DNA from: Syntrophobacteria bacterium
GTDB taxonomy: Bacteria; Desulfobacterota; Syntrophobacteria; BM002
DNA: 51,209 nt
Direction of reading: 5' to 3'
NCBI GenBank assembly: GCA_041560295.1
Contig: JBFFBS010000002.1
Coordinates: 1-51,209, forward strand
Both the position numbers and the translations under genes were made by a program. Positions 1-51,209 of the stretch are shown here, in pieces. How positions within the stretch are numbered: position 1 is the first letter of the stretch; every line of letters starts with the position of its first letter. Below the pieces are notes generated by a model. That model did not search any database. It was not told where the DNA came from and saw only the letters and a program-made list of their open reading frames with translations.

Positions 1-246
1 CTGAATTGTATTGACAGGGACGGGACCAACCTGGGATTTGATCTGGAGCTTGTCAACGCGGTGAGCGACGCTGTTTCCATTCCGGTGATCGCCTCCAGTG
101 GTGCCGGCAATGCCGAACATTTCTACGAAGTCTTCACCGAGACCGAAGCCGAATCGGCCCTGGCAGCTGGCATATTCCACCGCAGAGAGGTTCCCATAGG
201 GGATGTGAAAAATTATTTGAAGGACAAGGTGGAAGTCAGACTTTGA
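1..246 (+). CDS. hisF: Imidazole glycerol phosphate synthase cyclase subunit HisF, C-terminal part (5' end outside window)
   Basis: Frame 1 is open from nt 1: [45 protein letters not shown]...[12 protein letters not shown]. This is the conserved HisF C-terminal half. TGA at 244-246. Confidence 0.85.
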
Positions 247-315
247 CGAAACTTTTCCAGGCTGAACCCGACCAGGGTGTAATGAGCTCCCGAAAGCCTT
301 AATCTGAGCTGCCCC

Positions 316-421
316 GAAAATGCTCTAGCGAGCGCAATCCCCGCAGCGACTCGACCTGAGCGACACGACTTGAGCTCGTCGACAAGTCTCGTCGACAGGT
401 CTGGCTGCAGGGAGCTTCAAT
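316..421 (+). repeat. 106-bp dispersed element, copy 1 (GAAAATGCTC...CGACACGACTTGAGCTCGTCGACAAGTCTCGTCGACAGGTCT..GCTGCAGGGAGCTTCAAT)
   Basis: Roughly 85-90% identical by eye to 5841-5946. Has internal 13/14-bp tandem units (CTCGTCGACAAGT/CTCGTCGACAGGT). Confidence 0.9.
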
Positions 422-531
422 AAATGTGGCTTTCTCCAGAGGTTGTTGCTATTATGACGCCGACCGCACTCGAGCTAAGAACTCACTGCTATATATAGCC
501 TTGACTACAACAATTCGCTGAGGGAATAAAG

Positions 532-735
532 ATGCCGATGCTTAGAAATATTTCTCGGACCAGGATCATTTTGGAGCACGTGCAAGACGAACCGCTAACC
601 ATCGATCCCAACGAAACCGTAGAAGTGCCTGCGGAAGCCCTGTCTCTTCCTCTAGTCCGCCACTATATCGAGGTGAAGCGACTTGATATAATTCGCAAGC
701 AAACACAGCCGTCCTCCGTAATCCTTTCACGGTGA
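532..735 (+). CDS. Hypothetical small protein (67 aa)
   Basis: ATG 532 with a GAGGGA Shine-Dalgarno about 6 nt upstream. No domain recognised. Confidence 0.4.
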   Translation: MPMLRNISRTRIILEHVQDEPLTIDPNETVEVPAEALSLPLVRHYIEVKRLDIIRKQTQPSSVILSR

Positions 736-770
736 GAGGCTAGCATCTCGCAATTTGCATCTCAATGTGA

Positions 771-1157
771 TTAATCTTCATCATCTCGAAACACAATGAA
801 CGGTTCGATTTCTTGTGATTCTTCATTATCAGAGGAGATTGGACTAAATGATTCGCAGTAGCTATCGGTGTCTCCCCAACAGGTGGTGGCTATGCTGGGA
901 GGTGCTTCACCGGGGGAACTACTATAGTGGCCCAGAAAGCCTTCCTCTGGTACTTGCCTGATTTGGATTATGTCTTCCAGATAGACTTTCGTAACAAACT
1001 GGAAGATATCTTCATCTTTTTGGAGCTTGTTTATGAGGTGATGAAATTCATCGACCGAGGCTTCAATATCATCCGCTTCGACCATACATGTAAACCAGCC
1101 GTGCGTTGGTTCTCCTTTGTATTCTCCATCAAATGAGAAGTGAGCAAGGTAGAGCAT
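771..1157 (-). CDS. Hypothetical acidic protein (128 aa)
   Basis: ATG 1157 preceded by TAGGGGGGATCA. Clean ORF with an acidic C-terminus. No domain recognised. Confidence 0.5.
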   Translation of the reverse strand: MLYLAHFSFDGEYKGEPTHGWFTCMVEADDIEASVDEFHHLINKLQKDEDIFQFVTKVYLEDIIQIRQVPEEGFLGHYSSSPGEAPPSIATTCWGDTDSYCESFSPISSDNEESQEIEPFIVFRDDED

Positions 1158-1494
1158 TGATCCCCCCTAAAAGATTGGCTAGATCCCCTTCTTGTATGAG
1201 CAAGACAGCTTCGCCCGCTCCAATGAGCGGCTTCTACCTTCCCTTGCCTTTCTGTAAGCGCCTGTAATCCTCTAGTTTAATATTTATTACATTGCCAACT
1301 CTATCCAGATCCTCAGATTCAGCTATTCTGCCTTTGTTATCTTAGTAAACAACTCTTTTATGAACTCCCAGATTCGCAAGAACGCTCTCTTTTCTCAGGT
1401 AATATTCTCTTTTGTACAGCAGATTATTTTGGTCATAGTAATTCACCATTTTATCAAATCCATATACTTCAGAATGGCTGTCAGTTGAACGAAC

Positions 1495-1785
1495 TTAGCC
1501 AATGCTGGTTTTGTCCCAATAATAGGTAGTTGTCTTGTCCCATCCCTCTTTTTCAGAATGAATTTTTGTAGCATACACTTCAACCATGATTTTATTTTTT
1601 AGTTCATCATAAGCAGTGACTATTTTTTTGATACCTTTCTTGTATTCCGCATCTTTTTTTGAGAAAGTAACTACCTTGGTAATGCCACCATACTCATTAT
1701 CCTTGAGAATCGACTCTTCCTTGGCAAATACGGTTACGCTTAGGCACAAGAAAAGCACCACGGCAAAATAACCAGTTTTTTTCAT
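1495..1785 (-). CDS. Small exported protein (96 aa)
   Basis: Start moved to ATG 1785 (GGAGGAAGAC upstream). MKKTGYFAVVLFLCLSVTVFA is a signal peptide. Confidence 0.55.
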   Translation of the reverse strand: MKKTGYFAVVLFLCLSVTVFAKEESILKDNEYGGITKVVTFSKKDAEYKKGIKKIVTAYDELKNKIMVEVYATKIHSEKEGWDKTTTYYWDKTSIG

Positions 1786-1925
1786 GTCTTCCTCCGACCC
1801 AGATTCCAAGGCCATTTGACTCTTTGCTCTTTTCCAAGACAGGTGAGGTAGTTGATAGTGAGCGGTTTTGCCATTACGCCAGATTAGTAGGAGAGTGTAA
1901 CTTAGTCAAGAGTGGAGGATTAAAT

Positions 1926-2260
1926 CCTTGAAGTCGTTGAAAGTGTTTAAGTCGTAAACAGCAAACGGTGAACGGTAAACGGTAAGCGGTAAACAAAAGA
2001 AGCCAGTAGTCAGGAGCCAGGAGCCAGTAGTTGAAGTACAGGGTACTAGGTGCATTACTCTATGCTCTATGCTTTTTCACAACGGACCACGGACGACGGA
2101 CAACTGACAGCAAGCCCTCCGCCCTCTTCTTCTGCCTAGTGCCTAGTTCTTAGTCCCTAGTTTTTTCTGACCGCTGCTAGCTGTCCGCTGCCAGCTCTCT
2201 TCCTCTAGGCTCTATGCCCTATGCTGTGCTACATCCCACATCTCATATCCCACATCCCAC
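1926..2260 (+). repeat. Modular short-tandem-repeat block (heptamer grammar)
   Basis: Module order: TCGTT-type 9-mers, GTAAACG x4, CCAGTAG/TCAGGAG x4, CTCTATG x2, CCACGGA x4, TGCCTAG x4, GCTGYC, CTATGCC x2, CACATCC x4. Colinear with 9584-9936. Confidence 0.9.
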
Positions 2261-2367
2261 TTCTCAGTTTTACAATTTCCTCCTTCTTCCCTTTGACAAC
2301 TGCCCATGTTTTGTTGCAGACTTAACTCAATCACTACCGGCTTCAGTCGAACATGGAGGTAGCATGC

Positions 2368-2787
2368 ATGGAGTCCTCAATACTGAGCCCAACAGAAAAG
2401 TGGGACGAGCACAATAGGAAATTACAAATCATCGAATCTGAAATACAGCAAACAGAGGTTTTTCTGGAAAGTGTGAAGGAAAAACGAGCTAGCCCCCGCA
2501 TTCGCTCTCTTCTCCTGGCTTCCTACGTGCCCAGGAAGGGTGAACGACAAGAATACATAATCTCGATTGGCCGGACTCTCGACGTGAGTGAGGGCGGAGC
2601 AAAGATAGAAACACACCGCCAACTGGATAAAGGGTTGCAACTTGAATTAGAAATAGCAGTGGAAGACCAGATAATATCAGCCAAGGGGGTGGTGCTCTAT
2701 TCTCAGGAACTCGGGGATGGCCTCTTCGGGACTGGGATCAGTTTCACTGCTATCAATGAGGAAGCTCGCCGCTTGCTTCGATCGTAA
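2368..2787 (+). CDS. PilZ domain protein
   Basis: RASPR (RxxxR) and DVSEGG (DxSxxG) PilZ motifs. Start placed at ATG 2368, 8 nt after GGAGG, rather than ATG 2353. Confidence 0.7.
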   Translation: MESSILSPTEKWDEHNRKLQIIESEIQQTEVFLESVKEKRASPRIRSLLLASYVPRKGERQEYIISIGRTLDVSEGGAKIETHRQLDKGLQLELEIAVEDQIISAKGVVLYSQELGDGLFGTGISFTAINEEARRLLRS

Positions 2788-2907
2788 GGGCGTGAAGCGC
2801 GACAATAAAGAATCCGGTCCCATCGAAGATCCCGCTATTCGGGGAAGGACCCGGCCTTGGGCTGCCTAAGTGAAGGGCTCAAAGCTTAAGACACAGGGCC
2901 TGTGTTA

Positions 2908-2960
2908 GCTAGCAGCAGACAGCCCGCAACAAGCTCGGGGCAGGCAGGCAGCGGGCAGCA
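2908..2960 (-). repeat. Inverted copy of the GCTGCC/CCCGAGC module
   Basis: Its reverse complement (TGCTGCCCGCTGCCTGCCTGCCCCGAGCTTGTTGCGGGCTGTCTGCTGCTAGC) matches the + strand module at 39140-39200. This is the only clearly unpaired inverted block I found. Confidence 0.8.
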
Positions 2961-3069
2961 AAAAAATAAAAGTTTCTATGTTTTTATAAACTCCATGCCT
3001 GAGCCATGCTTAAGCGTCCGCGGCCATCTGAAGTTAATGCTCTAACAGAACGTCGGTAAAGACGAAAAG

Positions 3070-3456
3070 ATGAAGATACCGAAGTGGTTGATTGTTGTAG
3101 CTCTGGGCCTAGGCGGGCTGATGTGGTGGCATCAGGGGGGCAATTTGCCGGATTTTGTTCCTGATTGGTTGCGTAGCACTACACCAGTAACAAGTCCTGA
3201 TGCGACAGAGTACAGCTTGATCGGTGGATTTCCCGCTGCAGCCAGTAGACCGGTGTTCAAACAGTTGACTTCGCTCAGCCGCGGAGAGGGCGCAGAGACT
3301 ATCGAAGAGTTGAGAGAGCAGGGTTTGGTTTGGGAGACACTTGATGGGCAGAGGGTGCGGGTTCTCAGTAGAAAGCGGGGCTCTAAAGTGGTGGAGGTGC
3401 AAAACATAGGAAGTTTTGACTCATATTGGACATATACTGATGCATTGGGGAAATAA
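3070..3456 (+). CDS. Membrane-anchored hypothetical protein (128 aa)
   Basis: ATG 3070. N-terminal TM/signal anchor MKIPKWLIVVALGLGGLMWW. No domain recognised. Confidence 0.5.
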   Translation: MKIPKWLIVVALGLGGLMWWHQGGNLPDFVPDWLRSTTPVTSPDATEYSLIGGFPAAASRPVFKQLTSLSRGEGAETIEELREQGLVWETLDGQRVRVLSRKRGSKVVEVQNIGSFDSYWTYTDALGK

Positions 3457-3522
3457 TACTGTCCAATTTAGACTGAGCCATTTGCTTATAAATCACAAGG
3501 GAGATACTCAAAAGGAACATAT

Positions 3523-3795
3523 ATGCGCAAACCAAGCAAACTGATGATCATAAGGGACCTCCAGGAAGAATTGTGGCAAGTAGTTGAGCCTCGGATTGAT
3601 TCAGAAACTGTCACCACCGATTCACACGAGAGAATTATGAGGCTGGCGATTCAGAGGTTTGTTGAGGAGAGGGCCAAATCTCTTAGCATGGCCGAATTGG
3701 CAGATGCCCTCGATTCGCTAGAGCAGACTGTGACATTATTTCTGGAATATCTTCGCTCCAAGGGAATAGCTGGCGATCCGATAGCAGTGCAATAA
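3523..3795 (+). CDS. Hypothetical protein (90 aa)
   Basis: ATG 3523 with AAAGGAACATAT upstream. No domain recognised. Confidence 0.45.
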   Translation: MRKPSKLMIIRDLQEELWQVVEPRIDSETVTTDSHERIMRLAIQRFVEERAKSLSMAELADALDSLEQTVTLFLEYLRSKGIAGDPIAVQ

Positions 3796-3817
3796 ACCGT
3801 ATTAGCATTCCGCAAAC

Positions 3818-3865
3818 TGGGAACCCGCCCGAAGGGTGGGAGTCCGAAGGACAAATCCGCAATCT
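3818..3865 (+). repeat. Twin-hairpin motif GGGAACCCGCCCGNAGGGTGGGAGTCCGNAGGACAA plus AATCCGC
   Basis: CTGGGAACCCGCCCGAAGGGTGGGAGTCCGAAGGACAAATCCGCAATC. Other copies at 9072-9108, 19104-19140 and, inverted, 12561-12599. Confidence 0.85.
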
Positions 3866-5413
3866 TTAATTCTCCCTCCCCATTTGCACAACTGTGTTGA
3901 CGGGGTCAAACCCCTGCTGTTGACTCATCTCACTGGACGAGCTTTTCAAATCTTCTGATCTATCGGTAGTAATTCTGTATCTCTCCAGAATCCGCTGGCT
4001 GTTTTGGTCAACTTTGCTTCTATCCAGGACTATTTGATGGCCGCGTTCATCAAGGATGATGTGGTATTTGCCTGCGTGATTTTCAAAAGCAGCCACCAGA
4101 TCTTCCATAGTGGAGATCTTTTTACCATTCACGTGAGAAACGACCCTGTTGTCAAGATCGTGATAACCGATGTTGATCTCGTCAGCGAGAACTTCTACCA
4201 GCACGATGATCTCCTTGCGATCATCTGTTCTTTTTCCATAAAGGTAGTAATGCGTTAGATCGTCCGGCGCGCTGAATATCCACTTTTTGCCCCAGGTCTT
4301 TAAATAATTTAGCGTCACTGGCTCGAACAGCATTCCACCCAAGATGTAATATGTTGGGATCACGTCATATTGTTCATGTGGCACCAATCTCGAAGAATGA
4401 AGAGCCGTAGAGAGCCTGACCGTGACATTCATGATTTTTTTCTGGCGCAATATTCTGAGCCTAACACTGTCATTCATTTGCTTTTTCTGGATTAAGTACT
4501 TCAAATGCGTTCTCTCACCTTTTCTGAACTCCACTGTTTTATCGTTTTCAACTCTTACTCCGTCAATCGCAAGGACTACGTCTCCAGATCTCAGCACGCC
4601 TCTTGCCGGGGAATCAGGGTCAATATAACTTATCAATGCCCCGGTATCTCTTTTAGACATGCCAAATCTTAGCCTGATGTCAGGGTTCTCCATCTCTTGT
4701 GAGGATATTCCAAGTTCAGGTATGCCGTCATACTTGCCATCTGCTATATCTGTAAGAAAGTGCTTGATGACCGGGGAAGGCACCATGTAGCCAATGTTCT
4801 CCACATCTTCGCGTGACATGGCTTGAAACGCTACCCCTACCAGTTGGTCGTCTTTCATTACTGGCCCGCCACTGTTGCCTTCATTTATCGCAGCATCAAT
4901 CTGACATGTTAACAAATGGGCAAAACTGTGGCTGTAAAGATTGTGTTCAACTCTGGAAACCACCCCTTCAGTGATGGACAATTCATCACCACCTTCGGGA
5001 AAACCGTATACAGCCACTCTGTCTCTGACCCTAGGGAGGTCACCTATCTGAATCGGATCAGCGTTCTCATAAAAGGAGTCATCATTGACTTTCAGAATAG
5101 CCAGGTCACTCTTGTGTGCAACCACTTCGACTTCAGCTGTGTATCTCTTTGCATCCCCCGCTTTCCTGACTTGAATAAACGTGTGATCTGCCACTACATG
5201 CGCATTTGTTAAAATTCTCTTTCCATCAATAATAGTCCCGGAACCGCTGCAGCTGTCTTGTCCTTTCATCTGCCATGGCCTATCGTAGTCGTATGTGTTG
5301 TATACGGTGTATATCTTCACCACAGAGTTCTTCACATCTTTTTTTGCCCAAGAGACCGAAGTTAGAAGGCACCCGAGGATTACTAGTAAGACGACTCTCA
5401 CTATCAACTTCAT
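3866..5413 (-). CDS. Trypsin-like serine protease with C-terminal PDZ-type region (S1C, DegP/HtrA-like)
   Basis: Catalytic triad contexts TNAHVV, DLAILK and GNSGGPV. Signal peptide MKLIVRVVLLVILGCLL. Start at ATG 5413 with GGGAGGAAGAA upstream. Confidence 0.85.
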   Translation of the reverse strand: MKLIVRVVLLVILGCLLTSVSWAKKDVKNSVVKIYTVYNTYDYDRPWQMKGQDSCSGSGTIIDGKRILTNAHVVADHTFIQVRKAGDAKRYTAEVEVVAHKSDLAILKVNDDSFYENADPIQIGDLPRVRDRVAVYGFPEGGDELSITEGVVSRVEHNLYSHSFAHLLTCQIDAAINEGNSGGPVMKDDQLVGVAFQAMSREDVENIGYMVPSPVIKHFLTDIADGKYDGIPELGISSQEMENPDIRLRFGMSKRDTGALISYIDPDSPARGVLRSGDVVLAIDGVRVENDKTVEFRKGERTHLKYLIQKKQMNDSVRLRILRQKKIMNVTVRLSTALHSSRLVPHEQYDVIPTYYILGGMLFEPVTLNYLKTWGKKWIFSAPDDLTHYYLYGKRTDDRKEIIVLVEVLADEINIGYHDLDNRVVSHVNGKKISTMEDLVAAFENHAGKYHIILDERGHQIVLDRSKVDQNSQRILERYRITTDRSEDLKSSSSEMSQQQGFDPVNTVVQMGREN

Positions 5414-5630
5414 TTCTTCCTCCCGAAAACCCTGTCTTGTCAATGTGGCATGAGACCCACGAGCATTGCTGATATCTCGGTTTCTGTTTTATAAAGAGAA
5501 AGCAAGACCAGTGCCAAGCTCGAGGAGAGGACAGAAAAAACCCTCAACGAAAATAATTCAGCTAACCACGCCTGCCCAGCGAGGGTCAGAGTTCAATAGT
5601 TTTGCCGGCAAAGATCGCGAGCTTTTGTAG

Positions 5631-5757
5631 AGGTTTCAGGTGTTCCGCCGGGGGCGGATCAGGTGTCAGGAAATATAGCCATAGAAGCTGAAACCTGAAC
5701 ATTGAACACTGAACACTAAAACCTGTTATTTGGTGCTTGGAATTTGATATTTTACAG
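5631..5757 (+). repeat. Modular repeat block (CAGGTGT arms, CCGCC-GGG-GGCGG hairpin, TTTGGTGCTTGG motif)
   Basis: GGTTTCAGGTGTTCCGCCGGGGGCGGATCAGGTGTCAGG is the inverse of 12517-12555. It is followed by CTGAAACCTGAACA units and ATTTGGTGCTTGGAATTTGATATTTTACAG. Confidence 0.9.
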
Positions 5758-5840
5758 GTCTGTAGCCGCTCCTTGCCCTTCCCTTCCTGCCAGTCTCACC
5801 AACGGACGTAGTGAGTTTCCCCGCATGTAATGGTTTCATT

Positions 5841-5946
5841 GAAAATGCTCCAGAGAGCGCGTTCCCCGTCGCGACTCGACTTGAGCGACACGACTTGAGC
5901 TCGTCGACAAGTCTCGTCGACAGGTCTTGCTGCAGGGAGCTTCAAT
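5841..5946 (+). repeat. 106-bp dispersed element, copy 2
   Basis: Aligns end to end with 316-421. ORFs 5796..6041(-) and 5811..6047(+) across it are probably spurious. Confidence 0.9.
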
Positions 5947-6088
5947 GCCACTATTTCAGATTGTATTTCAACAACATAGAATTTATCCGTGTGGAAAACA
6001 CTACTCGCAGAGTAGAAAATGGCATTAGTGTTGCATTCCAAAGCTAGTGACCTAGTCTTGAACGAAACCTTGGCAAGGTGTCGAACTC

Positions 6089-6322
6089 ATGCCCGACAAC
6101 CTAGCTGATATAAGAGAGAATTTTGAATACAAGGAAGATGCTCGCTTCGCGGGAGGCTACGCGTATTTTTGCCACCATTGTGGTCTGGAATGCAATGTTG
6201 GGGAAGCGGGCTTTGATTGCCAGGGCGGGAACATTATGCCGATCTACATCAAGTGTCGCTACGGTTGTGGCAGGTCCTGGCACCTTCAAGTCTTTCCCAC
6301 AGGGAACACAAGCATTCAGTGA
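6089..6322 (+). CDS. Cys-rich hypothetical protein (77 aa)
   Basis: ATG 6089. CHHCGLEC...CQGG...CRYGCG cysteine pattern suggests a zinc ribbon. No family recognised. Confidence 0.4.
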   Translation: MPDNLADIRENFEYKEDARFAGGYAYFCHHCGLECNVGEAGFDCQGGNIMPIYIKCRYGCGRSWHLQVFPTGNTSIQ

Positions 6323-6328
6323 GGCGTG

Positions 6329-6577
6329 ATGGCACGGTACACTAGCTGGCCCAGGTCAGCAAAAACAGGAAGCTGCGTTATGATGGAGCGCAAGCACATA
6401 ACCCTTGAAGCACTGACAATCAGGGTTCGGATGACAAAGGAGACTATGGAACTATTCTCCATTCCTGTTCCTGCCCGTCAACAGGAATTTCCCTGTGCAG
6501 ACCACACCAGGGTGCGCGTGCTGGACAATCCTTTGGAGGAAAACCTGAGGAAGTATGTTGCCTGGGGTAGATTGTAA
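6329..6577 (+). CDS. Hypothetical protein (82 aa)
   Basis: ATG 6329 lies 7 nt after the upstream stop, with a GAGG SD, so it is probably co-transcribed with 6089-6322. Confidence 0.35.
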   Translation: MARYTSWPRSAKTGSCVMMERKHITLEALTIRVRMTKETMELFSIPVPARQQEFPCADHTRVRVLDNPLEENLRKYVAWGRL

Positions 6578-6578
6578 T

Positions 6579-6690
6579 CCAGCAGGAGTCAGGAGCCTGG
6601 AGTCAGGAGCAAGTAGTAAGCAGTAAGCGGTAAGCAGTGAGCGGTGAGCGGGAAACGATGTCTCTCATCCCACATCCCACATCCCACATC
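6579..6690 (+). repeat. Modular repeat block
   Basis: CCAGCAG/GAGTCAG units, then GTAAGCA/GTAAGCG/GTGAGCG x6, then CACATCC x4. Confidence 0.9.
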
Positions 6691-6708
6691 TTTTCTGTAC
6701 TCCATTTT

Positions 6709-6834
6709 CTAAAATAGAGATGGAAATTTAGTATTGAGACCGTGAGTCGCTAGCGCAATTGCGCCCATGACTAAAAGCAAGATCACGGCCATATCTATAA
6801 CTAAATTCTTAATATTTAATGCGGTTGATTTCAT
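6709..6834 (-). CDS. Possible 41-aa membrane peptide (below ORF-track cutoff)
   Basis: My own translation: MKSTALNIKNLVIDMAVILLLVMGAIALATHGLNTKFPSLF. AAGGTGAGAG lies upstream of ATG 6834. Confidence 0.25.
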   Translation of the reverse strand: MKSTALNIKNLVIDMAVILLLVMGAIALATHGLNTKFPSLF

Positions 6835-7184
6835 AACGAACTCTCACCTTTCTTACCTACGTCGGTTCATTATCCCAAACGTTACATCGACATAATGAAA
6901 GGATCATGCCAGATAGCATATCTGAGCTACTTTCTCTGTATCCATCAATGGTTAGGAAACATTGGTTTCCAGAATTAAGGAGTGAAATTTGATACAGAAC
7001 TGCCAAACATCGTCGCTCAATGACGCTTTAGGGTAAAAGGTCAGAATCCGGGCTAGCTATTTGACAAATTCCTATTTGGCCTTTTCGCCAGCCTTGCCAG
7101 GCGAGAAGCGGAGACCGGGAATCCATCGAAACAGTAACACCTTGATTTTATATTGGTATTTCTACATTTGAGTTTGAGTGCATC

Positions 7185-7373
7185 ATGGCATACGATTTGC
7201 TTATCTATGCAGGGAACGAGGTGAGCGTAAATACCTGCAGTACTTGTTACGCTGAGAAAGCTGAATCTAACACCTATATAAAGAACCAATCGGACATTGG
7301 TTCTAAACTAAAAAAAGAGATTCCAGCGCCAGTTGCAACGGTACGAGCGGGCAACAAAACGCAAACAGCGTAG
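7185..7373 (+). CDS. Hypothetical small protein (62 aa)
   Basis: ORF followed 34 nt later by a strong intrinsic terminator. Weak SD. No domain recognised. Confidence 0.3.
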   Translation: MAYDLLIYAGNEVSVNTCSTCYAEKAESNTYIKNQSDIGSKLKKEIPAPVATVRAGNKTQTA

Positions 7374-7406
7374 ATTAGAGACGCGAAAGTAATGCCGCCT
7401 CGTCAC

Positions 7407-7444
7407 GAGAGCCACAGGAGATACTCCTATGGCTCTCTTTTTTT
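7407..7444 (+). terminator. Rho-independent terminator
   Basis: GAGAGCCACAGGAG-ATA-CTCCTATGGCTCTC (14-bp stem, one mismatch) followed by T7. Confidence 0.7.
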
Positions 7445-7590
7445 GTAGTGAGCTATTTCCTGATGGAAACGAATTTACTTGCTCCTGTCCGCAGCCTTCA
7501 TTCTTACCGGCATCATACTTGCAGAAATGGACGCTCTAAAGATGAAAAACAACGGTCAAAAAATTATTCTTGGAGATTTGAGGAGGCCTG

Positions 7591-8085
7591 ATGAAAAGAC
7601 TACTTTTAATCGTCACATGTGTTTTTGTTGCAGGATGTGCCGCACGTGATTTTGTCCCGTCTGGATACTCATTTAGTCCGTATTCTGGAGCCAAATTTTC
7701 AGTTAATGATAGGGTTTGGGTGCATAATGCCACTCCCAGCATGGTAGAAAAAGTTGGTACGAATTTGAACTCCGATCTCAGAGATTGGGGAAAGCAATTG
7801 ATCTATGGACTTGAGCGTAGTCTTGAGTGCAGAGGTGCAAAGATTGACCGTAAGGCAAGGAAGAAAATAAGTGTACGGATAACGCACGCCGAGGTAAGAA
7901 ATAAGATACTCAAGTACACGGCGTCCATGGAGTGCGTGGTGTGGTTAGGAAACGGCTATTCTAAAAAAATCACCGCGTATAACAGTGCCCAAGTTGATGC
8001 AGACGCCTGTTCTGGTCTTCTGCCTGTTGTCATTGAGAGAATAATGTCAAATCCTTCAGTTGTTAGATATCTCAGTGCTGCGTAG
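7591..8085 (+). CDS. Lipoprotein (164 aa)
   Basis: GAGGAGG SD. MKRLLLIVTCVFVAGC carries a lipobox (VAGC). Confidence 0.65.
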   Translation: MKRLLLIVTCVFVAGCAARDFVPSGYSFSPYSGAKFSVNDRVWVHNATPSMVEKVGTNLNSDLRDWGKQLIYGLERSLECRGAKIDRKARKKISVRITHAEVRNKILKYTASMECVVWLGNGYSKKITAYNSAQVDADACSGLLPVVIERIMSNPSVVRYLSAA

Positions 8086-8125
8086 GCTTATCTTCCTGAG
8101 AAGGGTGTTAGTTCACAGAGGAATA

Positions 8126-8238
8126 GAAATTCCAAATTCCAAACCTGTTTTGGTCATTTAGTATTGGAATTTGAGATTTGTTTGTAATTTGGTGCTTGAA
8201 ATTTGATATTTTGCAATGATCCACCACTCCATCACTCC
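8126..8238 (+). repeat. Modular repeat block (AAATTCC units, TTTGGTGCTTGAAATTTGATATTTT motif, CACCACTCCATCACTCC)
   Basis: The TTTGGTGCTTGRRATTTGATATTTT motif is shared with 5728-5757 and 12599-12650. Confidence 0.9.
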
Positions 8239-8329
8239 GGCAGACTGGTGCGAGAGGGAATTGAGCCTCCGCCTCCGGCGAAAGCTCTTTAGCCTGGATC
8301 CCACCGTTAACATGAAACCACCAGGTTAC

Positions 8330-8386
8330 TAGATCGTGCCCGAAGGGCTGCGATCTACTGCCCGATCGCAATCTCCCGATCGGGCA
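8330..8386. other. Two adjacent perfect hairpins
   Basis: TAGATCG-TGCCCGAAGGGCTG-CGATCTA, then TGCCCGATCG-CAATCTC-CGATCGGGCA. There is no U-tract. They lie 100-150 nt 3' of the FHA gene. Confidence 0.5.
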
Positions 8387-8484
8387 ATAGAATCCCCACT
8401 GCGCTCTCCGTGGTTAATAAAGCATAAATGGAACTCTAATATCAGCAGTACGGGGAGGACTTGGTGGGTACAACAGGCGTAGTC

Positions 8485-8823
8485 TTATAGAATTGTTACG
8501 GTTTCGAAAAACTGATCTCTCGCTTCAGGAATATCTGCCTCTGTGAAGCGAAAAGTGAAACTACCGATCTCAAAGGTATCCTCGTTGGATAGCACTATTT
8601 TGTTCACGCGCTTGCCCTTGAAGATAATTCCAGTGCTACTTCCCAGATCCTCTACCGTCCAGGCCCCTTCCTGGAAGGTAACCCTGGCGTGGTTCGGTGA
8701 TACAGTTTCGTCAGCAAGACAGATGGTATTCTCGGGATCGCTCCCAATGGTATCTTCGCCCAGCAGAGGATAGCCTGTGCTTGGGCCCGAACCCTGGGAT
8801 AAGAACAAAAATGCGTCTTTCAT
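8485..8823 (-). CDS. FHA domain protein
   Basis: IGSDPENTICLADETVSPNHARVTFQEGAWTVEDLGSSTGIIFKGKRV is a typical FHA core. Start placed at ATG 8823; this is uncertain. Confidence 0.75.
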   Translation of the reverse strand: MKDAFLFLSQGSGPSTGYPLLGEDTIGSDPENTICLADETVSPNHARVTFQEGAWTVEDLGSSTGIIFKGKRVNKIVLSNEDTFEIGSFTFRFTEADIPEARDQFFETVTIL

Positions 8824-9010
8824 GACTAGATTCCCGCTCTGATTATTCTTTTCTCGCCTCAAATTTGTAAGCAATAAAAGTGCCATTTTTATTAATTTGG
8901 CTTGACCATTCTATTTTTTTGCCTCTTGGTGCGAATTCGGCGCCTCAACTGAAACGGCAAACAAAAAGGCGACTGATACGGGGTATGCGGCCCCGCATCA
9001 ACCGCCAATA

Positions 9011-9108
9011 GAAATTCCAAATCACAATAACCAAAATTAAAAATTCAAAATCTGTTTGGGTCATTGAAAATGGGGACCCGCCCGCAGGGTGGGAGTCCGG
9101 AGGACCAA
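9011..9108 (+). repeat. Modular repeat block ending in twin-hairpin motif
   Basis: GAAATTCCAAATCAC..., then GGGGACCCGCCCGCAGGGTGGGAGTCCGGAGGACCAA. Confidence 0.9.
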
Positions 9109-9157
9109 TTTGTCATTTTGCGGTGTTTCTTTACTTCAGCAGACTTCCACGCTTATT

Positions 9158-9493
9158 TTAGCCTACCTTTCCTATCTCATTACCTTCTTCATCAACAATC
9201 GCTAGGCGGGCATACTGTCCGATCAGTCCCAAGGCATCGAAGGGCGTTTCACAGCTACCACCGAGAACCAACCTTCGCAATTCATCGGCCTTGTCTTGCA
9301 AGCCTTTTTGTTGAAGGGCGTCAACAACTGCCCCCAAGATCTTCAGAACTGATGTTTCTTTGACCGTCACATACTTCACTTTCGGCCTGGGATCAGGGGC
9401 ACCTTCAGGGAGAGGCTTCTTTTTCACAGTTATAGTCTGCGTCAGGGTCCCAAGCGTATCCTGAGTCATTGGCCTTTCCAATTCTTCCGGCAT
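9158..9493 (-). CDS. Hypothetical protein (111 aa)
   Basis: ATG 9493 with GGAGGGTGAG upstream. The ORF-track start at 9505 is a TTG. No domain recognised. Confidence 0.5.
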   Translation of the reverse strand: MPEELERPMTQDTLGTLTQTITVKKKPLPEGAPDPRPKVKYVTVKETSVLKILGAVVDALQQKGLQDKADELRRLVLGGSCETPFDALGLIGQYARLAIVDEEGNEIGKVG

Positions 9494-9583
9494 CTCACCC
9501 TCCAATCGTCCAGTTGGTTAAGCCCCTCGACAACATCAGCCATGATACCATTGAGATAGATGGATTGCACAATATTGTAAGAG

Positions 9584-9936
9584 AATCGTTGATTAGTCAA
9601 TTGGTCAAATAGTCAAATCGTTCAACTCGTAAACGGTAAACGGAAAGCCCTTCGACAGGCTCAGGACGCTTCGCGCAGTAAACGGTAAATCAATAATCAA
9701 AGAATCCAGTAGTCAGTAGTTGAGGTACAGTGTACAAGGTGCCTTACTCTATGCTCCATGCTCTCTGCTCTATGCTTTTTTCACAACGGACCACGGACTA
9801 CGGACAACTGACAGCAAGCCCTTCGCCCTCTGTCTTCTGTCTAGTGTCTAGTTCTTAGTTGACCTGCTGCCAACCTTTCCTAAGCTTGCCGAAGGGCTGT
9901 CTTCTCCATGCCCCATGCTCTATGCCCTATGCTCTC
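9584..9936 (+). repeat. Modular repeat block, colinear with 1926-2260
   Basis: TCGTT-type units, GTAAACG, CCTTCGACAGGCTCAGG, CCAGTAG, CTATGCT x4, CAACGGACCACGGACTACGGACAACTGACAGCAAGCCCTTCGCCC, TGTCTAG x3, CCATGCC/CTATGCC x4. It abuts the stop codon at 9936. Confidence 0.9.
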
Positions 9937-10520
9937 TACTCCATCTTCCTCACAGCGTCCCTTATGGCTTCCTTGGCCAGGGAGGGATCCACAGAAAGCC
10001 AGATTACCTTGGCCCCGTTTTGAAAGAAATAGTGTGCCTGGCCCATGCCAACGGCTAAATAGACCGGCCGCTGCTCGACCATCATTTCCCGAAAATGCCA
10101 GAATTGTTGTTTCCCCTGCTTTATGCCGTGGGCCATCTTCTCGATCGCTTCGGTGGCCTCTCTTTCAGAACTGTGCTCCGAAACCCAAAGCTGCCCCCTG
10201 CCATTTTCAGCCACGTACGTACCAATATATCCCCGTAGGAAACTGATTTGCTTTCCGTGCAGGCGATCAATTTCTTTCCTTGCCTCCTCGCCGGATTGAA
10301 CCTTTTCTAACCGCATTGATCCAATGGAGTGAGGCAGTGGAATGTCAGTGGAGTTGCAGGCTATGAGCAGGGGCAGAAACAGAAGAATGAAGGAGATGTT
10401 TGTGCATAATTTGCAGAGCAATACCTTAGAGCGACGTGTCACTGAAAGTTGAAAATATGATGTAGTCCGAGGACGTTCCGCACCGACGTCCTCTTCTTCC
10501 ATGACGTGGCAAGCTAGCAT
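9936..10520 (-). CDS. Putative lipoprotein (start uncertain)
   Basis: The hydrophobic stretch FILLFLPLLIAC with a lipobox lies about 45-57 residues after the first ATG, so the true start is unclear. No domain recognised. Confidence 0.5.
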   Translation of the reverse strand: MLACHVMEEEDVGAERPRTTSYFQLSVTRRSKVLLCKLCTNISFILLFLPLLIACNSTDIPLPHSIGSMRLEKVQSGEEARKEIDRLHGKQISFLRGYIGTYVAENGRGQLWVSEHSSEREATEAIEKMAHGIKQGKQQFWHFREMMVEQRPVYLAVGMGQAHYFFQNGAKVIWLSVDPSLAKEAIRDAVRKME

Positions 10521-10529
10521 GCGCGGCCC

Positions 10530-11033
10530 TTATTTTGCCTGAGTGGCGATCTCTTTGAGTGGGACCTCTTTTGCCAAGGCGGTTAACTCATCTTCGTTCG
10601 CTATAGGTTCCCCTTCTATGACGACTAAGGTTTGCTTACCTAAAGAGATCATCAGGCCTCCGTTTCTATTCGCTTTGTTCAGTTGAAAAACAGCCTTATA
10701 TCCGGAGACGTTTATGGTCTTGATGATTTGATCCGGAGTTTCCATTTGCATTTGAGACATCGCTTGAAATGCCTGAGCCTGCGGGGCTATTACCCCGCTC
10801 ACAATCGTCAGGCTCGCTCTTTTATTGGTATTGTCGGTGTAGTTTTGTTGGAGAGATGACCAGGATTGGCCGCTCATTTCCATGTTGATACCGTCTGGGT
10901 CACCTGATTTAACCAAATTGCCCAAGGTTGCAGGGATCAAAGGTAACCAGCCTTTATAGTCGGTTGCATCGACCCGCACTGAGACTAATAACAAACAAAT
11001 AGCCATCAGGATAATTTTGTCTTTTGCTTTCAT
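10530..11033 (-). CDS. Exported hypothetical protein (167 aa)
   Basis: GGAGGTG SD. MKAKDKIILMAICLLLVSVRVDA is a signal peptide. Confidence 0.55.
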   Translation of the reverse strand: MKAKDKIILMAICLLLVSVRVDATDYKGWLPLIPATLGNLVKSGDPDGINMEMSGQSWSSLQQNYTDNTNKRASLTIVSGVIAPQAQAFQAMSQMQMETPDQIIKTINVSGYKAVFQLNKANRNGGLMISLGKQTLVVIEGEPIANEDELTALAKEVPLKEIATQAK

Positions 11034-11301
11034 TTCACACCTCCGACTTGACCAGTTCTCAGGCTAGCTCACGTGGTGTTTGGATATTGTTTTAATAGTC
11101 TGCTGGGTTTCTTTTATCTCTTGCCAGATTCGAAACCATCAAATGGAAATTCGCGGAACGATATCATGTCACCGGGGAAAGTCAATGGAAACCATGTTTA
11201 GGTGCAGGCAGGAAAGGGGTTTCGACCTTTACAGGATTCAAACGGAGACGTGCCCCTTTCATAATAGGTGAGGTGTAGTCAGGACCAAGAAGTTCATTAC
11301 A

Positions 11302-11742
11302 TCATATGGTAAGTTTCATTTCGTGCAGGTCATTATTAGAAGCTTGCGGGATTGTAGATACAGTCTTGAAACCGACTTTTTTATAAAATAATATCGCAGG
11401 CTTACATGCGTCTATAACAATTACATCTATCTCAGTAATTCTTTTATCCTTTAATATTTCCACCAATTTGTGAACGAGATTTGTGGCAATGCCTTTCCGT
11501 CTATGCTCTGGATGAACAGCAATTTTCAAAATAGTGGCCCTGACATTTCTATGACAGCAACCGGCGATTAGGTAGCCGCAGATCTCTTCCCCGTCAAAGA
11601 CAAGAAATATATCCTTTGAAATCTTTTCCAAGAAGTCGTAATCCCATGCAGTTGGAAATGAGAGCTCTTCGATCTCTATAACTTTGGCGAAATCTCCTTT
11701 TTTGGCTGTCCTGACAGTCATAGCTTGTCTTGTATTTCCCAT
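11302..11742 (-). CDS. GNAT family N-acetyltransferase (RimI-like)
   Basis: ILKIAVHPEHRRKGIATNLV is the acetyl-CoA binding motif (R/QxxGxG/A). Size and layout are typical of RimI-type GNATs. Confidence 0.75.
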   Translation of the reverse strand: MGNTRQAMTVRTAKKGDFAKVIEIEELSFPTAWDYDFLEKISKDIFLVFDGEEICGYLIAGCCHRNVRATILKIAVHPEHRRKGIATNLVHKLVEILKDKRITEIDVIVIDACKPAILFYKKVGFKTVSTIPQASNNDLHEMKLTI

Positions 11743-11766
11743 GCGGTGAGGTAGGTTGCGGGTATA

Positions 11767-12258
11767 TTATTCATCGCTGTCATCCAAGAATTTTCTTTTG
11801 ACGATTTCAAGTTCCTCAGGGGAAGTATTTTCATCCAGGTCCATGAGATCACCCTCCACTGACTGGACGAGCTTTTCCTCAAACATTTTTATCCAGAACA
11901 GAGCGCTTTCCCGGTTTGGCTCTCGCACGTGGATGCTGCTGGCCATATCCCTAGCCTCTGGAATCTCACCCGGGTCCTGGACGAAGACATCACCGCCAAA
12001 TATTTTCCTGAGGCATTGTATCATCTCCCGGCCTAACCCCCTGCGCTTCTCGCCGACGACTTCCAGATGAAAAAGGCTGATGTGCTTGAGCCCCTGCTCG
12101 TCCAGCCACACACTCAGCTCGCCCTTGTACTTACTGGGATTTTCAAAGTGGAGCACTTCCAGGGGGCCGTAACCCTTAAGGACGGTGAGGACTTCTTTAA
12201 TGCCCAGTTCTTTGTCTGCGCCTGTCCAGATAATGTCTTTCCAACATACCTCCGTCAT
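11767..12258 (-). CDS. Hypothetical protein (163 aa), possible degenerate GNAT-like motif
   Basis: AAGAGGAAAA SD. VVGEKRRGLGREMIQ resembles GNAT motif A. It lies 24 nt upstream of the GNAT gene. Confidence 0.45.
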   Translation of the reverse strand: MTEVCWKDIIWTGADKELGIKEVLTVLKGYGPLEVLHFENPSKYKGELSVWLDEQGLKHISLFHLEVVGEKRRGLGREMIQCLRKIFGGDVFVQDPGEIPEARDMASSIHVREPNRESALFWIKMFEEKLVQSVEGDLMDLDENTSPEELEIVKRKFLDDSDE

Positions 12259-12468
12259 AATCTGTTTTCCTCTTTCTCAAATAAATATATCTTTGAATTC
12301 TTACAACCTATTGAGATCATTTCTATTTTAATCAGCGAAAAGGCCAGGTTCATGATCTCGGATACTACATTGTGGCACTACCTGTCAAGCCGATATTTTA
12401 TTAATCTTGGAGAACCTGATCCGCAACGCTAGTTCAGAATTCAATGGTTTTGCCGATCTCAAAGACTA

Positions 12469-12650
12469 AGGTTTCAGGTTTCAGTGTTCAGGTTTCAGTT
12501 TTTTTGTTTTTCCTTCCTGACACCTGATCCGCCTCCGGCGGAACACCTGAAACCCTGAGATTTGTCCTTCGGACTCCCACCCTCCGGGCGGGGCCCCGGT
12601 TTGGTGCTTGGGATTTGATATTTTTCAATACTTCACCACTCCATTACTCC
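12469..12650 (+). repeat. Modular repeat block with long hairpin, inverted twin-hairpin motif and TTTGGTGCTTGG motif
   Basis: CAGGTTT/CAGTGTT units, a T-rich loop TTTTTTTGTTTTTCC, CTGACACCTG, CCGCC-TCC-GGCGG, an inverted GGGAGTCCGAAGGACAAA motif, then TTTGGTGCTTGGGATTTGATATTTTTCA and CACCACTCCATTACTCC. Confidence 0.9.
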
Positions 12651-12764
12651 AGCATACTTCCCTCTCATTTTTCATATCAGTTCGTACGCTGAGAGAAGTT
12701 TTGACTTTGACATATCAAGGCTGTAAAGTGAAGAGCCGTGACCATACAGTCTGAGGTAACAAAA

Positions 12765-13340
12765 GTGAATGCTAGAGAGACCCGGCCGGGACCAAGCCTA
12801 AAGCTGTCATTGACAATTCTCTTTGTGGTTATTGCCTCTGTGGTGGTGATCCTTCTCTTGCGGAATGGGCGAGACTCAACCATAACAACCACAAAACAGA
12901 TCCAAGTAGGGTTTCCAGCACCTAACTTTGCCTTCCCCGATCTCAATGGTCAGCAGATTAGTCTTTCTGACCACAGAGGCAAGGTGGTTCTTGTCAATAT
13001 CTGGGCCACCTGGTGTCCCCCGTGCCGGCAGGAAATGCCTTCCATGCAGAAACTGTATGAAAGATTCAGAGGTGAAAACTTCGAAATCCTCGCCGTAAGT
13101 ATTGACTCCACGGGGCCTGAAGCGGTGGCCCCTTTTATGCGAACAATGAATTTGACCTTCCCTGCCCTCCTGGATCCAAAAGGGGAAATCGGGCCTCTCT
13201 ACGGCTTAACCGGAGTTCCAGAAAGCATTATCATCGACAAAGAAGGGATTGTTGTTGAGAAAATCATTGGCCCAATAGACTGGGCCACTCCAAAAGTTTT
13301 CCAATTTTTCCAAGATCTCATTAACAAGCCAAAATCCTGA
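12765..13340 (+). CDS. TlpA/ResA-like thiol:disulfide oxidoreductase (thioredoxin fold, membrane anchored)
   Basis: WATWCPPCRQEMP active site. N-terminal TM LSLTILFVVIASVVVILLL. GTG 12765 has a GAGG SD 8 nt upstream; the ORF-track start at 12738 is also a GTG. Confidence 0.8.
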   Translation: MNARETRPGPSLKLSLTILFVVIASVVVILLLRNGRDSTITTTKQIQVGFPAPNFAFPDLNGQQISLSDHRGKVVLVNIWATWCPPCRQEMPSMQKLYERFRGENFEILAVSIDSTGPEAVAPFMRTMNLTFPALLDPKGEIGPLYGLTGVPESIIIDKEGIVVEKIIGPIDWATPKVFQFFQDLINKPKS

Positions 13341-13386
13341 CGTACAACCCCGTAGCGCCTTGCTTCATTATTATTGTTAAAATACC

Positions 13387-13764
13387 CTATTTTAAAGGAA
13401 ATGGCAGATCATCTAAGGAATAGTCAAGGCGAGTACGCCTCATGTCGATCTCGAGATGATTAATCATAACCTGCATCATTCCACGGCATACTTTCTTGTA
13501 GCTCAAACCGTCTCTATCCAGCTCTATTCCCTTCTCAGCCAGCAAGCGGTCGACGGCTCCAGTTGCCCGGCTGTAATTACAGATCGCTAGCTCCATGCGA
13601 CAGTCATGCTGTAGATGGGCCATGGCATCAACATGGTCAGCCAACCTTTCCTCATCTGTCCAACTTCTCTTTCCCAGAGCTCTATCCCTTTCATCTTCCT
13701 CCAATATTTTTGTGAGATAACTCCGCAGCAGTTCTTTGATCTGAGTGTCGGTCAGTTCTGCCAT
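13387..13764 (-). CDS. Hypothetical protein (125 aa)
   Basis: Clean ORF from ATG 13764. No domain recognised. Confidence 0.45.
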   Translation of the reverse strand: MAELTDTQIKELLRSYLTKILEEDERDRALGKRSWTDEERLADHVDAMAHLQHDCRMELAICNYSRATGAVDRLLAEKGIELDRDGLSYKKVCRGMMQVMINHLEIDMRRTRLDYSLDDLPFPLK

Positions 13765-13860
13765 GCCCTTGTCATTTCTACAACTGATTTGAAATCACAC
13801 AGTGTGACCAATTGATAGGAGGTGCTTATGAGTGACACCGGAAGGATATCATAATAATTG

Positions 13861-14172
13861 GTAAGTTAGTAAGCAGTAAGCAGTAAGCAGTAAGCAGTGA
13901 GCGGTAAGCGGTAAAAAAAGAATCCAGGAGTCAGGAGACAGGAGTTAGGAGTTAGAATTGAGGTTCCAGGTGTCAGGTTTCAGGTGTCAGTAGTAAAAGG
14001 TAAATTTTTATCTAGCATCGAGTATCCAGTATCCAGCATCGGGCTCTTAAATCCGCAATCCGAAATTCTGTCCTCCGCCCGCTGCTTTCTGCCCGCTGTC
14101 TTTTCCTATGCTCTATGCCCAGTGCTTTTTCGCTCTGCGCTCTGCGCTCTGCGTCAATCAATCCGCAATCTA
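13861..14172 (+). repeat. Composite repeat family A, copy 1
   Basis: GTAAGCA/GTGAGCG x7, A-run, AGAATCCAGGAGTCAGGAG..., TTGAGGTTCCAGGTGTCAGGTTTCAGGTGTCAGTAGTAAAAGGTAAATTTTTATCTAGCATCGAGTATCCAGTATCCAGCATCGGG, AATCCGC x2, GCTGCY, CTATGCY, GCTCTGC x3. Confidence 0.95.
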
Positions 14173-14343
14173 CAAATGGGAATCCTACCCTTCTCATAGA
14201 AAATGCTTCTGCCTTTGGTCAGTATTTGGTAAGATGATTTTACGAAAATGAACCCCTTGGATAGCCTGTACTCTCTCTAGAACAACGACACCAAAAGAAT
14301 CCACTGCTTCTTTAAAACAACGATTCCAAAAAGCCCGATTGAC

Positions 14344-14359
14344 TGGTACAGGACTAGCA
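14344..14359 (+). promoter_or_regulatory. Possible sigma54-type promoter upstream of cooS
   Basis: TGGTACAGGACTAGCA has GG and GC at the canonical -24/-12 spacing (consensus TGGCAC-N5-TTGCW), about 80 nt before the start. No enhancer-binding protein gene is nearby. Confidence 0.25.
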
Positions 14360-14440
14360 ATCAGCAGCGATGCTGCACAGTTTTGCATAGTATAAATCCA
14401 TAGCTTTGAATTCATCGTAACCTCACAAGGAGGAATGATT

Positions 14441-16354
14441 ATGGCGGGTGACAATGGCAACTCAAACAAGAGTACCGATCCGGCGGTCCAAGAGATGATC
14501 GCCAAGGCAGAGAGCTTGAATGTAGCTACTGTCTGGGATCGTTATGAGGCAATGCAGCCTCAATGCGGGTTCGGAGATACCGGCCTGTGCTGCCGGAACT
14601 GCCTGCAGGGCCCATGCCGCATTGATCCATTCGGTGAAGGCCCTGATAAAGCTATTTGCGGCGCCTCTGCGGATGTAATGGTAGCTAGAGGTCTGGATCG
14701 GGCAATTGCCGCAGGCACGGCAGCACATTCCGGCCACGCCAGGCACCTGGCCCACACACTGCTAAAAATGGCTGAGGGCAAAGCAAAGGATTATACCGTC
14801 AAGGACGGGGCCAAACTCAGGGCTGTGTCCACCAGGATGAACATCCCGGTTGAAGGCCGCTCTGATAATGAGATTGCTCTGGATCTTGCCAAGGCGGCCC
14901 TGGCGGATTTTGGTGAAAAAGACACCCCGGTTATGTGGGCGGCCACAGTGGTAACAAAAGACCGTGTCAAAGTGCTGACAGATCTGGGACTGGTGCCCAA
15001 GGGTATTGACTATGAAGTGTCGGAAATCATGCACCGCACAATTTATGGAGTAGATGCCGACGCTGTTAATCTGCTGCTGGCAGGTCTGCGCTGTGGTGTA
15101 GCGGATTTGGCCGGCTGCTATATGGGAACCGATTTAGCCGACATTCTTTTCGGCACCCCTACACCAGTGGTCACCGAGGCCAATCTGGGAACCCTAAAGG
15201 CTGATGCGGTTAATATCGCAGTTCACGGTCACAATCCAGTCCTGTCCGATTTAATGATAACGGTGGCAACTGATATGAAAGAAGCCGCTGTTGCAGCAGG
15301 TGCCTCGGGCATCAACATGGTGGGGATATGCTGCACCGGCAATGAGGTGATGATGCGCCACGGTATTCCGTCCTGTACCCACTCTGTTAGCCAGGAAATG
15401 GCTCTAATGACCGGAGCCCTCGATGCCATGGTGGTGGATTACCAGTGCATTATGCCAGCAGTTGTGAATGTAGCCGAGTGCATGGGAACCACAATTGTTA
15501 CCACCATGGATCTGTGCAAGATCACCGGTGCAACCCATGTGGAATTTTCGGAGGAGGCTGCTGCTGAAAAAGCAAAAGAAACGATCGATATCGCCATCCA
15601 AAACTTCAGCCGACGCAATAACAAACCCATAGATATTCCAGAGATAAGAACCCCGGTTGTCGCAGGGTTTTCCGTAGAAGCCATAGTTGCGGCACTGTCC
15701 AAAGTGGATGCTGAAGATCCTCTAAAGCCTGTTGTCGACAACATCAAGGCAGGCAACATCAGGGGGGTCTGTCTTTTTGCAGGTTGCAACAATGTCAAAG
15801 TGCCGCAAGATAAGAACTTCACCGTCATCGCCCGTAAGCTGCTCAAGGAGAATGTCCTTACCGTTGCTACCGGCTGCGGTGCCGGCGCCCTCATGCGCCA
15901 CGGATTTATGGATCCGGCCAATGTGGATGAGCTCTGTGGTGATGGCTTGAAGGCAGTGCTGACTGCCATCGGTGAAGCAAATGATTTGGGAGGGCCTCTG
16001 CCGCCTATATTGCACCTTGGCTCCTGCGTTGACAACTCGCGGGCAGTGGCCTTGGCAGTGGCAGTAGCCGATTATCTGGGGGTGGACACGGACAAGCTTC
16101 CGGTGGTGGCATCTGCGGCTGAGGCCGTATCCGAAAAAGCAGTCTCAATCGGAGCCTATGCAGTAGCTGCCGGTTTGCCAACGCACGTGGGCGTTATGCT
16201 TCCAGTGCTGGGGAGTCCTCTGGTGACCGAGATTCTGACGGACAAGGTAAAAGATCTGACCGGCGGCTATTTCATTGTGGATCTGGACCCGGAATCTGCA
16301 GCGGATCAACTTTTGAGCGCTATTGATGAGCGTCGGGCCGGCTTAGGGTTGTAA
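14441..16354 (+). CDS. cooS: Anaerobic carbon-monoxide dehydrogenase catalytic subunit
   Basis: N-terminal Cys cluster CGFGDTGLCCRNCLQGPCRI. HGHNP, CCTGNE, DYQC, TGCGAG and GSCVDN are C-cluster ligand contexts. AGGAGG lies 7 nt before ATG 14441. Confidence 0.92.
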   Translation: MAGDNGNSNKSTDPAVQEMIAKAESLNVATVWDRYEAMQPQCGFGDTGLCCRNCLQGPCRIDPFGEGPDKAICGASADVMVARGLDRAIAAGTAAHSGHARHLAHTLLKMAEGKAKDYTVKDGAKLRAVSTRMNIPVEGRSDNEIALDLAKAALADFGEKDTPVMWAATVVTKDRVKVLTDLGLVPKGIDYEVSEIMHRTIYGVDADAVNLLLAGLRCGVADLAGCYMGTDLADILFGTPTPVVTEANLGTLKADAVNIAVHGHNPVLSDLMITVATDMKEAAVAAGASGINMVGICCTGNEVMMRHGIPSCTHSVSQEMALMTGALDAMVVDYQCIMPAVVNVAECMGTTIVTTMDLCKITGATHVEFSEEAAAEKAKETIDIAIQNFSRRNNKPIDIPEIRTPVVAGFSVEAIVAALSKVDAEDPLKPVVDNIKAGNIRGVCLFAGCNNVKVPQDKNFTVIARKLLKENVLTVATGCGAGALMRHGFMDPANVDELCGDGLKAVLTAIGEANDLGGPLPPILHLGSCVDNSRAVALAVAVADYLGVDTDKLPVVASAAEAVSEKAVSIGAYAVAAGLPTHVGVMLPVLGSPLVTEILTDKVKDLTGGYFIVDLDPESAADQLLSAIDERRAGLGL

Positions 16355-16380
16355 CAGATCGCCAGAGAGACTGTCAACGG

Positions 16381-16412
16381 AGTCTTTTGCCTAAACGAAA
16401 AGACTTTCTTTA
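16381..16412 (+). other. Intercistronic hairpin between cooS and cooF
   Basis: AGTCTTTT-N9-AAAAGACT followed by TTCTTT. Possible partial terminator or mRNA-processing site. Confidence 0.35.
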
Positions 16413-16433
16413 GATAGAGAAAAGGAGATGGTC

Positions 16434-16940
16434 ATGGCTCAGCCAAAGGAAATATTTGTTAGGCTGGATCGATGTTTGGGATGTCACAGCTGCGAACTGG
16501 CCTGCGCGGTGGAGCACTCTCAAAGCAAATCACTATATAGTGCCATTTCAGAAAAGCCTACCCCCCAAAGCCGTGTATACGTGGAATGGGTAGCTCCCGA
16601 CAATCGGCTGCCGGTATTGTGCCGTCATTGCGAAGACGCCCCCTGTATGCATGCCTGTATCTGCGGTGCCATCAGCCGCACCGAAGAGGGGGTGGTTTTG
16701 ACGAACACAAATAAGTGCATCGGCTGCTGGACCTGTGTCATGGTGTGTCCCTATGGTGTTATCGGACGCCATCTGGAGGAGCATAAAGCCTATCGCTGTG
16801 ATCGCTGTCCGGACCTGGAAATGCCTGCCTGTGTCAGCTCTTGTCCCACCAAGGCGCTGGTCTACCGGACCGTGGATGATTTTTCGAAAGACGTTCGCAA
16901 GGTCGCATCCAGGGAAATGTTGTCCGGAGAGGGGGGATAA
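16434..16940 (+). CDS. cooF: CooF-type 4Fe-4S iron-sulfur protein
   Basis: CLGCHSCELAC, CRHCEDAPC, CIGCWTCVMVCP and CDRCP...CVSSCP ferredoxin motifs. GGAG lies 6 nt before ATG 16434 (alternative start 16428). Confidence 0.85.
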   Translation: MAQPKEIFVRLDRCLGCHSCELACAVEHSQSKSLYSAISEKPTPQSRVYVEWVAPDNRLPVLCRHCEDAPCMHACICGAISRTEEGVVLTNTNKCIGCWTCVMVCPYGVIGRHLEEHKAYRCDRCPDLEMPACVSSCPTKALVYRTVDDFSKDVRKVASREMLSGEGG

Positions 16941-16941
16941 A

Positions 16942-18195
16942 GTGGCAAATAATGAGAGCTGCTACGTTATCATTGGAGCCAGCGCCGCTGGTATGGCCGC
17001 TGCCGAGGCGATTCGCCAATCAGATTCGACAGGCGTCATTACAGTGCTTTCGGAGGAACCGGTGCAGCCGTACTTTCGGCCCATGATTCCCTTTCTGATC
17101 AGCGGTAAAAAGAGTGCTGCCGACATGACGCTCATCGGACAAGGGCCTTATTCGGGCAGCGGCATCGATGTAAAACTTAATTCCAGAGCAGAGGGGATTG
17201 ACACCAAGAATCAAACCGTCATGATCCAGGGCGGTGATCTGGTATCTTATGACAGGTTGCTCATCGCCACGGGAAGCAGACCCTATATTCCCCCTGAAAT
17301 CGAAGGTACCGAAGCTGAGGGCGTCTTTGCCCTGCGAACCCTGATGGATGCCTCGGCTGCGGCAGACCGGGCTTCCGAGGCTGATCACGTCGTCATGTTG
17401 GGCGGTGGTTTGTTGAACCTAAAAGCCGCTTTTGCCCTGCTGGAAAGAGGTCTTGATGTGACCCTGGTCGTCTATTCACCGGAAGTTCTCTCCCAGCTGA
17501 TGGAACCGGATGATGCTGTTCTCATCCGGGACGCACTCAACAATGCCGGCCTCAAGATATTGACCGGCTGCAGTGCCACTCACATTCTCTCCCGGAAGGG
17601 AGGGGTGAATGGCGTCTTGCTGGATAACGGCCAGGAGATGTCTTGTCAAATGGTTTGCATCGGCAAGGGGGTTTTCCCGAATGTGAATTTTTTGCAGCAA
17701 AGCGATGTCCAGGTGGACCAGGGGGTTGTGGTTGATCGGTTCACAGCCTGCAACGCAGCCAATGTATTTGCTGCCGGCGATGTGGCGGTAACCTTTGATC
17801 CCATAACGGGTGACAGGATCGTTACCGGCCTCTGGACCAATGCTGTTGAAATGGGACGCTGTGCTGGCTACAACATGGCCGGGCGAACCACAGAATACAC
17901 CGGTACCTTCGGCATATTAAACGCCACCCAGGTAGCGGACGAGCCGTTCGTTTCCATGGGCATCGTTCATACTTCTGGAACCGATTACGAAACACATGTT
18001 TTCTCCACGCAGCATACCTATCGCAAGTTGGTCTTCAGCGAGGATGGAGAAAGACTGGTCGGGGCCGTTTTTATTGGGGACATTTCTCATGCCGGCCTCT
18101 ATCGTTATGTGATTCGCGAAAAGATGAATGTCGCCAAAATAAAGCCTTTCATCATCAAACAGACCCTTCATTACGGTCATTTGATGCTGCCGTAG
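16942..18195 (+). CDS. FAD-dependent pyridine nucleotide-disulfide oxidoreductase (CODH-associated NAD(P)H oxidoreductase type)
   Basis: GTG 16942, 2 nt after the cooF stop. VIIGASAAGMAAAE and MLGGGLLNLKAA dinucleotide folds; AAGDVA motif. The longer ORF from 16735 overlaps cooF out of frame. Confidence 0.85.
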   Translation: MANNESCYVIIGASAAGMAAAEAIRQSDSTGVITVLSEEPVQPYFRPMIPFLISGKKSAADMTLIGQGPYSGSGIDVKLNSRAEGIDTKNQTVMIQGGDLVSYDRLLIATGSRPYIPPEIEGTEAEGVFALRTLMDASAAADRASEADHVVMLGGGLLNLKAAFALLERGLDVTLVVYSPEVLSQLMEPDDAVLIRDALNNAGLKILTGCSATHILSRKGGVNGVLLDNGQEMSCQMVCIGKGVFPNVNFLQQSDVQVDQGVVVDRFTACNAANVFAAGDVAVTFDPITGDRIVTGLWTNAVEMGRCAGYNMAGRTTEYTGTFGILNATQVADEPFVSMGIVHTSGTDYETHVFSTQHTYRKLVFSEDGERLVGAVFIGDISHAGLYRYVIREKMNVAKIKPFIIKQTLHYGHLMLP

Positions 18196-18247
18196 ATCGG
18201 AGTGAGCGAAACGAATACCACCTTTCTCACAACAACATGAGTTTTCT

Positions 18248-18946
18248 ATGGGTTACATCCTTCTAGAGGGCGGTGCCGAATTCGGTGGGGAGATGGAGGC
18301 TCCGGATCGACGGGCAATTGAACTGGCAGGCGGAGCCAATGTACCGATCGGTATTATTCCTGCGGCAGCAGCACCAGCGAACGACCATCTGAATGCCGGA
18401 GAGAACGGGGTAAACTGGTTTCGTTCTCTCGGCGCAAACGATGTCACCGCCCTACCCCTCATAGACAGAAAATCCGCAGATGGTCCGGACGTGGTCGAGG
18501 CCCTGAGAAGTGAAAAACTAATCTATATGCTGGGCGGCTCGCCTCAACATCTGGAGCAAACCCTGGCCGAGAGCGCTAGTTGGAAAGCGATGTTGCTGGC
18601 CTATGAGGAAGGGGCAGTCATTGGAGGCAGCAGCGCCGGAGCCATGGTGTTGGGTTCACACTACTATGACCCCTTTCGAGAGGAAGTATTGCCGGGACTG
18701 GGGCTTGTCTCCGGATGCTGCGTTCTACCGCACCATAACACCTTCGGCCAGAACTGGGCTTCCTTGTTGGCACATTTACTGCCGGACACAATTCTTATTG
18801 GGATCGATGAACGGACTGGAATGCTTGACGACGGCCCGGATGGCCGCTGGCAGGTGTACGGACAGGGGGAGGTGACGTTGTACAGGAGGGAAGAAATAGC
18901 CCGTATCGGTCCTGGTAGGCCATTTGGATTAGCAATAGAACGTTGA
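18248..18946 (+). CDS. Peptidase S51 / cyanophycinase-like (type 1 glutamine amidotransferase-like fold) protein
   Basis: GGSSAGAMVLG is the nucleophile-elbow motif. Size and IPAAA...YMLGGSP layout are typical of the S51 family. Confidence 0.7.
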   Translation: MGYILLEGGAEFGGEMEAPDRRAIELAGGANVPIGIIPAAAAPANDHLNAGENGVNWFRSLGANDVTALPLIDRKSADGPDVVEALRSEKLIYMLGGSPQHLEQTLAESASWKAMLLAYEEGAVIGGSSAGAMVLGSHYYDPFREEVLPGLGLVSGCCVLPHHNTFGQNWASLLAHLLPDTILIGIDERTGMLDDGPDGRWQVYGQGEVTLYRREEIARIGPGRPFGLAIER

Positions 18947-19150
18947 AACCGTTGAAGTCGTTCATTAGTTGATTGGAGAATTAGAAAATTAGTTAAAACC
19001 GCAGGATCGCGGCTGACCTTCGACAGGCTCAGGTCTGGGAAAGCCGCTCCCACAGTAGAATCTTTGTCTTCTGTTTTTTAAATCCGCAATCCGCAATCCG
19101 AAACCGGGAACCCGCCCGCAGGGTGGGAGTCCGCAGGACAATTCCGCAAT
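18947..19150 (+). repeat. Modular repeat block containing ~100-bp family D copy 1 and twin-hairpin motif
   Basis: GAAGTCGTT units; GATCGCGGCTGACCTTCGACAGGCTCAGGTCTGGGAAAGCCGCTCCCACAGTAGAATCTTTGTCTTCTGTTTTTTAAATCCGCAATCCGCAATCCGAAA (19004-19103); GGGAACCCGCCCGCAGGGTGGGAGTCCGCAGGACAA. Confidence 0.95.
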
Positions 19151-19153
19151 CTC

Positions 19154-20950
<1,797 letters not shown>

Positions 20951-21400
20951 GGTCCTCCGGTTCTAGAACGGGCGGCTCGAGCTTGCACCGGCGCCCGGTG
21001 TCGTCTCCCGGTAGCTCGGGTAAAAGGGAATTGGATCTGTTATTCAAGCGGCCCCATTGAAGCTCCCTGCCCCGCTTTAGCGGAACTAAAGCGGGACAGT
21101 CCGCCTGCGGCGGATTCGAAATGTAAGGAAGTGATTCCATCTTATTGTAGTTCGCTCGCTAACCCCGTCCGCCTCAGGCGGACTACGGGGAATGCGTTCG
21201 CCCTGTTGAATTTCCCGAAGGGAACCCTATTCAACGGGGCGAGCAGTAGCATTTTCAGCCACAGAATTTTCCACCCAGTGGATCGACCGGACTCGATTCC
21301 AGGGGCGAGTTGTTCATGTATCCCAATCGGGCGAGGAAGTCAATCCGGGTAACACCGGGAGTGTTCTCTTTATTCAAAATTGAAAACGTGGTCATCAGGG
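20951..21400 (-). other. Highly structured 450-nt region upstream of lepA (leader or unassigned ncRNA)
   Basis: No credible ORF. It is a chain of perfect hairpins, for example CGCCCTGTTGAAT..TTCCC-GAAG-GGGAA..ATTCAACGGGGCG, CCCCGTCCGCC-TCAG-GCGGAC-ACGGGG, CCCGCTTTAGC-GGAA-CTAAAGCGGG and CACCGG-CGC-CCGGTG. Confidence 0.35.
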
Positions 21401-21402
21401 CC

Positions 21403-21560
21403 AGATCAGGTCGCATAGGGCATAGCGCCTAACGCCTAGCGAAAAAAAAGAGTGAACGGTAAATGGTAAAGGGTGAACAGTCGCGGAGCTAGGGCATGAT
21501 CGGCTTACCGTTCACCGTTTGCTGTTTACCTCACGCTTTGCATCTGCGCTTAGCGCTTTG
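21403..21560 (+). repeat. ~160-bp repeat family C, copy 1 (left flank of the ExeA-like/vWA-FHA pair)
   Basis: CAGATCAGGTCGCATAGGGCATAGCGCCTAACGCCTAGCGAAAAAAAAGAGTGAACGGTAAATGGTAAAGGGTGAACAGTCGCGGAGCTAGGGCATGATCGGCTTACCGTTCACCGTTTGCTGTTTACCTCACGCTTTGC... More than 90% identical by eye to 25009-25170. Confidence 0.95.
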
Positions 21561-21941
21561 TTTATTGAACCGACAAAGTGGTAAATCTTTGCTCACAATC
21601 GATATTTTCTTACCAATATTTATCGCCTTTGCTTGAACTCTCTCAAGCTAAATATACAAAAACAAAAGAGATCTTTGATGCACCGAACAAGGCACGCTTT
21701 TTGTTTAACAAATCGGCCAGAACATTTCAAATCATGGCTTTGGTTGGGGTTAGCCGGATATTACATAAACCTGGAGTTGATGCGCTGTTTGCGTTTGATG
21801 CATATTTGTATCTAATCTATTTTACTATATAATTTGTAACGATATTAATAGTAAATCTCAGTATTTGTTTGGTGAATTGAGATATCAAACAGTAATGAAC
21901 TGAGAGGCTGCGCCTTCGTCAGTCTTTCGCTCGAGATACTC

Positions 21942-23531
21942 ATGTATCTTTCGCATTACAATTTGAGAGTAAAGCCCTTTCAGCTTTCTCCAGACCCCAA
22001 GTTTCTCTGGCTAGGCGAGCAGTATAAGGAGGCCCTTGCTGCTTTAGAATATGGAATACGTAGTACCAAGGGACTCATCCTGCTCACCGGTGATGTCGGC
22101 ACCGGCAAGACCACACTGGTAAATGCCACAATAAACCGGTGGAACCTCGACAGCGTTATCGCCTCCGTTTCTGATCCTCAAATGGAAATAATGGATTTCT
22201 ACAATTTTCTTGCTCACTCATTTAGGATGGAGAGGAGGTTCGAAAGTAAAGGTGATTTTTTAGTAAAGTTCAGCCACTTGGTATTCAAGATATATAAACA
22301 AGATAAAAGGTTATTGCTGATAATTGATGAAGCACAGAGATTAAATCATGAACTGCTTGAGGAAATACGTCATTTATCAAATATAGAAACACAAGACACC
22401 AAGCTTCTGACAATTATTTTAGCAGGACAAAACGAATTAAACTCCATCTTGAGACAGGATATCAATCGGGCTGTGCGGCAAAGGATCTCCCTCAATTATT
22501 ATCTCAAACCTTTGAGTAAAAACGACACCAGGGAATATATCAGACACCGTCTCAACATTGCCGGCACAGAGAAGAAGATCTTCAAAGCAGACACCCTGCC
22601 TGCAGTTATGTCTTTTTCGAAAGGCTACCCACGTCTGATAAATAGCATATGCGATCAGGCGCTGTTGACGGGCTATGTTAGAGGTGTGAAGCAAATCGAT
22701 GCGAAGATTATAAGAGAGTGCGCAGAAGAGCTCCGTTTGCCAACTGAAGAGGTACAGGAACCTTCGAAAATATCAAAATGGGTGGCAAAGACAGGAACCA
22801 ATAACATTGCCGTAACGAGACGGGGCATCATGAGAAGCTTTGCCTATGTTGTTTCGTCTGTGCTGCTATTTCTACTCTTCGGATATTTTTTTTACTCGGG
22901 AGGCCACATTAGGATTCTCAATAAATGGTCAGAGACAAGGTCAGACCCACCCATGGTGGAGGTCGGAAAAAGCAAGAATATCCAGGTTCAGGGTGCGGAA
23001 AAACCTGCCGACCCTGAGATCTATGAGGCCAAGCTCAGGGACAGTCCAATAGAGCAAGGGGGAAAAAGAGAATCTGCTTCGGGATATGTAAGACAACCAA
23101 TTGCAACGGCCGACAATGTCATTGCCGGTTCGAGCCGAGATGGCAGTCGACCAACACCTGTGGTCGAATCCAGGCGGTTTTCATTCCTACAAAATCGTAA
23201 ACTGGTCATATATTTTGGCTTTAACTCAAATCAGCTTTCGCATGCTGCCCTAAAAAACCTGGAGCAGCTTGCTGTAGCTCTGATTCAGAGACCTGAGATC
23301 AGAATAATAATCAAAGGTTTCACTGATCAGTACGGGATATACAGTTACAACAAGATGCTCTCCGAATCCCGGGCAAATGTGGTCAAAGGTTATCTCATCG
23401 GCAAGAGCATTGAACCCTCGAGAATTAAGACACTCGGGATAGGTCCGGCCGAGTCAAGCGGGGCGAATAAGGCGGCAAGATTGGCTCGTCGGGTTGAAAT
23501 TGAATTGGATACCACTACTCAGGAGAGGTGA
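21942..23531 (+). CDS. ExeA/GspA-like AAA+ ATPase with TM segment and C-terminal OmpA-like peptidoglycan-binding domain
   Basis: N-terminus YNLRVKPFQLSPDPKFLW...LTGDVGTGKTTL (Walker A), LLIIDEAQ (Walker B). TM FAYVVSSVLLFLLFGYFFY. C-terminus FGFNSNQL...GFTDQYG...SESRANVVKGYL...RRVEIEL. Confidence 0.8.
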   Translation: MYLSHYNLRVKPFQLSPDPKFLWLGEQYKEALAALEYGIRSTKGLILLTGDVGTGKTTLVNATINRWNLDSVIASVSDPQMEIMDFYNFLAHSFRMERRFESKGDFLVKFSHLVFKIYKQDKRLLLIIDEAQRLNHELLEEIRHLSNIETQDTKLLTIILAGQNELNSILRQDINRAVRQRISLNYYLKPLSKNDTREYIRHRLNIAGTEKKIFKADTLPAVMSFSKGYPRLINSICDQALLTGYVRGVKQIDAKIIRECAEELRLPTEEVQEPSKISKWVAKTGTNNIAVTRRGIMRSFAYVVSSVLLFLLFGYFFYSGGHIRILNKWSETRSDPPMVEVGKSKNIQVQGAEKPADPEIYEAKLRDSPIEQGGKRESASGYVRQPIATADNVIAGSSRDGSRPTPVVESRRFSFLQNRKLVIYFGFNSNQLSHAALKNLEQLAVALIQRPEIRIIIKGFTDQYGIYSYNKMLSESRANVVKGYLIGKSIEPSRIKTLGIGPAESSGANKAARLARRVEIELDTTTQER

Positions 23532-23597
23532 TTCGAACTTCCTGGTGCTCCTACAACCAGAAATCTCAGGTGCATGAACAGAGATAGGTGGTGACAA

Positions 23598-24974
23598 ATG
23601 AAAGAGACCAAGATCAAAAAAACAATTCTAGGTATGGTGATTACAGCTTTTATTCTGAGCTTGAGTTTGGGCGGCTTTAGAGTGACTGTGGTTTGCGCTA
23701 GCACGACGAGCACAGTTAGCAGTCCCACAGGAGAAGTACCCCAGGTGGAGTTGAAGCAAGCGCAACTAGACATTGTTTTTGTCCTCGACAACTCGGGGAG
23801 CATGCGAAACAACGACCCCAATTTCATTACCAAAGAGGTTGTAACCAATTTTTTAAGTGGGCTCGGTGAAAAATCACACCTGGGCATGGTCATTTTTGAT
23901 GAAACTGCAAAGCTCGTCGTACCGCTTACATCAATAGATGATGCTGAGGTGCGGGCCCGGTTTCTCGAGAGCCTAAATGTGATTAATTTCAAAGGCAAGT
24001 TTACCAACAGCCCCGCCGGAATCGAAAGAGCAATTTATGAACTCAAAACCAAAGGCCGACAACATACAGAAAAAATAATAATTTTTCTGACCGACGGCAT
24101 TGTGGATACAGGAAACAAGAGCCAGGATCTGGAAAAGGAAAATTGGCTGAAGGAGGATCTCACCCGGGAGAGCAAAAACGCGGGTATTCGTATTTTTGGT
24201 ATCGCCTTTACTGACGATGCCGATTTCCGCCTGATCCAAACACTGGCGGTCAGGACGGATGGTGAGTATTTCAGGGTATTCGAGGTAGCTGACCTTCAAG
24301 AGGTCTTTGCTAAGATCAAGCGAATTATCGCCGAACCACCCACCCAAGAAACAATTGTGTCCACCGCGGAAACGAATAGTCCAGCACCCATAGAAAGGCA
24401 GGAGGTATCGGTAAAACAGCGCCAGGTAGTACCCGAGGTGGCCAAAAAGCAAAAGAGTTCGCTTGTGGTGGTCCTCTCTGGAGCCATAGTTTTGTTGGCA
24501 TTAATCGTACTGATGCAGGTGGTGAGAAAAAGAAAGACCCAGGTCGCACAGCCTGCCATGGAGCAGAGGGCGGGTGGCAGAATTCTGCCTGCGAAACCTC
24601 GTCTGCCTCAAGCGGTCTTGATTGACGTCGGACAGGCTATTTCAACTGAATCCTTAACGTTGCCTTTAAACAAAGATACCCTGAGAATTGGCCGTGATGT
24701 TGGAAACGACATCGTGATCTCCAGGAAGACCATATCCAGCTTTCATGCAACAATTGCATACAAAGATGGTTATTTCTATATAGAAGATCTGAGGAGTACT
24801 AACGGCACACGCTTAAACGATGACAAGCTCAGGCATAATGAACCTGTGAGGCTGAAGAGCGGAGACAAGATCGATTTTTCCATCCATGAATTCAGATTCC
24901 TCATTCCCGATCAGACACCCCTTGGTGAAACAGTAACCGTGTCAGAAATGTCGAAGTTGCAAGCGCAGAAGTAG
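23598..24974 (+). CDS. Membrane protein with periplasmic vWA domain and cytoplasmic FHA domain
   Basis: Signal/TM ILGMVITAFILSLSLGG. vWA MIDAS DIVFVLDNSGSM and FLTDG. TM SLVVVLSGAIVLLALIVLMQVV. FHA LRIGRDVGNDIVISRKTISSFHATIAYKDGYFYIEDLRSTNGTRLN. GGTGGTG SD. Confidence 0.8.
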   Translation: MKETKIKKTILGMVITAFILSLSLGGFRVTVVCASTTSTVSSPTGEVPQVELKQAQLDIVFVLDNSGSMRNNDPNFITKEVVTNFLSGLGEKSHLGMVIFDETAKLVVPLTSIDDAEVRARFLESLNVINFKGKFTNSPAGIERAIYELKTKGRQHTEKIIIFLTDGIVDTGNKSQDLEKENWLKEDLTRESKNAGIRIFGIAFTDDADFRLIQTLAVRTDGEYFRVFEVADLQEVFAKIKRIIAEPPTQETIVSTAETNSPAPIERQEVSVKQRQVVPEVAKKQKSSLVVVLSGAIVLLALIVLMQVVRKRKTQVAQPAMEQRAGGRILPAKPRLPQAVLIDVGQAISTESLTLPLNKDTLRIGRDVGNDIVISRKTISSFHATIAYKDGYFYIEDLRSTNGTRLNDDKLRHNEPVRLKSGDKIDFSIHEFRFLIPDQTPLGETVTVSEMSKLQAQK

Positions 24975-25008
24975 CTTTGTTCAACATCGAAAGCCTGGTC
25001 CTTGGAGT

Positions 25009-25170
25009 CAGATCAGATCGCATAGGGCATAGCGCCTAGCGCCTAGCGAAAAAAAAGAGTGAACGGTAAATGGTAAAGGGTGAGCAGTCGCGGAGCCAGG
25101 GCATGATCGGCTTACCGTTCACCGTTTACTGTTTACCTCACGCTTTGCGCTCTGCGCTTGGCGCTTTGCG
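25009..25170 (+). repeat. ~160-bp repeat family C, copy 2 (right flank of the ExeA-like/vWA-FHA pair)
   Basis: Same sequence and orientation as 21403-21560. It starts 35 nt after the stop at 24974. Confidence 0.95.
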
Positions 25171-25369
25171 TCGAGGGGCAGTTCAAAGGCGGGTCCTTTG
25201 GGTCTGGATTCTTCACTATAAAAAACCCCCACTAGCTAGGGCCAATAGCAAATGGGGGTTAGAGTTCAAAGTAGGTATCAGACAAGGAGGTTGTCTGCCT
25301 TCAATTTCTTGAATTATCCTACTTGCCTAATAGATAATCACGCGACTGCCCATGTCAAGAGGATAAAGA

Positions 25370-25541
25370 AAAGAATTCAGTAGTAAGTAGTTAGGAGAAA
25401 GCGGTGAGCAGTAAACCGTTGAAGTCGTGTTTTGCAGGTTATAGGTCATGGGTTATAGGTCATAGGTTATCACCCATTACCCATCACCAATAACCTAAGT
25501 ATCCTTTCTCGTTTTTCCCGCCTTTCTCGCCTTTCTCGCCA
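25370..25541 (+). repeat. Modular repeat block containing palindrome family B copy 1
   Basis: AAAGAATTCAGTAGTAAGTAG, GTGAGCAGTAAAC, GAAGTCGTG, then CAGGTTATAGGTCATGGGTTATAGGTCATAGGTTATCACCCATTACCCATCACCAATAACCTAAG (25436-25500), then CCTTTCTCG x3. Confidence 0.95.
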
Positions 25542-25543
25542 GC

Positions 25544-25951
25544 TCAATTCGTTTCATTCTCATCTATGATCAACGTCTGCAAACTCTTCAACTTCCACTG
25601 GTCTATCTCCACCTTACCCCCTTGCAGGTGTTGGAGGACTTCTTTGGCTATAATCTGCCTGTCTTTACTAGCAATAGCCAGAAATCGAACACCCATGCCG
25701 CGAGGCGAAATCTTGTCATCAGGCCCATAGATGTTGGAGAAGACAACTTCCGCCCTGGCTTCAATGAGCCAGTCCGAATCTGGGACGTCAATAGTCATAT
25801 CGAAGACTTCGTTGAGTCGAAGTGGATTTCCACATCTAATGTACGCTCCACTCGGGCTCACATTTAAGGTTACTCCATCTCTGGAGCTGTCATCCGTGCT
25901 GATAAAAACAGGCCATTTAACGTTAGCTCTGGCGAAATGGCGATCGTCCAT
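25544..25951 (-). CDS. PilZ domain protein
   Basis: RHFAR (RxxxR) and NVSPSG (D/NxSxxG) motifs. GGAGG SD before ATG 25951. Confidence 0.7.
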   Translation of the reverse strand: MDDRHFARANVKWPVFISTDDSSRDGVTLNVSPSGAYIRCGNPLRLNEVFDMTIDVPDSDWLIEARAEVVFSNIYGPDDKISPRGMGVRFLAIASKDRQIIAKEVLQHLQGGKVEIDQWKLKSLQTLIIDENETN

Positions 25952-26139
25952 TTTTTGTCCTCCGAAACTCTACGCTAAGCATGGGTGCGCGTAAATTCTG
26001 AAATAATCGTGCCAATGTATATGGTTATGCATTTTCTTGTGAATTAACATATAGTTAGCGAAAATACCTAGATAAATCGACTCAGGAAAAATGGTAAATA
26101 AATGCCAAGTTTTGCCAAAAAAGGTAATTCTTAAAGGAA

Positions 26140-26390
26140 GCATAGGGCATGGGGCATGGAGCACAGGGTAAAACCAAAAATAAAAGAATTCAGGAGTCAG
26201 GAGACAGGAGTCAGTAGTTAAGGTTCAGGGTACAAGGTTCACGGTTCAGGATGCCTTCCTCTATGCTCTATGCTTTTTTCGCAACGGACCACGGACAACT
26301 GACAAAAAGCCTTCCGTTTTTCCCTGAGCCTTGCGCCTTGTGCCTTGCGCCTCTTCTCAATCCGCAATCCGCAATCTGAAATCGTCAATC
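26140..26390 (+). repeat. Modular repeat block
   Basis: Inverted GCATAGGGCATGGGGCATGGAGCA arm, AAAGAATTCAGGAGTCAGGAGACAGGAGTCAGTAG, GGTTCAG/GGTACAA units, CTCTATGCTCTATGC, CAACGGACCACGGACAACTGACA, GCGCCTT/GTGCCTT x4, AATCCGC x3. Confidence 0.95.
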
Positions 26391-26443
26391 AAAAGTGTTA
26401 CCTGAAATGTTCTTAAGTAGAGGATAAGATACGGGGGGCGAGT

Positions 26444-26665
26444 TTATTTTATTGGAGAGCGACGAACCCCTTTAATGGCTCTGCAGTCGTTTGGCTCCAG
26501 CCACTTAGGTAGATAGCTAATCCCGAGTGATTGAGCAAACTGGTATCGGGCACAGTCTAAGTATTCGCCATGACAGTATTTTTCGAGCAATTCAAATTCC
26601 ACGGACGCTGGGTTTATATCACTTCTGTAAAACCAGCATCCATTACATATCTCGCAGCGAGGCAT
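26444..26665 (-). CDS. Small Cys-rich hypothetical protein (73 aa)
   Basis: ATG 26665 (MPRCEICNGCWFY...YCHGEYLDCARY). The ORF-track start at 26689 is a GTG. No family recognised. Confidence 0.4.
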   Translation of the reverse strand: MPRCEICNGCWFYRSDINPASVEFELLEKYCHGEYLDCARYQFAQSLGISYLPKWLEPNDCRAIKGVRRSPIK

Positions 26666-26804
26666 GTCGTCATCCCTAACTCTTGGCACTCAAAGGTTAT
26701 AACTCCCACACAGTATTGAAAAAGGTGCAAGGGACATGCCTACTCCTGCTGCTCGAAAATGTTTTTAGAGAGTTTACAGGTATGTTTTGCTTCGAGCGCC
26801 GACT

Positions 26805-27851
26805 TCACTGCGGTGAGACGCTATCCACTTTTTTCTCAATCCAGTCGTTCAGCATCACACCGACACCGATACGGTTAACACTGTGATCGTAGTCAACCAG
26901 GCTTTCTCCATAGCCGTTAAAGTACTGCGCGTACAGCCTCAGGTTCGTCAAAATCGGATAGCTCCATCCGAGTTCCACAGCGCCCCTGTTGTTTTGCCGC
27001 AGATTGTTACGGAACATGAACGAAAAAACATGCCCTTTCAGCTCGTAGCCACCAAAGAGTTGACCGTATCCCATATACTTTTCAATATTGGGATTGTCAT
27101 CGTCGTCATCATCCTCAGGAATCCGGTACCAGGGTTTTAGGGCAATGAAAAAGTTGCCTCGGTCAGCTGCAAAAACACCAAATACGCGGTTCCAGCTTCG
27201 TGAAAGCTCTCCCCCTCTTCCGTTCGATTGGTGGTTAAATCCGATGGTAATGAGCCGGTTCCTGAGTCCAAGCACATTGAGATCGGTATCAAACTTGAAA
27301 AATACTTCAGGTTCGTAGTTGGTTTCCCTGAAAGGGGAAGACAAATCCTTGTCATAAAGTTGCCAGAATGAGAGCTGTGTGTAGGCAAAAAATAGGTCAC
27401 CGTTGCCCCAAAACATCTTCTCCCACAGTAGTACCTTGAAGCTGAGCTGAAATTTCACCTCAGTATTACTTGGCTTATTTTCACCAGCCGAATTATACGT
27501 CTCCCTGTTGGAATTGCTGTTATAGGCCAGAGGGAGAAAATAATTTTGTCGATGCGTGCTTAATGAAAAGAGCCCAGTGCCTGCCTTTTTCTCTTCCTTT
27601 TCACGCCTTCTAATGACAGACTCTTCCTCCTTTTCCGAAGTGTCTCCAACTTCTTCCGGTGTTGAGACCGCTTTACTTGGCGCATCAAGTGCGGTTTCTT
27701 CTTGCTCGGCTCGACATGGTGAACTAAGAGAAATAACGGTAACGGCTATGGCGCACAAGGTGGCGGAAAAGGACAGCAGATATCTCGACCGTAACGTGGT
27801 AAAGGGTAAACGGTAAGCAGTGAGCAGTATGCTACATCTCATATCCCACAT
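26805..27851 (-). CDS. pldA: Outer-membrane phospholipase A (OMPLA)
   Basis: GFNHQSNGRGGELSRSWNR contains the OMPLA HxSNG active-site motif. Beta-barrel-like alternating C-terminal half. The start codons (27851/27842) lie inside heptamer repeats. Confidence 0.85.
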   Translation of the reverse strand: MWDMRCSILLTAYRLPFTTLRSRYLLSFSATLCAIAVTVISLSSPCRAEQEETALDAPSKAVSTPEEVGDTSEKEEESVIRRREKEEKKAGTGLFSLSTHRQNYFLPLAYNSNSNRETYNSAGENKPSNTEVKFQLSFKVLLWEKMFWGNGDLFFAYTQLSFWQLYDKDLSSPFRETNYEPEVFFKFDTDLNVLGLRNRLITIGFNHQSNGRGGELSRSWNRVFGVFAADRGNFFIALKPWYRIPEDDDDDDNPNIEKYMGYGQLFGGYELKGHVFSFMFRNNLRQNNRGAVELGWSYPILTNLRLYAQYFNGYGESLVDYDHSVNRIGVGVMLNDWIEKKVDSVSPQ

Positions 27852-28033
27852 CTCAAATCAAGTAGTCAGTAGCCAGAATCCAGAATTGAGGTTTCAGGTG
27901 TCGGGTGTCAGGAAAATAAGGCATAGAGCAAAGAGCATGGAGCATAGGGTAAAAACTTGAGCCAAGAATGTTCTATCTCTATTCCCTATTTCTTCTCGAA
28001 TTCCTCAATCCCTCAATCCCTTAATCTCTCAAT
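27796..28033 (+). repeat. Modular repeat block (overlaps the 5' end of pldA)
   Basis: GTAAAGG/GTAAACG/GTAAGCA/GTGAGCA, CACATCT/CATATCC units, CAGTAGT/CAGTAGC, CAGGTGT units, inverted GGCATAGAGCAAAGAGCATGGAGCATAGGG, CCTCAATC 8-mers x4. Confidence 0.95.
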
Positions 28034-28315
28034 TCACAGGATTCGATATCTTGGCTCATCAAGGTGTGTTTTTTTGCAGCGAGGGCAGCGACCTGGGCGG
28101 GTGAAACGCTTGCGGTCTTTAAAAACGTAGCCACATCCCAGACACTGTGCTGGTTGAATAATGAGTTTCTGTTTCTGTACTGCTACAGAACGAGCAATAT
28201 GAGGCAAATGATCATAAACTTCCTTCTCGCGGATTCCTAGCGACTGGGAAAGTTCCCTGGCACTCATCTCTTTCTCGGTTAACAGCACGATCATCTGCTG
28301 TCGGATTGTTTCCAT
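28034..28315 (-). CDS. Small transcriptional regulator: N-terminal HTH fused to C-terminal zinc ribbon
   Basis: LTEKEMSARELSQSLGIREKEVYDHL (wHTH-like) plus CLGCG...CPRCK zinc ribbon. Confidence 0.6.
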   Translation of the reverse strand: METIRQQMIVLLTEKEMSARELSQSLGIREKEVYDHLPHIARSVAVQKQKLIIQPAQCLGCGYVFKDRKRFTRPGRCPRCKKTHLDEPRYRIL

Positions 28316-28325
28316 GTTGTCAAAT

Positions 28326-28433
28326 AATCAAATCGTGAATGCTAAGCAGTAAGCGGTAAGCAGTAAGCGGTAAATCGTTATCGAGAAATGAATATCTCAA
28401 ATTCCTAAATTCCTCAATCTCTAAATTCCTAAA
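28326..28433 (+). repeat. Modular repeat block (family J with 31784-31900)
   Basis: AATCAAATCG, GTAAGCA/GTAAGCG x4, GGTAAATCGTTATCGAGAAATGAATATCTCAAATTCC, CCTAAATT/CCTCAATC units. Confidence 0.9.
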
Positions 28434-28452
28434 TTTGCCCTCCTCCCATGCA

Positions 28453-28890
28453 TCATTTTTCTTCTTGATACAAGGGAAGTATTGGAGTGCCGTCTGACTT
28501 GGATTTTGAAACACTTCCATCCAAAGCCCCTCCGGATTCTATTGATAGGGTCCCGTATGAAACGTCACCGATAACTTTTCCTTTACTGAAAACGGTTAAC
28601 TTGCCGTTGCAGATCATTTCACCTTCAAAGCGTCCAGCCACACTCACGTTTTCGGCTTCAACTTTTGCCTCAAGATTGCCGTCCTGTAGAATCTCCAAAG
28701 AGCTACACTTTATATTCCCTGTCACAGAACCGTCTACAATGAGAGTGCCTGCTGTTTCAATCTGTCCCTCGAGTTTACTACCGGCAGAGATGATAGTTGT
28801 TTCTACAGTCTTCAGTGGGTTTTTGAAGAGTCTCACCTTTGCTGGCTCAGTGTCTTTTTTGCTTGCGTCTTGTTTGTTTTTCTGCCACAT
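28453..28890 (-). CDS. Bactofilin family cytoskeletal protein
   Basis: Beta-helical repeat pattern GSKLEGQIETAGTLIVDGSVTGNIKCSSLEILQDGNLEAKVEAENVSVAGRFEGEMICNGKLTVFSKGKVIGDVSYGTLSIESGGALDG. ATG 28890 with a GAGGG SD. Confidence 0.8.
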   Translation of the reverse strand: MWQKNKQDASKKDTEPAKVRLFKNPLKTVETTIISAGSKLEGQIETAGTLIVDGSVTGNIKCSSLEILQDGNLEAKVEAENVSVAGRFEGEMICNGKLTVFSKGKVIGDVSYGTLSIESGGALDGSVSKSKSDGTPILPLYQEEK

Positions 28891-29149
28891 GGTTTGTCCC
28901 TCTTTGTTTGAGAAGCGTTTCTCATTTTGGCCAAATTTAGTTTGCAAGGGTCATGCCTGAATACCTGCTTCGGGAGTTGAGCAGCATAGAGGGAGAAAGT
29001 GGAAAGCAAAATAGCCCTGTCTAGAGCGCGACTAGTTCCATACATAGACAATTGAGATCGGACTATCAACACTGTTCTGATAATTTAAGATTTCGAGCAA
29101 TAGATGCACAAATCCATACATCAGCATGCGGACGCCGCTGTGATTCATA

Positions 29150-29278
29150 GTAAGCAGTAAGCGGTAGGCGGTAAACAGAAAGTCGCTGAAGTCGTTGAAA
29201 ACGTTCAAATCGTTAAAGTCGTAAATGGTAAATGGTGAGCGATAAATCCGCAATGTACAGTCTAAAATCTGCAATCTT
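29150..29278 (+). repeat. Modular repeat block
   Basis: GTAAGCA/GTAAGCG/GTAGGCG/GTAAACA, GAAGTCGYT 9-mers x5, GTAAATG x2, AATCCGC and AATCTGC units. Confidence 0.9.
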
Positions 29279-29373
29279 CTGGCCTACTTTATGCATATCA
29301 ATCAGTGCTACGTGGTGTTTTTCAAAGACCTCGAAAGGGGGTCTGATTCTTCGGGATTGAAAGAGGTATTACT

Positions 29374-29682
29374 ATGTGGCAACTGCTCGTCAATGTGGGT
29401 CATTTTCTGTCAGAAGTGGTTTTGGCGCTCTCGGTGGCACTGGGGTTTGTCTGCTGGGCGTGGTTTGTAATTGGACTTCTATATTACAAAAACCACAAAG
29501 ATCTCCCTGACTATCACGTTGATGCCGAAGCGCACGAGGGGATGACGTGGTGGAATGCATGGAGATGGAGTATTTCGGATAATTTTCGGCCCCTGAAAGA
29601 TTATGTCATAGTGGAGTCCTCGATCTTTGGAGTTGTATCGGCATTAGCGTTTATCTGGGTTTTTGACTTGATCTTACGATAA
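29374..29682 (+). CDS. Small membrane protein (102 aa)
   Basis: AAAGAGG SD. Two predicted TM helices (VVLALSVALGFVCWAWFVIGLLYY; IFGVVSALAFIWVFDLIL). Confidence 0.5.
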   Translation: MWQLLVNVGHFLSEVVLALSVALGFVCWAWFVIGLLYYKNHKDLPDYHVDAEAHEGMTWWNAWRWSISDNFRPLKDYVIVESSIFGVVSALAFIWVFDLILR

Positions 29683-29917
29683 GCATCGCTGAAGTCGTTG
29701 AAACAGTTCAAATCGTTAAACTCGTAGAAATCCTTCAAAGCACAAGATCGCGGCTGACCTTCGACAGGCTCAGGTCTGGGAAAGCCGCTACCACAGTAGA
29801 ATCTTTTTCTTTTGTTTTTAAATCCGCAATCCGCAATCCGAAATTCTGTCCTCTGCCCGCTGCCTTCTGCCGACTGCCAGCTGTCTTCCCTATGTTCCAT
29901 GCTCTCTGCTCTATGCC
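29683..29917 (+). repeat. Modular repeat block containing ~100-bp family D copy 2
   Basis: GAAGTCGTT units; 29746-29843 is near-identical to 19004-19103; then GCTGCC units and CTATGYY/CCATGCT x4, running up to the stop codon at 29918. Confidence 0.95.
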
Positions 29918-30757
29918 CTACTCCAGTCCAAACTCAATACCCCGCCCGTGCCAAATCTTGGCCAGTTGGTTTTTACTCAAAAATCTCCTGCCCTCCAACG
30001 GATCAAAGATTTCAGCTTTATCTTTGTTCAACCCCATATATGCAACTGCGTGAGATTCGGGCCCGGTGAATTGGTTGTCGATGAAAAGCATAGCAGGAGC
30101 GTTGAGCTTCTCAGGGTTGGAGTCTAGAACTTCTACTTTGTTGCAGGAAAAACCAATCTTTCTCATCCCATAGATAACCTGTGCCCCTGAGGTGCCCCAA
30201 ACAGTGGTCCCAAAGAGCTCAGCCATCTGCTTTTCGGTTTTCTGCATGCCAAAGGTTCGGGCAATGCTGGCTCCCGAGGCGGCAGCACAGCTTGCGTTGC
30301 TGGTCTGCATGACTGTTCCGGAGGTTGCCACGATGTCTTTGAGACGTGGCGCAATGGGGCGAGTGTAATTCCACTGGATAACCTGGATTACGGAGATGAG
30401 GAGGATTCCGGCAACAATAATCTTCCACCGCTCCCGGTGTTGTATGCGCAGAGCTATTGCAGAAGCAAGACTGAAGACGAAGGCAAAGATGGCTAGAATA
30501 CCGCCCCATGTCAGGGCGGTGTAGTGATACTGAAGCCATAAAGGTAAGTTCCATAGCAGATGTGGGCGGTTCAGGTTGGCTATAACCAGAAGAATGAGGC
30601 TCAGGGGAATGAGAATATAAAGATAGGGGGCTCTCCTGAGGACCGTTTTCATGTCAAGATTCGGATCTTTTATAAAGAGCCTCCTGCACTCAATGTAGCC
30701 CACAAAGATGAAGCCGATAACAAGCACAATGTTGAGCCATAAAGGAATGCCGACCAT
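29918..30757 (-). CDS. Membrane protein with C-terminal peptidase C39-like (papain-fold cysteine peptidase) domain
   Basis: Four or five N-terminal TM helices. QTSNASCAAASGASIARTFG (Q...C), HAVAYMG (His) and IFDPLEG (Asp) match the C39 catalytic layout. Confidence 0.65.
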   Translation of the reverse strand: MVGIPLWLNIVLVIGFIFVGYIECRRLFIKDPNLDMKTVLRRAPYLYILIPLSLILLVIANLNRPHLLWNLPLWLQYHYTALTWGGILAIFAFVFSLASAIALRIQHRERWKIIVAGILLISVIQVIQWNYTRPIAPRLKDIVATSGTVMQTSNASCAAASGASIARTFGMQKTEKQMAELFGTTVWGTSGAQVIYGMRKIGFSCNKVEVLDSNPEKLNAPAMLFIDNQFTGPESHAVAYMGLNKDKAEIFDPLEGRRFLSKNQLAKIWHGRGIEFGLE

Positions 30758-30837
30758 TTTGGCCTCTTAGCAAATGAGAAGAAAATGTCCAACGCTGTCA
30801 AATGAAATCATAATGAAAGAAGCATGCCACTTTTGAG

Positions 30838-31040
30838 TAACGGTAAGCAGTAAGCGGCAAAAAAAGAATCCAGGAGTCAGGAGCCAGAATTGAGGTTTCA
30901 GGTGTCAGGTTTCAGGTGTCAGTAGTAAAAGGTAAATATTTATCGAGCATCGAGTATCCAGTATCCAGCATCAAGTTTTTAAATCCGCAATCCGAAATTC
31001 GCAATTCGAAATTATTTCCCTATGCTCCATGCTCTATGCT
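30838..31040 (+). repeat. Composite repeat family A, copy 2
   Basis: Same order as 13861-14172, with whole-unit differences (two fewer CAGGAG units, extra AATTCGC units). ORF 30916..31326 starts inside it (MSVVKGKYLSSIEYPVSSI...). Confidence 0.95.
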
Positions 31041-31099
31041 TCCCTTCATTCTTGACCTGTTCACTTGGAGCCATTATATAGTAAGGGCTACCATAAAAG

Positions 31100-31537
31100 A
31101 TGCCGAGAAAGACGAAGAGGCTTCAGAGTATGGAAAGAAAAGGCTGGTCAGCAAAGGTTGTGCTGAGGTACGCGTTGCTCCAGATACCCTTCACTGCCTT
31201 GGTAGTTGTTGTCCTGATCTTGTTACGAAAATGGGTAGACATCCCAATCTGGTTAGTCTGTGCTCTGGTTGCACTCTTGGTAATAAAAGATGTAGCTCTG
31301 TATCCCTTTGTTTGGCGGGCCTATGACCCGGAAAGCCCGGCACTGACAAACCAGATGGAGGGAGCGCGGGGCATAGCCATTGAAGACTTACACCCTACGG
31401 GCTATGTCGAAATTGGTGCCGAACGATGGCTGGCAGAGGTGACTGGAGACGGTCCCTCAATTCGGCGTGGACAACGCGTAAGAGTGCGTGGAATCCGAGG
31501 GCTTACCCTGCTGGTTCAACTCGACACGGAAAACTAG
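31100..31537 (+). CDS. NfeD family protein (membrane anchor plus C-terminal OB-fold)
   Basis: Two TM helices, then GARGIAIEDLHPTGYVEIGAERWLAEVTGDGPSIRRGQRVRVRGIRGLTLLV, a typical NfeD C-terminal domain. The start (31100 or 31130) is uncertain. Confidence 0.65.
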   Translation: MPRKTKRLQSMERKGWSAKVVLRYALLQIPFTALVVVVLILLRKWVDIPIWLVCALVALLVIKDVALYPFVWRAYDPESPALTNQMEGARGIAIEDLHPTGYVEIGAERWLAEVTGDGPSIRRGQRVRVRGIRGLTLLVQLDTEN

Positions 31538-31546
31538 GGGCCTGCC

Positions 31547-31783
31547 ATGTCAATGTATTTTTATGACGATACTGATGATTGGCCAGAATATAAAATCATC
31601 AGAGATGAAATTCATCGGCTGGAAATGGCACATCTCGAGATCAGTAAAGAATTACAAGACGCTGAGTCCGCCCTTCTATCTAATCCTGCAAACATAGATG
31701 CAAAAGCCACAATAGATGGGCTTAAGAAAAAACTGAAAGAGATTGAAAAAAAACTCAATGAATCTCTTAGCATGTACCGTTAA
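31547..31783 (+). CDS. Small coiled-coil protein (78 aa)
   Basis: ATG 31547 lies 10 nt after the NfeD stop. Heptad-rich sequence. No family recognised. Confidence 0.45.
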   Translation: MSMYFYDDTDDWPEYKIIRDEIHRLEMAHLEISKELQDAESALLSNPANIDAKATIDGLKKKLKEIEKKLNESLSMYR

Positions 31784-31900
31784 AATCGTACATGGTAAAC
31801 GGTAAGCGGTGAGCGGTAAATCGTTATCGCAAAACGAATATCTCAAATCCCTTCATTCCTTAATCTCTTAATTCCAAATCCGAATTCCGAATTTTCCCTA
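31784..31900 (+). repeat. Modular repeat block (family J with 28326-28433)
   Basis: AAAATCGTA, GTAAACG/GTAAGCG/GTGAGCG, GGTAAATCGTTATCGCAAAACGAATATCTCAAATCCC, TTCCTTAATC units, AATCCGAATTCCGAATT. Confidence 0.9.
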
Positions 31901-32044
31901 TTCCCTCTGCGGCATGGTTTACAAAAATGCAGTCAACGTGATAGAAGTCACCTCTGATGGATATAGGTAACTTTGGACTTCAGGTTGATCCTAATCGTGT
32001 TTCGCCTCGAAAATTGAGGTAAAAAGAGAAAGTGAGGTAGAGCC

Positions 32045-32506
32045 ATGCAGGATTGGACGCCCTTTGTACAAAGCGTGTTGCTAGTTGGCTTAGGTTGGCT
32101 TTTAAGTGGGTTACGGCCCTGGGTGGGAAAGGCCAAGGCAAGAAAAGCAAATTGGCGGGCAATGAAAACTGAAGTGTCCATATGGAAAAGAAAGGCAGAT
32201 CAATTTAAGGAGGAGCAAATTCTGGGCCCATTATATCGTTTGCCCATTATCAATTTTTGGAATTCGCTCATGAATCTTATAGCGAGTGGCTTTGCTGAAG
32301 CTGAGCAAATTGACCGACTTTCCGATTTCTTTCTGAATGCAAATGGCTTCAATCGCGGCTTAGACAATATCGATTCCTACATAAGATCTGGGTTCAAGGA
32401 AGACTCAGAGGAAATCGTTAGAGAGAACACGCGCAATCGAGTGTACGCCAATGAAATTATTCGTCTCTATCCAAATGTAATTGAAATTCTCGACAAACAG
32501 CTGTGA
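32045..32506 (+). CDS. Hypothetical protein with N-terminal TM helix (153 aa)
   Basis: GTGAGG SD. FVQSVLLVGLGWLLSGL is a TM helix. No domain recognised. Confidence 0.5.
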   Translation: MQDWTPFVQSVLLVGLGWLLSGLRPWVGKAKARKANWRAMKTEVSIWKRKADQFKEEQILGPLYRLPIINFWNSLMNLIASGFAEAEQIDRLSDFFLNANGFNRGLDNIDSYIRSGFKEDSEEIVRENTRNRVYANEIIRLYPNVIEILDKQL

Positions 32507-32564
32507 TGATTACAATGAAGCTGCTATGACCTGATAATCAAGATGTGGTCAAAGGATAAAAACC

Positions 32565-33302
32565 ATGAGATACGCTTTCACACTTTTTATTATGCTGCTT
32601 TTTTCAGCCACTGCCAGTGGTGCTGGGACGTCGGTTTCGTATGAGGTTAATGGAGAACCTTATGAGGGATATTTTATCAGCCCTTCTCCCAATGCCGCAC
32701 TGGTACTGCTTGTCCACGACTGGGACGGTCTGACTGATTATGAAGTAAAACGTGCCAACATGTTGGCAGATATGGGGTATGCGGTTTTTGCTGCCGACCT
32801 GTTTGGAGCCGGAGTTAGACCAACAGAGGTAAAGGACAAACGCCAGCACACCGGTGAATTGTATAAAGACCGCGCTAAAATGCGCGCCTTGTTACAAGGT
32901 GCACTGGAAACCGCTGGATCAAGAGGGGCCAATGTCCATAATGCTGTGGCAATGGGATACTGCTTTGGTGGAGCTGCCGTACTTGAGCTCGCCAGGTCAG
33001 GGGCAGATTTGAAAGGGTTTGTCACCTTTCACGGTGGATTGAAAACACCTGCCGGTCAGGACTACTCTAAAACTAAGGGAAAATTGCTCATTCTGCATGG
33101 CACAGCAGACACAAACATCACCATGGATCAGTTTGCCAAGCTTGCCATTGAGTTGGAGGAAAAAGGTGTTTCACACGAAATGATTACCTACAGTGGAGCA
33201 CCACATGGCTTTACTGCGTTTGGAACCAAGCGCTATAGAGAAGGGGCTGATAAGAAATCATGGAAACGTTTTTCGGAATTTCTAACCGAGACGCTTGATT
33301 GA
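32565..33302 (+). CDS. Dienelactone hydrolase family protein (exported)
   Basis: Signal peptide MRYAFTLFIMLLFSATASGA. Alpha/beta-hydrolase DLH layout: VHDWDG, GYCFGG nucleophile, LHGTADT, APHGF. Confidence 0.8.
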   Translation: MRYAFTLFIMLLFSATASGAGTSVSYEVNGEPYEGYFISPSPNAALVLLVHDWDGLTDYEVKRANMLADMGYAVFAADLFGAGVRPTEVKDKRQHTGELYKDRAKMRALLQGALETAGSRGANVHNAVAMGYCFGGAAVLELARSGADLKGFVTFHGGLKTPAGQDYSKTKGKLLILHGTADTNITMDQFAKLAIELEEKGVSHEMITYSGAPHGFTAFGTKRYREGADKKSWKRFSEFLTETLD

Positions 33303-33304
33303 TC

Positions 33305-33432
33305 AAGAAAAATCAAAGAATTCAGTAGCCAGTAGCCAGTAGTCAAGGGTGTCAGGTGTCGGGTGTCAGGTGTCAGCGAAGAAAAATAACATTACTGAAA
33401 CCTGAACACTGAAACCTGAAACCTCAGTCTTT
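33305..33432 (+). repeat. Modular repeat block forming a long imperfect hairpin between convergent genes
   Basis: AAAGAATTCAGTAGCCAGTAGCCAGTAG, GGTGTCA/GGTGTCG x4, loop, then inverted CTGAAACCTGAACACTGAAACCTGAAACC. Confidence 0.9.
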
Positions 33433-33437
33433 GAGAA

Positions 33438-33776
33438 TTAGGTGGTGGCTTTTAGGAAGTCGGTTATGGTCTCTTCCTCTACCGCCATGATAGAAGCTTG
33501 TGAATTTTGACTTGTACCAATATTGACAACATCGCCATGTTTAAGTTTGGCACAAATTACTTGCATGCCATTCAATGCTGTGCCTTGCTTGCTACCTTCG
33601 TCGCCAACGAACAACTCGTCTCCCCAGCGTGCAATGCGAGCATGCCTGCGTGAAACGTGTGGATCATCAACCATAATATGATTCTCGGCACTGCGACCGA
33701 TAAATCGAACATCTCCATTCCGGAGGGTGTATTCCCTAATGGTGAAGCTTTTGAATCTCAATTCAAGCTTGAACAT
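33438..33776 (-). CDS. FHA domain protein
   Basis: RFIGRSAENHIMVDDPHVSRRHARIARWGDELFVGDEGSKQGTALNG. ATG 33776 with a GGAGGA SD; the ORF-track start at 33803 is a GTG. Confidence 0.75.
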   Translation of the reverse strand: MFKLELRFKSFTIREYTLRNGDVRFIGRSAENHIMVDDPHVSRRHARIARWGDELFVGDEGSKQGTALNGMQVICAKLKHGDVVNIGTSQNSQASIMAVEEETITDFLKATT

Positions 33777-33946
33777 GCCTTTCCTCCATTCGTTTAACGA
33801 CACCGATGTTCAAACATTTGCAACTCTCATGCCCGGTTGCTTAACCAGGTGGGCCGCATGGAGGGAAAAGGAGCTGGATTTTGAGTTACCAGCAGCATAT
33901 AACAACCATGCTCCCCGCTGATTTAGCGATGTAAATCCGATGCCAA

Positions 33947-33978
33947 CTAAAAAGCGGAGCCGAAGCTCCGCATTTTCT
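33947..33978 (-). terminator. Rho-independent terminator 3' of the PAS-LuxR gene (A-run/T-run on both sides, potentially bidirectional)
   Basis: AAAAA-GCGGAGC-CGAA-GCTCCGC-ATTTTCT. Confidence 0.65.
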
Positions 33979-34075
33979 AACTTTGCACCAAAATATTGTA
34001 GCGAGATCTCAGAGGCAAAAGTGTGCATTAAAGTATGTAATGCACATTCTTAGGAGATCAATGCAGACTTCAGGA
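33979..34075. repeat. Conserved 3'-flank element family H, copy 1
   Basis: ..ACCAAAATATTGTAGCGAGATCTCAGAGGCAAAAGTGTGCATTAAAGTATGTAATGCAC...GACTTCAG aligns with 35791-35886. Confidence 0.9.
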
Positions 34076-34107
34076 TTAACAATGTAGGCAAACAAAGTGG
34101 TCAAAAA

Positions 34108-35439
34108 TCACTCATCATGGAGGGATTGCAGGTAGGACCTCAGATTGACCTTCTTGTTCTTTATGCCAAGCTTGCTCCTAATGTGGAATCTGTGCGACCG
34201 GACGGTATTCTCCGATGCGTGTATCAAGAATGCGATCTCCTTGGAAGTTTTGCCATCCTTGATCAGACTAGCAACCTGGATCTCTGTCGGGGTAAGATTC
34301 AAGTACCTTGATGACAGCTTGGTCACAAATGGGGAGACGATCTCTTTCATGTTTGATTCCAAAATGCCAACCAGGGTCTTTTGATCGGAATGTAACCTGC
34401 TGTTTTTCAACTTTTCAACGTAAGGCAACACCAGTTCTTTGACGTTGGCAAGGAGTCTTTCTTCAAGATTCTCCTTGTCTCTCTTTCTTTGTTGCAGCAA
34501 AACCCTTAGTGCGGCGTTGACTTCTTCAAGATGACGTGACTGTGCCGTGAGCTCAGCTTCGCTCTCACCCAGCGCCGCCTCCATCTGCTTACGCTCAGTG
34601 ATGTCGCGCGCGCACCAAATCACGCAATCAGAGTTCTGGAACTTAAACTTAGTAACTCGCGCAGCGAACCACCGTTCTATCCCACCGGTTTTCAGTGCGT
34701 AATCATATTTTTGAAGTTCTCCCTCGGCTAGGACCCGGTCAATTATTTCTTGGATTTGCTGCGCATCTTCTGGCGGCAAGACATCATGGACTGATTTGTC
34801 AAGCAGTTGGTCTGCATGGGCATATAGCAGATCAGAATCCGACGTAAAGGTCTCCCGGTAGCGGCCCTCAGCGTCTAAAACAAGCATCAGGTCGGGAACG
34901 GCTTCTAGCACAGCGCGAAAACGCGCTTCGCTTTCCCTTAGTTCATTCTCAGCTTGCTTGCGACTGGTGATGTCTCTGGCAAACTCGACTGCCCCAGAGA
35001 TGTTTCCATTTTCATCCATAATTGGATAGGCAAATATCTCGAAGCTCCTGCCTCGGGTTGTCACTTCATCTTCAGGAGTGCTCGTTCTATAGACGGGAGC
35101 TTTACTTTGATATGCCTCGGCGACAGCACAGTTCGGGCAAATGTCTTTCCGGCCCTTTAGAACCTCAAAGCATTTGCGACCAAGGACCGATTCCCTGTTA
35201 GATAGACCGAACGTCTTGATTAGGACCTCATTGACATCCGTGAGATAGAAATCGAGATCAACTATATTCATGTTCTCCTGGATAGCATCAAAGGTAGCTC
35301 GCAGCCTTGCGTGAGCTGGATGTAACGCCTCCACAGCGTGGGTGCGTTCGGCTTCTGATACATCTGGCCGTGCACGCCGTTGACGCATTTCCTCCAATTC
35401 ACTTATCAATTGTGCCTTCGATTTGCTTTGATCCGCCAT
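34108..35439 (-). CDS. PAS-domain LuxR-family transcriptional regulator
   Basis: Two PAS-like segments separated by coiled-coil linkers. C-terminal HTH LTPTEIQVASLIKDGKTSKEIAFLIHASENTVRSHRFHIRSKLG. Confidence 0.8.
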   Translation of the reverse strand: MADQSKSKAQLISELEEMRQRRARPDVSEAERTHAVEALHPAHARLRATFDAIQENMNIVDLDFYLTDVNEVLIKTFGLSNRESVLGRKCFEVLKGRKDICPNCAVAEAYQSKAPVYRTSTPEDEVTTRGRSFEIFAYPIMDENGNISGAVEFARDITSRKQAENELRESEARFRAVLEAVPDLMLVLDAEGRYRETFTSDSDLLYAHADQLLDKSVHDVLPPEDAQQIQEIIDRVLAEGELQKYDYALKTGGIERWFAARVTKFKFQNSDCVIWCARDITERKQMEAALGESEAELTAQSRHLEEVNAALRVLLQQRKRDKENLEERLLANVKELVLPYVEKLKNSRLHSDQKTLVGILESNMKEIVSPFVTKLSSRYLNLTPTEIQVASLIKDGKTSKEIAFLIHASENTVRSHRFHIRSKLGIKNKKVNLRSYLQSLHDE

Positions 35440-35700
35440 CTTATATGTCTCCCATGAAAATGAATCTTAATGGATGGGGTGGCTTCATGTTGCAATTAGC
35501 GGCAGCTTTGGTGACCCTGCCATGTAAGCTATTAATTTAGTAGGAATAAATCTAAGCTAAACTTACAAGAAAAACATTGGAATTACAAGAGAAATGTACT
35601 TAATGATGTCTGAAAGGATTTCAAGGCAGGTTGTCCTGTGCAATAGTTTATTTAGTGATGAGAAATGTAAACGTCACCTCAATCACAGCAAAAGTTTAGA

Positions 35701-35886
35701 TAACATCCCTTAATTCACACTTTCCCCACCAGAGTTTCCGGCACAAGATATTGAAAACAAAAAAGCGGAGCCAAAAACTCCGCATTTTCTTAAATTAAAC
35801 CAAAATATTGTAGCTTGGTCTCAAAAGGAGAAGTGTGGATTAAAGTATGTAATTCACAGTCCAGGGGACCAACCTGGACTTCAGAT
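35701..35886. repeat. Family H copy 2, with ~22-bp imperfect terminal inverted repeats and an embedded terminator
   Basis: Left TAACATCCCTTAATTCACACTTT is the inverse of right AAGTGTGGATTAAAGTATGTAAT. Between them lies AAAAAAGCGGAG-CCAAAAA-CTCCGCATTTTCT (35757-35790). Confidence 0.9.
35757..35790 (-). terminator. Rho-independent terminator 3' of the TerB-like gene
   Basis: GCGGAG-CCAAAAA-CTCCGC flanked by an A-run and a T-run. Confidence 0.6.
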
Positions 35887-35925
35887 CGACGACTACCTGC
35901 TGAATCACCTGCGCGTGTGGCAAGG

Positions 35926-36486
35926 CTAGGACACACGAAGCACGTTCTCCAACTCCTTGATGACGACCCGCTCCGACGGAGACACCTTTGAGATCACCCC
36001 CAGGAAGCCACCGGATGCCTCAGCCACGGCCAAGGCCCAATCGAGCGTCCTTTCCCGCATTCGCTGACGCTCCTCGTCGGTGAAGGTTTCCCAAATACCT
36101 CGGACGTACTGCTTCCAACTGTCGAACAACTCCCGCTCGGGCCGGCGGGAAAGCCACGTTTCCAGCAGCTGGTGTCCTGCGGTTTCCGGGGATACACCCT
36201 TTTCCTCGGCGGCCTTTATGATGGCGTCGCGCTCGCGACCGTCTAAAGTGCCGTCGGCCCAGGCCACCGCTATCAGCGGCACGAGTGTCAAGGCCAGGAC
36301 CGTCTCGGGACCGATGCCCAGTTCGATCAACCGGTCGAGAAATGTTTCATCCTCGACCTTAACCATCTCACGGAGCGCCTCGCGTGTCTGTTTCTCCTTC
36401 AGCTGGTCGAGTAGTCGAGCGTTCTCTTTGGTGAAGAAGGCGTCCTCCAACGTTCGGGCGTCAGCAAAAATACTCTTCTTTTTCAA
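35926..36486 (-). CDS. TerB-like (tellurite-resistance TerB / DjlA-N type) domain protein
   Basis: LIAVAWADGTLDGRERDAIIKAAEEKG is typical of TerB-like helical domains. TTG start 36486 with an AGGAGGG SD. GC visibly higher than in the neighbours. Confidence 0.5.
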   Translation of the reverse strand: MKKKSIFADARTLEDAFFTKENARLLDQLKEKQTREALREMVKVEDETFLDRLIELGIGPETVLALTLVPLIAVAWADGTLDGRERDAIIKAAEEKGVSPETAGHQLLETWLSRRPERELFDSWKQYVRGIWETFTDEERQRMRERTLDWALAVAEASGGFLGVISKVSPSERVVIKELENVLRVS

Positions 36487-36737
36487 CGTCTTTCCCTCCT
36501 CATAAAAGGCGTCACTCCAGTGAAGAACTAGTTTTCAATAGGGGCGAAGTATAGAATGAGAGAGCTTTTTATGTCAATCGTTGATAACGGCAATACACAG
36601 TGGCTCGGTTGCTTGCGGTAGCCTCAAGAGCGGGGATACTGGACGATGATAAATGAATCCAAACCCCATACACCAGTCGAGAACTTCGCATAGCATCGAG
36701 AAATGTGCAATTGCCCAGGGTTTCAATCTGACTTAAT

Positions 36738-36845
36738 ATTACATCCCTTAATTCATACTATTTCTTTTTAAACTCTTTACTAGGTGTGGGAGGCGGGTCT
36801 CAAAGGGCAAACTGTGAACTAAAGTATGTAATCTTCACTCAGACC
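36738..36845. repeat. Family H copy 3 (shorter, no terminator hairpin)
   Basis: TTACATCCCTTAATTCATACTAT ... GGTCTCAAAGGGCAAACTGTGAACTAAAGTATGTAATCTTCAC. Confidence 0.8.
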
Positions 36846-36904
36846 AAAAATTCAACGAAACTGTTCTTGTGGCGGCGTAGCTTTAGCGAAGCCGTATGTC
36901 CTGC

Positions 36905-36982
36905 TTGTCTTACCATCTTGTCTCGCCGAAGTCTTCAACGTAGGCGGAAGTCACGCCTTAACGTGACGACGGCTGATCCGAC
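36905..36982 (+). repeat. ~75-bp dispersed element family I, copy 1
   Basis: GCTTGTCTTACCATCTTGTCTCGCCGAAGTCTTCAACGTAGGCGGAAGTCACGCCTTAACGTGACGACGGCTGATCC. Second copy at 43424-43500. Confidence 0.9.
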
Positions 36983-37001
36983 TGCAGCGAGTGGTTAGGG
37001 C

Positions 37002-37283
37002 TCACCTACAACGTTTCTTAAACACAAGTCTAATTGCTATGTATGGGAAAAGGAACAGAACGAATACCGTCGCCTTGGTCATGAGCCCTCCAGCATAGTT
37101 AATGACGTAAAACTGCTATCGGGAAATTGGAGCAATCTTGGCGTGAACACTGTATGCAAGATCCCCTGCGAGCATAAGCGCACCCAACCAGAAGAAGAGC
37201 ACTGATGCGCCCATGACAAAACACCTGATTAGAACTTGTCCTGTCACTTCCAGCATTTCATTCGCATTGTTCGAATCGTGCAT
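37002..37283 (-). pseudogene. Small two-TM membrane protein gene interrupted by an in-frame TAG (or two tiny ORFs)
   Basis: AGGAGG SD. MHDSNNANEMLEVTGQVLIRCFVMGASVLFFWLGALMLAGDLAYSVHAKIAPISR-TAG(37116-37118)-QFYVINYAGGLMTKATVFVLFLFPYIAIRLVFKKRCR. Confidence 0.4.
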
Positions 37284-37471
37284 GTGTTACCTCCTGTCAG
37301 CAGCCCATCGAACCATAAATAAACGTCTCAAACATTTGCAAAATGCTTCCTCCTCATCTCCTCCCCCTCTCCCTTCTCCGTGCAGGCCCTCTGCCCCCTA
37401 TCTGAACTGTAGAGGGTTATATTCCACTAGATTTGGCCAGATTTTTACATTCGGAACGTGAAATATGCGGG

Positions 37472-37864
37472 CTACTCTTGAACGAGAAGCTTCACATTAT
37501 GGAGAAGTTCTTCTGGCTCGATGGGCTTTTCCATGAAGATATCTGCATGGATCCAGTCCAGGTCTTCATCTAGCGTTCGGCCATAGCCCTTTTCCACCGG
37601 CGGCCTAGCAGAAACGATGAGTATAGGCACTCCGAAAGCGCCGTCGTTCCTTTTGACTTCGGTTGCAAAGTTTAGCCCCTCATCCATGGTTTCCATCATT
37701 ATGTCCAGGATGAGTAGATCCGGTCGCATGTCAACAAATAGCTGGTGGCCTTTGCGTGTATCCAGGGCAGTAAAAACCCGATAGCCGTCCTGCGAGAGAA
37801 TTTCGCTCATCGCATTACAAATTTCCGGATCATCATCGATGATTACAATGCTTTTTGCACTCAT
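37472..37864 (-). CDS. Stand-alone response-regulator receiver (CheY-like) protein
   Basis: IVIIDDDPE, phospho-acceptor context LLILDIMM, PILIVSA, and K in FMEKP. AAGGAGGG SD. Confidence 0.85.
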   Translation of the reverse strand: MSAKSIVIIDDDPEICNAMSEILSQDGYRVFTALDTRKGHQLFVDMRPDLLILDIMMETMDEGLNFATEVKRNDGAFGVPILIVSARPPVEKGYGRTLDEDLDWIHADIFMEKPIEPEELLHNVKLLVQE

Positions 37865-38080
37865 GGATGGATCCCTCCTTGCCCAAGTTCAGGGCTACTA
37901 ATGGTTCTCTTCCAAAAGTTTCGTATGGGCTAAGACAAATGGGGGATGCTGGGGCAAGAGCTAAGCCCCCAAGGATAGGAAAACCGAACAGCGCAGTGTT
38001 TTCACGGTAACATACGTAAGGTGGTCTCTGTCAAGCTAAAAAACCATGATCTTGGTAGGAAATAACACACTTAAGGGGGA

Positions 38081-38277
38081 GTGAGCGGTGAGCGGTAAGC
38101 AGTGAGTGGTGAACCGTTGAAGCTGTTGAAACCGGTAAAGTCGTTAAACTCGTGTTTTCCAGGTTATAGGTCATGGGTTATAGGTGATAGGTTTTTACCC
38201 ATAACCCATGACCCATCACCAATAACCTAGAATCCTTTCTCGCCTTTCTCGCCAGCGAACGTAGTGAGCTCCATGCC
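38081..38277 (+). repeat. Modular repeat block containing palindrome family B copy 2
   Basis: GTGAGCG x5, GAAGCTGTT/AAAGTCGTT units, CAGGTTATAGGTCATGGGTTATAGGTGATAGGTTTTTACCCATAACCCATGACCCATCACCAATAACCTAG (38160-38230), CCTTTCTCG x2, ACGTAGTGAGCTCC. Confidence 0.95.
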
Positions 38278-38315
38278 ACTACATCTTGGGCAGTTTCAAG
38301 CGTATATACATCATT

Positions 38316-38331
38316 TGGCATAATAATTGCT
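38316..38331 (+). promoter_or_regulatory. Candidate sigma54 (-24/-12) promoter
   Basis: TGGCATAATAATTGCT against consensus TGGCAC-N5-TTGCW. GG and GC are correctly spaced, 76 nt upstream of ATG 38407. Confidence 0.4.
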
Positions 38332-38406
38332 GCCTCTTATATGAAACGTTTCAAGATCGCGCAAGTAGGTATTAGGCATTGTTGCCTGACTTGCCACGAG
38401 TGAGCA

Positions 38407-38652
38407 ATGAATACCTCGCGCAAAACAAAAGCAAGCGAAGCCCGTCTTTCCGGGGGAGAGATACGGATTGAAATTGGTCTTCGACTATACGAACTGTTCT
38501 GTGCTGATTGTAATCGAGTTTTGATAGAAGAAGATCCGCATCTTATGAGGTTGCAGTGCACAGAGTGCAAGCGGATTTACGCTTACAGGCTTCACCCCGA
38601 GGAAGAAGAATACATTTTTCAAGCGTCCGGGCGAAAGGTGTCAATCCAATGA
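38407..38652 (+). CDS. Zinc-ribbon hypothetical protein (81 aa)
   Basis: CADCNRV...CTECKRIY (CxxC-N17-CxxC). Its stop overlaps the next start (ATGA). Confidence 0.45.
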   Translation: MNTSRKTKASEARLSGGEIRIEIGLRLYELFCADCNRVLIEEDPHLMRLQCTECKRIYAYRLHPEEEEYIFQASGRKVSIQ

Positions 38653-38963
38653 AACCGGGAATAATGGATTTATCCAAGTGGGTTGAAAAAACAGCTCAGG
38701 CCGTCCGGCGCATTTGCAGCAAGAAGCAAGCGCCCTGTGTTGGCTTCAGTTTAATCTTTTTCGACCCGATGGCCGAACCGGAAGAGCGCTGGAATTATGT
38801 CATCGAACTGGCCTTCGATCCCAACAATCCCCCAACCCAGGAAGAGCGAAATCAGTTACAGAATGCCTTTGAGTTTATCAGCGAAGGTGTCCGTCGGATC
38901 ATGGACGATAAAACCGGATGTAACGAGGTTGAGGATTACACCCGGGAAGTACCATGGCATTGA
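38649..38963 (+). CDS. Hypothetical protein (104 aa)
   Basis: ATG 38649 overlaps the upstream TGA, which suggests translational coupling. No domain recognised. Confidence 0.45.
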   Translation: MKPGIMDLSKWVEKTAQAVRRICSKKQAPCVGFSLIFFDPMAEPEERWNYVIELAFDPNNPPTQEERNQLQNAFEFISEGVRRIMDDKTGCNEVEDYTREVPWH

Positions 38964-38968
38964 AAGTC

Positions 38969-39225
38969 TAGTAAGCAGTGAGCGGTAAGCGGTAAAAAAA
39001 GAATCCAGGAGTCAGGAGAGAGGAGTTAGGAGTTAGAATTGAGGTTTCAGGTGTCAGTAGTAAAAGGTAAATTTTTATCTAGCATCGAGTATCCAGTATC
39101 CAGCATCGGGCTCTTAAATCCGCAATCCACAATCCGAAATTTTGTCCTCTGCCTGCCTGTCCCGAGCTGGTCGCGGAGCTGCTAGCTGTCCGCTGCCAGC
39201 TGTCTTTCCCCATGCTCCATGCCTT
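38969..39225 (+). repeat. Composite repeat family A, copy 3
   Basis: Near-identical to 13861-14172 except for a 14-nt (2-unit) deletion in the CAGGTGT array and a 7-nt insertion in the AATCCGC array. It ends with GCTGCC units and CCATGCT x2. Confidence 0.95.
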
Positions 39226-39227
39226 CC

Positions 39228-39566
39228 TCAATACCAAACAGAAACAGTCACAACGAAATGGAGGATAAAAATGGCCATCTGCAGCCAGAGATAGCTCGCT
39301 TTTTTACGACGCAGAGAAAGATAAATCGGTATGGTAAGGACGTAAAAATAAATGATTAACGTTAGGGAGACAAAATAATGTGAATAAACAGGGCGACCAT
39401 GTATCAGGTTTGATAGATAAAAATATAGAAAACTTGGTAGATCTAAAAAGTAAATTTTTAGAGATCTACTCACTGAACCCATTGAGAAATAGGTAAAAAC
39501 ATATAATCCTATGGTGGACGTATATACTGAGAAAAAATGTATGAGAAATGCTTTCCTTCGGCTCAT
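39228..39566 (-). CDS. AT-rich multi-TM membrane protein (112 aa)
   Basis: Hydrophobic throughout (three or four TM). Noticeably more AT-rich than the surroundings. No family recognised. Confidence 0.4.
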   Translation of the reverse strand: MSRRKAFLIHFFSVYTSTIGLYVFTYFSMGSVSRSLKIYFLDLPSFLYFYLSNLIHGRPVYSHYFVSLTLIIYFYVLTIPIYLSLRRKKASYLWLQMAIFILHFVVTVSVWY

Positions 39567-39633
39567 AATCTTCTGTCTGTTATCAATCCCCTTTTACTAG
39601 TGCGGGCTAGGGCTCCCCTTTTCTCTCTTTGCT

Positions 39634-39672
39634 AAAATCCGCAATCCGAGCTCCGCAATCTGCAATCCACAC
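39634..39672 (+). repeat. AATCCGC-type heptamer array
   Basis: AAATCCGCAATCCGAGCTCCGCAATCTGCAATCCACAC. Confidence 0.9.
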
Positions 39673-39765
39673 TCTGGGCATATCTTTTGCAAATGTTTAG
39701 CTATTGTTATCATCACCCTTTTTTCTCGGGAGATCTAACAGGAGCATGGAAAGGGGTATTAAGCA

Positions 39766-40074
39766 ATGTACATCAGCAGACGAATAAACCGCATACTTAT
39801 TGTGCCTGCTGTTCTCGCAATGATTCCCAGCTTCCCAATCGGAGAGATTGTCTACAAAGAGATGTTTCGAACCGCAGTCTATGCCAAGGATTTTGAGTTG
39901 TACTCTTATCCACCAGACTGGCAATGCCAACTAGCAGGCGCAGCTACGGCCTTGATTGCCTTTGCCGTTGTTTTCTTTGCTTTGCGTGGGATTCTGAAGT
40001 TAGCCCTGTTTTTGTCCAGTCGCTTAAAGTCCAACCAGGTCAAACCCAGCGAGTATCCCAGTTGGCCGAGTTGA
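39766..40074 (+). CDS. Membrane protein (102 aa)
   Basis: Two TM helices (ILIVPAVLAMIPSFPI; ATALIAFAVVFFALRGILKLALFL). Weak SD. Confidence 0.4.
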   Translation: MYISRRINRILIVPAVLAMIPSFPIGEIVYKEMFRTAVYAKDFELYSYPPDWQCQLAGAATALIAFAVVFFALRGILKLALFLSSRLKSNQVKPSEYPSWPS

Positions 40075-40180
40075 GAAAACCTTGGACAAATGACCTAATG
40101 ACGCTGAAGGCATATGACGCGAAGCTGGGTGAGAGCTGAGTTCTTCTGCTCCATGCTCTGTGCTTCTTTTTTTCTTATTG

Positions 40181-40555
40181 TTAAATGGGAGGAGCGACCT
40201 TTACATGAGTGGTTTTCTTATCCTCTTCCTGGGAGACGGCTTTAACTACCCAGGGAAGTAGATTGCCTTTCGAGTCATAGAAATCGAAAAATTTAACAAT
40301 TGTTTTTTTGGCATTTTCCAGAGCTTCTTCCGAATCCAGATCTTTACCCATACGAATATACTCGATTGGCGTAATGAATGGCTCTTCCATGCTAAAGCCA
40401 TACTTGACGCATCCCATATGTGCGCACTTCGCATGGAGCGGATGTTCTTGCTCGTAATACGTTCCCGTATCGGTAATATACGCTTCACGTACCTTGCAGT
40501 TATTACACCCTTCAATTTTGATGAAATAGGGTATTTCTTTCTTGTTGCTATCCAT
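40181..40555 (-). CDS. Hypothetical protein (124 aa)
   Basis: AAGGAG SD. Cys/His-containing N-terminal half (CNNC...HAKCAHMGC). No family recognised. Confidence 0.5.
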   Translation of the reverse strand: MDSNKKEIPYFIKIEGCNNCKVREAYITDTGTYYEQEHPLHAKCAHMGCVKYGFSMEEPFITPIEYIRMGKDLDSEEALENAKKTIVKFFDFYDSKGNLLPWVVKAVSQEEDKKTTHVKVAPPI

Positions 40556-40616
40556 CTGATCTCCTTGTTAAAGAAAAAAGGGACCACTCGCCCCTTCTAT
40601 CTTTTCTTTACTCCAA

Positions 40617-40686
40617 GCCCCATGCTCTCTTCTCTATGTTTTTTCAAATCCGAAATCCGAGATCCGCAATCTCCAATCTAAAATCT
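40617..40686 (+). repeat. Modular repeat block
   Basis: CCCATGCTCTCTTCTCTATG, then AAATCCGAAATCCGAGATCCGCAATCTCCAATCTAAAATC. Confidence 0.9.
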
Positions 40687-40760
40687 TTTTCTACCTCTTA
40701 CAACAAATGACAGCGGAGCGTCTTGACCTAATGCCGGCGCAGCCATATGACTCGACTCAC

Positions 40761-40815
40761 TGCTGCCTGCTGCTAGCTGTCTGCTGCCGCCTGTATTTCG
40801 CTATGCTCTATGCTA
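40761..40815 (+). repeat. Modular repeat block (GCTGCC and CTATGCT units), overlaps a stop codon
   Basis: TGCTGCCTGCTGCTAGCTGTCTGCTGCCGCC...CGCTATGCTCTATGCTAAT. Confidence 0.9.
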
Positions 40816-41119
40816 ATATCAAAGGGCTTAGCCCTTCAGGATTTATACCATCGCCAGTTACCAAAATCTCCTTCTCTCTATATATCTCAAGATATCCCTT
40901 GAGATTATATAATCTAAGACAAATGACGATATCCTCCAGTGCGTTATCACTGACAAATTCACTGGAAACAGCAATAGTATGTTTTGTTTCACCACTGGGT
41001 GCATCAACACGAAACACATGTCTGCTCGATTCGGAATCCCACGTGATCTCAATACCACATCCGGGCAACAACTCCTTGAGGTAGTTTTCGATCCCTAACA
41101 GTTTGTCCTTTTCCTCCAT
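40808..41119 (-). CDS. Hypothetical protein (103 aa)
   Basis: Start moved to ATG 41119 (GGAGGAGACTGG upstream). The longer ORF to 41233 translates the GGTACAG repeat array. Confidence 0.5.
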   Translation of the reverse strand: MEEKDKLLGIENYLKELLPGCGIEITWDSESSRHVFRVDAPSGETKHTIAVSSEFVSDNALEDIVICLRLYNLKGYLEIYREKEILVTGDGINPEGLSPLILA

Positions 41120-41136
41120 CCAGTCTCCTCCAAGAA

Positions 41137-41246
41137 TAAAGAATTCAGTAGTCAGTAGCAAGTAGTTTAGGTTCAAGGTACAAGGTTCAGGGTATAAGGT
41201 ACAGGGTACAGGGTACCTTACTCTATGCTCCATGCCCCATGCCCCT
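41137..41246 (+). repeat. Modular repeat block
   Basis: AAAGAATTCAGTAGTCAGTAGCAAGTAG, GGTTCAA/GGTACAA/GGTTCAG/GGTATAA/GGTACAG x7, CTCTATGCTCCATGCCCCATGCC. Confidence 0.95.
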
Positions 41247-41249
41247 TCC

Positions 41250-42212
41250 CTACACCGCTTCGATCGTTGAGGGCGGTTTCGGTGCTATGTTGTAGGTGAC
41301 GCTGACAATGCCAGGCACATCGCGGATAATCTCACTGGCGAGCTTTTCAAGGATCTCGAATGAGAGGTGAGTCGGTGTTGCCGTCCGCGCATCCACGCTT
41401 TCCCAGCAACGTACCTCAATTTGTTGGCCAAAATCGCGATTCCCGTCGCGCATGCCGGTCACGCGGTCTTTATGAAGGATCGCCATATACTGGAATGCAT
41501 CGGTAGCTTTCAGCAACTGCTCGACAATGACCGTTGCTTTGCGCACCGTCTCGATGCGTTCTGGAGTCACCGCACCTATCACGCGTGCGGCAAGGGCCGG
41601 TCCCGGAAAGGGGATGCGCTCGAACAGTTCGGCCGGAAGACCAAGAGCCTTACCAATTATTCTAACCCCATCCTTGCGAAGCTGAACGAGCGGCTCTATT
41701 ATGCGATAGCCGAAAGCTTCTTGCGGGTCGATCCCGAGTTGCTCGAACACATTGTGCTGCCGCTTTATCCCTGCAACGGTTTCGTCGACATCGGTCAGGA
41801 TAGTTCCCTGCAGTAGATACTTTGCTCCACTTTCCTTGACCATACGCCCGAACACGGTCCGGTAAAAAGTCTGGGTAATGGCCTCGCGCTTCTCTTCCGG
41901 ATCTGCGACTCCCTCCAGCGCAGAAAAAAACTCTTGGCGCGCATCGACCACGTCCACCTCGACACCGAACTCTTGGAAAAGGCCCACGACTTGCTCGGCC
42001 TCTCCCTCACGCATTAGGCCGTTTTCAACAAAAACTGTCTTGAGGCTCTTGCCCAGGGCTCGATGCCCAAGCATGGTCACAGTGGATGAATCGACGCCTC
42101 CCGAGAGGGCATTTATCGCCATGCCGTCCCCAACGGTGTCCTGGATGTCCTTGATCTTCTCATTGATAAACTGCTCGGGATTGAGTTCCTGCGCCGTGAT
42201 CTCCTTAATCAT
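41250..42212 (-). CDS. guaA: GMP synthase ATP-pyrophosphatase subunit (PP-loop plus dimerisation domain, no fused GATase)
   Basis: ALSGGVDSS PP-loop, IEPL...LRKD, PFPGPALAARV, and C-terminal KPPSTIE. 320 aa. AAGGAG SD. Confidence 0.8.
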   Translation of the reverse strand: MIKEITAQELNPEQFINEKIKDIQDTVGDGMAINALSGGVDSSTVTMLGHRALGKSLKTVFVENGLMREGEAEQVVGLFQEFGVEVDVVDARQEFFSALEGVADPEEKREAITQTFYRTVFGRMVKESGAKYLLQGTILTDVDETVAGIKRQHNVFEQLGIDPQEAFGYRIIEPLVQLRKDGVRIIGKALGLPAELFERIPFPGPALAARVIGAVTPERIETVRKATVIVEQLLKATDAFQYMAILHKDRVTGMRDGNRDFGQQIEVRCWESVDARTATPTHLSFEILEKLASEIIRDVPGIVSVTYNIAPKPPSTIEAV

Positions 42213-42338
42213 GGGTCAAGCTCCTTTGTAATTAGGGTGTTTAGCAGAAAAGGTGGGGTCCTCGGCCAGCAAGGATTGTTATCTTTTATCACAGGCCCAA
42301 AAAATTTTCTAAGCGATTTTTTCGAAGGGGTCGAAGGA

Positions 42339-42529
42339 TGCTCTATGCTTTCCTATAACCCACATCTCATATCCCAAATCCCAATCACTAAGGTATCACT
42401 GTTCAGGTTTCAGCTTTTTTGTTTTTCTGCCCTGACACCCGACACCTGAAACCTTTGATTCTTCAATCTTCAATCTAAAATCTGCAATCTTCTCTATGCC
42501 CTGTGCCTTGAGCCCTGCGCCTTGCGCCT
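42339..42529 (+). repeat. Modular repeat block with T-loop hairpin
   Basis: CTCTATGC, CACATCTCATATCCCAAATCCCAATC, CAGGTTTCAG-CTTTTTTGTTTTTCTGCC-CTGACACCCGACACCTGAAACC (like 12484-12527), CTTCAATC units, AATCTGC, CTATGCC, GAGCCCT/GCGCCTT units. Confidence 0.95.
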
Positions 42530-42531
42530 AT

Positions 42532-43068
42532 TTAGAACAAATACCTTAACTCAAACATGTGAAGCTCCAAGCCTGGATTCCGATTATAGATGCTAGCGTT
42601 GGACATGTGCTGGAACCGATAGCCCACACCCAGATTATCACTGAGTTTGAAACTTATGCCCACATGACTAATAAATTGAATGGGCCCCCCAAAGTTTTCC
42701 TGGCCAAACTTATGCTCACTCAAAAGTGCAGCACTAATCCCTCCATCCAGCAAAATTCGATCTTGAACCATGCTCAGTGTAATACTCGGACCGGCTGAGC
42801 CTATGAAACCTGTATCCCCTCCACCCCTGAGAGCACCGGCCGAGAGGTTAATCCTCGTACTCAAAAACCAACCTGAAGTTAGTTCCCAACTCCATGGCAA
42901 TCCGTAGGTTGCAAGCAACTCATATTGCTCAAAGTCTTCCTCACTGTCTGTCGTAGATAGACCCGCTCGTAAACCAACCGCGATCCAGTCCGTTTCATTG
43001 GCGTTTCCCAGTTGGGGCCAGAAAAAGCTCAGCAATAGCAGTATCAGCCAGACGGCTTTAAATCGCAT
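42532..43068 (-). CDS. Outer-membrane acyloxyacyl hydrolase (lipid A deacylase PagL-like)
   Basis: Signal peptide MRFKAVWLILLLLSFFWPQLGNA. C-terminal FQHMSNASIYNRNPGLE...ELRYLF is the PagL-type His/Ser context in a beta-barrel. ATG 43068 with an AAGGA SD. Confidence 0.65.
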   Translation of the reverse strand: MRFKAVWLILLLLSFFWPQLGNANETDWIAVGLRAGLSTTDSEEDFEQYELLATYGLPWSWELTSGWFLSTRINLSAGALRGGGDTGFIGSAGPSITLSMVQDRILLDGGISAALLSEHKFGQENFGGPIQFISHVGISFKLSDNLGVGYRFQHMSNASIYNRNPGLELHMFELRYLF

Positions 43069-43160
43069 GGTGTCCTTGTACTTGTATGAAGTGAAAGACA
43101 AGTTTATTACAACGGTGGGTTATATGCCAGGGGAGGTAATGCCGAAATGAAGGAATCTAG

Positions 43161-43414
43161 TCGTAAACGGTAAACGGTGAACGGAAAACCGTTAAAATCG
43201 TTGAAGTCGTTCAAATCGTTAAACTCCTGTTTTCCAGGTTATAGGTCGTGGGTTATAGGTGATAGGTTGTTACCCATAACCCATTACCAATCACCAATAA
43301 CCTAAGAATCCTTTCTCGACAGTCTTGCTTTTCGCGCTTGTCCTGAGCTTGCCTGCCCTGAGCCTGCCGAATGGGTCGAAGGGCCTTTCTCGCAAGCTTA
43401 CGCAGTGAGCTCCC
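43161..43414 (+). repeat. Modular repeat block containing palindrome family B copy 3
   Basis: GTAAACG/GTGAACG, GAAGTCGTT 9-mers, CAGGTTATAGGTCGTGGGTTATAGGTGATAGGTTGTTACCCATAACCCATTACCAATCACCAATAACCTAAG (43235-43305), CCTTTCTCG, GAGCTTGCCTGCCCTGAGCCTGCC, ACGCAGTGAGCTCC. Confidence 0.95.
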
Positions 43415-43423
43415 TTACGCTTT

Positions 43424-43500
43424 GCTTGTCGCGCCATCTTGTCTCGCCGAAGTCTTTGACGTAGGCGGAAGTCACGCCTCGGCGTGACGACGGCGGATGC
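43424..43500 (+). repeat. ~75-bp dispersed element family I, copy 2
   Basis: GCTTGTCGCGCCATCTTGTCTCGCCGAAGTCTTTGACGTAGGCGGAAGTCACGCCTCGGCGTGACGACGGCGGATGC, immediately 3' of the helicase stop. Confidence 0.9.
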
Positions 43501-43510
43501 CTTATGCCTC

Positions 43511-44797
43511 CTATCTTCGCTTTGTCCGACCGCCGACCCATGCGTTACTCTTTTTTCGGCCAGAACCAGGAGAAGTTCTCTTCTGGTTACCAGCCCTTTT
43601 TGCCATGGAGGGTTTACGGCGTGGACCCCGTTGGTTCAGAGGTCGGGACGATGCCATGTGTTTGCGGGGCGCCGACTCGGAGAAATTGAAGCCGTCCACC
43701 GTGCGGTGCTCCATCCGACTGCCCAGAATCTGCTCGATGGCACGGACCATGGCCTTGTCGTTTCCGGTCGCCAGGGTGAAAGCATCGCCATTGCGGGTAG
43801 CGCGACCGGTTCGGCCGATACGATGAATATAGGCATCTGCGGTGTCAGGGATGTCGTAGTTGATCACGTGGGAAACCCGGGTCACATCGATTCCGCGTGA
43901 GGCGACGTCGGTGGCCACGAGAATTTGAAAGGTGCCGTTGCGAAAGCCGTCCAAAGCAGCCTGGCGTCGTTTCTGGGACAAATTTCCCTGCAGGGATGTG
44001 GCCTTGAAGCCGGTCCTGCCCAGTTTTTCGCCCAGGCTTTTGGCGCGGTGCTTGGTGCGGGTAAATACCAGCACCGAGTTGGTGTCGGTATGACGCAAAA
44101 GCTCCACGAGCATAGCCGCTTTGCGGTGTTGTTCCACCGGGTAGAGCGCGTGGCTGACGGTGTCCGCCGGGGCGGTGGCGCCGATCTGGACCGTAGTCGG
44201 CTGATCCAACACCTCGCGGGCCAAGCGCCGAATTTCGGCGGGCATGGTGGCTGAGAACATCAGGGTCTGCCGCTTCGTGGGCAGATGGCTCAAAATCCGC
44301 CGGATGTCGGGTAAAAAGCCCATGTCGAACATGTGGTCCGCCTCGTCGAGGACCAGTACCTCCAGCCCGGAAAGGTCGACAGTCTTTCGGCCAATATGGT
44401 CAAGCAATCGACCGGGGCAGGCCACTACAATCTCGGCACCCCGTCTCAGCTTTACCACTTGCGGGTTGATACTCACCCCGCCGTAGACGGTGACGCTTCG
44501 CAGGCGGGTCTGCCGCCCCAAGGTCATGATGTCCCCGTGAATTTGTTCTGCTAGCTCCCGTGTGGGCGCGACGACCAGGGCCCGGACCCGTCCGCGGGGA
44601 CCCCGCTTGAGACGGTGGAGTATCGGCAAGGCAAACGCGGCGGTCTTGCCGGTGCCGGTCTGGGCCAGACCCATGACATCACGCCCCTGCATGACCGGGG
44701 GGATCGCCTTGGCCTGAATCGGTGTAGGTGTAACAAAGCCCGCCGCGGTGATACCGGCAGCGACGTGCGGGTGAAAATTGAACGCATGAAAATTCAT
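43511..44797 (-). CDS. DEAD-box ATP-dependent RNA helicase (RhlE-like) with basic C-terminal tail
   Basis: Q-motif TPIQ, AQTGTGKT, PTRELA, DEAD, SAT, and HRIGRTGR. ATG 44797 with an AAGGAG SD. Confidence 0.92.
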   Translation of the reverse strand: MNFHAFNFHPHVAAGITAAGFVTPTPIQAKAIPPVMQGRDVMGLAQTGTGKTAAFALPILHRLKRGPRGRVRALVVAPTRELAEQIHGDIMTLGRQTRLRSVTVYGGVSINPQVVKLRRGAEIVVACPGRLLDHIGRKTVDLSGLEVLVLDEADHMFDMGFLPDIRRILSHLPTKRQTLMFSATMPAEIRRLAREVLDQPTTVQIGATAPADTVSHALYPVEQHRKAAMLVELLRHTDTNSVLVFTRTKHRAKSLGEKLGRTGFKATSLQGNLSQKRRQAALDGFRNGTFQILVATDVASRGIDVTRVSHVINYDIPDTADAYIHRIGRTGRATRNGDAFTLATGNDKAMVRAIEQILGSRMEHRTVDGFNFSESAPRKHMASSRPLNQRGPRRKPSMAKRAGNQKRTSPGSGRKKSNAWVGGRTKRR

Positions 44798-44821
44798 AAG
44801 ACTCCTTTTTCCTTGTTCCAC

Positions 44822-44849
44822 AAAAAAAGCCCCGGAGTTATTCCGGGGC
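44822..44849 (-). terminator. Terminator-like hairpin plus U7 inside the helicase 5' leader
   Basis: Minus strand reads GCCCCGGA-ATAAC-TCCGGGGC-TTTTTTT and ends about 20 nt before the helicase SD. Confidence 0.5.
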
Positions 44850-44985
44850 GTACGATGTCGTTGTATTTATCGTTTCTTAACCAGGAACAATACGTAGGGT
44901 ACAGAAACTAACAGCTTTCACAGAAGGCTGTCAAGCAAATTCGGTGCTCACGCCCTCAGCGCCTAATTTATTGCGTGTGGGTCGT

Positions 44986-45110
44986 TAGGTCGTGGGTTAT
45001 AGGTGATAGGTTGTTACCCATAACCCATTACCCATCACCAATAACCTAAGAATCCTTTCTCGCTTACTCATGCAGTGAGCCCCTTGCGCCCTGTGCCTTT
45101 TGCCTATACC
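44986..45110 (+). repeat. Modular repeat block containing palindrome family B copy 4
   Basis: GTCGTTAGGTCGTGGGTTATAGGTGATAGGTTGTTACCCATAACCCATTACCCATCACCAATAACCTAAG, CCTTTCTCG, ATGCAGTGAGCCCC, TTGCGCC/CTGTGCC units. Confidence 0.95.
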
Positions 45111-45182
45111 ATTAGCTTGGTCCGACCATCGAACGACTAACATCAGTTGCTTCTTCAAAGGGGGCTTTCCGAGGGGAGCGTC

Positions 45183-45572
45183 ATGAAATTCCATCACGTC
45201 GGCATGGTGGTGCGGTCGGTCAGCGTCGCCGAGAATCTGTGCCGGGAGCGACTTAAGGATAATGAGCCGCTGGTCTGGGGACCGGTGCCGGCCTTTCAGT
45301 GTAGTGTTGCTTTCTCGACCAGGTTTCCTATGATCGAATTCGTTGTCCCCGAGCCGGAGTCGAGGCTCGTCAAGTTTCTCGAGGGCAAGTCCGTCCTCCA
45401 CCACATCGCCTTTGCCGTCGAGGACGTCCGGAATCCTGTGCCTTTTTCGCCGGGTTACCTTATATTCGATGAGCCAGCGTATGCCCCCGTCCAGGGGCTC
45501 CTGGTCAACTTTCTCAAACCCCTTGAGGGACTCCTCGTCGAGGTGGTGCAGGAGCCAAGAAGTAAGAGTTGA
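45183..45572 (+). CDS. VOC (glyoxalase/methylmalonyl-CoA epimerase-like) family protein
   Basis: MKFHHVGMVV...HHIAFAVEDV...VEVVQ is the metal-ligand pattern of VOC/epimerase proteins. ATG 45183 with a GGGGAG SD. Confidence 0.65.
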   Translation: MKFHHVGMVVRSVSVAENLCRERLKDNEPLVWGPVPAFQCSVAFSTRFPMIEFVVPEPESRLVKFLEGKSVLHHIAFAVEDVRNPVPFSPGYLIFDEPAYAPVQGLLVNFLKPLEGLLVEVVQEPRSKS

Positions 45573-45652
45573 ATTGCGAACCAGAGTTTGAGGCATTAAT
45601 CTTGGGTAGGAAATCTATTGGACGAACGTACGAATGGACAGACGGAAACAGC

Positions 45653-47128
45653 TCAAATCTTCTTTAGCAGTTCCTCCCTGATCCTCACCATTGCCCATGT
45701 GTCTTGGGCGCAGTATTCGAGCAGATCATTCTTTATCTTTTCCTTATCTTCGGGCGTTGTGGCAGGGTCGATCATGCGCAGGTATTGCAGTGAGGCCATC
45801 TGCCCTTCCTGAATCGCCATATCGTCATATTGCATCTCCGGCACAACAGCCGGGAGTACTGCCTTGAGTGAGAAAGAGCCGTGAAATTCGGGGTGGTAAT
45901 AGTGATTCTTGACCACCACGTGCAAATCGTAGAGACGCTCGATGACTGAGAGCAAACGGTCCCTGTAATGGGGCAAGTACTCCATCAATCCTTGTAGTAC
46001 CCCTTTCTCGTAGGTTGTGTAGACCACGATTGAACCTTTTTCCCCGAGCGCTCTCAAAAGGGTCTCAGCAAACTCCTCCCGAGGGTCTTTATCCTCCAGG
46101 CACAGATACTCCTGGTGCTCAATGTTTCCATTCTCGTGCATGATGTGATTCGACCATTGAAACGGTATGGTCTCATAGGGCCTGGTGCTGGCATATTTGG
46201 GGATTCCCAGGCCGATGGTTTCAAAATCCAGAAAATGGATGGGGTGTTCAACCTTCATCAACTCTCCACCTAGTTGGGGAGCTATGTACTCCTTCTGATT
46301 GACAACGCAGTCCCTCATGAGCTGCAGTATTGGAGTGAGCGTAAAATCAACCGGGATGTCACGGATATCTTCGACACCCATAGCCCTCAGCTCTTCTTGT
46401 ATTTTCGCGCTTACGCCTTTCTCATTCACAACCCAGTACTCGGGCATTGCCTGGGTGCAGTGTTCCCAGAAACTGCAAAGGTAAGGTTTTTTGCAATGAG
46501 GTGAAGGAATGATATTCGGCGGTTCGTTTTTTCCCAGCATATCTTTGAGTACGGCCACCTGTGAGGGAATCACCCCTTGCTGTGACAGGGCTTCCTCGGT
46601 CTGATCGGAGAAGGTTAAGAAACTATTGAGATCAAGATTGCTCCCGTCATATACATACTGATTATTGATGTGCATAACCCCGGCCAGATTTACTGACAGT
46701 CCTGCGCTCCGAAGCACGTGCAATTGAACCGCCACATCGGGTATGTGCTCCTTTTTGAGCTTGGTGGAGGACTTCACTTCGATGAGGTTCCACGCCTTAT
46801 CATTGACTCTCTGCAATACATCCACGCGAATCCGGACACCATCCTCGAGAAACGCCGCCTCGTAGATTGCAGGTACATCTCGGTTTTTTAGAACTTCCAA
46901 GGTGGACCGAACAGCATCCTCGTGGTGAAAGTGATCTTCCTCTATCCGAACACCCCCGGGGTAGAGTTCAGTGGCAAGTCTCCCCACCTCGTTTCCGGTG
47001 TCGAACATTGCCTGCTGAACCGGGTCAGTTTCAGACATGAGATCACGGTTGTAGCACTCGTACCACAAGCGCAGATGGCACTGCAGTCCTGCCATAAAGC
47101 GGGATTTGGATAGCATTGGTATTTTCAT
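45653..47128 (-). CDS. DUF2779-type protein: N-terminal PD-(D/E)xK (Cas4/RecB-like) nuclease with Cys cluster plus C-terminal RNase H-fold exonuclease-like domain
   Basis: LSKSRFMAGLQCHLRLWY N-terminus, RVDVL...IEVKSS (D...ExK), HCKKPYLCSFWEHC, HFLDFET...YCAQDTWAM. ATG 47128 with an AAGGA SD. Confidence 0.65.
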   Translation of the reverse strand: MKIPMLSKSRFMAGLQCHLRLWYECYNRDLMSETDPVQQAMFDTGNEVGRLATELYPGGVRIEEDHFHHEDAVRSTLEVLKNRDVPAIYEAAFLEDGVRIRVDVLQRVNDKAWNLIEVKSSTKLKKEHIPDVAVQLHVLRSAGLSVNLAGVMHINNQYVYDGSNLDLNSFLTFSDQTEEALSQQGVIPSQVAVLKDMLGKNEPPNIIPSPHCKKPYLCSFWEHCTQAMPEYWVVNEKGVSAKIQEELRAMGVEDIRDIPVDFTLTPILQLMRDCVVNQKEYIAPQLGGELMKVEHPIHFLDFETIGLGIPKYASTRPYETIPFQWSNHIMHENGNIEHQEYLCLEDKDPREEFAETLLRALGEKGSIVVYTTYEKGVLQGLMEYLPHYRDRLLSVIERLYDLHVVVKNHYYHPEFHGSFSLKAVLPAVVPEMQYDDMAIQEGQMASLQYLRMIDPATTPEDKEKIKNDLLEYCAQDTWAMVRIREELLKKI

Positions 47129-47166
47129 CAAATGTCCTTATCGTGTCGAATTCATCAAATAGTTTC

Positions 47167-47280
47167 TGTAAGCAGTGAACAGTAAGCGGTAAGCAGAACT
47201 TCACATCTTATATCGCACATCGAATATCTACAATCTGCAATCTCAAATCTGCAATCTTCTCTACGCCCTATGCTCTATAC
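47167..47280 (+). repeat. Modular repeat block (overlaps the 3' end of ORF 47261-47482)
   Basis: GTAAGCA/GTGAACA/GTAAGCG/GTAAGCA, CACATCT/TATATCG/CACATCG, AATCTGC units x4, CTACGCC/CTATGCT. Confidence 0.95.
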
Positions 47281-47482
47281 TTTCTTCTTCATATTCAACA
47301 ATAGAGACAACCTGCACCTTGTCTGAAGCCTGAAAGTAATAGTATTGGTGATAGTTGCTCCTGTCACACAATGCCTTCTTTAGGTTGTCCATGGTCACTT
47401 CTTCAGGTTTTAATTTTCTGCTCCGGCTTGACCCTATAACGTGGTCGATTGTGTCTGGAACAATTAAGGTAATTTGTTTCAT
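47261..47482 (-). CDS. Hypothetical small protein (73 aa)
   Basis: ORF whose last six codons (SIEHRA) and stop are encoded by the reverse complement of CTATGCY units. No family recognised. Confidence 0.35.
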   Translation of the reverse strand: MKQITLIVPDTIDHVIGSSRSRKLKPEEVTMDNLKKALCDRSNYHQYYYFQASDKVQVVSIVEYEEESIEHRA

Positions 47483-47561
47483 TTTTCAACTCTTTTTCTT
47501 AGCTGGAGACATGTTGTTAGTCCGCCTTCCCATGGCCTATCACTCTGTGTTTTGCTGCAAA

Positions 47562-48092
47562 TTATGTGCAAGCTTCATCTTCCTCGAAAAGCTCCCCCTG
47601 CTCTTCTGGCTTTTCCACTAACCTCAACTGTGGCTTTTCTTTACCCTCCAGAACCTCATCCACAGTGTGGTCACCATATATTAGCGACATGAATTTCGGG
47701 TAGTGCTCGTCAGCCCGCCAAATCCCCCAGTTCCACAGACTTTCAAAATAGCCCGTTGAAAAACGCGTCCCCGTAACAGAAGCAGATATACGAAAGGCCA
47801 GACCCCCGTCTTCAGGGTTCATAGCAAACTTTCCCATTATGAGCTTGTAGTTCAATTGATTGAGCAGATCCAAGACCAGGTGGCGCTTGCTCGAGGGAGC
47901 ACTGTTTTGAAAATACCAGGACAGGCTGAGCGTCTCTGATGCGCCGTGGAGCCAGACAAAAACTCTAAAGGACCCATTGTCCCCTCTGATGTAAGTGAGA
48001 GCCGTTCTCTCCTCGTCGTTCACTTCGTAGAGCGGCCAGTCCTCTTCCTCGAAATACTCGATTATCTTTTCCCAATAGAGATTTACATTCAT
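47562..48092 (-). CDS. YbjN-like (T3SS-chaperone-fold) protein; weak assignment
   Basis: GAGGA SD. Its layout is ...EDWPLYEVNDEERTALTYIRGDNGSFRVFVWL...LLNQLNYKLIMGKFAMNPEDGGLAFRISASV. This resembles the YbjN family from memory. Confidence 0.45.
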   Translation of the reverse strand: MNVNLYWEKIIEYFEEEDWPLYEVNDEERTALTYIRGDNGSFRVFVWLHGASETLSLSWYFQNSAPSSKRHLVLDLLNQLNYKLIMGKFAMNPEDGGLAFRISASVTGTRFSTGYFESLWNWGIWRADEHYPKFMSLIYGDHTVDEVLEGKEKPQLRLVEKPEEQGELFEEDEACT

Positions 48093-48156
48093 GGCATTGT
48101 CCTCGTCTGTGTGGGTCTGTGGCTACCTAAGCGTTAAAAAGCCTATCGCCGGTCTT

Positions 48157-48306
48157 TCACTCCTGGCGCTCATTTCTGAGATTCTCCACCTCAGACTTTA
48201 GTTCTTCAATTTCTGATTTTAGTCGCCCAAAGGCCTCGGCCTCTTCATCGATAGAGACCAGACGATCAGACAACAGAGCCGTTATGGCAAACTCTAAGAA
48301 GTCCAT
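48157..48306 (-). CDS. 49-aa coiled-coil peptide (below ORF-track cutoff)
   Basis: My own translation: MDFLEFAITALLSDRLVSIDEEAEAFGRLKSEIEELKSEVENLRNERQE. Its ATG overlaps the upstream TAA (TAATG). Confidence 0.35.
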   Translation of the reverse strand: MDFLEFAITALLSDRLVSIDEEAEAFGRLKSEIEELKSEVENLRNERQE

Positions 48307-49298
48307 TAGCGTCTCCTCCTTCTTCTGGAATACCTCTGCATCCTGGAGCTGTAACCTTGCTCCCGGTGGCCATTACGCCTGGCAAACACCGAGAAGTGAA
48401 GAACCTGATCCTCGTGTGCCAGGGCAAACCCGGTGAGATTATATGACTCCAGCCTGTAATCCATGCCCAGACCCACAGATGGTCGACTTTCCACCGAAGC
48501 TGAGCTCGCAGCCCACAGGAACTTCGTCACCTCACTTTTGAGTGCTTTTCCGGATCTTTCCTGCTCTGACCAGTCGATGGCGTCCAGGGCATAACTCTCA
48601 ACCAGCTTCCTGAACACCTTCGAAAACGTTTCAGGCTTGCCAAAGCAGTCCAGGCCGACGACTTTGCCGTTGATCATAAAAACAGCGCCAACCTGCATCT
48701 CCACCAGTCGGAAATGGTTGATGTAGTTATCGAGTGCCGCCCTCTTCTTCTCATAGATCTCGGACATTGCCATGGTGGGTGACTCGGCCCTCATTCTCCT
48801 GGCTTTCTTGGAGATTTCCCTCCAAATAGCTGCCTGGTCAGAGTAATAGTCATCGGAGGTCTTGATGGAGCGATGAACCTGCTCTGACTTCATAGCCCTG
48901 AGCTGTGCCGCCATGAGCCTCTCTTGGCTGTCGAAGCGTGGGCTTGTGTGTGCCCACCTCCCCTGCTCCACGCAGCTAACTGGAATTACCGTGGTGGTTT
49001 TTTCCTGAATCAGTATGGTGGTGTTGACAATCCTATTCTGTTTCGCCCCCACCAACTCCTCACCGTCCAGGATCAGGATCATACAGGGCGATTTGTTTAC
49101 CACTTGGAGTTCGGGGACAGTCCCCTCCTCGCTTACCTCCACCACTTCGATTAGCCCTTCGGTCAAAGCCTCGTCGAGCGTGATGTAGTCCAATCCGATT
49201 GCATAGCTGGAGAGGAGAGGGAATATAGCCAGGTTTCGGTGGGACTGCTTGCGGCCAATTTTGGCCTCTTTCAGGTAGTTTTGAATTATTGTTTCCAC
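48306..49298 (-). CDS. Conserved hypothetical protein (330 aa) with poly-Arg C-terminus
   Basis: GTG 49298. N-terminal NLAIFPLL...LDYITLDEAL...EVSEEGTVPELQVVNKS...ILDGEELVGAKQNRIVNTTILI...IPVSCVEQGRW looks like a widespread uncharacterised family. I cannot name it with confidence. Confidence 0.6.
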   Translation of the reverse strand: METIIQNYLKEAKIGRKQSHRNLAIFPLLSSYAIGLDYITLDEALTEGLIEVVEVSEEGTVPELQVVNKSPCMILILDGEELVGAKQNRIVNTTILIQEKTTTVIPVSCVEQGRWAHTSPRFDSQERLMAAQLRAMKSEQVHRSIKTSDDYYSDQAAIWREISKKARRMRAESPTMAMSEIYEKKRAALDNYINHFRLVEMQVGAVFMINGKVVGLDCFGKPETFSKVFRKLVESYALDAIDWSEQERSGKALKSEVTKFLWAASSASVESRPSVGLGMDYRLESYNLTGFALAHEDQVLHFSVFARRNGHREQGYSSRMQRYSRRRRRR

Positions 49299-49347
49299 AA
49301 AATCACACCCCTTTCATTGTCTTTTGTGCATACGATAGCAAAAGGGT

Positions 49348-49364
49348 TTGACACATCAGGTCAA
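49348..49364. promoter_or_regulatory. Palindromic box TTGAC-N7-GTCAA (box 1 of 3)
   Basis: TTGACACATCAGGTCAA lies 50 nt upstream of GTG 49298. Its minus-strand reading also supplies a TTGACC -35-like hexamer. Confidence 0.4.
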
Positions 49365-49449
49365 TTGGGGGGATTTTTTGAAATGCAATAAAGAGATTGG
49401 CCGAGCGGCCTCTATAACAGGAGCGTAGCTCTCTTTTCCTCATCGTTTT

Positions 49450-49507
49450 GCTGACCGCTGATCGCTGACGGCTGAACGCTGTTTTTCTGACAGATACGGT
49501 CAAAAGG
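49450..49507 (+). repeat. GCTGAYC heptamer array plus box 2 (TGAC-N7-GTCA at 49488-49502)
   Basis: GCTGACC GCTGATC GCTGACG GCTGAAC GCTGTTT TTC TGACAGATACGGTCA AAAGG. Confidence 0.9.
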
Positions 49508-49586
49508 AAGAATTTTTATAGATAGGCAGGAAAAGGTTTTGGCGTTTTTTCAAATCATGAGAATTGAATAATCTTGTCTTGTTTTT

Positions 49587-49646
49587 CGCTGATAGCTGAC
49601 CGCTGAGGGCTGAACGCTGTCTTTCCGACACATCAGGTCAAAAGGG
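49587..49646 (+). repeat. GCTGAYC heptamer array plus box 3 (GAC-N7-GTC at 49626-49640)
   Basis: CGCTGATAGCTGACCGCTGAGGGCTGAACGCTGTCTTTCCGACACATCAGGTCAAAAGGG. This is a direct repeat of 49450-49507. Confidence 0.9.
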
Positions 49647-49665
49647 TGGGTTTTTTTGGTGAGCC

Positions 49666-49803
49666 GTAAGCAGTAAGCGGTAAAAAAAGAATCAAGTAGC
49701 AAGTAGTCAGTAGCCAGAATCCAGCATGCGAATCCGACTCTCTTATATTCGCAATTCGCAATTCGAAATTCGCAATTGTTTCCCTACGCTCCATGCTCTA
49801 CGC
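49666..49803 (+). repeat. Modular repeat block (runs into the stop codon of the phosphoesterase gene)
   Basis: GTAAGCA GTAAGCG GTAAAAA, AAGAATCAAGTAGCAAGTAGTCAGTAGCCAGAATCCAG, ATTCGCA x4, CTACGCT/CCATGCT/CTACGCT. Confidence 0.95.
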
Positions 49804-50334
49804 TTCTATCGTCCTGTGTCCATATACCCCAATTACCCTCGTGTCCCCCAATTCCGACTCCCAGTTTACATGTTGATGACCGTGAATGAGGATCCTGGGT
49901 TTTCTTTCCAATACATAGGTCTTGAGCCCGTCGAAGCCGTAATGAACCTCATCCTCCTGGTCGTGAATCCCCCTTGGGGAGTTATGGGAAAAAAAGATGT
50001 CCACTATAGGGAAATTGGACAGATATTCTTCCACTTCCCACTGCTCGAACAGAAAGTGGCCCCGTGGTTTGTATTTCCATGCGCCGCTCAGGCCTCCGAA
50101 TCTCACACCGTGCATTTCTTTAACCTGAAGATGCATATCTGTGATCGGTTCTAGAAAGGGGGTATTCGGGTCGTGATTTCCCTTTACCGCCAGGATAGTC
50201 TTACACCCATGCGATTCTGCAGCTTCCAGGATCACCTGGTCAGAAATGTCACCACACGATACGAGCACATCCGCTCGCCCGCTCCCGTGCTCCCAGTGAA
50301 AGTCGTCTATGTCCGAAATCACAAGTATTTTCAT
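49798..50334 (-). CDS. Metallophosphoesterase (calcineurin-like)
   Basis: MKILVISDIDDFH, CGDISD, GNHD and HGHQH motifs. Start moved to ATG 50334 (AAGGAAAAACG upstream). Confidence 0.8.
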   Translation of the reverse strand: MKILVISDIDDFHWEHGSGRADVLVSCGDISDQVILEAAESHGCKTILAVKGNHDPNTPFLEPITDMHLQVKEMHGVRFGGLSGAWKYKPRGHFLFEQWEVEEYLSNFPIVDIFFSHNSPRGIHDQEDEVHYGFDGLKTYVLERKPRILIHGHQHVNWESELGDTRVIGVYGHRTIEA

Positions 50335-50340
50335 CGTTTT

Positions 50341-50381
50341 TCCTTGCCTTACGCCTTGAGCCTTGCGCCTTGCGCCTTTTG
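50341..50381 (+). repeat. GCGCCTT-type heptamer array in a 47-nt intercistronic gap
   Basis: CCTTGCCTTACGCCTTGAGCCTTGCGCCTTGCGCC. Its reverse complement supplies the AAGG SD of the downstream gene. Confidence 0.9.
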
Positions 50382-51077
50382 CTAATGTATCGTCACCTCC
50401 GGCAACTCCGATTGAGTAATCTCCACCCCCTCCCTGCACCATTCCAAACGAAGTTTGAGATAGGGGGCCCTTGCAAAAAGCTCGGGGTGGTCGCTCAAAA
50501 GGTTCTCGAGATGAACCAGTGCCCTGGCGTCATATGGTTCCACCTGCGTTGCTGTGATGTAGCACTCGACAGCTGCTTCGAGCCTACCGAGGCCTTCGCA
50601 TGCCAAGCCAAGATTTTTGTAGGCATTTGCTAGCTCAGGTTCGATGGAGATTGCTCGCTCCAGGAGAGGCTCGGCCTCCTCGAACTGCTCCAATAGAATA
50701 AGTAAATAGCCGAAGTTGTTGTGAAGGAAATACAGGGTATTATCCTCGAGCTCTTCCAGCTCCAGCGCCTCATCGTAATAAGCCCTTGCTGATTCATAGT
50801 CCTCCATCTCCTCCGTTAGCAGGGCCAGCGCGAGCAAACAGTGAGCTCGCTGATCCGAGTTCTTCGACAGCTCCAACAGCCGCTCGACAAACCCTACCGC
50901 CCTTTCCCGCTGACAGGTACGGCTGCAAAACCTTACAAGGTTCCAGAGTGTGGACTGGCACTCACCCCAGCTATCTTGCAGGCAGGCGAGCAGCTCTGTT
51001 TCGAATTCCTTGAAATAAATGACTTCCCCCGGACCAAGACCAGGGGTGCAATACTGCAGCTTAAGATTTTCCGACAT
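50382..51077 (-). CDS. Tetratricopeptide-repeat (TPR) protein
   Basis: Repeated A-x-x-x-Y/F...A-L-E-L/P TPR-like helices (ESARAYYDEALELEE, FEEAEPLLERAISIEP, ANAYKNLGLACEGLGRLEAAVECY). TAGGAGAAGG SD. Confidence 0.7.
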   Translation of the reverse strand: MSENLKLQYCTPGLGPGEVIYFKEFETELLACLQDSWGECQSTLWNLVRFCSRTCQRERAVGFVERLLELSKNSDQRAHCLLALALLTEEMEDYESARAYYDEALELEELEDNTLYFLHNNFGYLLILLEQFEEAEPLLERAISIEPELANAYKNLGLACEGLGRLEAAVECYITATQVEPYDARALVHLENLLSDHPELFARAPYLKLRLEWCREGVEITQSELPEVTIH

Positions 51078-51095
51078 AACCTTCTCCTATGATCT

Positions 51096-51209
51096 GGTGA
51101 GCGGTAAACGGAGAACCGTTCAAGTCGTTCAAATCGTAGAAATCGTCTTCTATTTTTCTCATAGTGCCTAGTTCTTAGTTCCTAGTTCCTGGTTCTTTCT
51201 GCCCGCTGC
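51096..51209 (+). repeat. Modular repeat block (continues past the window end)
   Basis: GTGAGCG GTAAACG, CAAGTCGTT/CAAATCGTA/GAAATCGTC 9-mers, TGCCTAG/TTCTTAG/TTCCTAG x4, CTGCCCGCTGC. Confidence 0.95.

Follow-up and report, generated by a model that had tools for sequence, protein, structure and literature searches.

Mosaic blocks of tandem heptamer repeats in the intergenic DNA of an uncultured Thermodesulfobacteriota lineage

The window (the whole stretch of 51,209 nt analysed here) belongs to an uncultured Thermodesulfobacteriota lineage, a sulfate-reducer-type bacterium, and contains numerous arrays of short tandem units between its genes (Table 1). Tandem Repeats Finder gave 130 rows, most of them with period 7 or 14, and a separate scan detected 82 heptamer arrays covering 2258 nt. 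Together with the 8- and 9-mer arrays these group into 32 clusters, in agreement with the more than 30 blocks counted in an earlier sequence-only reading. The 7-bp periodicity described in that reading was confirmed: in the 16.5 kb of non-coding DNA, identity at lags 7, 14 and 21 was 0.336, 0.313 and 0.293 (z = 23, 17 and 11) versus 0.254±0.0035 in 200 dinucleotide shuffles. The excess was confined to non-coding DNA; coding DNA showed a lag-7 identity of 0.246 and only a period-3 signal, and the well-supported ORFs of the window contained essentially no arrays. Array length had its mode at 29-33 nt, and hairpin arms elsewhere had a median of 30 nt. The window's heptamer units are not special, and arbitrary heptamers make arrays elsewhere too: in IMG/VR, scrambled heptamers and the window's own units yielded arrays at about the same frequency.

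Table 1. Repeat features of the window (z, folding relative to shuffles; rc, reverse complement).
Position	Strand	Feature	Remarks
1964..2260	+	Composite block of 7 modules: GTRAACG, CCAGGAG/CCAGTAG, CTCTATG, CCACGGA, TGCCTAG, CTCTATG, CACATCC	G-rich half precedes C-rich half; less structured than shuffles, z=+2.2
5625..5760	.	Hairpin element, CAGGTGT-type array against rc CTGAAAC/CTGAACA array	z=-2.2; holds nested mini-hairpin CCGCCGGGGGCGG
6583..6690	+	CAGGAGT, GTRAGCR, CACATCC arrays	Begins 6 nt past stop codon
8127..8143	+	AAATTCC micro-array	
9033..9051	+	AAAATTA micro-array	Weak
9594..9932	+	Composite block: 8/9-mer TCAAATCGT, GTAAACG, CAGTAG, CTCTATG, CCACGGA, TGTCTAG, CCATGCY	Colinear with 1964-2260
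9647..9674	+	Nested 28-nt insert GCCCTTCGACAGGCTCAGGACGCTTCGC	Within GTAAACG array
12455..12560	.	Hairpin element, CAGGTTT array against rc array	z=-4.25; holds nested mini-hairpin CCGCCTCCGGCGG
13868..14153	+	Composite block: GTAAGCA x6.7, CAGGAGT, CAGGTGT, ATCCAGT, AATCCGC, GCTGCC, CTATGC, CGCTCTG	
19075..19153	+	AATCCGC array broken by ~36-nt GC-rich hairpin element	Immediately 3' of lepA
21368..21560	.	Nested long hairpin block: GCATAGS/AGCGCCT + GTRAACG, loop, rc GTRAACG + CGCTYTG	z=-3.0
24975..25175	.	Nested hairpin block	Paralogue of 21368-21560; starts at stop codon of VWA-FHA gene; z=-4.55
25432..25540	.	AGGTTAT/ATAACCT-type hairpin + CCTTTCTCG 9-mer array	Abuts stop of minus-strand gene 25544-25951
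26140..26390	+	Composite block: rc-CTATGCC, TCAGGAG, GGTWCAG, CTCTATG, CCACGGA, GCGCCTT, AATCCGC	
27798..28033	+	Block: GTAAACG/GTRAGCA, CAGTAG, CAGGTGT, rc-CTCTATG, 8-mer CCTCAATC array	
28343..28435	+	GTAAGCR array + 8-mer AAATTCCT array	
29149..29236	+	GTAAGCR, 9-mer AAAGTCGTT, GTAAATG arrays	
29821..29920	+	AATCCGC, TCTGCCN, CTATGCY arrays	Between convergent genes
30836..31040	+	Composite block: GTAAGCR, CAGGAG, CAGGTGT, ATCSAGY, AATYCGM, CYATGCT	
31785..31893	+	GTRAGCG array + AATTCCG/AATCCGA array	GTRAGCG array 2 nt past stop codon
33323..33430	.	CAGTAGC array, then GGTGTCA/CTGAAAC hairpin	Between convergent genes; z=-4.6 plus strand, -3.9 minus strand
38081..38253	.	GTGAGCG array, AGGTTAT/ACCCATA hairpin, CCTTTCTCG 9-mers	z=-5.1
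38970..39204	+	Composite block	Paralogue of 13868-14153
39636..39668	+	AATCCGC array	
40646..40788	+	AAATCCG + CTGCTGC arrays	
41145..41245	+	TCAGTAG, GGTWCAR x7, CYCCATG arrays	Reach stop of GMP-synthase-like gene
42361..42529	+	CAYATCC, rc-CAGGTGT, AATCTNC, GCGCCTT-type arrays	
43163..43307	.	GTAAACG array, 9-mer AAAATCGTT array, AGGTTAT/ACCMATA hairpin	z=-3.6
45011..45107	+	ACCCATA half-hairpin + GCGCCTT-like array	
47166..47289	+	GTRAGCA, AATCTGC, CTATGC arrays	
49447..49781	+	Two GCTGAYC arrays, then GTAAGCR, CAGTAG, AATTCGC arrays	
50343..50387	+	GCCTTGC array	
51117..51203	+	9-mer CGTTCAAAT + TAGTTCC arrays	Window edge; pattern carries on into flanking contig L210

The heptamer arrays of the window recur in more than 15 independent assemblies, and were recovered at 99-99.9% identity from numerous samples, in assemblies from JGI, NCBI and Logan; an assembly artefact was therefore ruled out as their source. 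They are restricted by lineage: period-7 coverage was 62 nt/kb in the window versus 21 nt/kb in a relative with 96% LepA identity, and the arrays were nearly missing (~0-15 nt/kb) across 79 relatives with LepA identities of 79% or less.

Blocks of 100–200 nt recur across the window at 82–92% identity. The two nested hairpin blocks (21368-21560 and 24975-25168) share 91% identity, and the block at 13868-14153, aligned over 13889-14082, is paralogous to 38970-39156 (88%) and 30836-31000 (85%). Paralogous copies share identical internal unit variants (ACAACGGACCACGGACKACGGACAACTGACA at 2079 and 9783; ATCTAGCATCGAGTATCCAGTATCCAGCATC at 14010 and 39077), and indels of 7 or 14 nt are among the differences separating them. 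The proposed colinearity of 1926-2260 and 9584-9936 was recovered, both running through module families B-C-H-J-K-H, with 2017-2154 matching 9706-9859 at 82%. The claim that shared units recur in a conserved order was likewise borne out, since 95 of 103 family-pair orders followed the majority order, a value reached in 0 of 5000 within-block shuffles (0.72±0.04). The sequence-only reading had called this a grammar. The shared vocabulary and the order stood, and order as a grammar was not supported: because multi-module blocks recur at such identities with the same internal unit variants, the order largely reflects common descent of copied blocks. Heptamer phase was preserved only between adjacent modules of paralogous copies. 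Where arrays are neighbours, the G-rich one comes first and the C-rich one second (12:0 in the window, 55:3 in metagenomes, 219:9 in IMG/VR), and this near-absolute polarity is a new observation. Along the chromosome, modules also point the same way irrespective of the strand of the genes beside them (78:6 for the regex families, 15:1 for GTRAGCR and 14:0 for AATCCGC-type arrays).

The check for unit-number polymorphism between strains revealed gains and losses of whole units. Among near-identical assemblies, 6 of 14 small indels lay within arrays and altered them by whole units or modules (+14, +8, +7, -7, -36 and -31 nt), arrays being only 5.3% of the sequence compared. The CCTCAATC array had one additional unit in four other samples; 29821..29920 had gained 7 nt in L005 and lost 36 nt in L002; 47166..47289 showed deletions of 31 and 80 nt in other samples; and the GCCTTGC array had lost 7 nt in L208. 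Larger deletions fall between repeated modules: a stretch of 246 nt (49381-49626) including the first GCTGAYC array was absent from L207 and L209, with a shared 32-nt direct repeat at the two breakpoints. Close relatives differed by the presence or absence of blocks of 290–450 nt, ~446 nt (about 5565-6010) around the hairpin at 5625..5760 being missing from a 97%-identical MAG contig and ~290 nt (12398-12699) including the hairpin at 12455..12560 from the sister species contig L007. Sister lineages differed in the presence or absence of a 52-nt module pair; the AAAGTCGTT and GTAAATG modules of 29149..29236 were absent in the sister lineage L117, and one intergenic site was occupied by different unit types. 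Unit types and modules show turnover among lineages with ~90% gene identity. The single comparison suggestive of conservation lay within a recombination tract without divergence. Blocks also carry small nested hairpin inserts. An identical copy of the 28-nt insert GCCCTTCGACAGGCTCAGGACGCTTCGC was found in L117, in the orthologue of 28343..28435, so that identical 28-mers sit within GTRAGCR arrays at non-orthologous sites.

Several regulatory roles had been proposed for the blocks. Arrays were said to end at or near start and stop codons; by rough gene calls this held for 11 of the 82 (ends within 10 nt) and not for the rest. Convergent, divergent and tandem gene contexts all harbour clusters at about background frequency, and CAGGAG arrays sit hundreds of nt away from start codons. 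These two observations, together with the fixed orientation and the turnover between lineages, fit poorly with Shine-Dalgarno/anti-Shine-Dalgarno roles or tuning of UTR length. A regulatory code composed separately for each gene was set aside on the same grounds of gene-strand-independent orientation and occurrence in all intergenic contexts, and a new genetic code was rejected as a reading of the repeats. Structured UTR RNA would suit only a subset of blocks: hairpin modules gave z values of -3 to -5, whereas long direct blocks were as structured as shuffles or less (z -1.3 and +2.2). Possible roles are 3'-end structures for the hairpin modules and leaders for the unstructured C-rich tracts. 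In Nostoc, deletion of heptamer repeats altered reporter expression (bioRxiv 10.1101/2022.06.06.494920), for which reason a function for such repeats is conceivable; here, effects on expression are probably secondary.

We give about an even chance (roughly 0.5) to the reading of the blocks as a family of non-coding mosaic repeats amplified within this lineage rather than a gene-by-gene regulatory code, and they are probably slippage-driven selfish or neutral DNA. The basic brick would be a module of ~30 nt in which a heptamer, or now and then an 8- or 9-mer, is repeated imperfectly about four times; such bricks would arise and alter their length via slipped-strand mispairing in replication. 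Joined together with the G-rich modules ahead of the C-rich ones, bricks would then make up blocks of 100-350 nt, and some blocks are true hairpins in which an array is opposite its reverse-complement array. Whole blocks or sub-blocks would be copied to other intergenic sites, the actual mechanism being possibly recombination, gene conversion or in-trans mobilisation as hairpin-forming DNA; blocks would be lost through deletion between repeated modules, and still smaller hairpin inserts would invade them. We infer that slippage and copying would be a sufficient cause, with weak selection on block sequence. However, the narrow module length, the near-absolute polarity of adjacent arrays and the strong one-strand orientation over 51 kb are not expected from slippage alone, and these features speak for a further directional mechanism, or for selection, beside slippage. 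Also against the amplified-family reading, the analysis found no copying enzyme for the blocks and no transposase in the window, and no target-site duplications were definable, flanks within arrays being repeats already.

The heptamer repeats of cyanobacteria and giant sulfur bacteria are poorly understood. No Rfam family and no known STRR or TAACTGA unit was found in the repeats of the window. The comparators first suggested (STRR, sulfur-bacterium heptamers and REP/BIME) were the right neighbourhood, but the statement that no described element class matches was too strong, since intergenic tandem heptanucleotide repeats are already described: STRR, Mrazek's LSSR and TAACTGA repeats. Among the long simple repeats of bacteria (LSSR), heptamers are the most frequent unit, and polymerase slippage was the proposed cause (Mrazek 2007, as summarised in PMC4679880); "assemblages of heptamer repeats" are also mentioned for Microcystis and Elizabethkingia. 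The window's blocks are the same kind of DNA as the STRR/heptamer repeats of cyanobacteria and the TAACTGA repeats of Beggiatoaceae, here in an uncultured Thermodesulfobacteriota host, with a very high density and a multi-module build. They fall in the known heptanucleotide-repeat class, and their extreme mosaic form is the new part.

The periodicity of the window was evaluated after separating coding from non-coding DNA by means of a greedy ORF set filtered by codon-usage score, which assigned 16.5 kb to the non-coding fraction. Identity between positions 7, 14 and 21 nt apart in this fraction was 0.336, 0.313 and 0.293, respectively, as against 0.254±0.0035 in 200 dinucleotide-preserving shuffles (z = 23, 17 and 11), and coding DNA showed a lag-7 identity of 0.246 and its usual period of 3 alone. 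These values indicated that the observation is real, strongly non-random and limited to non-coding DNA, and they confirmed the intergenic period-7 excess over coding and shuffled controls that the sequence-only reading implied. Its statement that a 7-nt unit is incompatible with coding was equally upheld: reading frames are broken, and ORFs overlapping arrays score negative for coding. Tandem Repeats Finder returned 130 rows in the window, most of them with a period of 7 or 14. A scan that required a lag-7 identity of 0.7 or more across 21 nt gave 58 segments (3161 nt in total), and a scoring scan gave 82 heptamer arrays (2258 nt); once arrays of 8- and 9-mers are added, 32 clusters are found across the whole 51 kb, and they extend past it into the flanking contigs. 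Arrays are visible by direct reading at 1800-2400 and 9500-10050. Heptamer arrays account for some 6% of the sequence of the window and for about one fifth of its non-coding part. Their length has its mode at 29-33 nt, which corresponds to about 4.3 imperfect copies of the unit; the median distance from an array to any gene boundary is 88 nt, 11 of the 82 arrays lying within 10 nt of a start or stop codon. The gene map is uncertain at 49798-50442: here the greedy set took a plus-strand ORF (49726-50154) that overlaps a metallophosphoesterase-like gene called by other assemblies on the minus strand. A further pair of block copies, outside the stretch first described as repetitive, lies at 316-421 and 5841-5946; the two are 92% identical and consist of period-14 and period-13 tandem repeats (AGCGACACGACCTG / CTCGTCGACAAGT), and one of them has gained a 14-nt unit in two contigs from other assemblies (L211 and L212).

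The genes in which these arrays are embedded are ordinary chromosomal ones, coding for a hybrid-cluster protein, LepA, an HtrA-like protease, a DEAD-box helicase, PilZ and FHA proteins, a bactofilin, PLA1, PagL and a PAS-LuxR regulator; no transposase or RAYT was found in the 51-kb window and about 10 kb of its flanks. Among species-representative genomes, the closest LepA belongs to a MAG labelled Syntrophobacterales (96% amino acid identity), the remaining relatives being MAGs of Thermodesulfobacteriota or 'Deltaproteobacteria' at 79% or less. Period-7 coverage amounts to 62 nt per kb in the window, 53-76 in contigs of the same population and 21 in the 96% relative, falling to about 0-15 in 79 more distant relatives, a contrast that points to massive amplification within one narrow lineage. 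Identical proteins and arrays occur at 99-99.9% nucleotide identity on contigs of many JGI samples, in the NCBI MAG GCA_041562855.1 and in Logan assemblies, and arrays are also present in sister lineages whose genes are about 90% identical. Since independent assemblies carry the same arrays, an assembly artefact is excluded; arrays in the flanking contigs and the sister lineages show that they are not confined to the window. Contigs from other assemblies do often end near arrays (four of the six contigs carrying one gene are shorter than 2 kb), a sign that arrays are difficult to assemble; given the recovery from JGI, NCBI and Logan data and from sister lineages, and with units of 7 nt that disrupt frames and ORFs that score negative, an artefact or an unrecognised coding feature can practically be dismissed. 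Most contigs of other assemblies that bear genes of the window (L215-L219 and further ones) do not reach 2 kb and terminate close to array blocks; short-read assembly of this organism is fragmented by the repeats.

The imperfections of the arrays are non-random, paralogous copies sharing the order of unit variants. The series ACAACGG, ACCACGG, ACKACGG, ACAACTG occurs at 2079 and again at 9783, and the series ATCTAGC, ATCGAGT, ATCCAGT, ATCCAGC at 14010 and 39077, and in nearly the same form at 30942. When the non-coding segments of the window were compared with one another by BLAST, whole multi-module blocks were found to recur at 82-92% identity (see the table), and alignment showed the copies to differ by point changes, by indels of 7 or 14 nt inside arrays and by swap, gain or loss of entire modules. 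When the order of unit families was considered, 95 of 103 family-pair orders obeyed the majority order, the corresponding proportion in shuffles being 0.72±0.04 with none of 5000 reaching the observed value. Heptamer phase is shared only by neighbouring modules of paralogous blocks; this ruled out one continuous phased array per block and indicated that a block is a string of modules rather than a single long array. We also considered whether the modules of the right half are mirror complements of those of the left half, an arrangement that was discarded because blocks fold no better than shuffles. At the level of the consensus, many units do match the reverse complement of another unit with at most one mismatch (61 such opposite pairs). 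The recurring order that the sequence-only reading had called a grammar is thus real, but it is best read as descent of the blocks from common composite ancestors.

Coordinates of hairpin modules, nested elements, array indels and paralogous blocks in the window
Feature	Position	Detail
Hairpin module	24975-25175	z=-4.55
Hairpin module	38150-38260	z=-5.14
Hairpin module	33340-33430	z=-4.6 / -3.9
Hairpin module	12455-12560	z=-4.25
Hairpin module	43225-43315	z=-3.6
Hairpin module	21405-21550	z=-3.0
Hairpin module	5625-5760	z=-2.2
Post-gene hairpin	24975	after VWA-FHA gene
Post-gene hairpin	25432	after gene 25544-25951
Post-gene hairpin	33340	between convergent genes
Post-gene hairpin	43225	after DEAD helicase
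GC-rich element GTCCTTCGGACTCCCACCCTGCGGGCGGGTTCCCGG	3805-3865	minus strand
GC-rich element GTCCTTCGGACTCCCACCCTGCGGGCGGGTTCCCGG	9066-9110	minus strand
GC-rich element GTCCTTCGGACTCCCACCCTGCGGGCGGGTTCCCGG	19093-19152	minus strand
GC-rich element GTCCTTCGGACTCCCACCCTGCGGGCGGGTTCCCGG	12559-12603	plus strand
Array indel	357	+14, near-identical contigs
Array indel	28003	+8, near-identical contigs
Array indel	29825	+7, near-identical contigs
Array indel	50360	-7, near-identical contigs
Array indel	29820	-36, near-identical contigs
Array indel	47268	-31, near-identical contigs
Paralogous pair	21368-21560 vs 24975-25168	BLAST
Paralogous trio	13889-14082 vs 38970-39156 and 30836-31000	BLAST
Paralogous pair	38093-38242 vs 43168-43318	BLAST
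Paralogous pair	2017-2154 vs 9706-9859	BLAST

Most blocks are direct and unstructured: the block at 13860-14165 folds with z = -1.3, and that at 1940-2270 has even less structure than random sequence (z = +2.2). At least eight modules are inverted pairs, in which an array is set against its own reverse complement, and these fold far better than shuffles (z from -2.2 to -5.1). Rfam gave no match at the gathering score in the whole window, and a consensus terminator scan detected 24 sites where 20±4.6 were expected, that is, no enrichment; none of the sites is an array hairpin, and array hairpins are without T runs. Unit families detected by regular expressions lie on the plus strand 78 times and on the minus strand 6 times (GTRAGCR 15:1; AATCCGC type 14:0), with 21 genes of the window on the plus and 32 on the minus strand; the exceptions in opposite orientation are the second arms of hairpins. 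The NCBI MAG contig supplied 7.3 kb of left flank with four blocks, of which two are inverted together with their module order, and an absolute chromosomal polarity was rejected on this ground. Blocks occupy divergent, convergent and tandem gaps alike, and a preference for terminator or promoter contexts was likewise rejected, the contexts being near background. Because orientation does not follow gene direction, Shine-Dalgarno or UTR functions serving the adjacent gene are disfavoured; with all gap types used and most arrays far from start codons, this possibility, raised earlier from the AGGAG-like cores of some units, fits poorly.

Arrays are themselves interrupted by smaller elements. The 28-mer GCCCTTCGACAGGCTCAGGACGCTTCGC, lying in a GTAAACG array at 9647-9674, is base-identical to a stretch of a GTRAGCR array at a non-orthologous site of the sister lineage L117 (positions 1041-1068 of that locus), which suggests a very small mobile or copied insert targeting GTRAGCR-type arrays. 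A GC-rich hairpin element of about 36-40 nt (GTCCTTCGGACTCCCACCCTGCGGGCGGGTTCCCGG) interrupts AATCCGC-type arrays, and three of its copies immediately follow, on the 3' side, htrA, the gene at 9158-9505 and lepA; its stems are kept while its loop positions vary, and it may be a REP-like or 3'-end element. Mini-hairpins of 13-16 nt (CCGCCGGRGGCGG) are found inside CAGGTGT arrays. The idea that nested inserts always preserve the heptamer phase was rejected, as it holds for the 28-nt insert and not for the others.

Turnover within the population was determined by pairwise BLAST from 19 contigs that are nearly identical to the window and account for 32.9 kb of it. Changes of whole units or modules inside arrays accounted for 6 of the 14 small indels, arrays being just 5.3% of the compared sequence. 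The unit-number polymorphism among strains that the sequence-only reading had proposed to look for was thereby observed, as gains of 7, 8 and 14 nt and a loss of 7 nt in arrays of near-identical assemblies; bigger deletions, such as that of 49381-49626, fall between repeated modules. Individual samples also showed deletions of 15-87 nt at 17559-17631, 21692-21778, 24072-24086, 27569-27587 and 27646-27719. The second of these is intergenic and the others are genic (pyridine-nucleotide oxidoreductase, VWA-FHA and PLA1 genes), some splitting the gene in the calls of other assemblies; they may reflect true variation or faulty assembly. Sister lineages whose genes are about 90% identical differ in which modules they possess (for instance the 9-mer plus GTAAATG at 29179-29240), and the same intergenic site can carry different unit types. 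The PLA1 gene (26805-27851 of the window) is missing from L117, with heptamer arrays at the junction, and in the sister lineage L007 the gene order around lepA differs (11214-13801 and 19153-21057 of the window), with arrays at the breakpoint; the blocks thus mark breakpoints of synteny and gene content. About 290 nt of 12398-12699, including a hairpin element, are absent from L007, and about 446 nt (5565-6010), including the paralogous hairpin element, are absent from the 97%-identical MAG contig L211; the boundaries of these absent stretches define no single element. Comparison of positions 1-9000 with L211 (GCA_041562855.1) gave near-zero differences over 1-4000 and then 5-15% per 250 nt, a mosaic that suggests recent recombination between strains. 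The perfect conservation of a block between the window and this NCBI MAG (0 mismatches in 297 nt) was uninformative, since near-identity extends over all of 1-4000. Taken together, the blocks undergo slippage, copying, deletion and nested invasion, and so behave as fast-evolving repeated DNA does and not as conserved regulatory sites do.

A metagenome scan for three tandem GTRAGCR units retrieved, among the matches listed, contigs of 30-73% GC, often with inverted pairs. In IMG/VR, three-fold repeats of window units were found in 107 (GTRAGCR) and 55 (CAGGWGT) stretches, and those of scrambled units in at least 120 (GARGTCR), 109 (GCTGWAG) and 10 (ACRTGGR). GTRAGCR as a conserved universal motif was consequently rejected, scrambled heptamers being about as frequent; the controls indicated that arbitrary heptamers form arrays widely, in agreement with surveys that rank heptamers first among long simple repeats (Mrazek 2007, as relayed in PMC4679880; Rehm 2015, PMC4692102). 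Other unrelated contigs reach the array density of the window. Within clusters, a G-skewed array is followed by a C-skewed one and almost never the reverse. The rule was derived from the whole window and loci L087-L206 and L220-L586: the count is 12:0 in the window, 55:3 among the 119 metagenome loci listed (18:3 where no GTRAGCR array takes part) and, in 396 IMG/VR loci, 219:9 by GC skew or 222:18 by purine content. It is present for period 8 (33:3) and absent for periods 6 and 9, and it appears also in contigs of cyanobacterial appearance. Of 273 such pairs, 157 are mutual reverse complements within one mismatch per unit (random expectation, 3.3%), with a median arm of 30 nt and a median loop of 26 nt. 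Array hairpins have the G-rich arm on the 5' side in a ratio of 356:21, whereas ordinary hairpins of the same loci are only weakly biased (323:248). Composite blocks of the window obey the rule as wholes, G-rich modules (TCGTT-type, GTRAGCR, CAGGAG, CAGGTGT/GGTACAG) preceding C-rich ones (ATCCAGT, AATCCGC, GCTGCC, CTATGCY, CACATCC, CCACGGA, GCGCCTT, CCTCAATC, CCTTTCTCG). Since the polarity is the same on both strands, it does not derive from the orientation of the element relative to replication or transcription, and must reside either in the internal geometry of the element or in some filter to which it is subject. Candidate causes are that the element has defined ends, that C-rich RNA is filtered out when exposed, or that 3'-end synthesis is convergent. 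It is conceivable, though improbable, that heptamer arrays arise not by random slippage but by a directional, dyad-symmetric process shared by many bacteria. This reading draws on the succession of purine/G-rich and then pyrimidine/C-rich arrays, which the window has in common with hundreds of unrelated contigs (at ratios of up to 24:1), mostly in the form of hairpin arms of about 30 nt; two repeat tracts synthesised towards each other would have this geometry. If so, multi-module blocks would be layered records of repeated events, and much of the intergenic DNA of this organism would have been written by that mechanism.

With a probability of about 0.5, we interpret the arrays as lineage-amplified mosaic non-coding repeats within the known bacterial class of heptanucleotide tandem repeats. 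Modules of about 30 nt would be made and resized by slippage and assembled into blocks, which would then be copied, trimmed and invaded by smaller inserts; regulatory effects, if any, would be secondary. Slippage and copying leave the preferred module length, the G-to-C polarity and the one-strand bias unexplained. An orientation bias as strong as that of the window could come from replication-coupled insertion if the repeats were REPIN/BIME- or MITE-like elements moved in trans by an enzyme encoded elsewhere (a RAYT, a single-strand enzyme of the IS200/IS605 type or another transposase) for which the arrays were repeated end-binding sites. Many modules are indeed strongly folding inverted array pairs (z of -3 to -5) whose constant inside/outside polarity (26:0; 219:9) would be expected of elements with two defined termini, close relatives differ in the presence of stretches that contain hairpins, the motif mosaic is BIME-like in its conserved order, and hairpin REP doublets are already a mobile class (PMC3116915). 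We nonetheless consider this unlikely: neither the 51 kb nor about 10 kb of flanks contain such a gene, one enzyme could hardly recognise the more than 15 unit families present here plus arbitrary heptamers elsewhere, a target-site duplication is not definable, the long direct blocks are not palindromic, and the inverted left-flank blocks make the polarity less than absolute. The number of unit families, which would require many specific binders, equally weighs against cis-regulatory UTR arrays that bind S1, cold-shock proteins, CsrA or another factor and tune translation or transcription of adjacent genes, with unit number as a rheostat. Under such regulation one would hardly expect an orientation that is chromosomal rather than gene-relative, equal use of convergent, divergent and tandem contexts, arrays mostly distant from start codons, or modules and unit types replaced between lineages with ~90% identical genes. 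The arrays close to start or stop codons, the GGA or AGGAG cores of units such as CAGGAG, the variation in unit number within the population, the unusually unstructured direct blocks (a property shared with TAACTGA repeats; PMC4679880) and the altered activity of Nostoc recF/recO reporters after deletion of heptamer repeats all speak for it, and on balance we hold it to be quite unlikely.

Transcriptional punctuation would give the hairpins the role of terminators without a U tract and the G-then-C blocks that of bidirectional insulators, in which a transcript entering from either side ends in an unstructured, C-rich and G-poor tract whose pyrimidine-C dinucleotides every 7 nt resemble a Rho loading site. 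Four of the eight hairpin modules are just 3' of genes, the C-rich halves are unstructured and the G-to-C arrangement is symmetric on both strands, but the other four hairpin modules are in divergent promoter regions, U tracts are lacking and the terminator scan gave no excess. In textbook E. coli terminators the C-rich arm tends to come first, a polarity opposite to that of the array hairpins. The same polarity rule, moreover, governs cyanobacterial-looking contigs, and cyanobacteria are generally said to lack Rho; we give this explanation little credence. We rate as very improbable a further proposal, in which the purine-rich strand was extended reiteratively at its 3' end on both sides of a break or nick, by telomere-like or slippage synthesis, and the ends were then joined; this would leave the head-to-head geometry of a telomere fusion, G-rich and then C-rich repeats, and with each further cycle a multi-module block would grow outwards from its centre. 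The near-absolute G-to-C order (12:0, 55:3 and 219:9 in the window, the listed metagenome loci and IMG/VR, respectively), its specificity for arrays over ordinary hairpins, a strand symmetry that must come from internal geometry and a preferred arm length of about 30 nt are all in its favour. The idea is, however, purely inferential: we know of no enzyme for such break-flanking repeat synthesis, no candidate was found here, the halves of multi-module blocks are not mirror-image complements, and paralogous copying explains most of the pattern in the window.

How tandem heptamers, the most common of the long simple repeats of bacteria, originate, why their period is 7 and what they do are questions as old as the first descriptions of STRR. 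The present lineage, which extends the phenomenon to Thermodesulfobacteriota, offers a rich natural data set, with many unit families, paralogous copies, population variants and sister lineages in existing metagenomes, and the rule that the G-rich array comes first, array-specific and valid across unrelated contigs, is a testable constraint on any mechanism. Blocks that break short-read assemblies and sit at synteny breakpoints and gene-content differences also matter for MAG quality and for studies of genome plasticity.

STRR1-3 are repeats of Nostoc, Anabaena and Calothrix, heterocystous cyanobacteria, with the units CCCCAGT, TTGGTCA and CAACAGT. Like other cyanobacterial heptamers, they share with the present arrays the intergenic tandem heptanucleotides, the many dispersed loci, the several families per genome and the frequent adjacency of differing heptamers; their host is cyanobacterial and not, as here, an uncultured member of Thermodesulfobacteriota, and here the arrays are short (about 4 units), imperfect and joined into blocks of up to 7-8 modules in conserved order. 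Mixed heptamers are known from Microcystis, and heptamer repeats upstream of recF/recO from Nostoc, where their deletion altered reporter activity (bioRxiv 10.1101/2022.06.06.494920). The TAACTGA repeats of marine Beggiatoaceae, for which translational regulation was proposed, are dominated by one unit, which faces the downstream start codon and is no more than a few nt away from it (MacGregor 2015, PMC4679880). They resemble the present arrays in being intergenic direct repeats of 2-6 heptamer copies, predicted to be unstructured, with a patchy phylogeny and indels in 7-nt steps between strains, and differ from them in that here unit families exceed 15 and orientation is independent of genes. 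Tandem doublets of the three STRR units and tandem TAACTGA were both sought in the window, with 0 found, and a literature search for the unit strings gave no match; judged by these absent unit sequences, strict membership in STRR1-3 or the TAACTGA family fails.

With the BIME, REP and REPIN elements of enterics and Pseudomonas, whose hairpin doublets are recognised as mobile (PMC3116915), the blocks share dispersed extragenic positions, hairpin doublets in at least eight modules, amplification within the genome, a frequent post-gene position and a recurring motif order, the last being a likeness of architecture only (95/103 pair orders). The brick here is a tandem heptamer array instead of a 20-40-nt palindromic unit, and most blocks are direct and non-palindromic; strict REP/RAYT membership appears unlikely, as a RAYT, the cognate Y1 transposase whose gene such repeats typically flank, was not seen in the window and about 10 kb of flanks. 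Compared with MITEs, inverted arrays exist and 12398-12699 and ~5565-6010 behave as insertion polymorphisms, absent from L007 and L211, respectively, but flanking direct repeats are indistinguishable from array context. Intrinsic terminators combine a GC-rich hairpin with a U tract, which the array hairpins, devoid of T runs, do not. The small dispersed repeats (SDR) of Nostoc punctiforme (Elhai et al. 2008, as cited in PMC3116915) are reportedly very small inserts nested in other repeats; the 28-nt insert, the ~36-nt hairpin and the 13-16-nt mini-hairpins are comparable as tiny nested inserts at non-orthologous sites, although their sequences are unrelated and their mobility is judged from two or three copies only. 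With the bacterial heptanucleotide class (LSSR/STRR-like), head-to-tail 7-nt units above chance, dispersal, non-coding location and variation in unit steps are all shared, as is the period-7 excess in non-coding DNA that characterises LSSR. Polymerase slippage has been proposed as the origin of LSSR, among which heptanucleotides are the most abundant (Mrazek 2007, as summarised in PMC4679880); the papers cited describe them as isolated simple arrays and do not extend to mosaic blocks, modules of about 30 nt or G-to-C polarity. The view of the sequence-only reading that no described element class fits the system goes too far, intergenic tandem heptanucleotides being a class already described. 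As a whole, the repeats appear to behave like STRR/LSSR, and their mosaic, dispersed and partly hairpin-forming architecture is probably best likened to that of BIME/REPIN.

Follow-up and report, generated by a model that had tools for sequence, protein, structure and literature searches.

A linked gene pair encoding an AAA+/OmpA protein and a membrane vWA-FHA protein in an uncultured sediment bacterium

What do two neighboring genes do that place an AAA+ ATPase, a peptidoglycan-binding domain, a vWA domain, and an FHA domain around one membrane? An earlier note on this DNA had proposed that the products span the envelope as an outside-in signaling or anchoring module that could not be equated with a described system. 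We analyzed positions 1 to 51,209 of contig JBFFBS010000002.1, from an uncultured sulfate-reducer-type sediment bacterium; this whole stretch of 51,209 nucleotides is called the window below.

Domain layout and conserved residues of the two proteins

Gene 1 (21942..23531, + strand) encodes 529 aa and gene 2 (23598..24974, + strand) encodes 458 aa, exactly as the earlier note had it, and the 66-nt spacer between them (23532..23597, + strand) contains AGGTGGTGA, a Shine-Dalgarno-like sequence that ends 5 nt upstream of the gene 2 start codon (ATG). A terminator scan of this spacer found no terminator-like hairpin. Every motif quoted in the note was present in the translations (YNLRVKPFQLSPDPKFLW, GDVGTGKT, LLIIDEAQ, FGFNS, GFTDQYG, and RRVEIEL in gene 1; the MIDAS motif DNSGSM in gene 2), and its four domain calls, AAA_22, OmpA, VWA, and FHA, passed profile searches.

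Gene 1 encodes a GspA/ExeA-like AAA+ ATPase followed by a transmembrane (TM) helix and an OmpA-like domain, an architecture shared by more than 3500 homologues in a family that JGI labels "general secretion pathway protein A." Pfam AAA_22 matched residues 40 to 170 (E = 4.9e-23), and Pfam OmpA matched residues 424 to 505 (E = 5.7e-14). Residues 1 to 265 aligned end to end with TIGR03015, the XrtA/PEP-CTERM-associated GspA/MshM-like ATPase family, at 254 bits, below the model cutoff of 324.5. The predicted cytoplasmic AAA+ domain (residues ~20 to 265; 21999..22736, + strand; AlphaFold2 pLDDT 70 to 89) gave TnsC, Orc/Cdc6, and MuB as its best fold matches, the AAA+ clade containing AAA_22. Its Walker A (G50-x2-GTGKT57) and Walker B (D129-E130) residues were invariant in 38 aligned sequences. 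The single TM helix found by hydropathy (residues 295 to 317; 22824..22892, + strand; Kyte-Doolittle peak 2.0; AlphaFold2 helix 294 to 318) is preceded by the basic stretch TRRGIMR. It leads into a predicted periplasmic low-complexity linker (residues ~321 to 413; 22902..23180, + strand; pLDDT below 50) that is poorly conserved in length and sequence, being gapped and variable in the alignment. The sequence of the OmpA-like peptidoglycan-binding domain (residues ~414 to 525; 23181..23516, + strand) matched P6, Pal, YiaD, and the OmpA C-terminal domain in the PDB. Within it, D462 (GFTD) and R477 (LSxxRAxxV) were invariant in the alignment; from established knowledge of OmpA-like domains, we presume that they are the DAP-contact pair.

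Gene 2, with 1175 homologues, encodes a predicted signal peptide, a periplasmic vWA domain, a TM helix, and a cytoplasmic FHA domain. The N-terminal signal peptide or anchor (residues ~9 to 35; 23622..23702, + strand; signal-like segment 9 to 27 by hydropathy) has a basic n-region, MKETKIKK, then a hydrophobic core, and then VCA with S next, a putative cleavage site between A and S. A hydrophobic N-terminus was found across the family. The vWA domain (residues ~55 to 248; 23760..24341, + strand; pLDDT 71 to 91; Pfam VWA at 58 to 237, E = 6.4e-19) has a complete MIDAS site, D64-x-S66-x-S68, T136, and D166. D64, S66, S68, T165, and D166 are invariant, and residue 136 is Thr or Ser across the family. 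Foldseek placed anthrax-toxin-receptor/CMG2 and integrin-type vWA domains and BatB at the top, the best structural matches being CMG2/TEM8 and integrin alpha I-domains at ~20 to 24% sequence identity. The TM helix (residues ~288 to 310; 24459..24527, + strand; Kyte-Doolittle peak 2.96; AlphaFold2 helix 287 to 313) is followed by RKRK and flanked by disordered linkers (pLDDT below 50 at 250 to 288 and 311 to 334). Because the charge bias around this second hydrophobic segment is weak, the N-terminal signal segment is the main support for the topology of gene 2. AlphaFold2 models of both proteins agreed with the hydropathy layout of one TM helix in gene 1 and a signal-like segment plus one TM helix in gene 2, the topology predicted earlier.

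In the profile search, gene 2 also matched Yop-YscD_cpl and showed no GspB/HR domain. The model of its FHA domain (residues ~335 to 438; 24600..24911, + strand; Pfam FHA at 363 to 427, E = 4.9e-20) matched the FHA domains of EmbR, OdhI, and GarA (rmsd 1.1 to 2.2), its canonical pThr-binding residues (G365-R366, S380-x-x-H383, and N402) were invariant in 34 sequences, and the TM-plus-FHA region aligned with FhaB/FipA Rv0019c in NCBIfam. Next comes a C-terminal tail, disordered (pLDDT below 50) starting at residue 440, that carries the motif P441-L-G443-E444-T445 (24918..24932, + strand), whose P441, G443, E444, and T445 do not vary. In the Desulfobacterota members, each FHA domain has a PxG[ED]T behind it, and double-FHA proteins carry the motif twice; of the 86 family members, 48 contain it, and no gammaproteobacterial member does. 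The motif is a candidate phospho-acceptor or FHA ligand. No conserved Thr or Ser was found that sets the gene 1 proteins of the paired clades apart, so gene 1 is no obvious FHA target.

Linkage of the genes and their neighbors

The note had suggested checking how well the neighborhood is conserved. Homologues of the two genes were adjacent in 21 of the 79 species-representative loci that hold a gene 2 relative and in 26/86 when all loci analyzed were counted, which supports their co-conservation as a pair. The pair occurs in three arrangements: tandem, divergent, and a divergent form to which a short AAA_22 gene is added. Close relatives with the tandem form either have the 66-nt gap too or let the two genes overlap by 4 nt (ATGA). 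In pairwise comparisons, gene 1 identity tracked gene 2 identity (r = 0.92 overall; r = 0.93 for the divergent clade); correlated divergence is likewise expected of any two neighboring genes that are inherited vertically. The remaining 60 gene 2 loci had no adjacent gene 1 homologue within the sequence examined, and therefore gene 2 can work without gene 1; these unpaired relatives include double-FHA and gammaproteobacterial forms. Gene 1 paralogues in the same phylum adjoin other membrane partners.

We scanned 42 ORFs of the window against Pfam (the pair and 40 others that are 110 aa or longer, plus an 81-aa one) and obtained no match to Pkinase, PP2C, or secretin, in agreement with the earlier statement that the window lacks secretin, kinase, and phosphatase genes. 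The two further stand-alone FHA proteins mentioned there were recovered at 8485..8886 (- strand; Pfam FHA E = 4.2e-16) and 33438..33803 (- strand; E = 1.5e-16). Convergent to the pair lies a 135-aa PilZ-domain gene (25544..25951, - strand; Pfam PilZ E = 1.4e-11). In the tandem clade, the convergent gene just 3' of the pair encodes PilZ (L009) or GGDEF (L005, L010, and L016). A c-di-GMP link to the pair is thus possible, and membership of the PilZ gene in the module is uncertain.

The pair lies outside known secretion and export loci: in the window and in every paired locus examined, the 10 kb around the pair contained no secretin, type II secretion system (T2SS), type IV pilus, or EPS gene and no pilin, GspC-M, exosortase, or polysaccharide-export gene. 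No kinase or PP2C gene was found near the pair in this window or in the tandem clade generally, nor was a PP2C gene seen in the annotated loci.

In the divergent sister clade, a block of Pkinase (~910 aa), PatA_N (~553 aa), and Pkinase (~425 aa) genes directly adjoins the pair in 9 to 10 loci, whose outer flanks are of at least three kinds. Both kinases are membrane Hanks-type Ser/Thr kinases. This support for a pThr link was absent from the earlier note.

Comparison with described systems and competing explanations

The literature yielded no description of this gene pair. To that extent the claim that it cannot be equated with a described system held, but the pair is less isolated than the claim implied, since it follows the GspA/GspB pattern, in which an AAA+ ATPase with a TM helix and a periplasmic peptidoglycan-binding domain is encoded beside a variable bitopic partner (PMC9239104). 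Gene 1 shares its ATPase family, single TM helix, and peptidoglycan-binding module with the GspA/ExeA proteins that serve the T2SS of Aeromonas and Vibrio with GspB/ExeB, and it too adjoins a bitopic partner, a kind of protein whose length and domains differ by lineage among GspB-type partners (PMC9239104). It differs from GspA in having an OmpA-like module (PF00691) rather than PG_binding_1 (PF01471) and in lacking the cysteine-peptidase-like region. Gene 2 is oriented oppositely to GspB (N-out, C-in), with vWA and FHA in place of the HR domain, and secretin and T2SS genes are not near the pair. We favor a two-protein module that runs from the inner membrane to the wall on the GspA/GspB plan, outside any secretion-system locus, and give this a probability of about 0.5.

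Such a kinship might go further, the pair being a true assembly factor for a secretin machine encoded elsewhere in the genome (a T2SS, a type IV or MSHA-like pilus, or exosortase/EPS export). Gene 1 would then open or organize peptidoglycan, gene 2 would substitute for GspB as adaptor to the outer membrane component, and its FHA domain would dock on a cytoplasmic platform as in YscD/MxiG or GltG. The full-length match to the GspA/MshM-like model TIGR03015 (MshM being a protein of MSHA pili), which no other curated family outscored for residues 1 to 265 of gene 1, and the JGI family name point this way. So does an unpaired homologue (L087) that sits beside two MshE-type T2SSE ATPases near an exosortase/PEP-CTERM locus; in L089, a vWA-FHA gene occupies the uvrBC/cysS/ispF position that these ATPases have in L087. 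Bitopic FHA proteins, moreover, are scaffolds in the type III secretion system (T3SS; YscD/PrgH/MxiG) and the Myxococcus Glt machine, and gene 2 shares with these and with mycobacterial FhaB/FipA a cytoplasmic FHA domain linked to a periplasmic part through a single TM helix, besides matching Yop-YscD_cpl. However, the FHA domain is N-terminal in YscD and GltG and C-terminal in gene 2, after a signal peptide and vWA; gene 2 keeps every canonical pThr-binding residue, and T3SS and Glt genes are absent. TIGR03015 proteins are soluble ATPases of ~270 aa that lack both a TM helix and an OmpA extension, and the window offers no exosortase/EPS context. The sub-cutoff score of gene 1, the absence of machine genes from the 10 kb around the pair in the loci examined, the missing HR domain, and recurring neighbors that are kinases and c-di-GMP genes instead of machine parts make an assembly factor rather unlikely. 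Signaling from outside to inside, as first proposed, is unlikely. Ligand binding by the periplasmic vWA would alter the state of the FHA domain, which would release or capture a phosphoprotein, and the ATPase would reset or amplify the signal. The predicted topology, with a ligand-binding domain outside and a reader inside, suits this idea, as do the stand-alone FHA proteins, the sister-clade kinases, and the PilZ/GGDEF genes. Integrin I-domain and CMG2/TEM8 type I receptors share with gene 2 an extracytoplasmic MIDAS vWA, a single TM helix, and a cytoplasmic tail that responds to phosphorylation-dependent signals, but this is an analogy of layout only, in a prokaryotic context, and does not imply common descent of the architecture. 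Against outside-in signaling, a cytoplasmic output domain is missing from both proteins; an FHA domain recognizes phosphorylation and generates no signal; and a single TM helix with disordered linkers passes a conformational change poorly unless oligomerization is involved.

vWA and FHA domains share gene neighborhoods with Hanks kinases in the vWA/Ser-Thr kinase/FHA/PP2C signaling operons of Deinococcus (DRA0331-0334) and Sulfolobus (ArnA-ArnB) (10.64898/2026.01.23.701218; PMC6509490). The kinases of the divergent clade resemble these operons, but the pair lacks PP2C in annotated loci and its constant partner is the AAA+/OmpA protein. Gene 2, in contrast to ArnA-ArnB, fuses vWA and FHA in one polypeptide with the membrane between them, so an ArnA-ArnB type of contact is closed to the two domains. 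Sets of NTPase, vWA, FHA, and Ser/Thr kinase also recur in conflict systems (PMC7159879; PMC13622651), and the pair could be part of a perhaps mobile phage-defense or conflict system akin to MoxR-vWA ternary or iSTAND systems. Like these and BatA/BatB with MoxR, it has a membrane-anchored bacterial vWA beside a P-loop NTPase, with a BatB fold match, and iSTAND systems may have TM segments followed by OmpA (PMC7159879). The adjoining kinases match the PD-T4-6 and mad6 models, an AbiE toxin-antitoxin pair lies near the locus in L005, and a ~195-nt direct repeat (21368..21560 and 24975..25168) brackets the pair and its leader, its downstream copy beginning at the first base past the gene 2 stop codon. 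Yet the kinases match these models through their generic Hanks fold, and the repeat (families D1 and D3; 91 to 94% identity, spacing 3607 to 3608; two copies in the window, none in the relatives' loci examined) is composed of heptamer arrays, which occupy most intergenic regions of this genome. PADLOC gave no match for gene 2 and weak generic P-loop and MotB matches for gene 1. There is no MoxR (AAA_3) gene and no effector domain (nuclease, protease, or TIR); gene 1 is a GspA-type NTPase with intact Walker motifs, unlike iSTAND proteins, and it is the ATPase, rather than the vWA protein, that bears OmpA. Both proteins are well conserved rather than diversifying (mean column identity ~50%, relatives down to 41%), and we consider defense improbable. 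Very improbable indeed is a wrong topology, with vWA and AAA+ forming a chaperone-like pair in one compartment on the model of MoxR-vWA, ChlI-ChlD, or RavA-ViaA, even though genes for AAA+ ATPases very often adjoin vWA genes and JGI calls gene 2 "Mg-chelatase subunit ChlD." The signal-like segment is conserved family-wide, a strongly hydrophobic TM helix parts vWA from FHA, gene 1 is AAA_22/GspA and neither MoxR nor ChlI, and a periplasmic FHA domain would find no phospho-ligand.

A possible mechanism and expression of the pair

In the favored inner-membrane-to-wall module, gene 1 would be a GspA/ExeA/MshM-family ATPase of the inner membrane whose OmpA-like domain, on a flexible linker of ~90 residues, binds peptidoglycan noncovalently. 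Gene 2 would be a type I membrane protein with its MIDAS vWA toward the periplasm and its FHA toward the cytoplasm, and the two proteins would act as a complex. Membrane Hanks-type Ser/Thr kinases, which the sister clade encodes beside the pair and this genome presumably elsewhere, may phosphorylate a threonine, with the invariant T445 in gene 2's PxGET tail, or else a site within the kinases, as the best candidate. Binding of the pThr by the FHA domain could then decide how gene 2 oligomerizes or engages with respect to the ATPase, and this would control what the vWA metal site holds at a spot that gene 1 anchors to the wall. Such a module would probably serve to position or assemble a cell envelope structure rather than to regulate transcription. 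Because the sole cytoplasmic parts are a reader domain and an ATPase, the anatomy does not favor outside-in signaling; we prefer inside-out control or a phospho-gated scaffold, which would fit at least as well.

Four RNA runs from sediment or seawater cover both genes, and a contig (X26, 23475-23700) from a run only tentatively labeled RNA crosses their junction.

Domain content and predicted topology of the two proteins

The earlier note, made from the sequence alone, had placed two genes on the same strand and assigned them four domains. Both ORFs are found there, gene 1 at 21942 to 23531 (+; 529 amino acids) and gene 2 at 23598 to 24974 (+; 458 amino acids), and their translations contain all of the motifs that had been cited. 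A Pfam profile search bore out the domain calls, with AAA_22 (E = 4.9e-23) and OmpA (PF00691; E = 5.7e-14) in gene 1 and VWA (E = 6.4e-19) and FHA (E = 4.9e-20) in gene 2, where a subthreshold DUF3948 match was found besides the VWA- and FHA-type families. As judged from these profiles, the domain calls are sound and well past chance. Against NCBIfam, residues 1 to 265 of gene 1 aligned end to end with TIGR03015 at 254.3 bits, below the cutoff of 324.5, and the transmembrane (TM)-plus-FHA part of gene 2 aligned to mycobacterial FhaB/FipA. The genes are separated by a 66-nt spacer, with a Shine-Dalgarno-like AGGTGGTGA 5 bases 5' of the gene 2 ATG. No terminator-like hairpin was found in this spacer by a promoter/terminator scan, the counts of which were not above those of shuffled sequence and which we used solely for the absence of this hairpin.

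Using alignments of 38 gene 1 relatives and 34 gene 2 relatives (lowest identity, about 41 to 43%), we determined which residues are invariant. In gene 1, these are Walker A residues G50 and G53-T-G-K56-T57, Walker B residues D129-E130, and, in the OmpA-like domain, D462 (TD motif) and R477 (LSxxRA), which we take to be the OmpA-like pair contacting diaminopimelate of peptidoglycan. That domain matched Pal, P6, and YiaD in the PDB, and with its conserved Asp and Arg present, it is predicted to be of the peptidoglycan-binding type. In the MIDAS motif of gene 2, the invariant residues are D64, S66, S68, and T165-D166, whereas position 136 (T136) holds either Thr or Ser. The phosphopeptide-binding residues of its FHA domain (G365-R366, S380-x-x-H383, and N402) are invariant in all 34 sequences, and by these residues, the domain is predicted to bind phosphothreonine as a functional reader.

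Directly after the FHA domain of gene 2, in a disordered tail, lies the motif P-x-G-[E/D]-T, with P441, G443, E444, and T445 invariant. It is present in 48 of 86 gene 2 family members, all of them from Desulfobacterota and none gammaproteobacterial, and relatives with two FHA domains carry it after each one. In GarA and OdhI, the FHA domain binds the protein's own phosphorylated tail. By analogy, T445 is a candidate phosphoacceptor or FHA self-ligand.

AlphaFold2 models gave gene 1 an AAA+ core (residues 20 to 265), a TM helix (294 to 318), a disordered stretch (321 to 413), and an OmpA-like fold (414 to 525). The gene 2 model has a confident vWA fold (55 to 248), a single long TM helix (287 to 313), and a confident FHA sandwich (335 to 438), with disorder in the linkers and in residues 440 to 458. 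In Foldseek searches, the folds nearest to the vWA domain were CMG2/TEM8 (TM-score of about 0.84 for CMG2), integrin-type I-domains, and BatB; those nearest to the FHA domain were EmbR, OdhI, and GarA; and those nearest to the ATPase were TnsC, Orc/Cdc6, and MuB. A GspA ATPase structure was absent among the matches of both PDB searches with gene 1. By hydropathy, gene 1 has one TM segment (peak at 295 to 317, with a basic stretch before it), and gene 2 has a signal-like N terminus (basic n-region, hydrophobic core, and VCA followed by S) plus a single TM segment of strong hydrophobicity. Hydropathy and the modeled helices give the layout that had been proposed from the sequence, a prediction we judge likely: the ATPase and FHA domains are cytoplasmic, and the OmpA-like and vWA domains are periplasmic. 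Because there is little charge bias around the second gene 2 helix, the case for this topology depends on the conserved signal segment at the N terminus.

Conservation, neighbors, and alternative partners

A pattern scan based on the gene 2 alignment, with one genome per species (GTDB representatives), yielded 79 loci from metagenome bins of Desulfobacterota and Gammaproteobacteria. ORFs were called in all loci and clustered by BLAST, and part of the neighbors was checked against Pfam. Homologues of the two genes adjoin each other in 21 of these 79 loci; the same holds for the window itself and for 4 loci fetched by protein identity. In the 60 remaining loci, there was no gene 1 homologue within the available locus sequence, a few being too short to tell. 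All of the carriers found are uncultured. The pair first noticed in this one contig is thus co-conserved, in three arrangements. The genes are in tandem with a 66-nt gap or a 4-nt overlap (gene 2 is 67 to 100% identical to that of the window), divergent (41 to 53% identical), or divergent with a short AAA_22 gene between the two (locus L089, of a lineage sister to the tandem clade). Pairwise identities of gene 1 and gene 2 across loci are correlated (r = 0.92 overall and 0.93 for the divergent clade alone), which by itself is also expected of any two coinherited genes. An adjacency that has survived inversion and this degree of sequence divergence argues for a functional link. A neighbor-joining tree of gene 1 proteins recovered the tandem clade and the divergent clade as monophyletic groups. 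We did not retain a single origin of the pairing from this tree, in which the paired clades meet unpaired lineages at one central node and the rooting is ambiguous.

In 9 to 10 loci of the divergent clade, a fixed three-gene block precedes the pair. It encodes a Hanks kinase of ~910 amino acids, a PatA_N/DUF4388 protein of ~553 amino acids, and a second Hanks kinase of ~425 amino acids, both kinases having a multi-TM N terminus. The outer genes differ among at least three locus groups; therefore, the five-gene block is itself conserved and does not reflect general synteny. No kinase lies near the pair in the window or the tandem clade. In the tandem clade, a cyclic di-GMP (c-di-GMP) gene lies convergently just downstream of the pair. 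In the window (25544 to 25951, −) and L009, it encodes PilZ; in L005, L010, and L016, it encodes GGDEF or PAS-GGDEF. How much these neighbors mean is uncertain, as genes of this kind are common in these bacteria. The window has another single-domain PilZ protein at 2353 to 2787 (+), and PilZ or GGDEF genes also occur near two unpaired gene 1 homologues (L086 and L091).

The other flanks are variable housekeeping genes, among them lepA, phospholipase A1, and bactofilin genes in the window and Lon, HrpA, glycogen phosphorylase, MMPL, and ilvD genes elsewhere. The bactofilin gene (28453 to 28947, −) is 3.5 kb downstream of the pair, as it is in L009. Two stand-alone FHA proteins are encoded in the window, one of 133 amino acids 13 kb upstream (8485 to 8886, −) and one of 121 amino acids 8.5 kb downstream (33438 to 33803, −).

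The earlier note had remarked that the window holds no secretin, kinase, or phosphatase gene, and the 42 window ORFs scanned against Pfam indeed gave no secretin, Pkinase, or PP2C match. It had also held that routine embedding in a type II secretion system (T2SS), type IV pilus (T4P), or exopolysaccharide (EPS) locus would make the pair an accessory of a described machine. No such embedding was seen: there were no secretin, pilin, T2SS, T4P, exosortase, or polysaccharide export genes near any paired locus, and no secretin was recognized within 10 kb in the paired loci or in the 51-kb window. PP2C was likewise absent from the Pfam annotations of paired loci L003 to L006 and L089, and a MoxR gene was not a recurrent neighbor cluster at the loci.

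Both genes are also found unpaired. In the Desulfobacterales, gene 2 relatives of 580 to 600 amino acids with two FHA domains directly follow bactofilin and Peptidase_M99 (Csd4-like cell shape carboxypeptidase) genes, downstream of tol-pal and ruvABC; this context, seen in L001, L022, and L027 at about 9500 to 9870, hints that the vWA-FHA family is linked to cell wall or cell shape functions. Gammaproteobacterial relatives (L059 to L085; 550 to 790 amino acids, vWA-TM-FHA) lack the ATPase partner and the tail motif and face a divergent ~290-amino-acid protein with a C-terminal FHA domain. In L069, this two-gene unit occurs twice, at 1281 to 3023 and 9746 to 11461, 8 kb apart.

The gene 1 family has >3,500 matches, and its partners differ. 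A conserved ~180-amino-acid two-TM protein is encoded directly upstream in L086 and L088; the neighbors in L090 are two unannotated proteins and a lytic transglycosylase, and the bin of L090 also carries a paired copy (L004). In L087, the AAA_22-OmpA gene and then those for two MshE-type ATPases with GAF and cNMP-binding domains (10001 to 16752) lie beside an exosortase/PEP-CTERM locus. In L089, the AAA_22-OmpA gene, the extra short AAA_22 gene, and the divergent vWA-FHA gene span 2993 to 7602. In both of these Desulfobacterota loci, the genes sit at one and the same site in the chromosome, beside ispF, cysS, uvrB, and uvrC, and the partners of the ATPase appear to have been exchanged in place. 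The picture is of a wall-anchored ATPase module with exchangeable membrane partners; GspA has likewise been described with a variable partner, GspB (PMC9239104).

Comparison with known systems and a proposed mechanism

We compared the pair with the systems that it most resembles. Gene 1 belongs to the GspA/ExeA sequence family (AAA+ with Walker A and B motifs) and shares its single TM helix and periplasmic C terminus in predicted topology. However, GspA/ExeA carries a periplasmic PG_binding_1 domain (PF01471) and a cysteine peptidase-like region, whereas gene 1 has OmpA and no PF01471; the two domains are nonhomologous, although their peptidoglycan-binding function is probably equivalent. GspA/ExeA also adjoins gspB, which encodes a TM helix and a periplasmic HR domain, whereas gene 2 has only VWA and FHA domains and the opposite membrane orientation. 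Lastly, GspA/ExeA is associated with a T2SS secretin. Because gene 1 differs in peptidoglycan domain type, partner, and secretin association, we call it GspA-like and not GspA. We regard as unlikely the reading that the pair is an authentic GspAB-like accessory, serving a secretin machine whose genes lie elsewhere. The XrtA/PEP-CTERM ATPase (TIGR03015; GspA/MshM-like) is a further relative, but gene 1 scores below its cutoff and the window has no exosortase or EPS locus, such a context being found only at the unpaired relative L087.

Neighborhoods combining vWA, FHA, and kinase genes are known from Deinococcus and Sulfolobus (10.64898/2026.01.23.701218; PMC6509490) and from MoxR-vWA conflict systems (PMC7159879). 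Those systems have cytoplasmic domains and a MoxR ATPase, unlike the predicted membrane-spanning layout of the pair. In vWA-STK-FHA-PP2C operons, a Hanks Ser/Thr kinase is encoded in the neighborhood; two such kinases lie beside the pair in 9 to 10 loci of the divergent clade, and none is found in the window or the tandem clade. The PP2C of such operons was not found in the ORFs and loci annotated here. MoxR-vWA systems (BatA/B, VMAP, and the iSTAND ternary system) use AAA_3, whereas gene 1 matches AAA_22, AAA_16, and related families. An AAA+/vWA chaperone pair working in one compartment is hardly credible. The iSTAND/MoxR-vWA ternary system was rejected: relative to its description in PMC7159879, there is no MoxR, the NTPase is of the active and not the inactive type, and OmpA is on the wrong component. 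Defense was rejected as well and is a very improbable reading; in PADLOC-DB v2, gene 2 had no match and gene 1 had weak generic ones (TnsC, 3.9e-07; the MotB part of ZorB, 5.8e-06), which leaves both proteins with no specific defense match, and the PD-T4-6 matches of the neighboring kinases reflect a generic kinase fold. Proteins with the gene 2 architecture number >1,000 in the database under generic names ("FHA domain-containing protein" and "Mg-chelatase subunit ChlD"), and searches of open-access literature gave no description of an AAA_22-OmpA protein, a vWA-TM-FHA protein, or the pair. We regard the pair as a variant of GspA/GspB-type envelope modules and FHA/Hanks kinase signaling and as not categorically new.

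We propose, with a probability of roughly one-half for the mechanism as a whole, that gene 1 and gene 2 would form an inner membrane complex tied to peptidoglycan by the OmpA-like domain that gene 1 carries. A threonine would be phosphorylated by membrane Hanks kinases; the best candidates for this residue are T445 of gene 2 or a site on the kinases. FHA binding to phosphothreonine would then set the assembly state of gene 2 relative to the ATPase, and this state would decide what the periplasmic MIDAS site holds. Gene 1 does not stand out as the FHA target; no Thr or Ser is conserved in its paired but not its unpaired clades, the only paired-clade-specific positions being P17, Y87, D105, V108, L160, and L166. 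The earlier note had read the pair as an outside-in signaling or anchoring module. The predicted placement of the vWA domain in the periplasm would suit an outside-in sensor, but the anatomy favors inside-out control or a phospho-gated scaffold because the cytoplasmic side has a reader and an ATPase and no output domain, because disordered linkers flank the gene 2 TM helix, and because the kinases have membrane domains of their own. We consider the outside-in sensor rather improbable. A stronger form of inside-out control, in which the pair and kinases are a self-contained integrin-like envelope receptor where cytoplasmic phosphothreonine, read by FHA and coupled to the wall-anchored ATPase, toggles periplasmic MIDAS binding and release independently of any secretion or pilus machine, is doubtful. 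If true, it would be an undescribed way for diderm bacteria to control periplasmic or outer membrane attachment from inside.

To our knowledge, no proteins other than GspA-type ATPases directly couple a peptidoglycan-binding domain to ATP hydrolysis in the cytoplasm; as far as we know, work on them, which has left their mechanism unclear, has been confined to their part as type II secretin helpers. Here, a large Desulfobacterota branch of this family has an OmpA-like anchor, interchangeable membrane partners, and no secretion system beside it. In one of these partnerships, conserved in at least 21 genomes at the species level, the ATPase is linked to a protein with a predicted periplasmic MIDAS site and cytoplasmic phosphothreonine reader, and a sister clade adds two membrane Hanks kinases. 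Should the proteins work together, they would offer a tractable case of Ser/Thr phosphorylation control that crosses the inner membrane and reaches the wall of diderms and a broader role for GspA-like ATPases.

Transcription, distribution, and repeats

Sequence nearly identical to the window is present in many marine, estuarine, and sediment metagenomes, and among named relatives, bins of Syntrophobacteria and Syntrophobacterales are the closest. In marine and estuarine sediments, where the host organisms are abundant, the genes are transcribed; four RNA runs gave contigs over both genes at low depth. One contig, from a run only tentatively labeled RNA, covers the gene 1 stop, the spacer, and the gene 2 start and lends weak support to cotranscription. 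As low-depth assembler contigs, these data speak to presence and to one spanned junction and to nothing quantitative. We looked for a regulatory RNA in the ORF-free leader of ~1 kb that precedes gene 1; at the gathering threshold, Rfam had no match anywhere in the window. At 21000 to 21307 and 25004 to 25311, contig depth in the four runs was 30 to 370, compared with 2 to 9 over neighboring genes (10- to 100-fold), with no Rfam match at either position. This could reflect abundant small transcripts or multicopy repeats recruiting contigs that stem from other loci or organisms.

A direct repeat of ~195 nt (21368 to 21560 and 24975 to 25168; 91 to 94% identical, with a spacing of 3,607 to 3,608) brackets the pair and its leader, the second copy beginning at the first base past the gene 2 stop. 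It includes a 16-nt inverted repeat and heptamer-periodic units and has only two copies in the window. We do not take it as a sign of a mobile cassette because the repeat is absent from related loci and is built of heptamer arrays common to most intergenic regions.

Near the 3' end of the window, a DUF2779/Cas4-like nuclease domain protein (45653 to 47131, −) and an ARPP-1 (ARG and rhodanese-phosphatase-superfamily-associated) protein (48306 to 49298, −), both unrelated to the pair, may be conflict system components. GC-rich, REP-like palindromes such as GGGAACCCGCCCGCAGGGTGGGAGTCCG lie downstream of genes at 3814 to 3865, 9067 to 9118, and 19101 to 19152 and also at 21098 to 21184. Most intergenic regions of the window contain tandem arrays with a 7-nt period, from at least 20 repeat families (for example, at 1946 to 2260, 6588 to 6693, 13854 to 14118, 25362 to 25540, 26175 to 26407, 28327 to 28412, 30831 to 31024, 38073 to 38260, 42338 to 42532, and 47206 to 47287). 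Their units include GGTAAGC/AGTAAGC, CAGGAGT, AATCCGC, CCCACAT, CTATGCT, and GGTTATA, and in style the arrays are reminiscent of the heptameric STRR repeats found in cyanobacteria.
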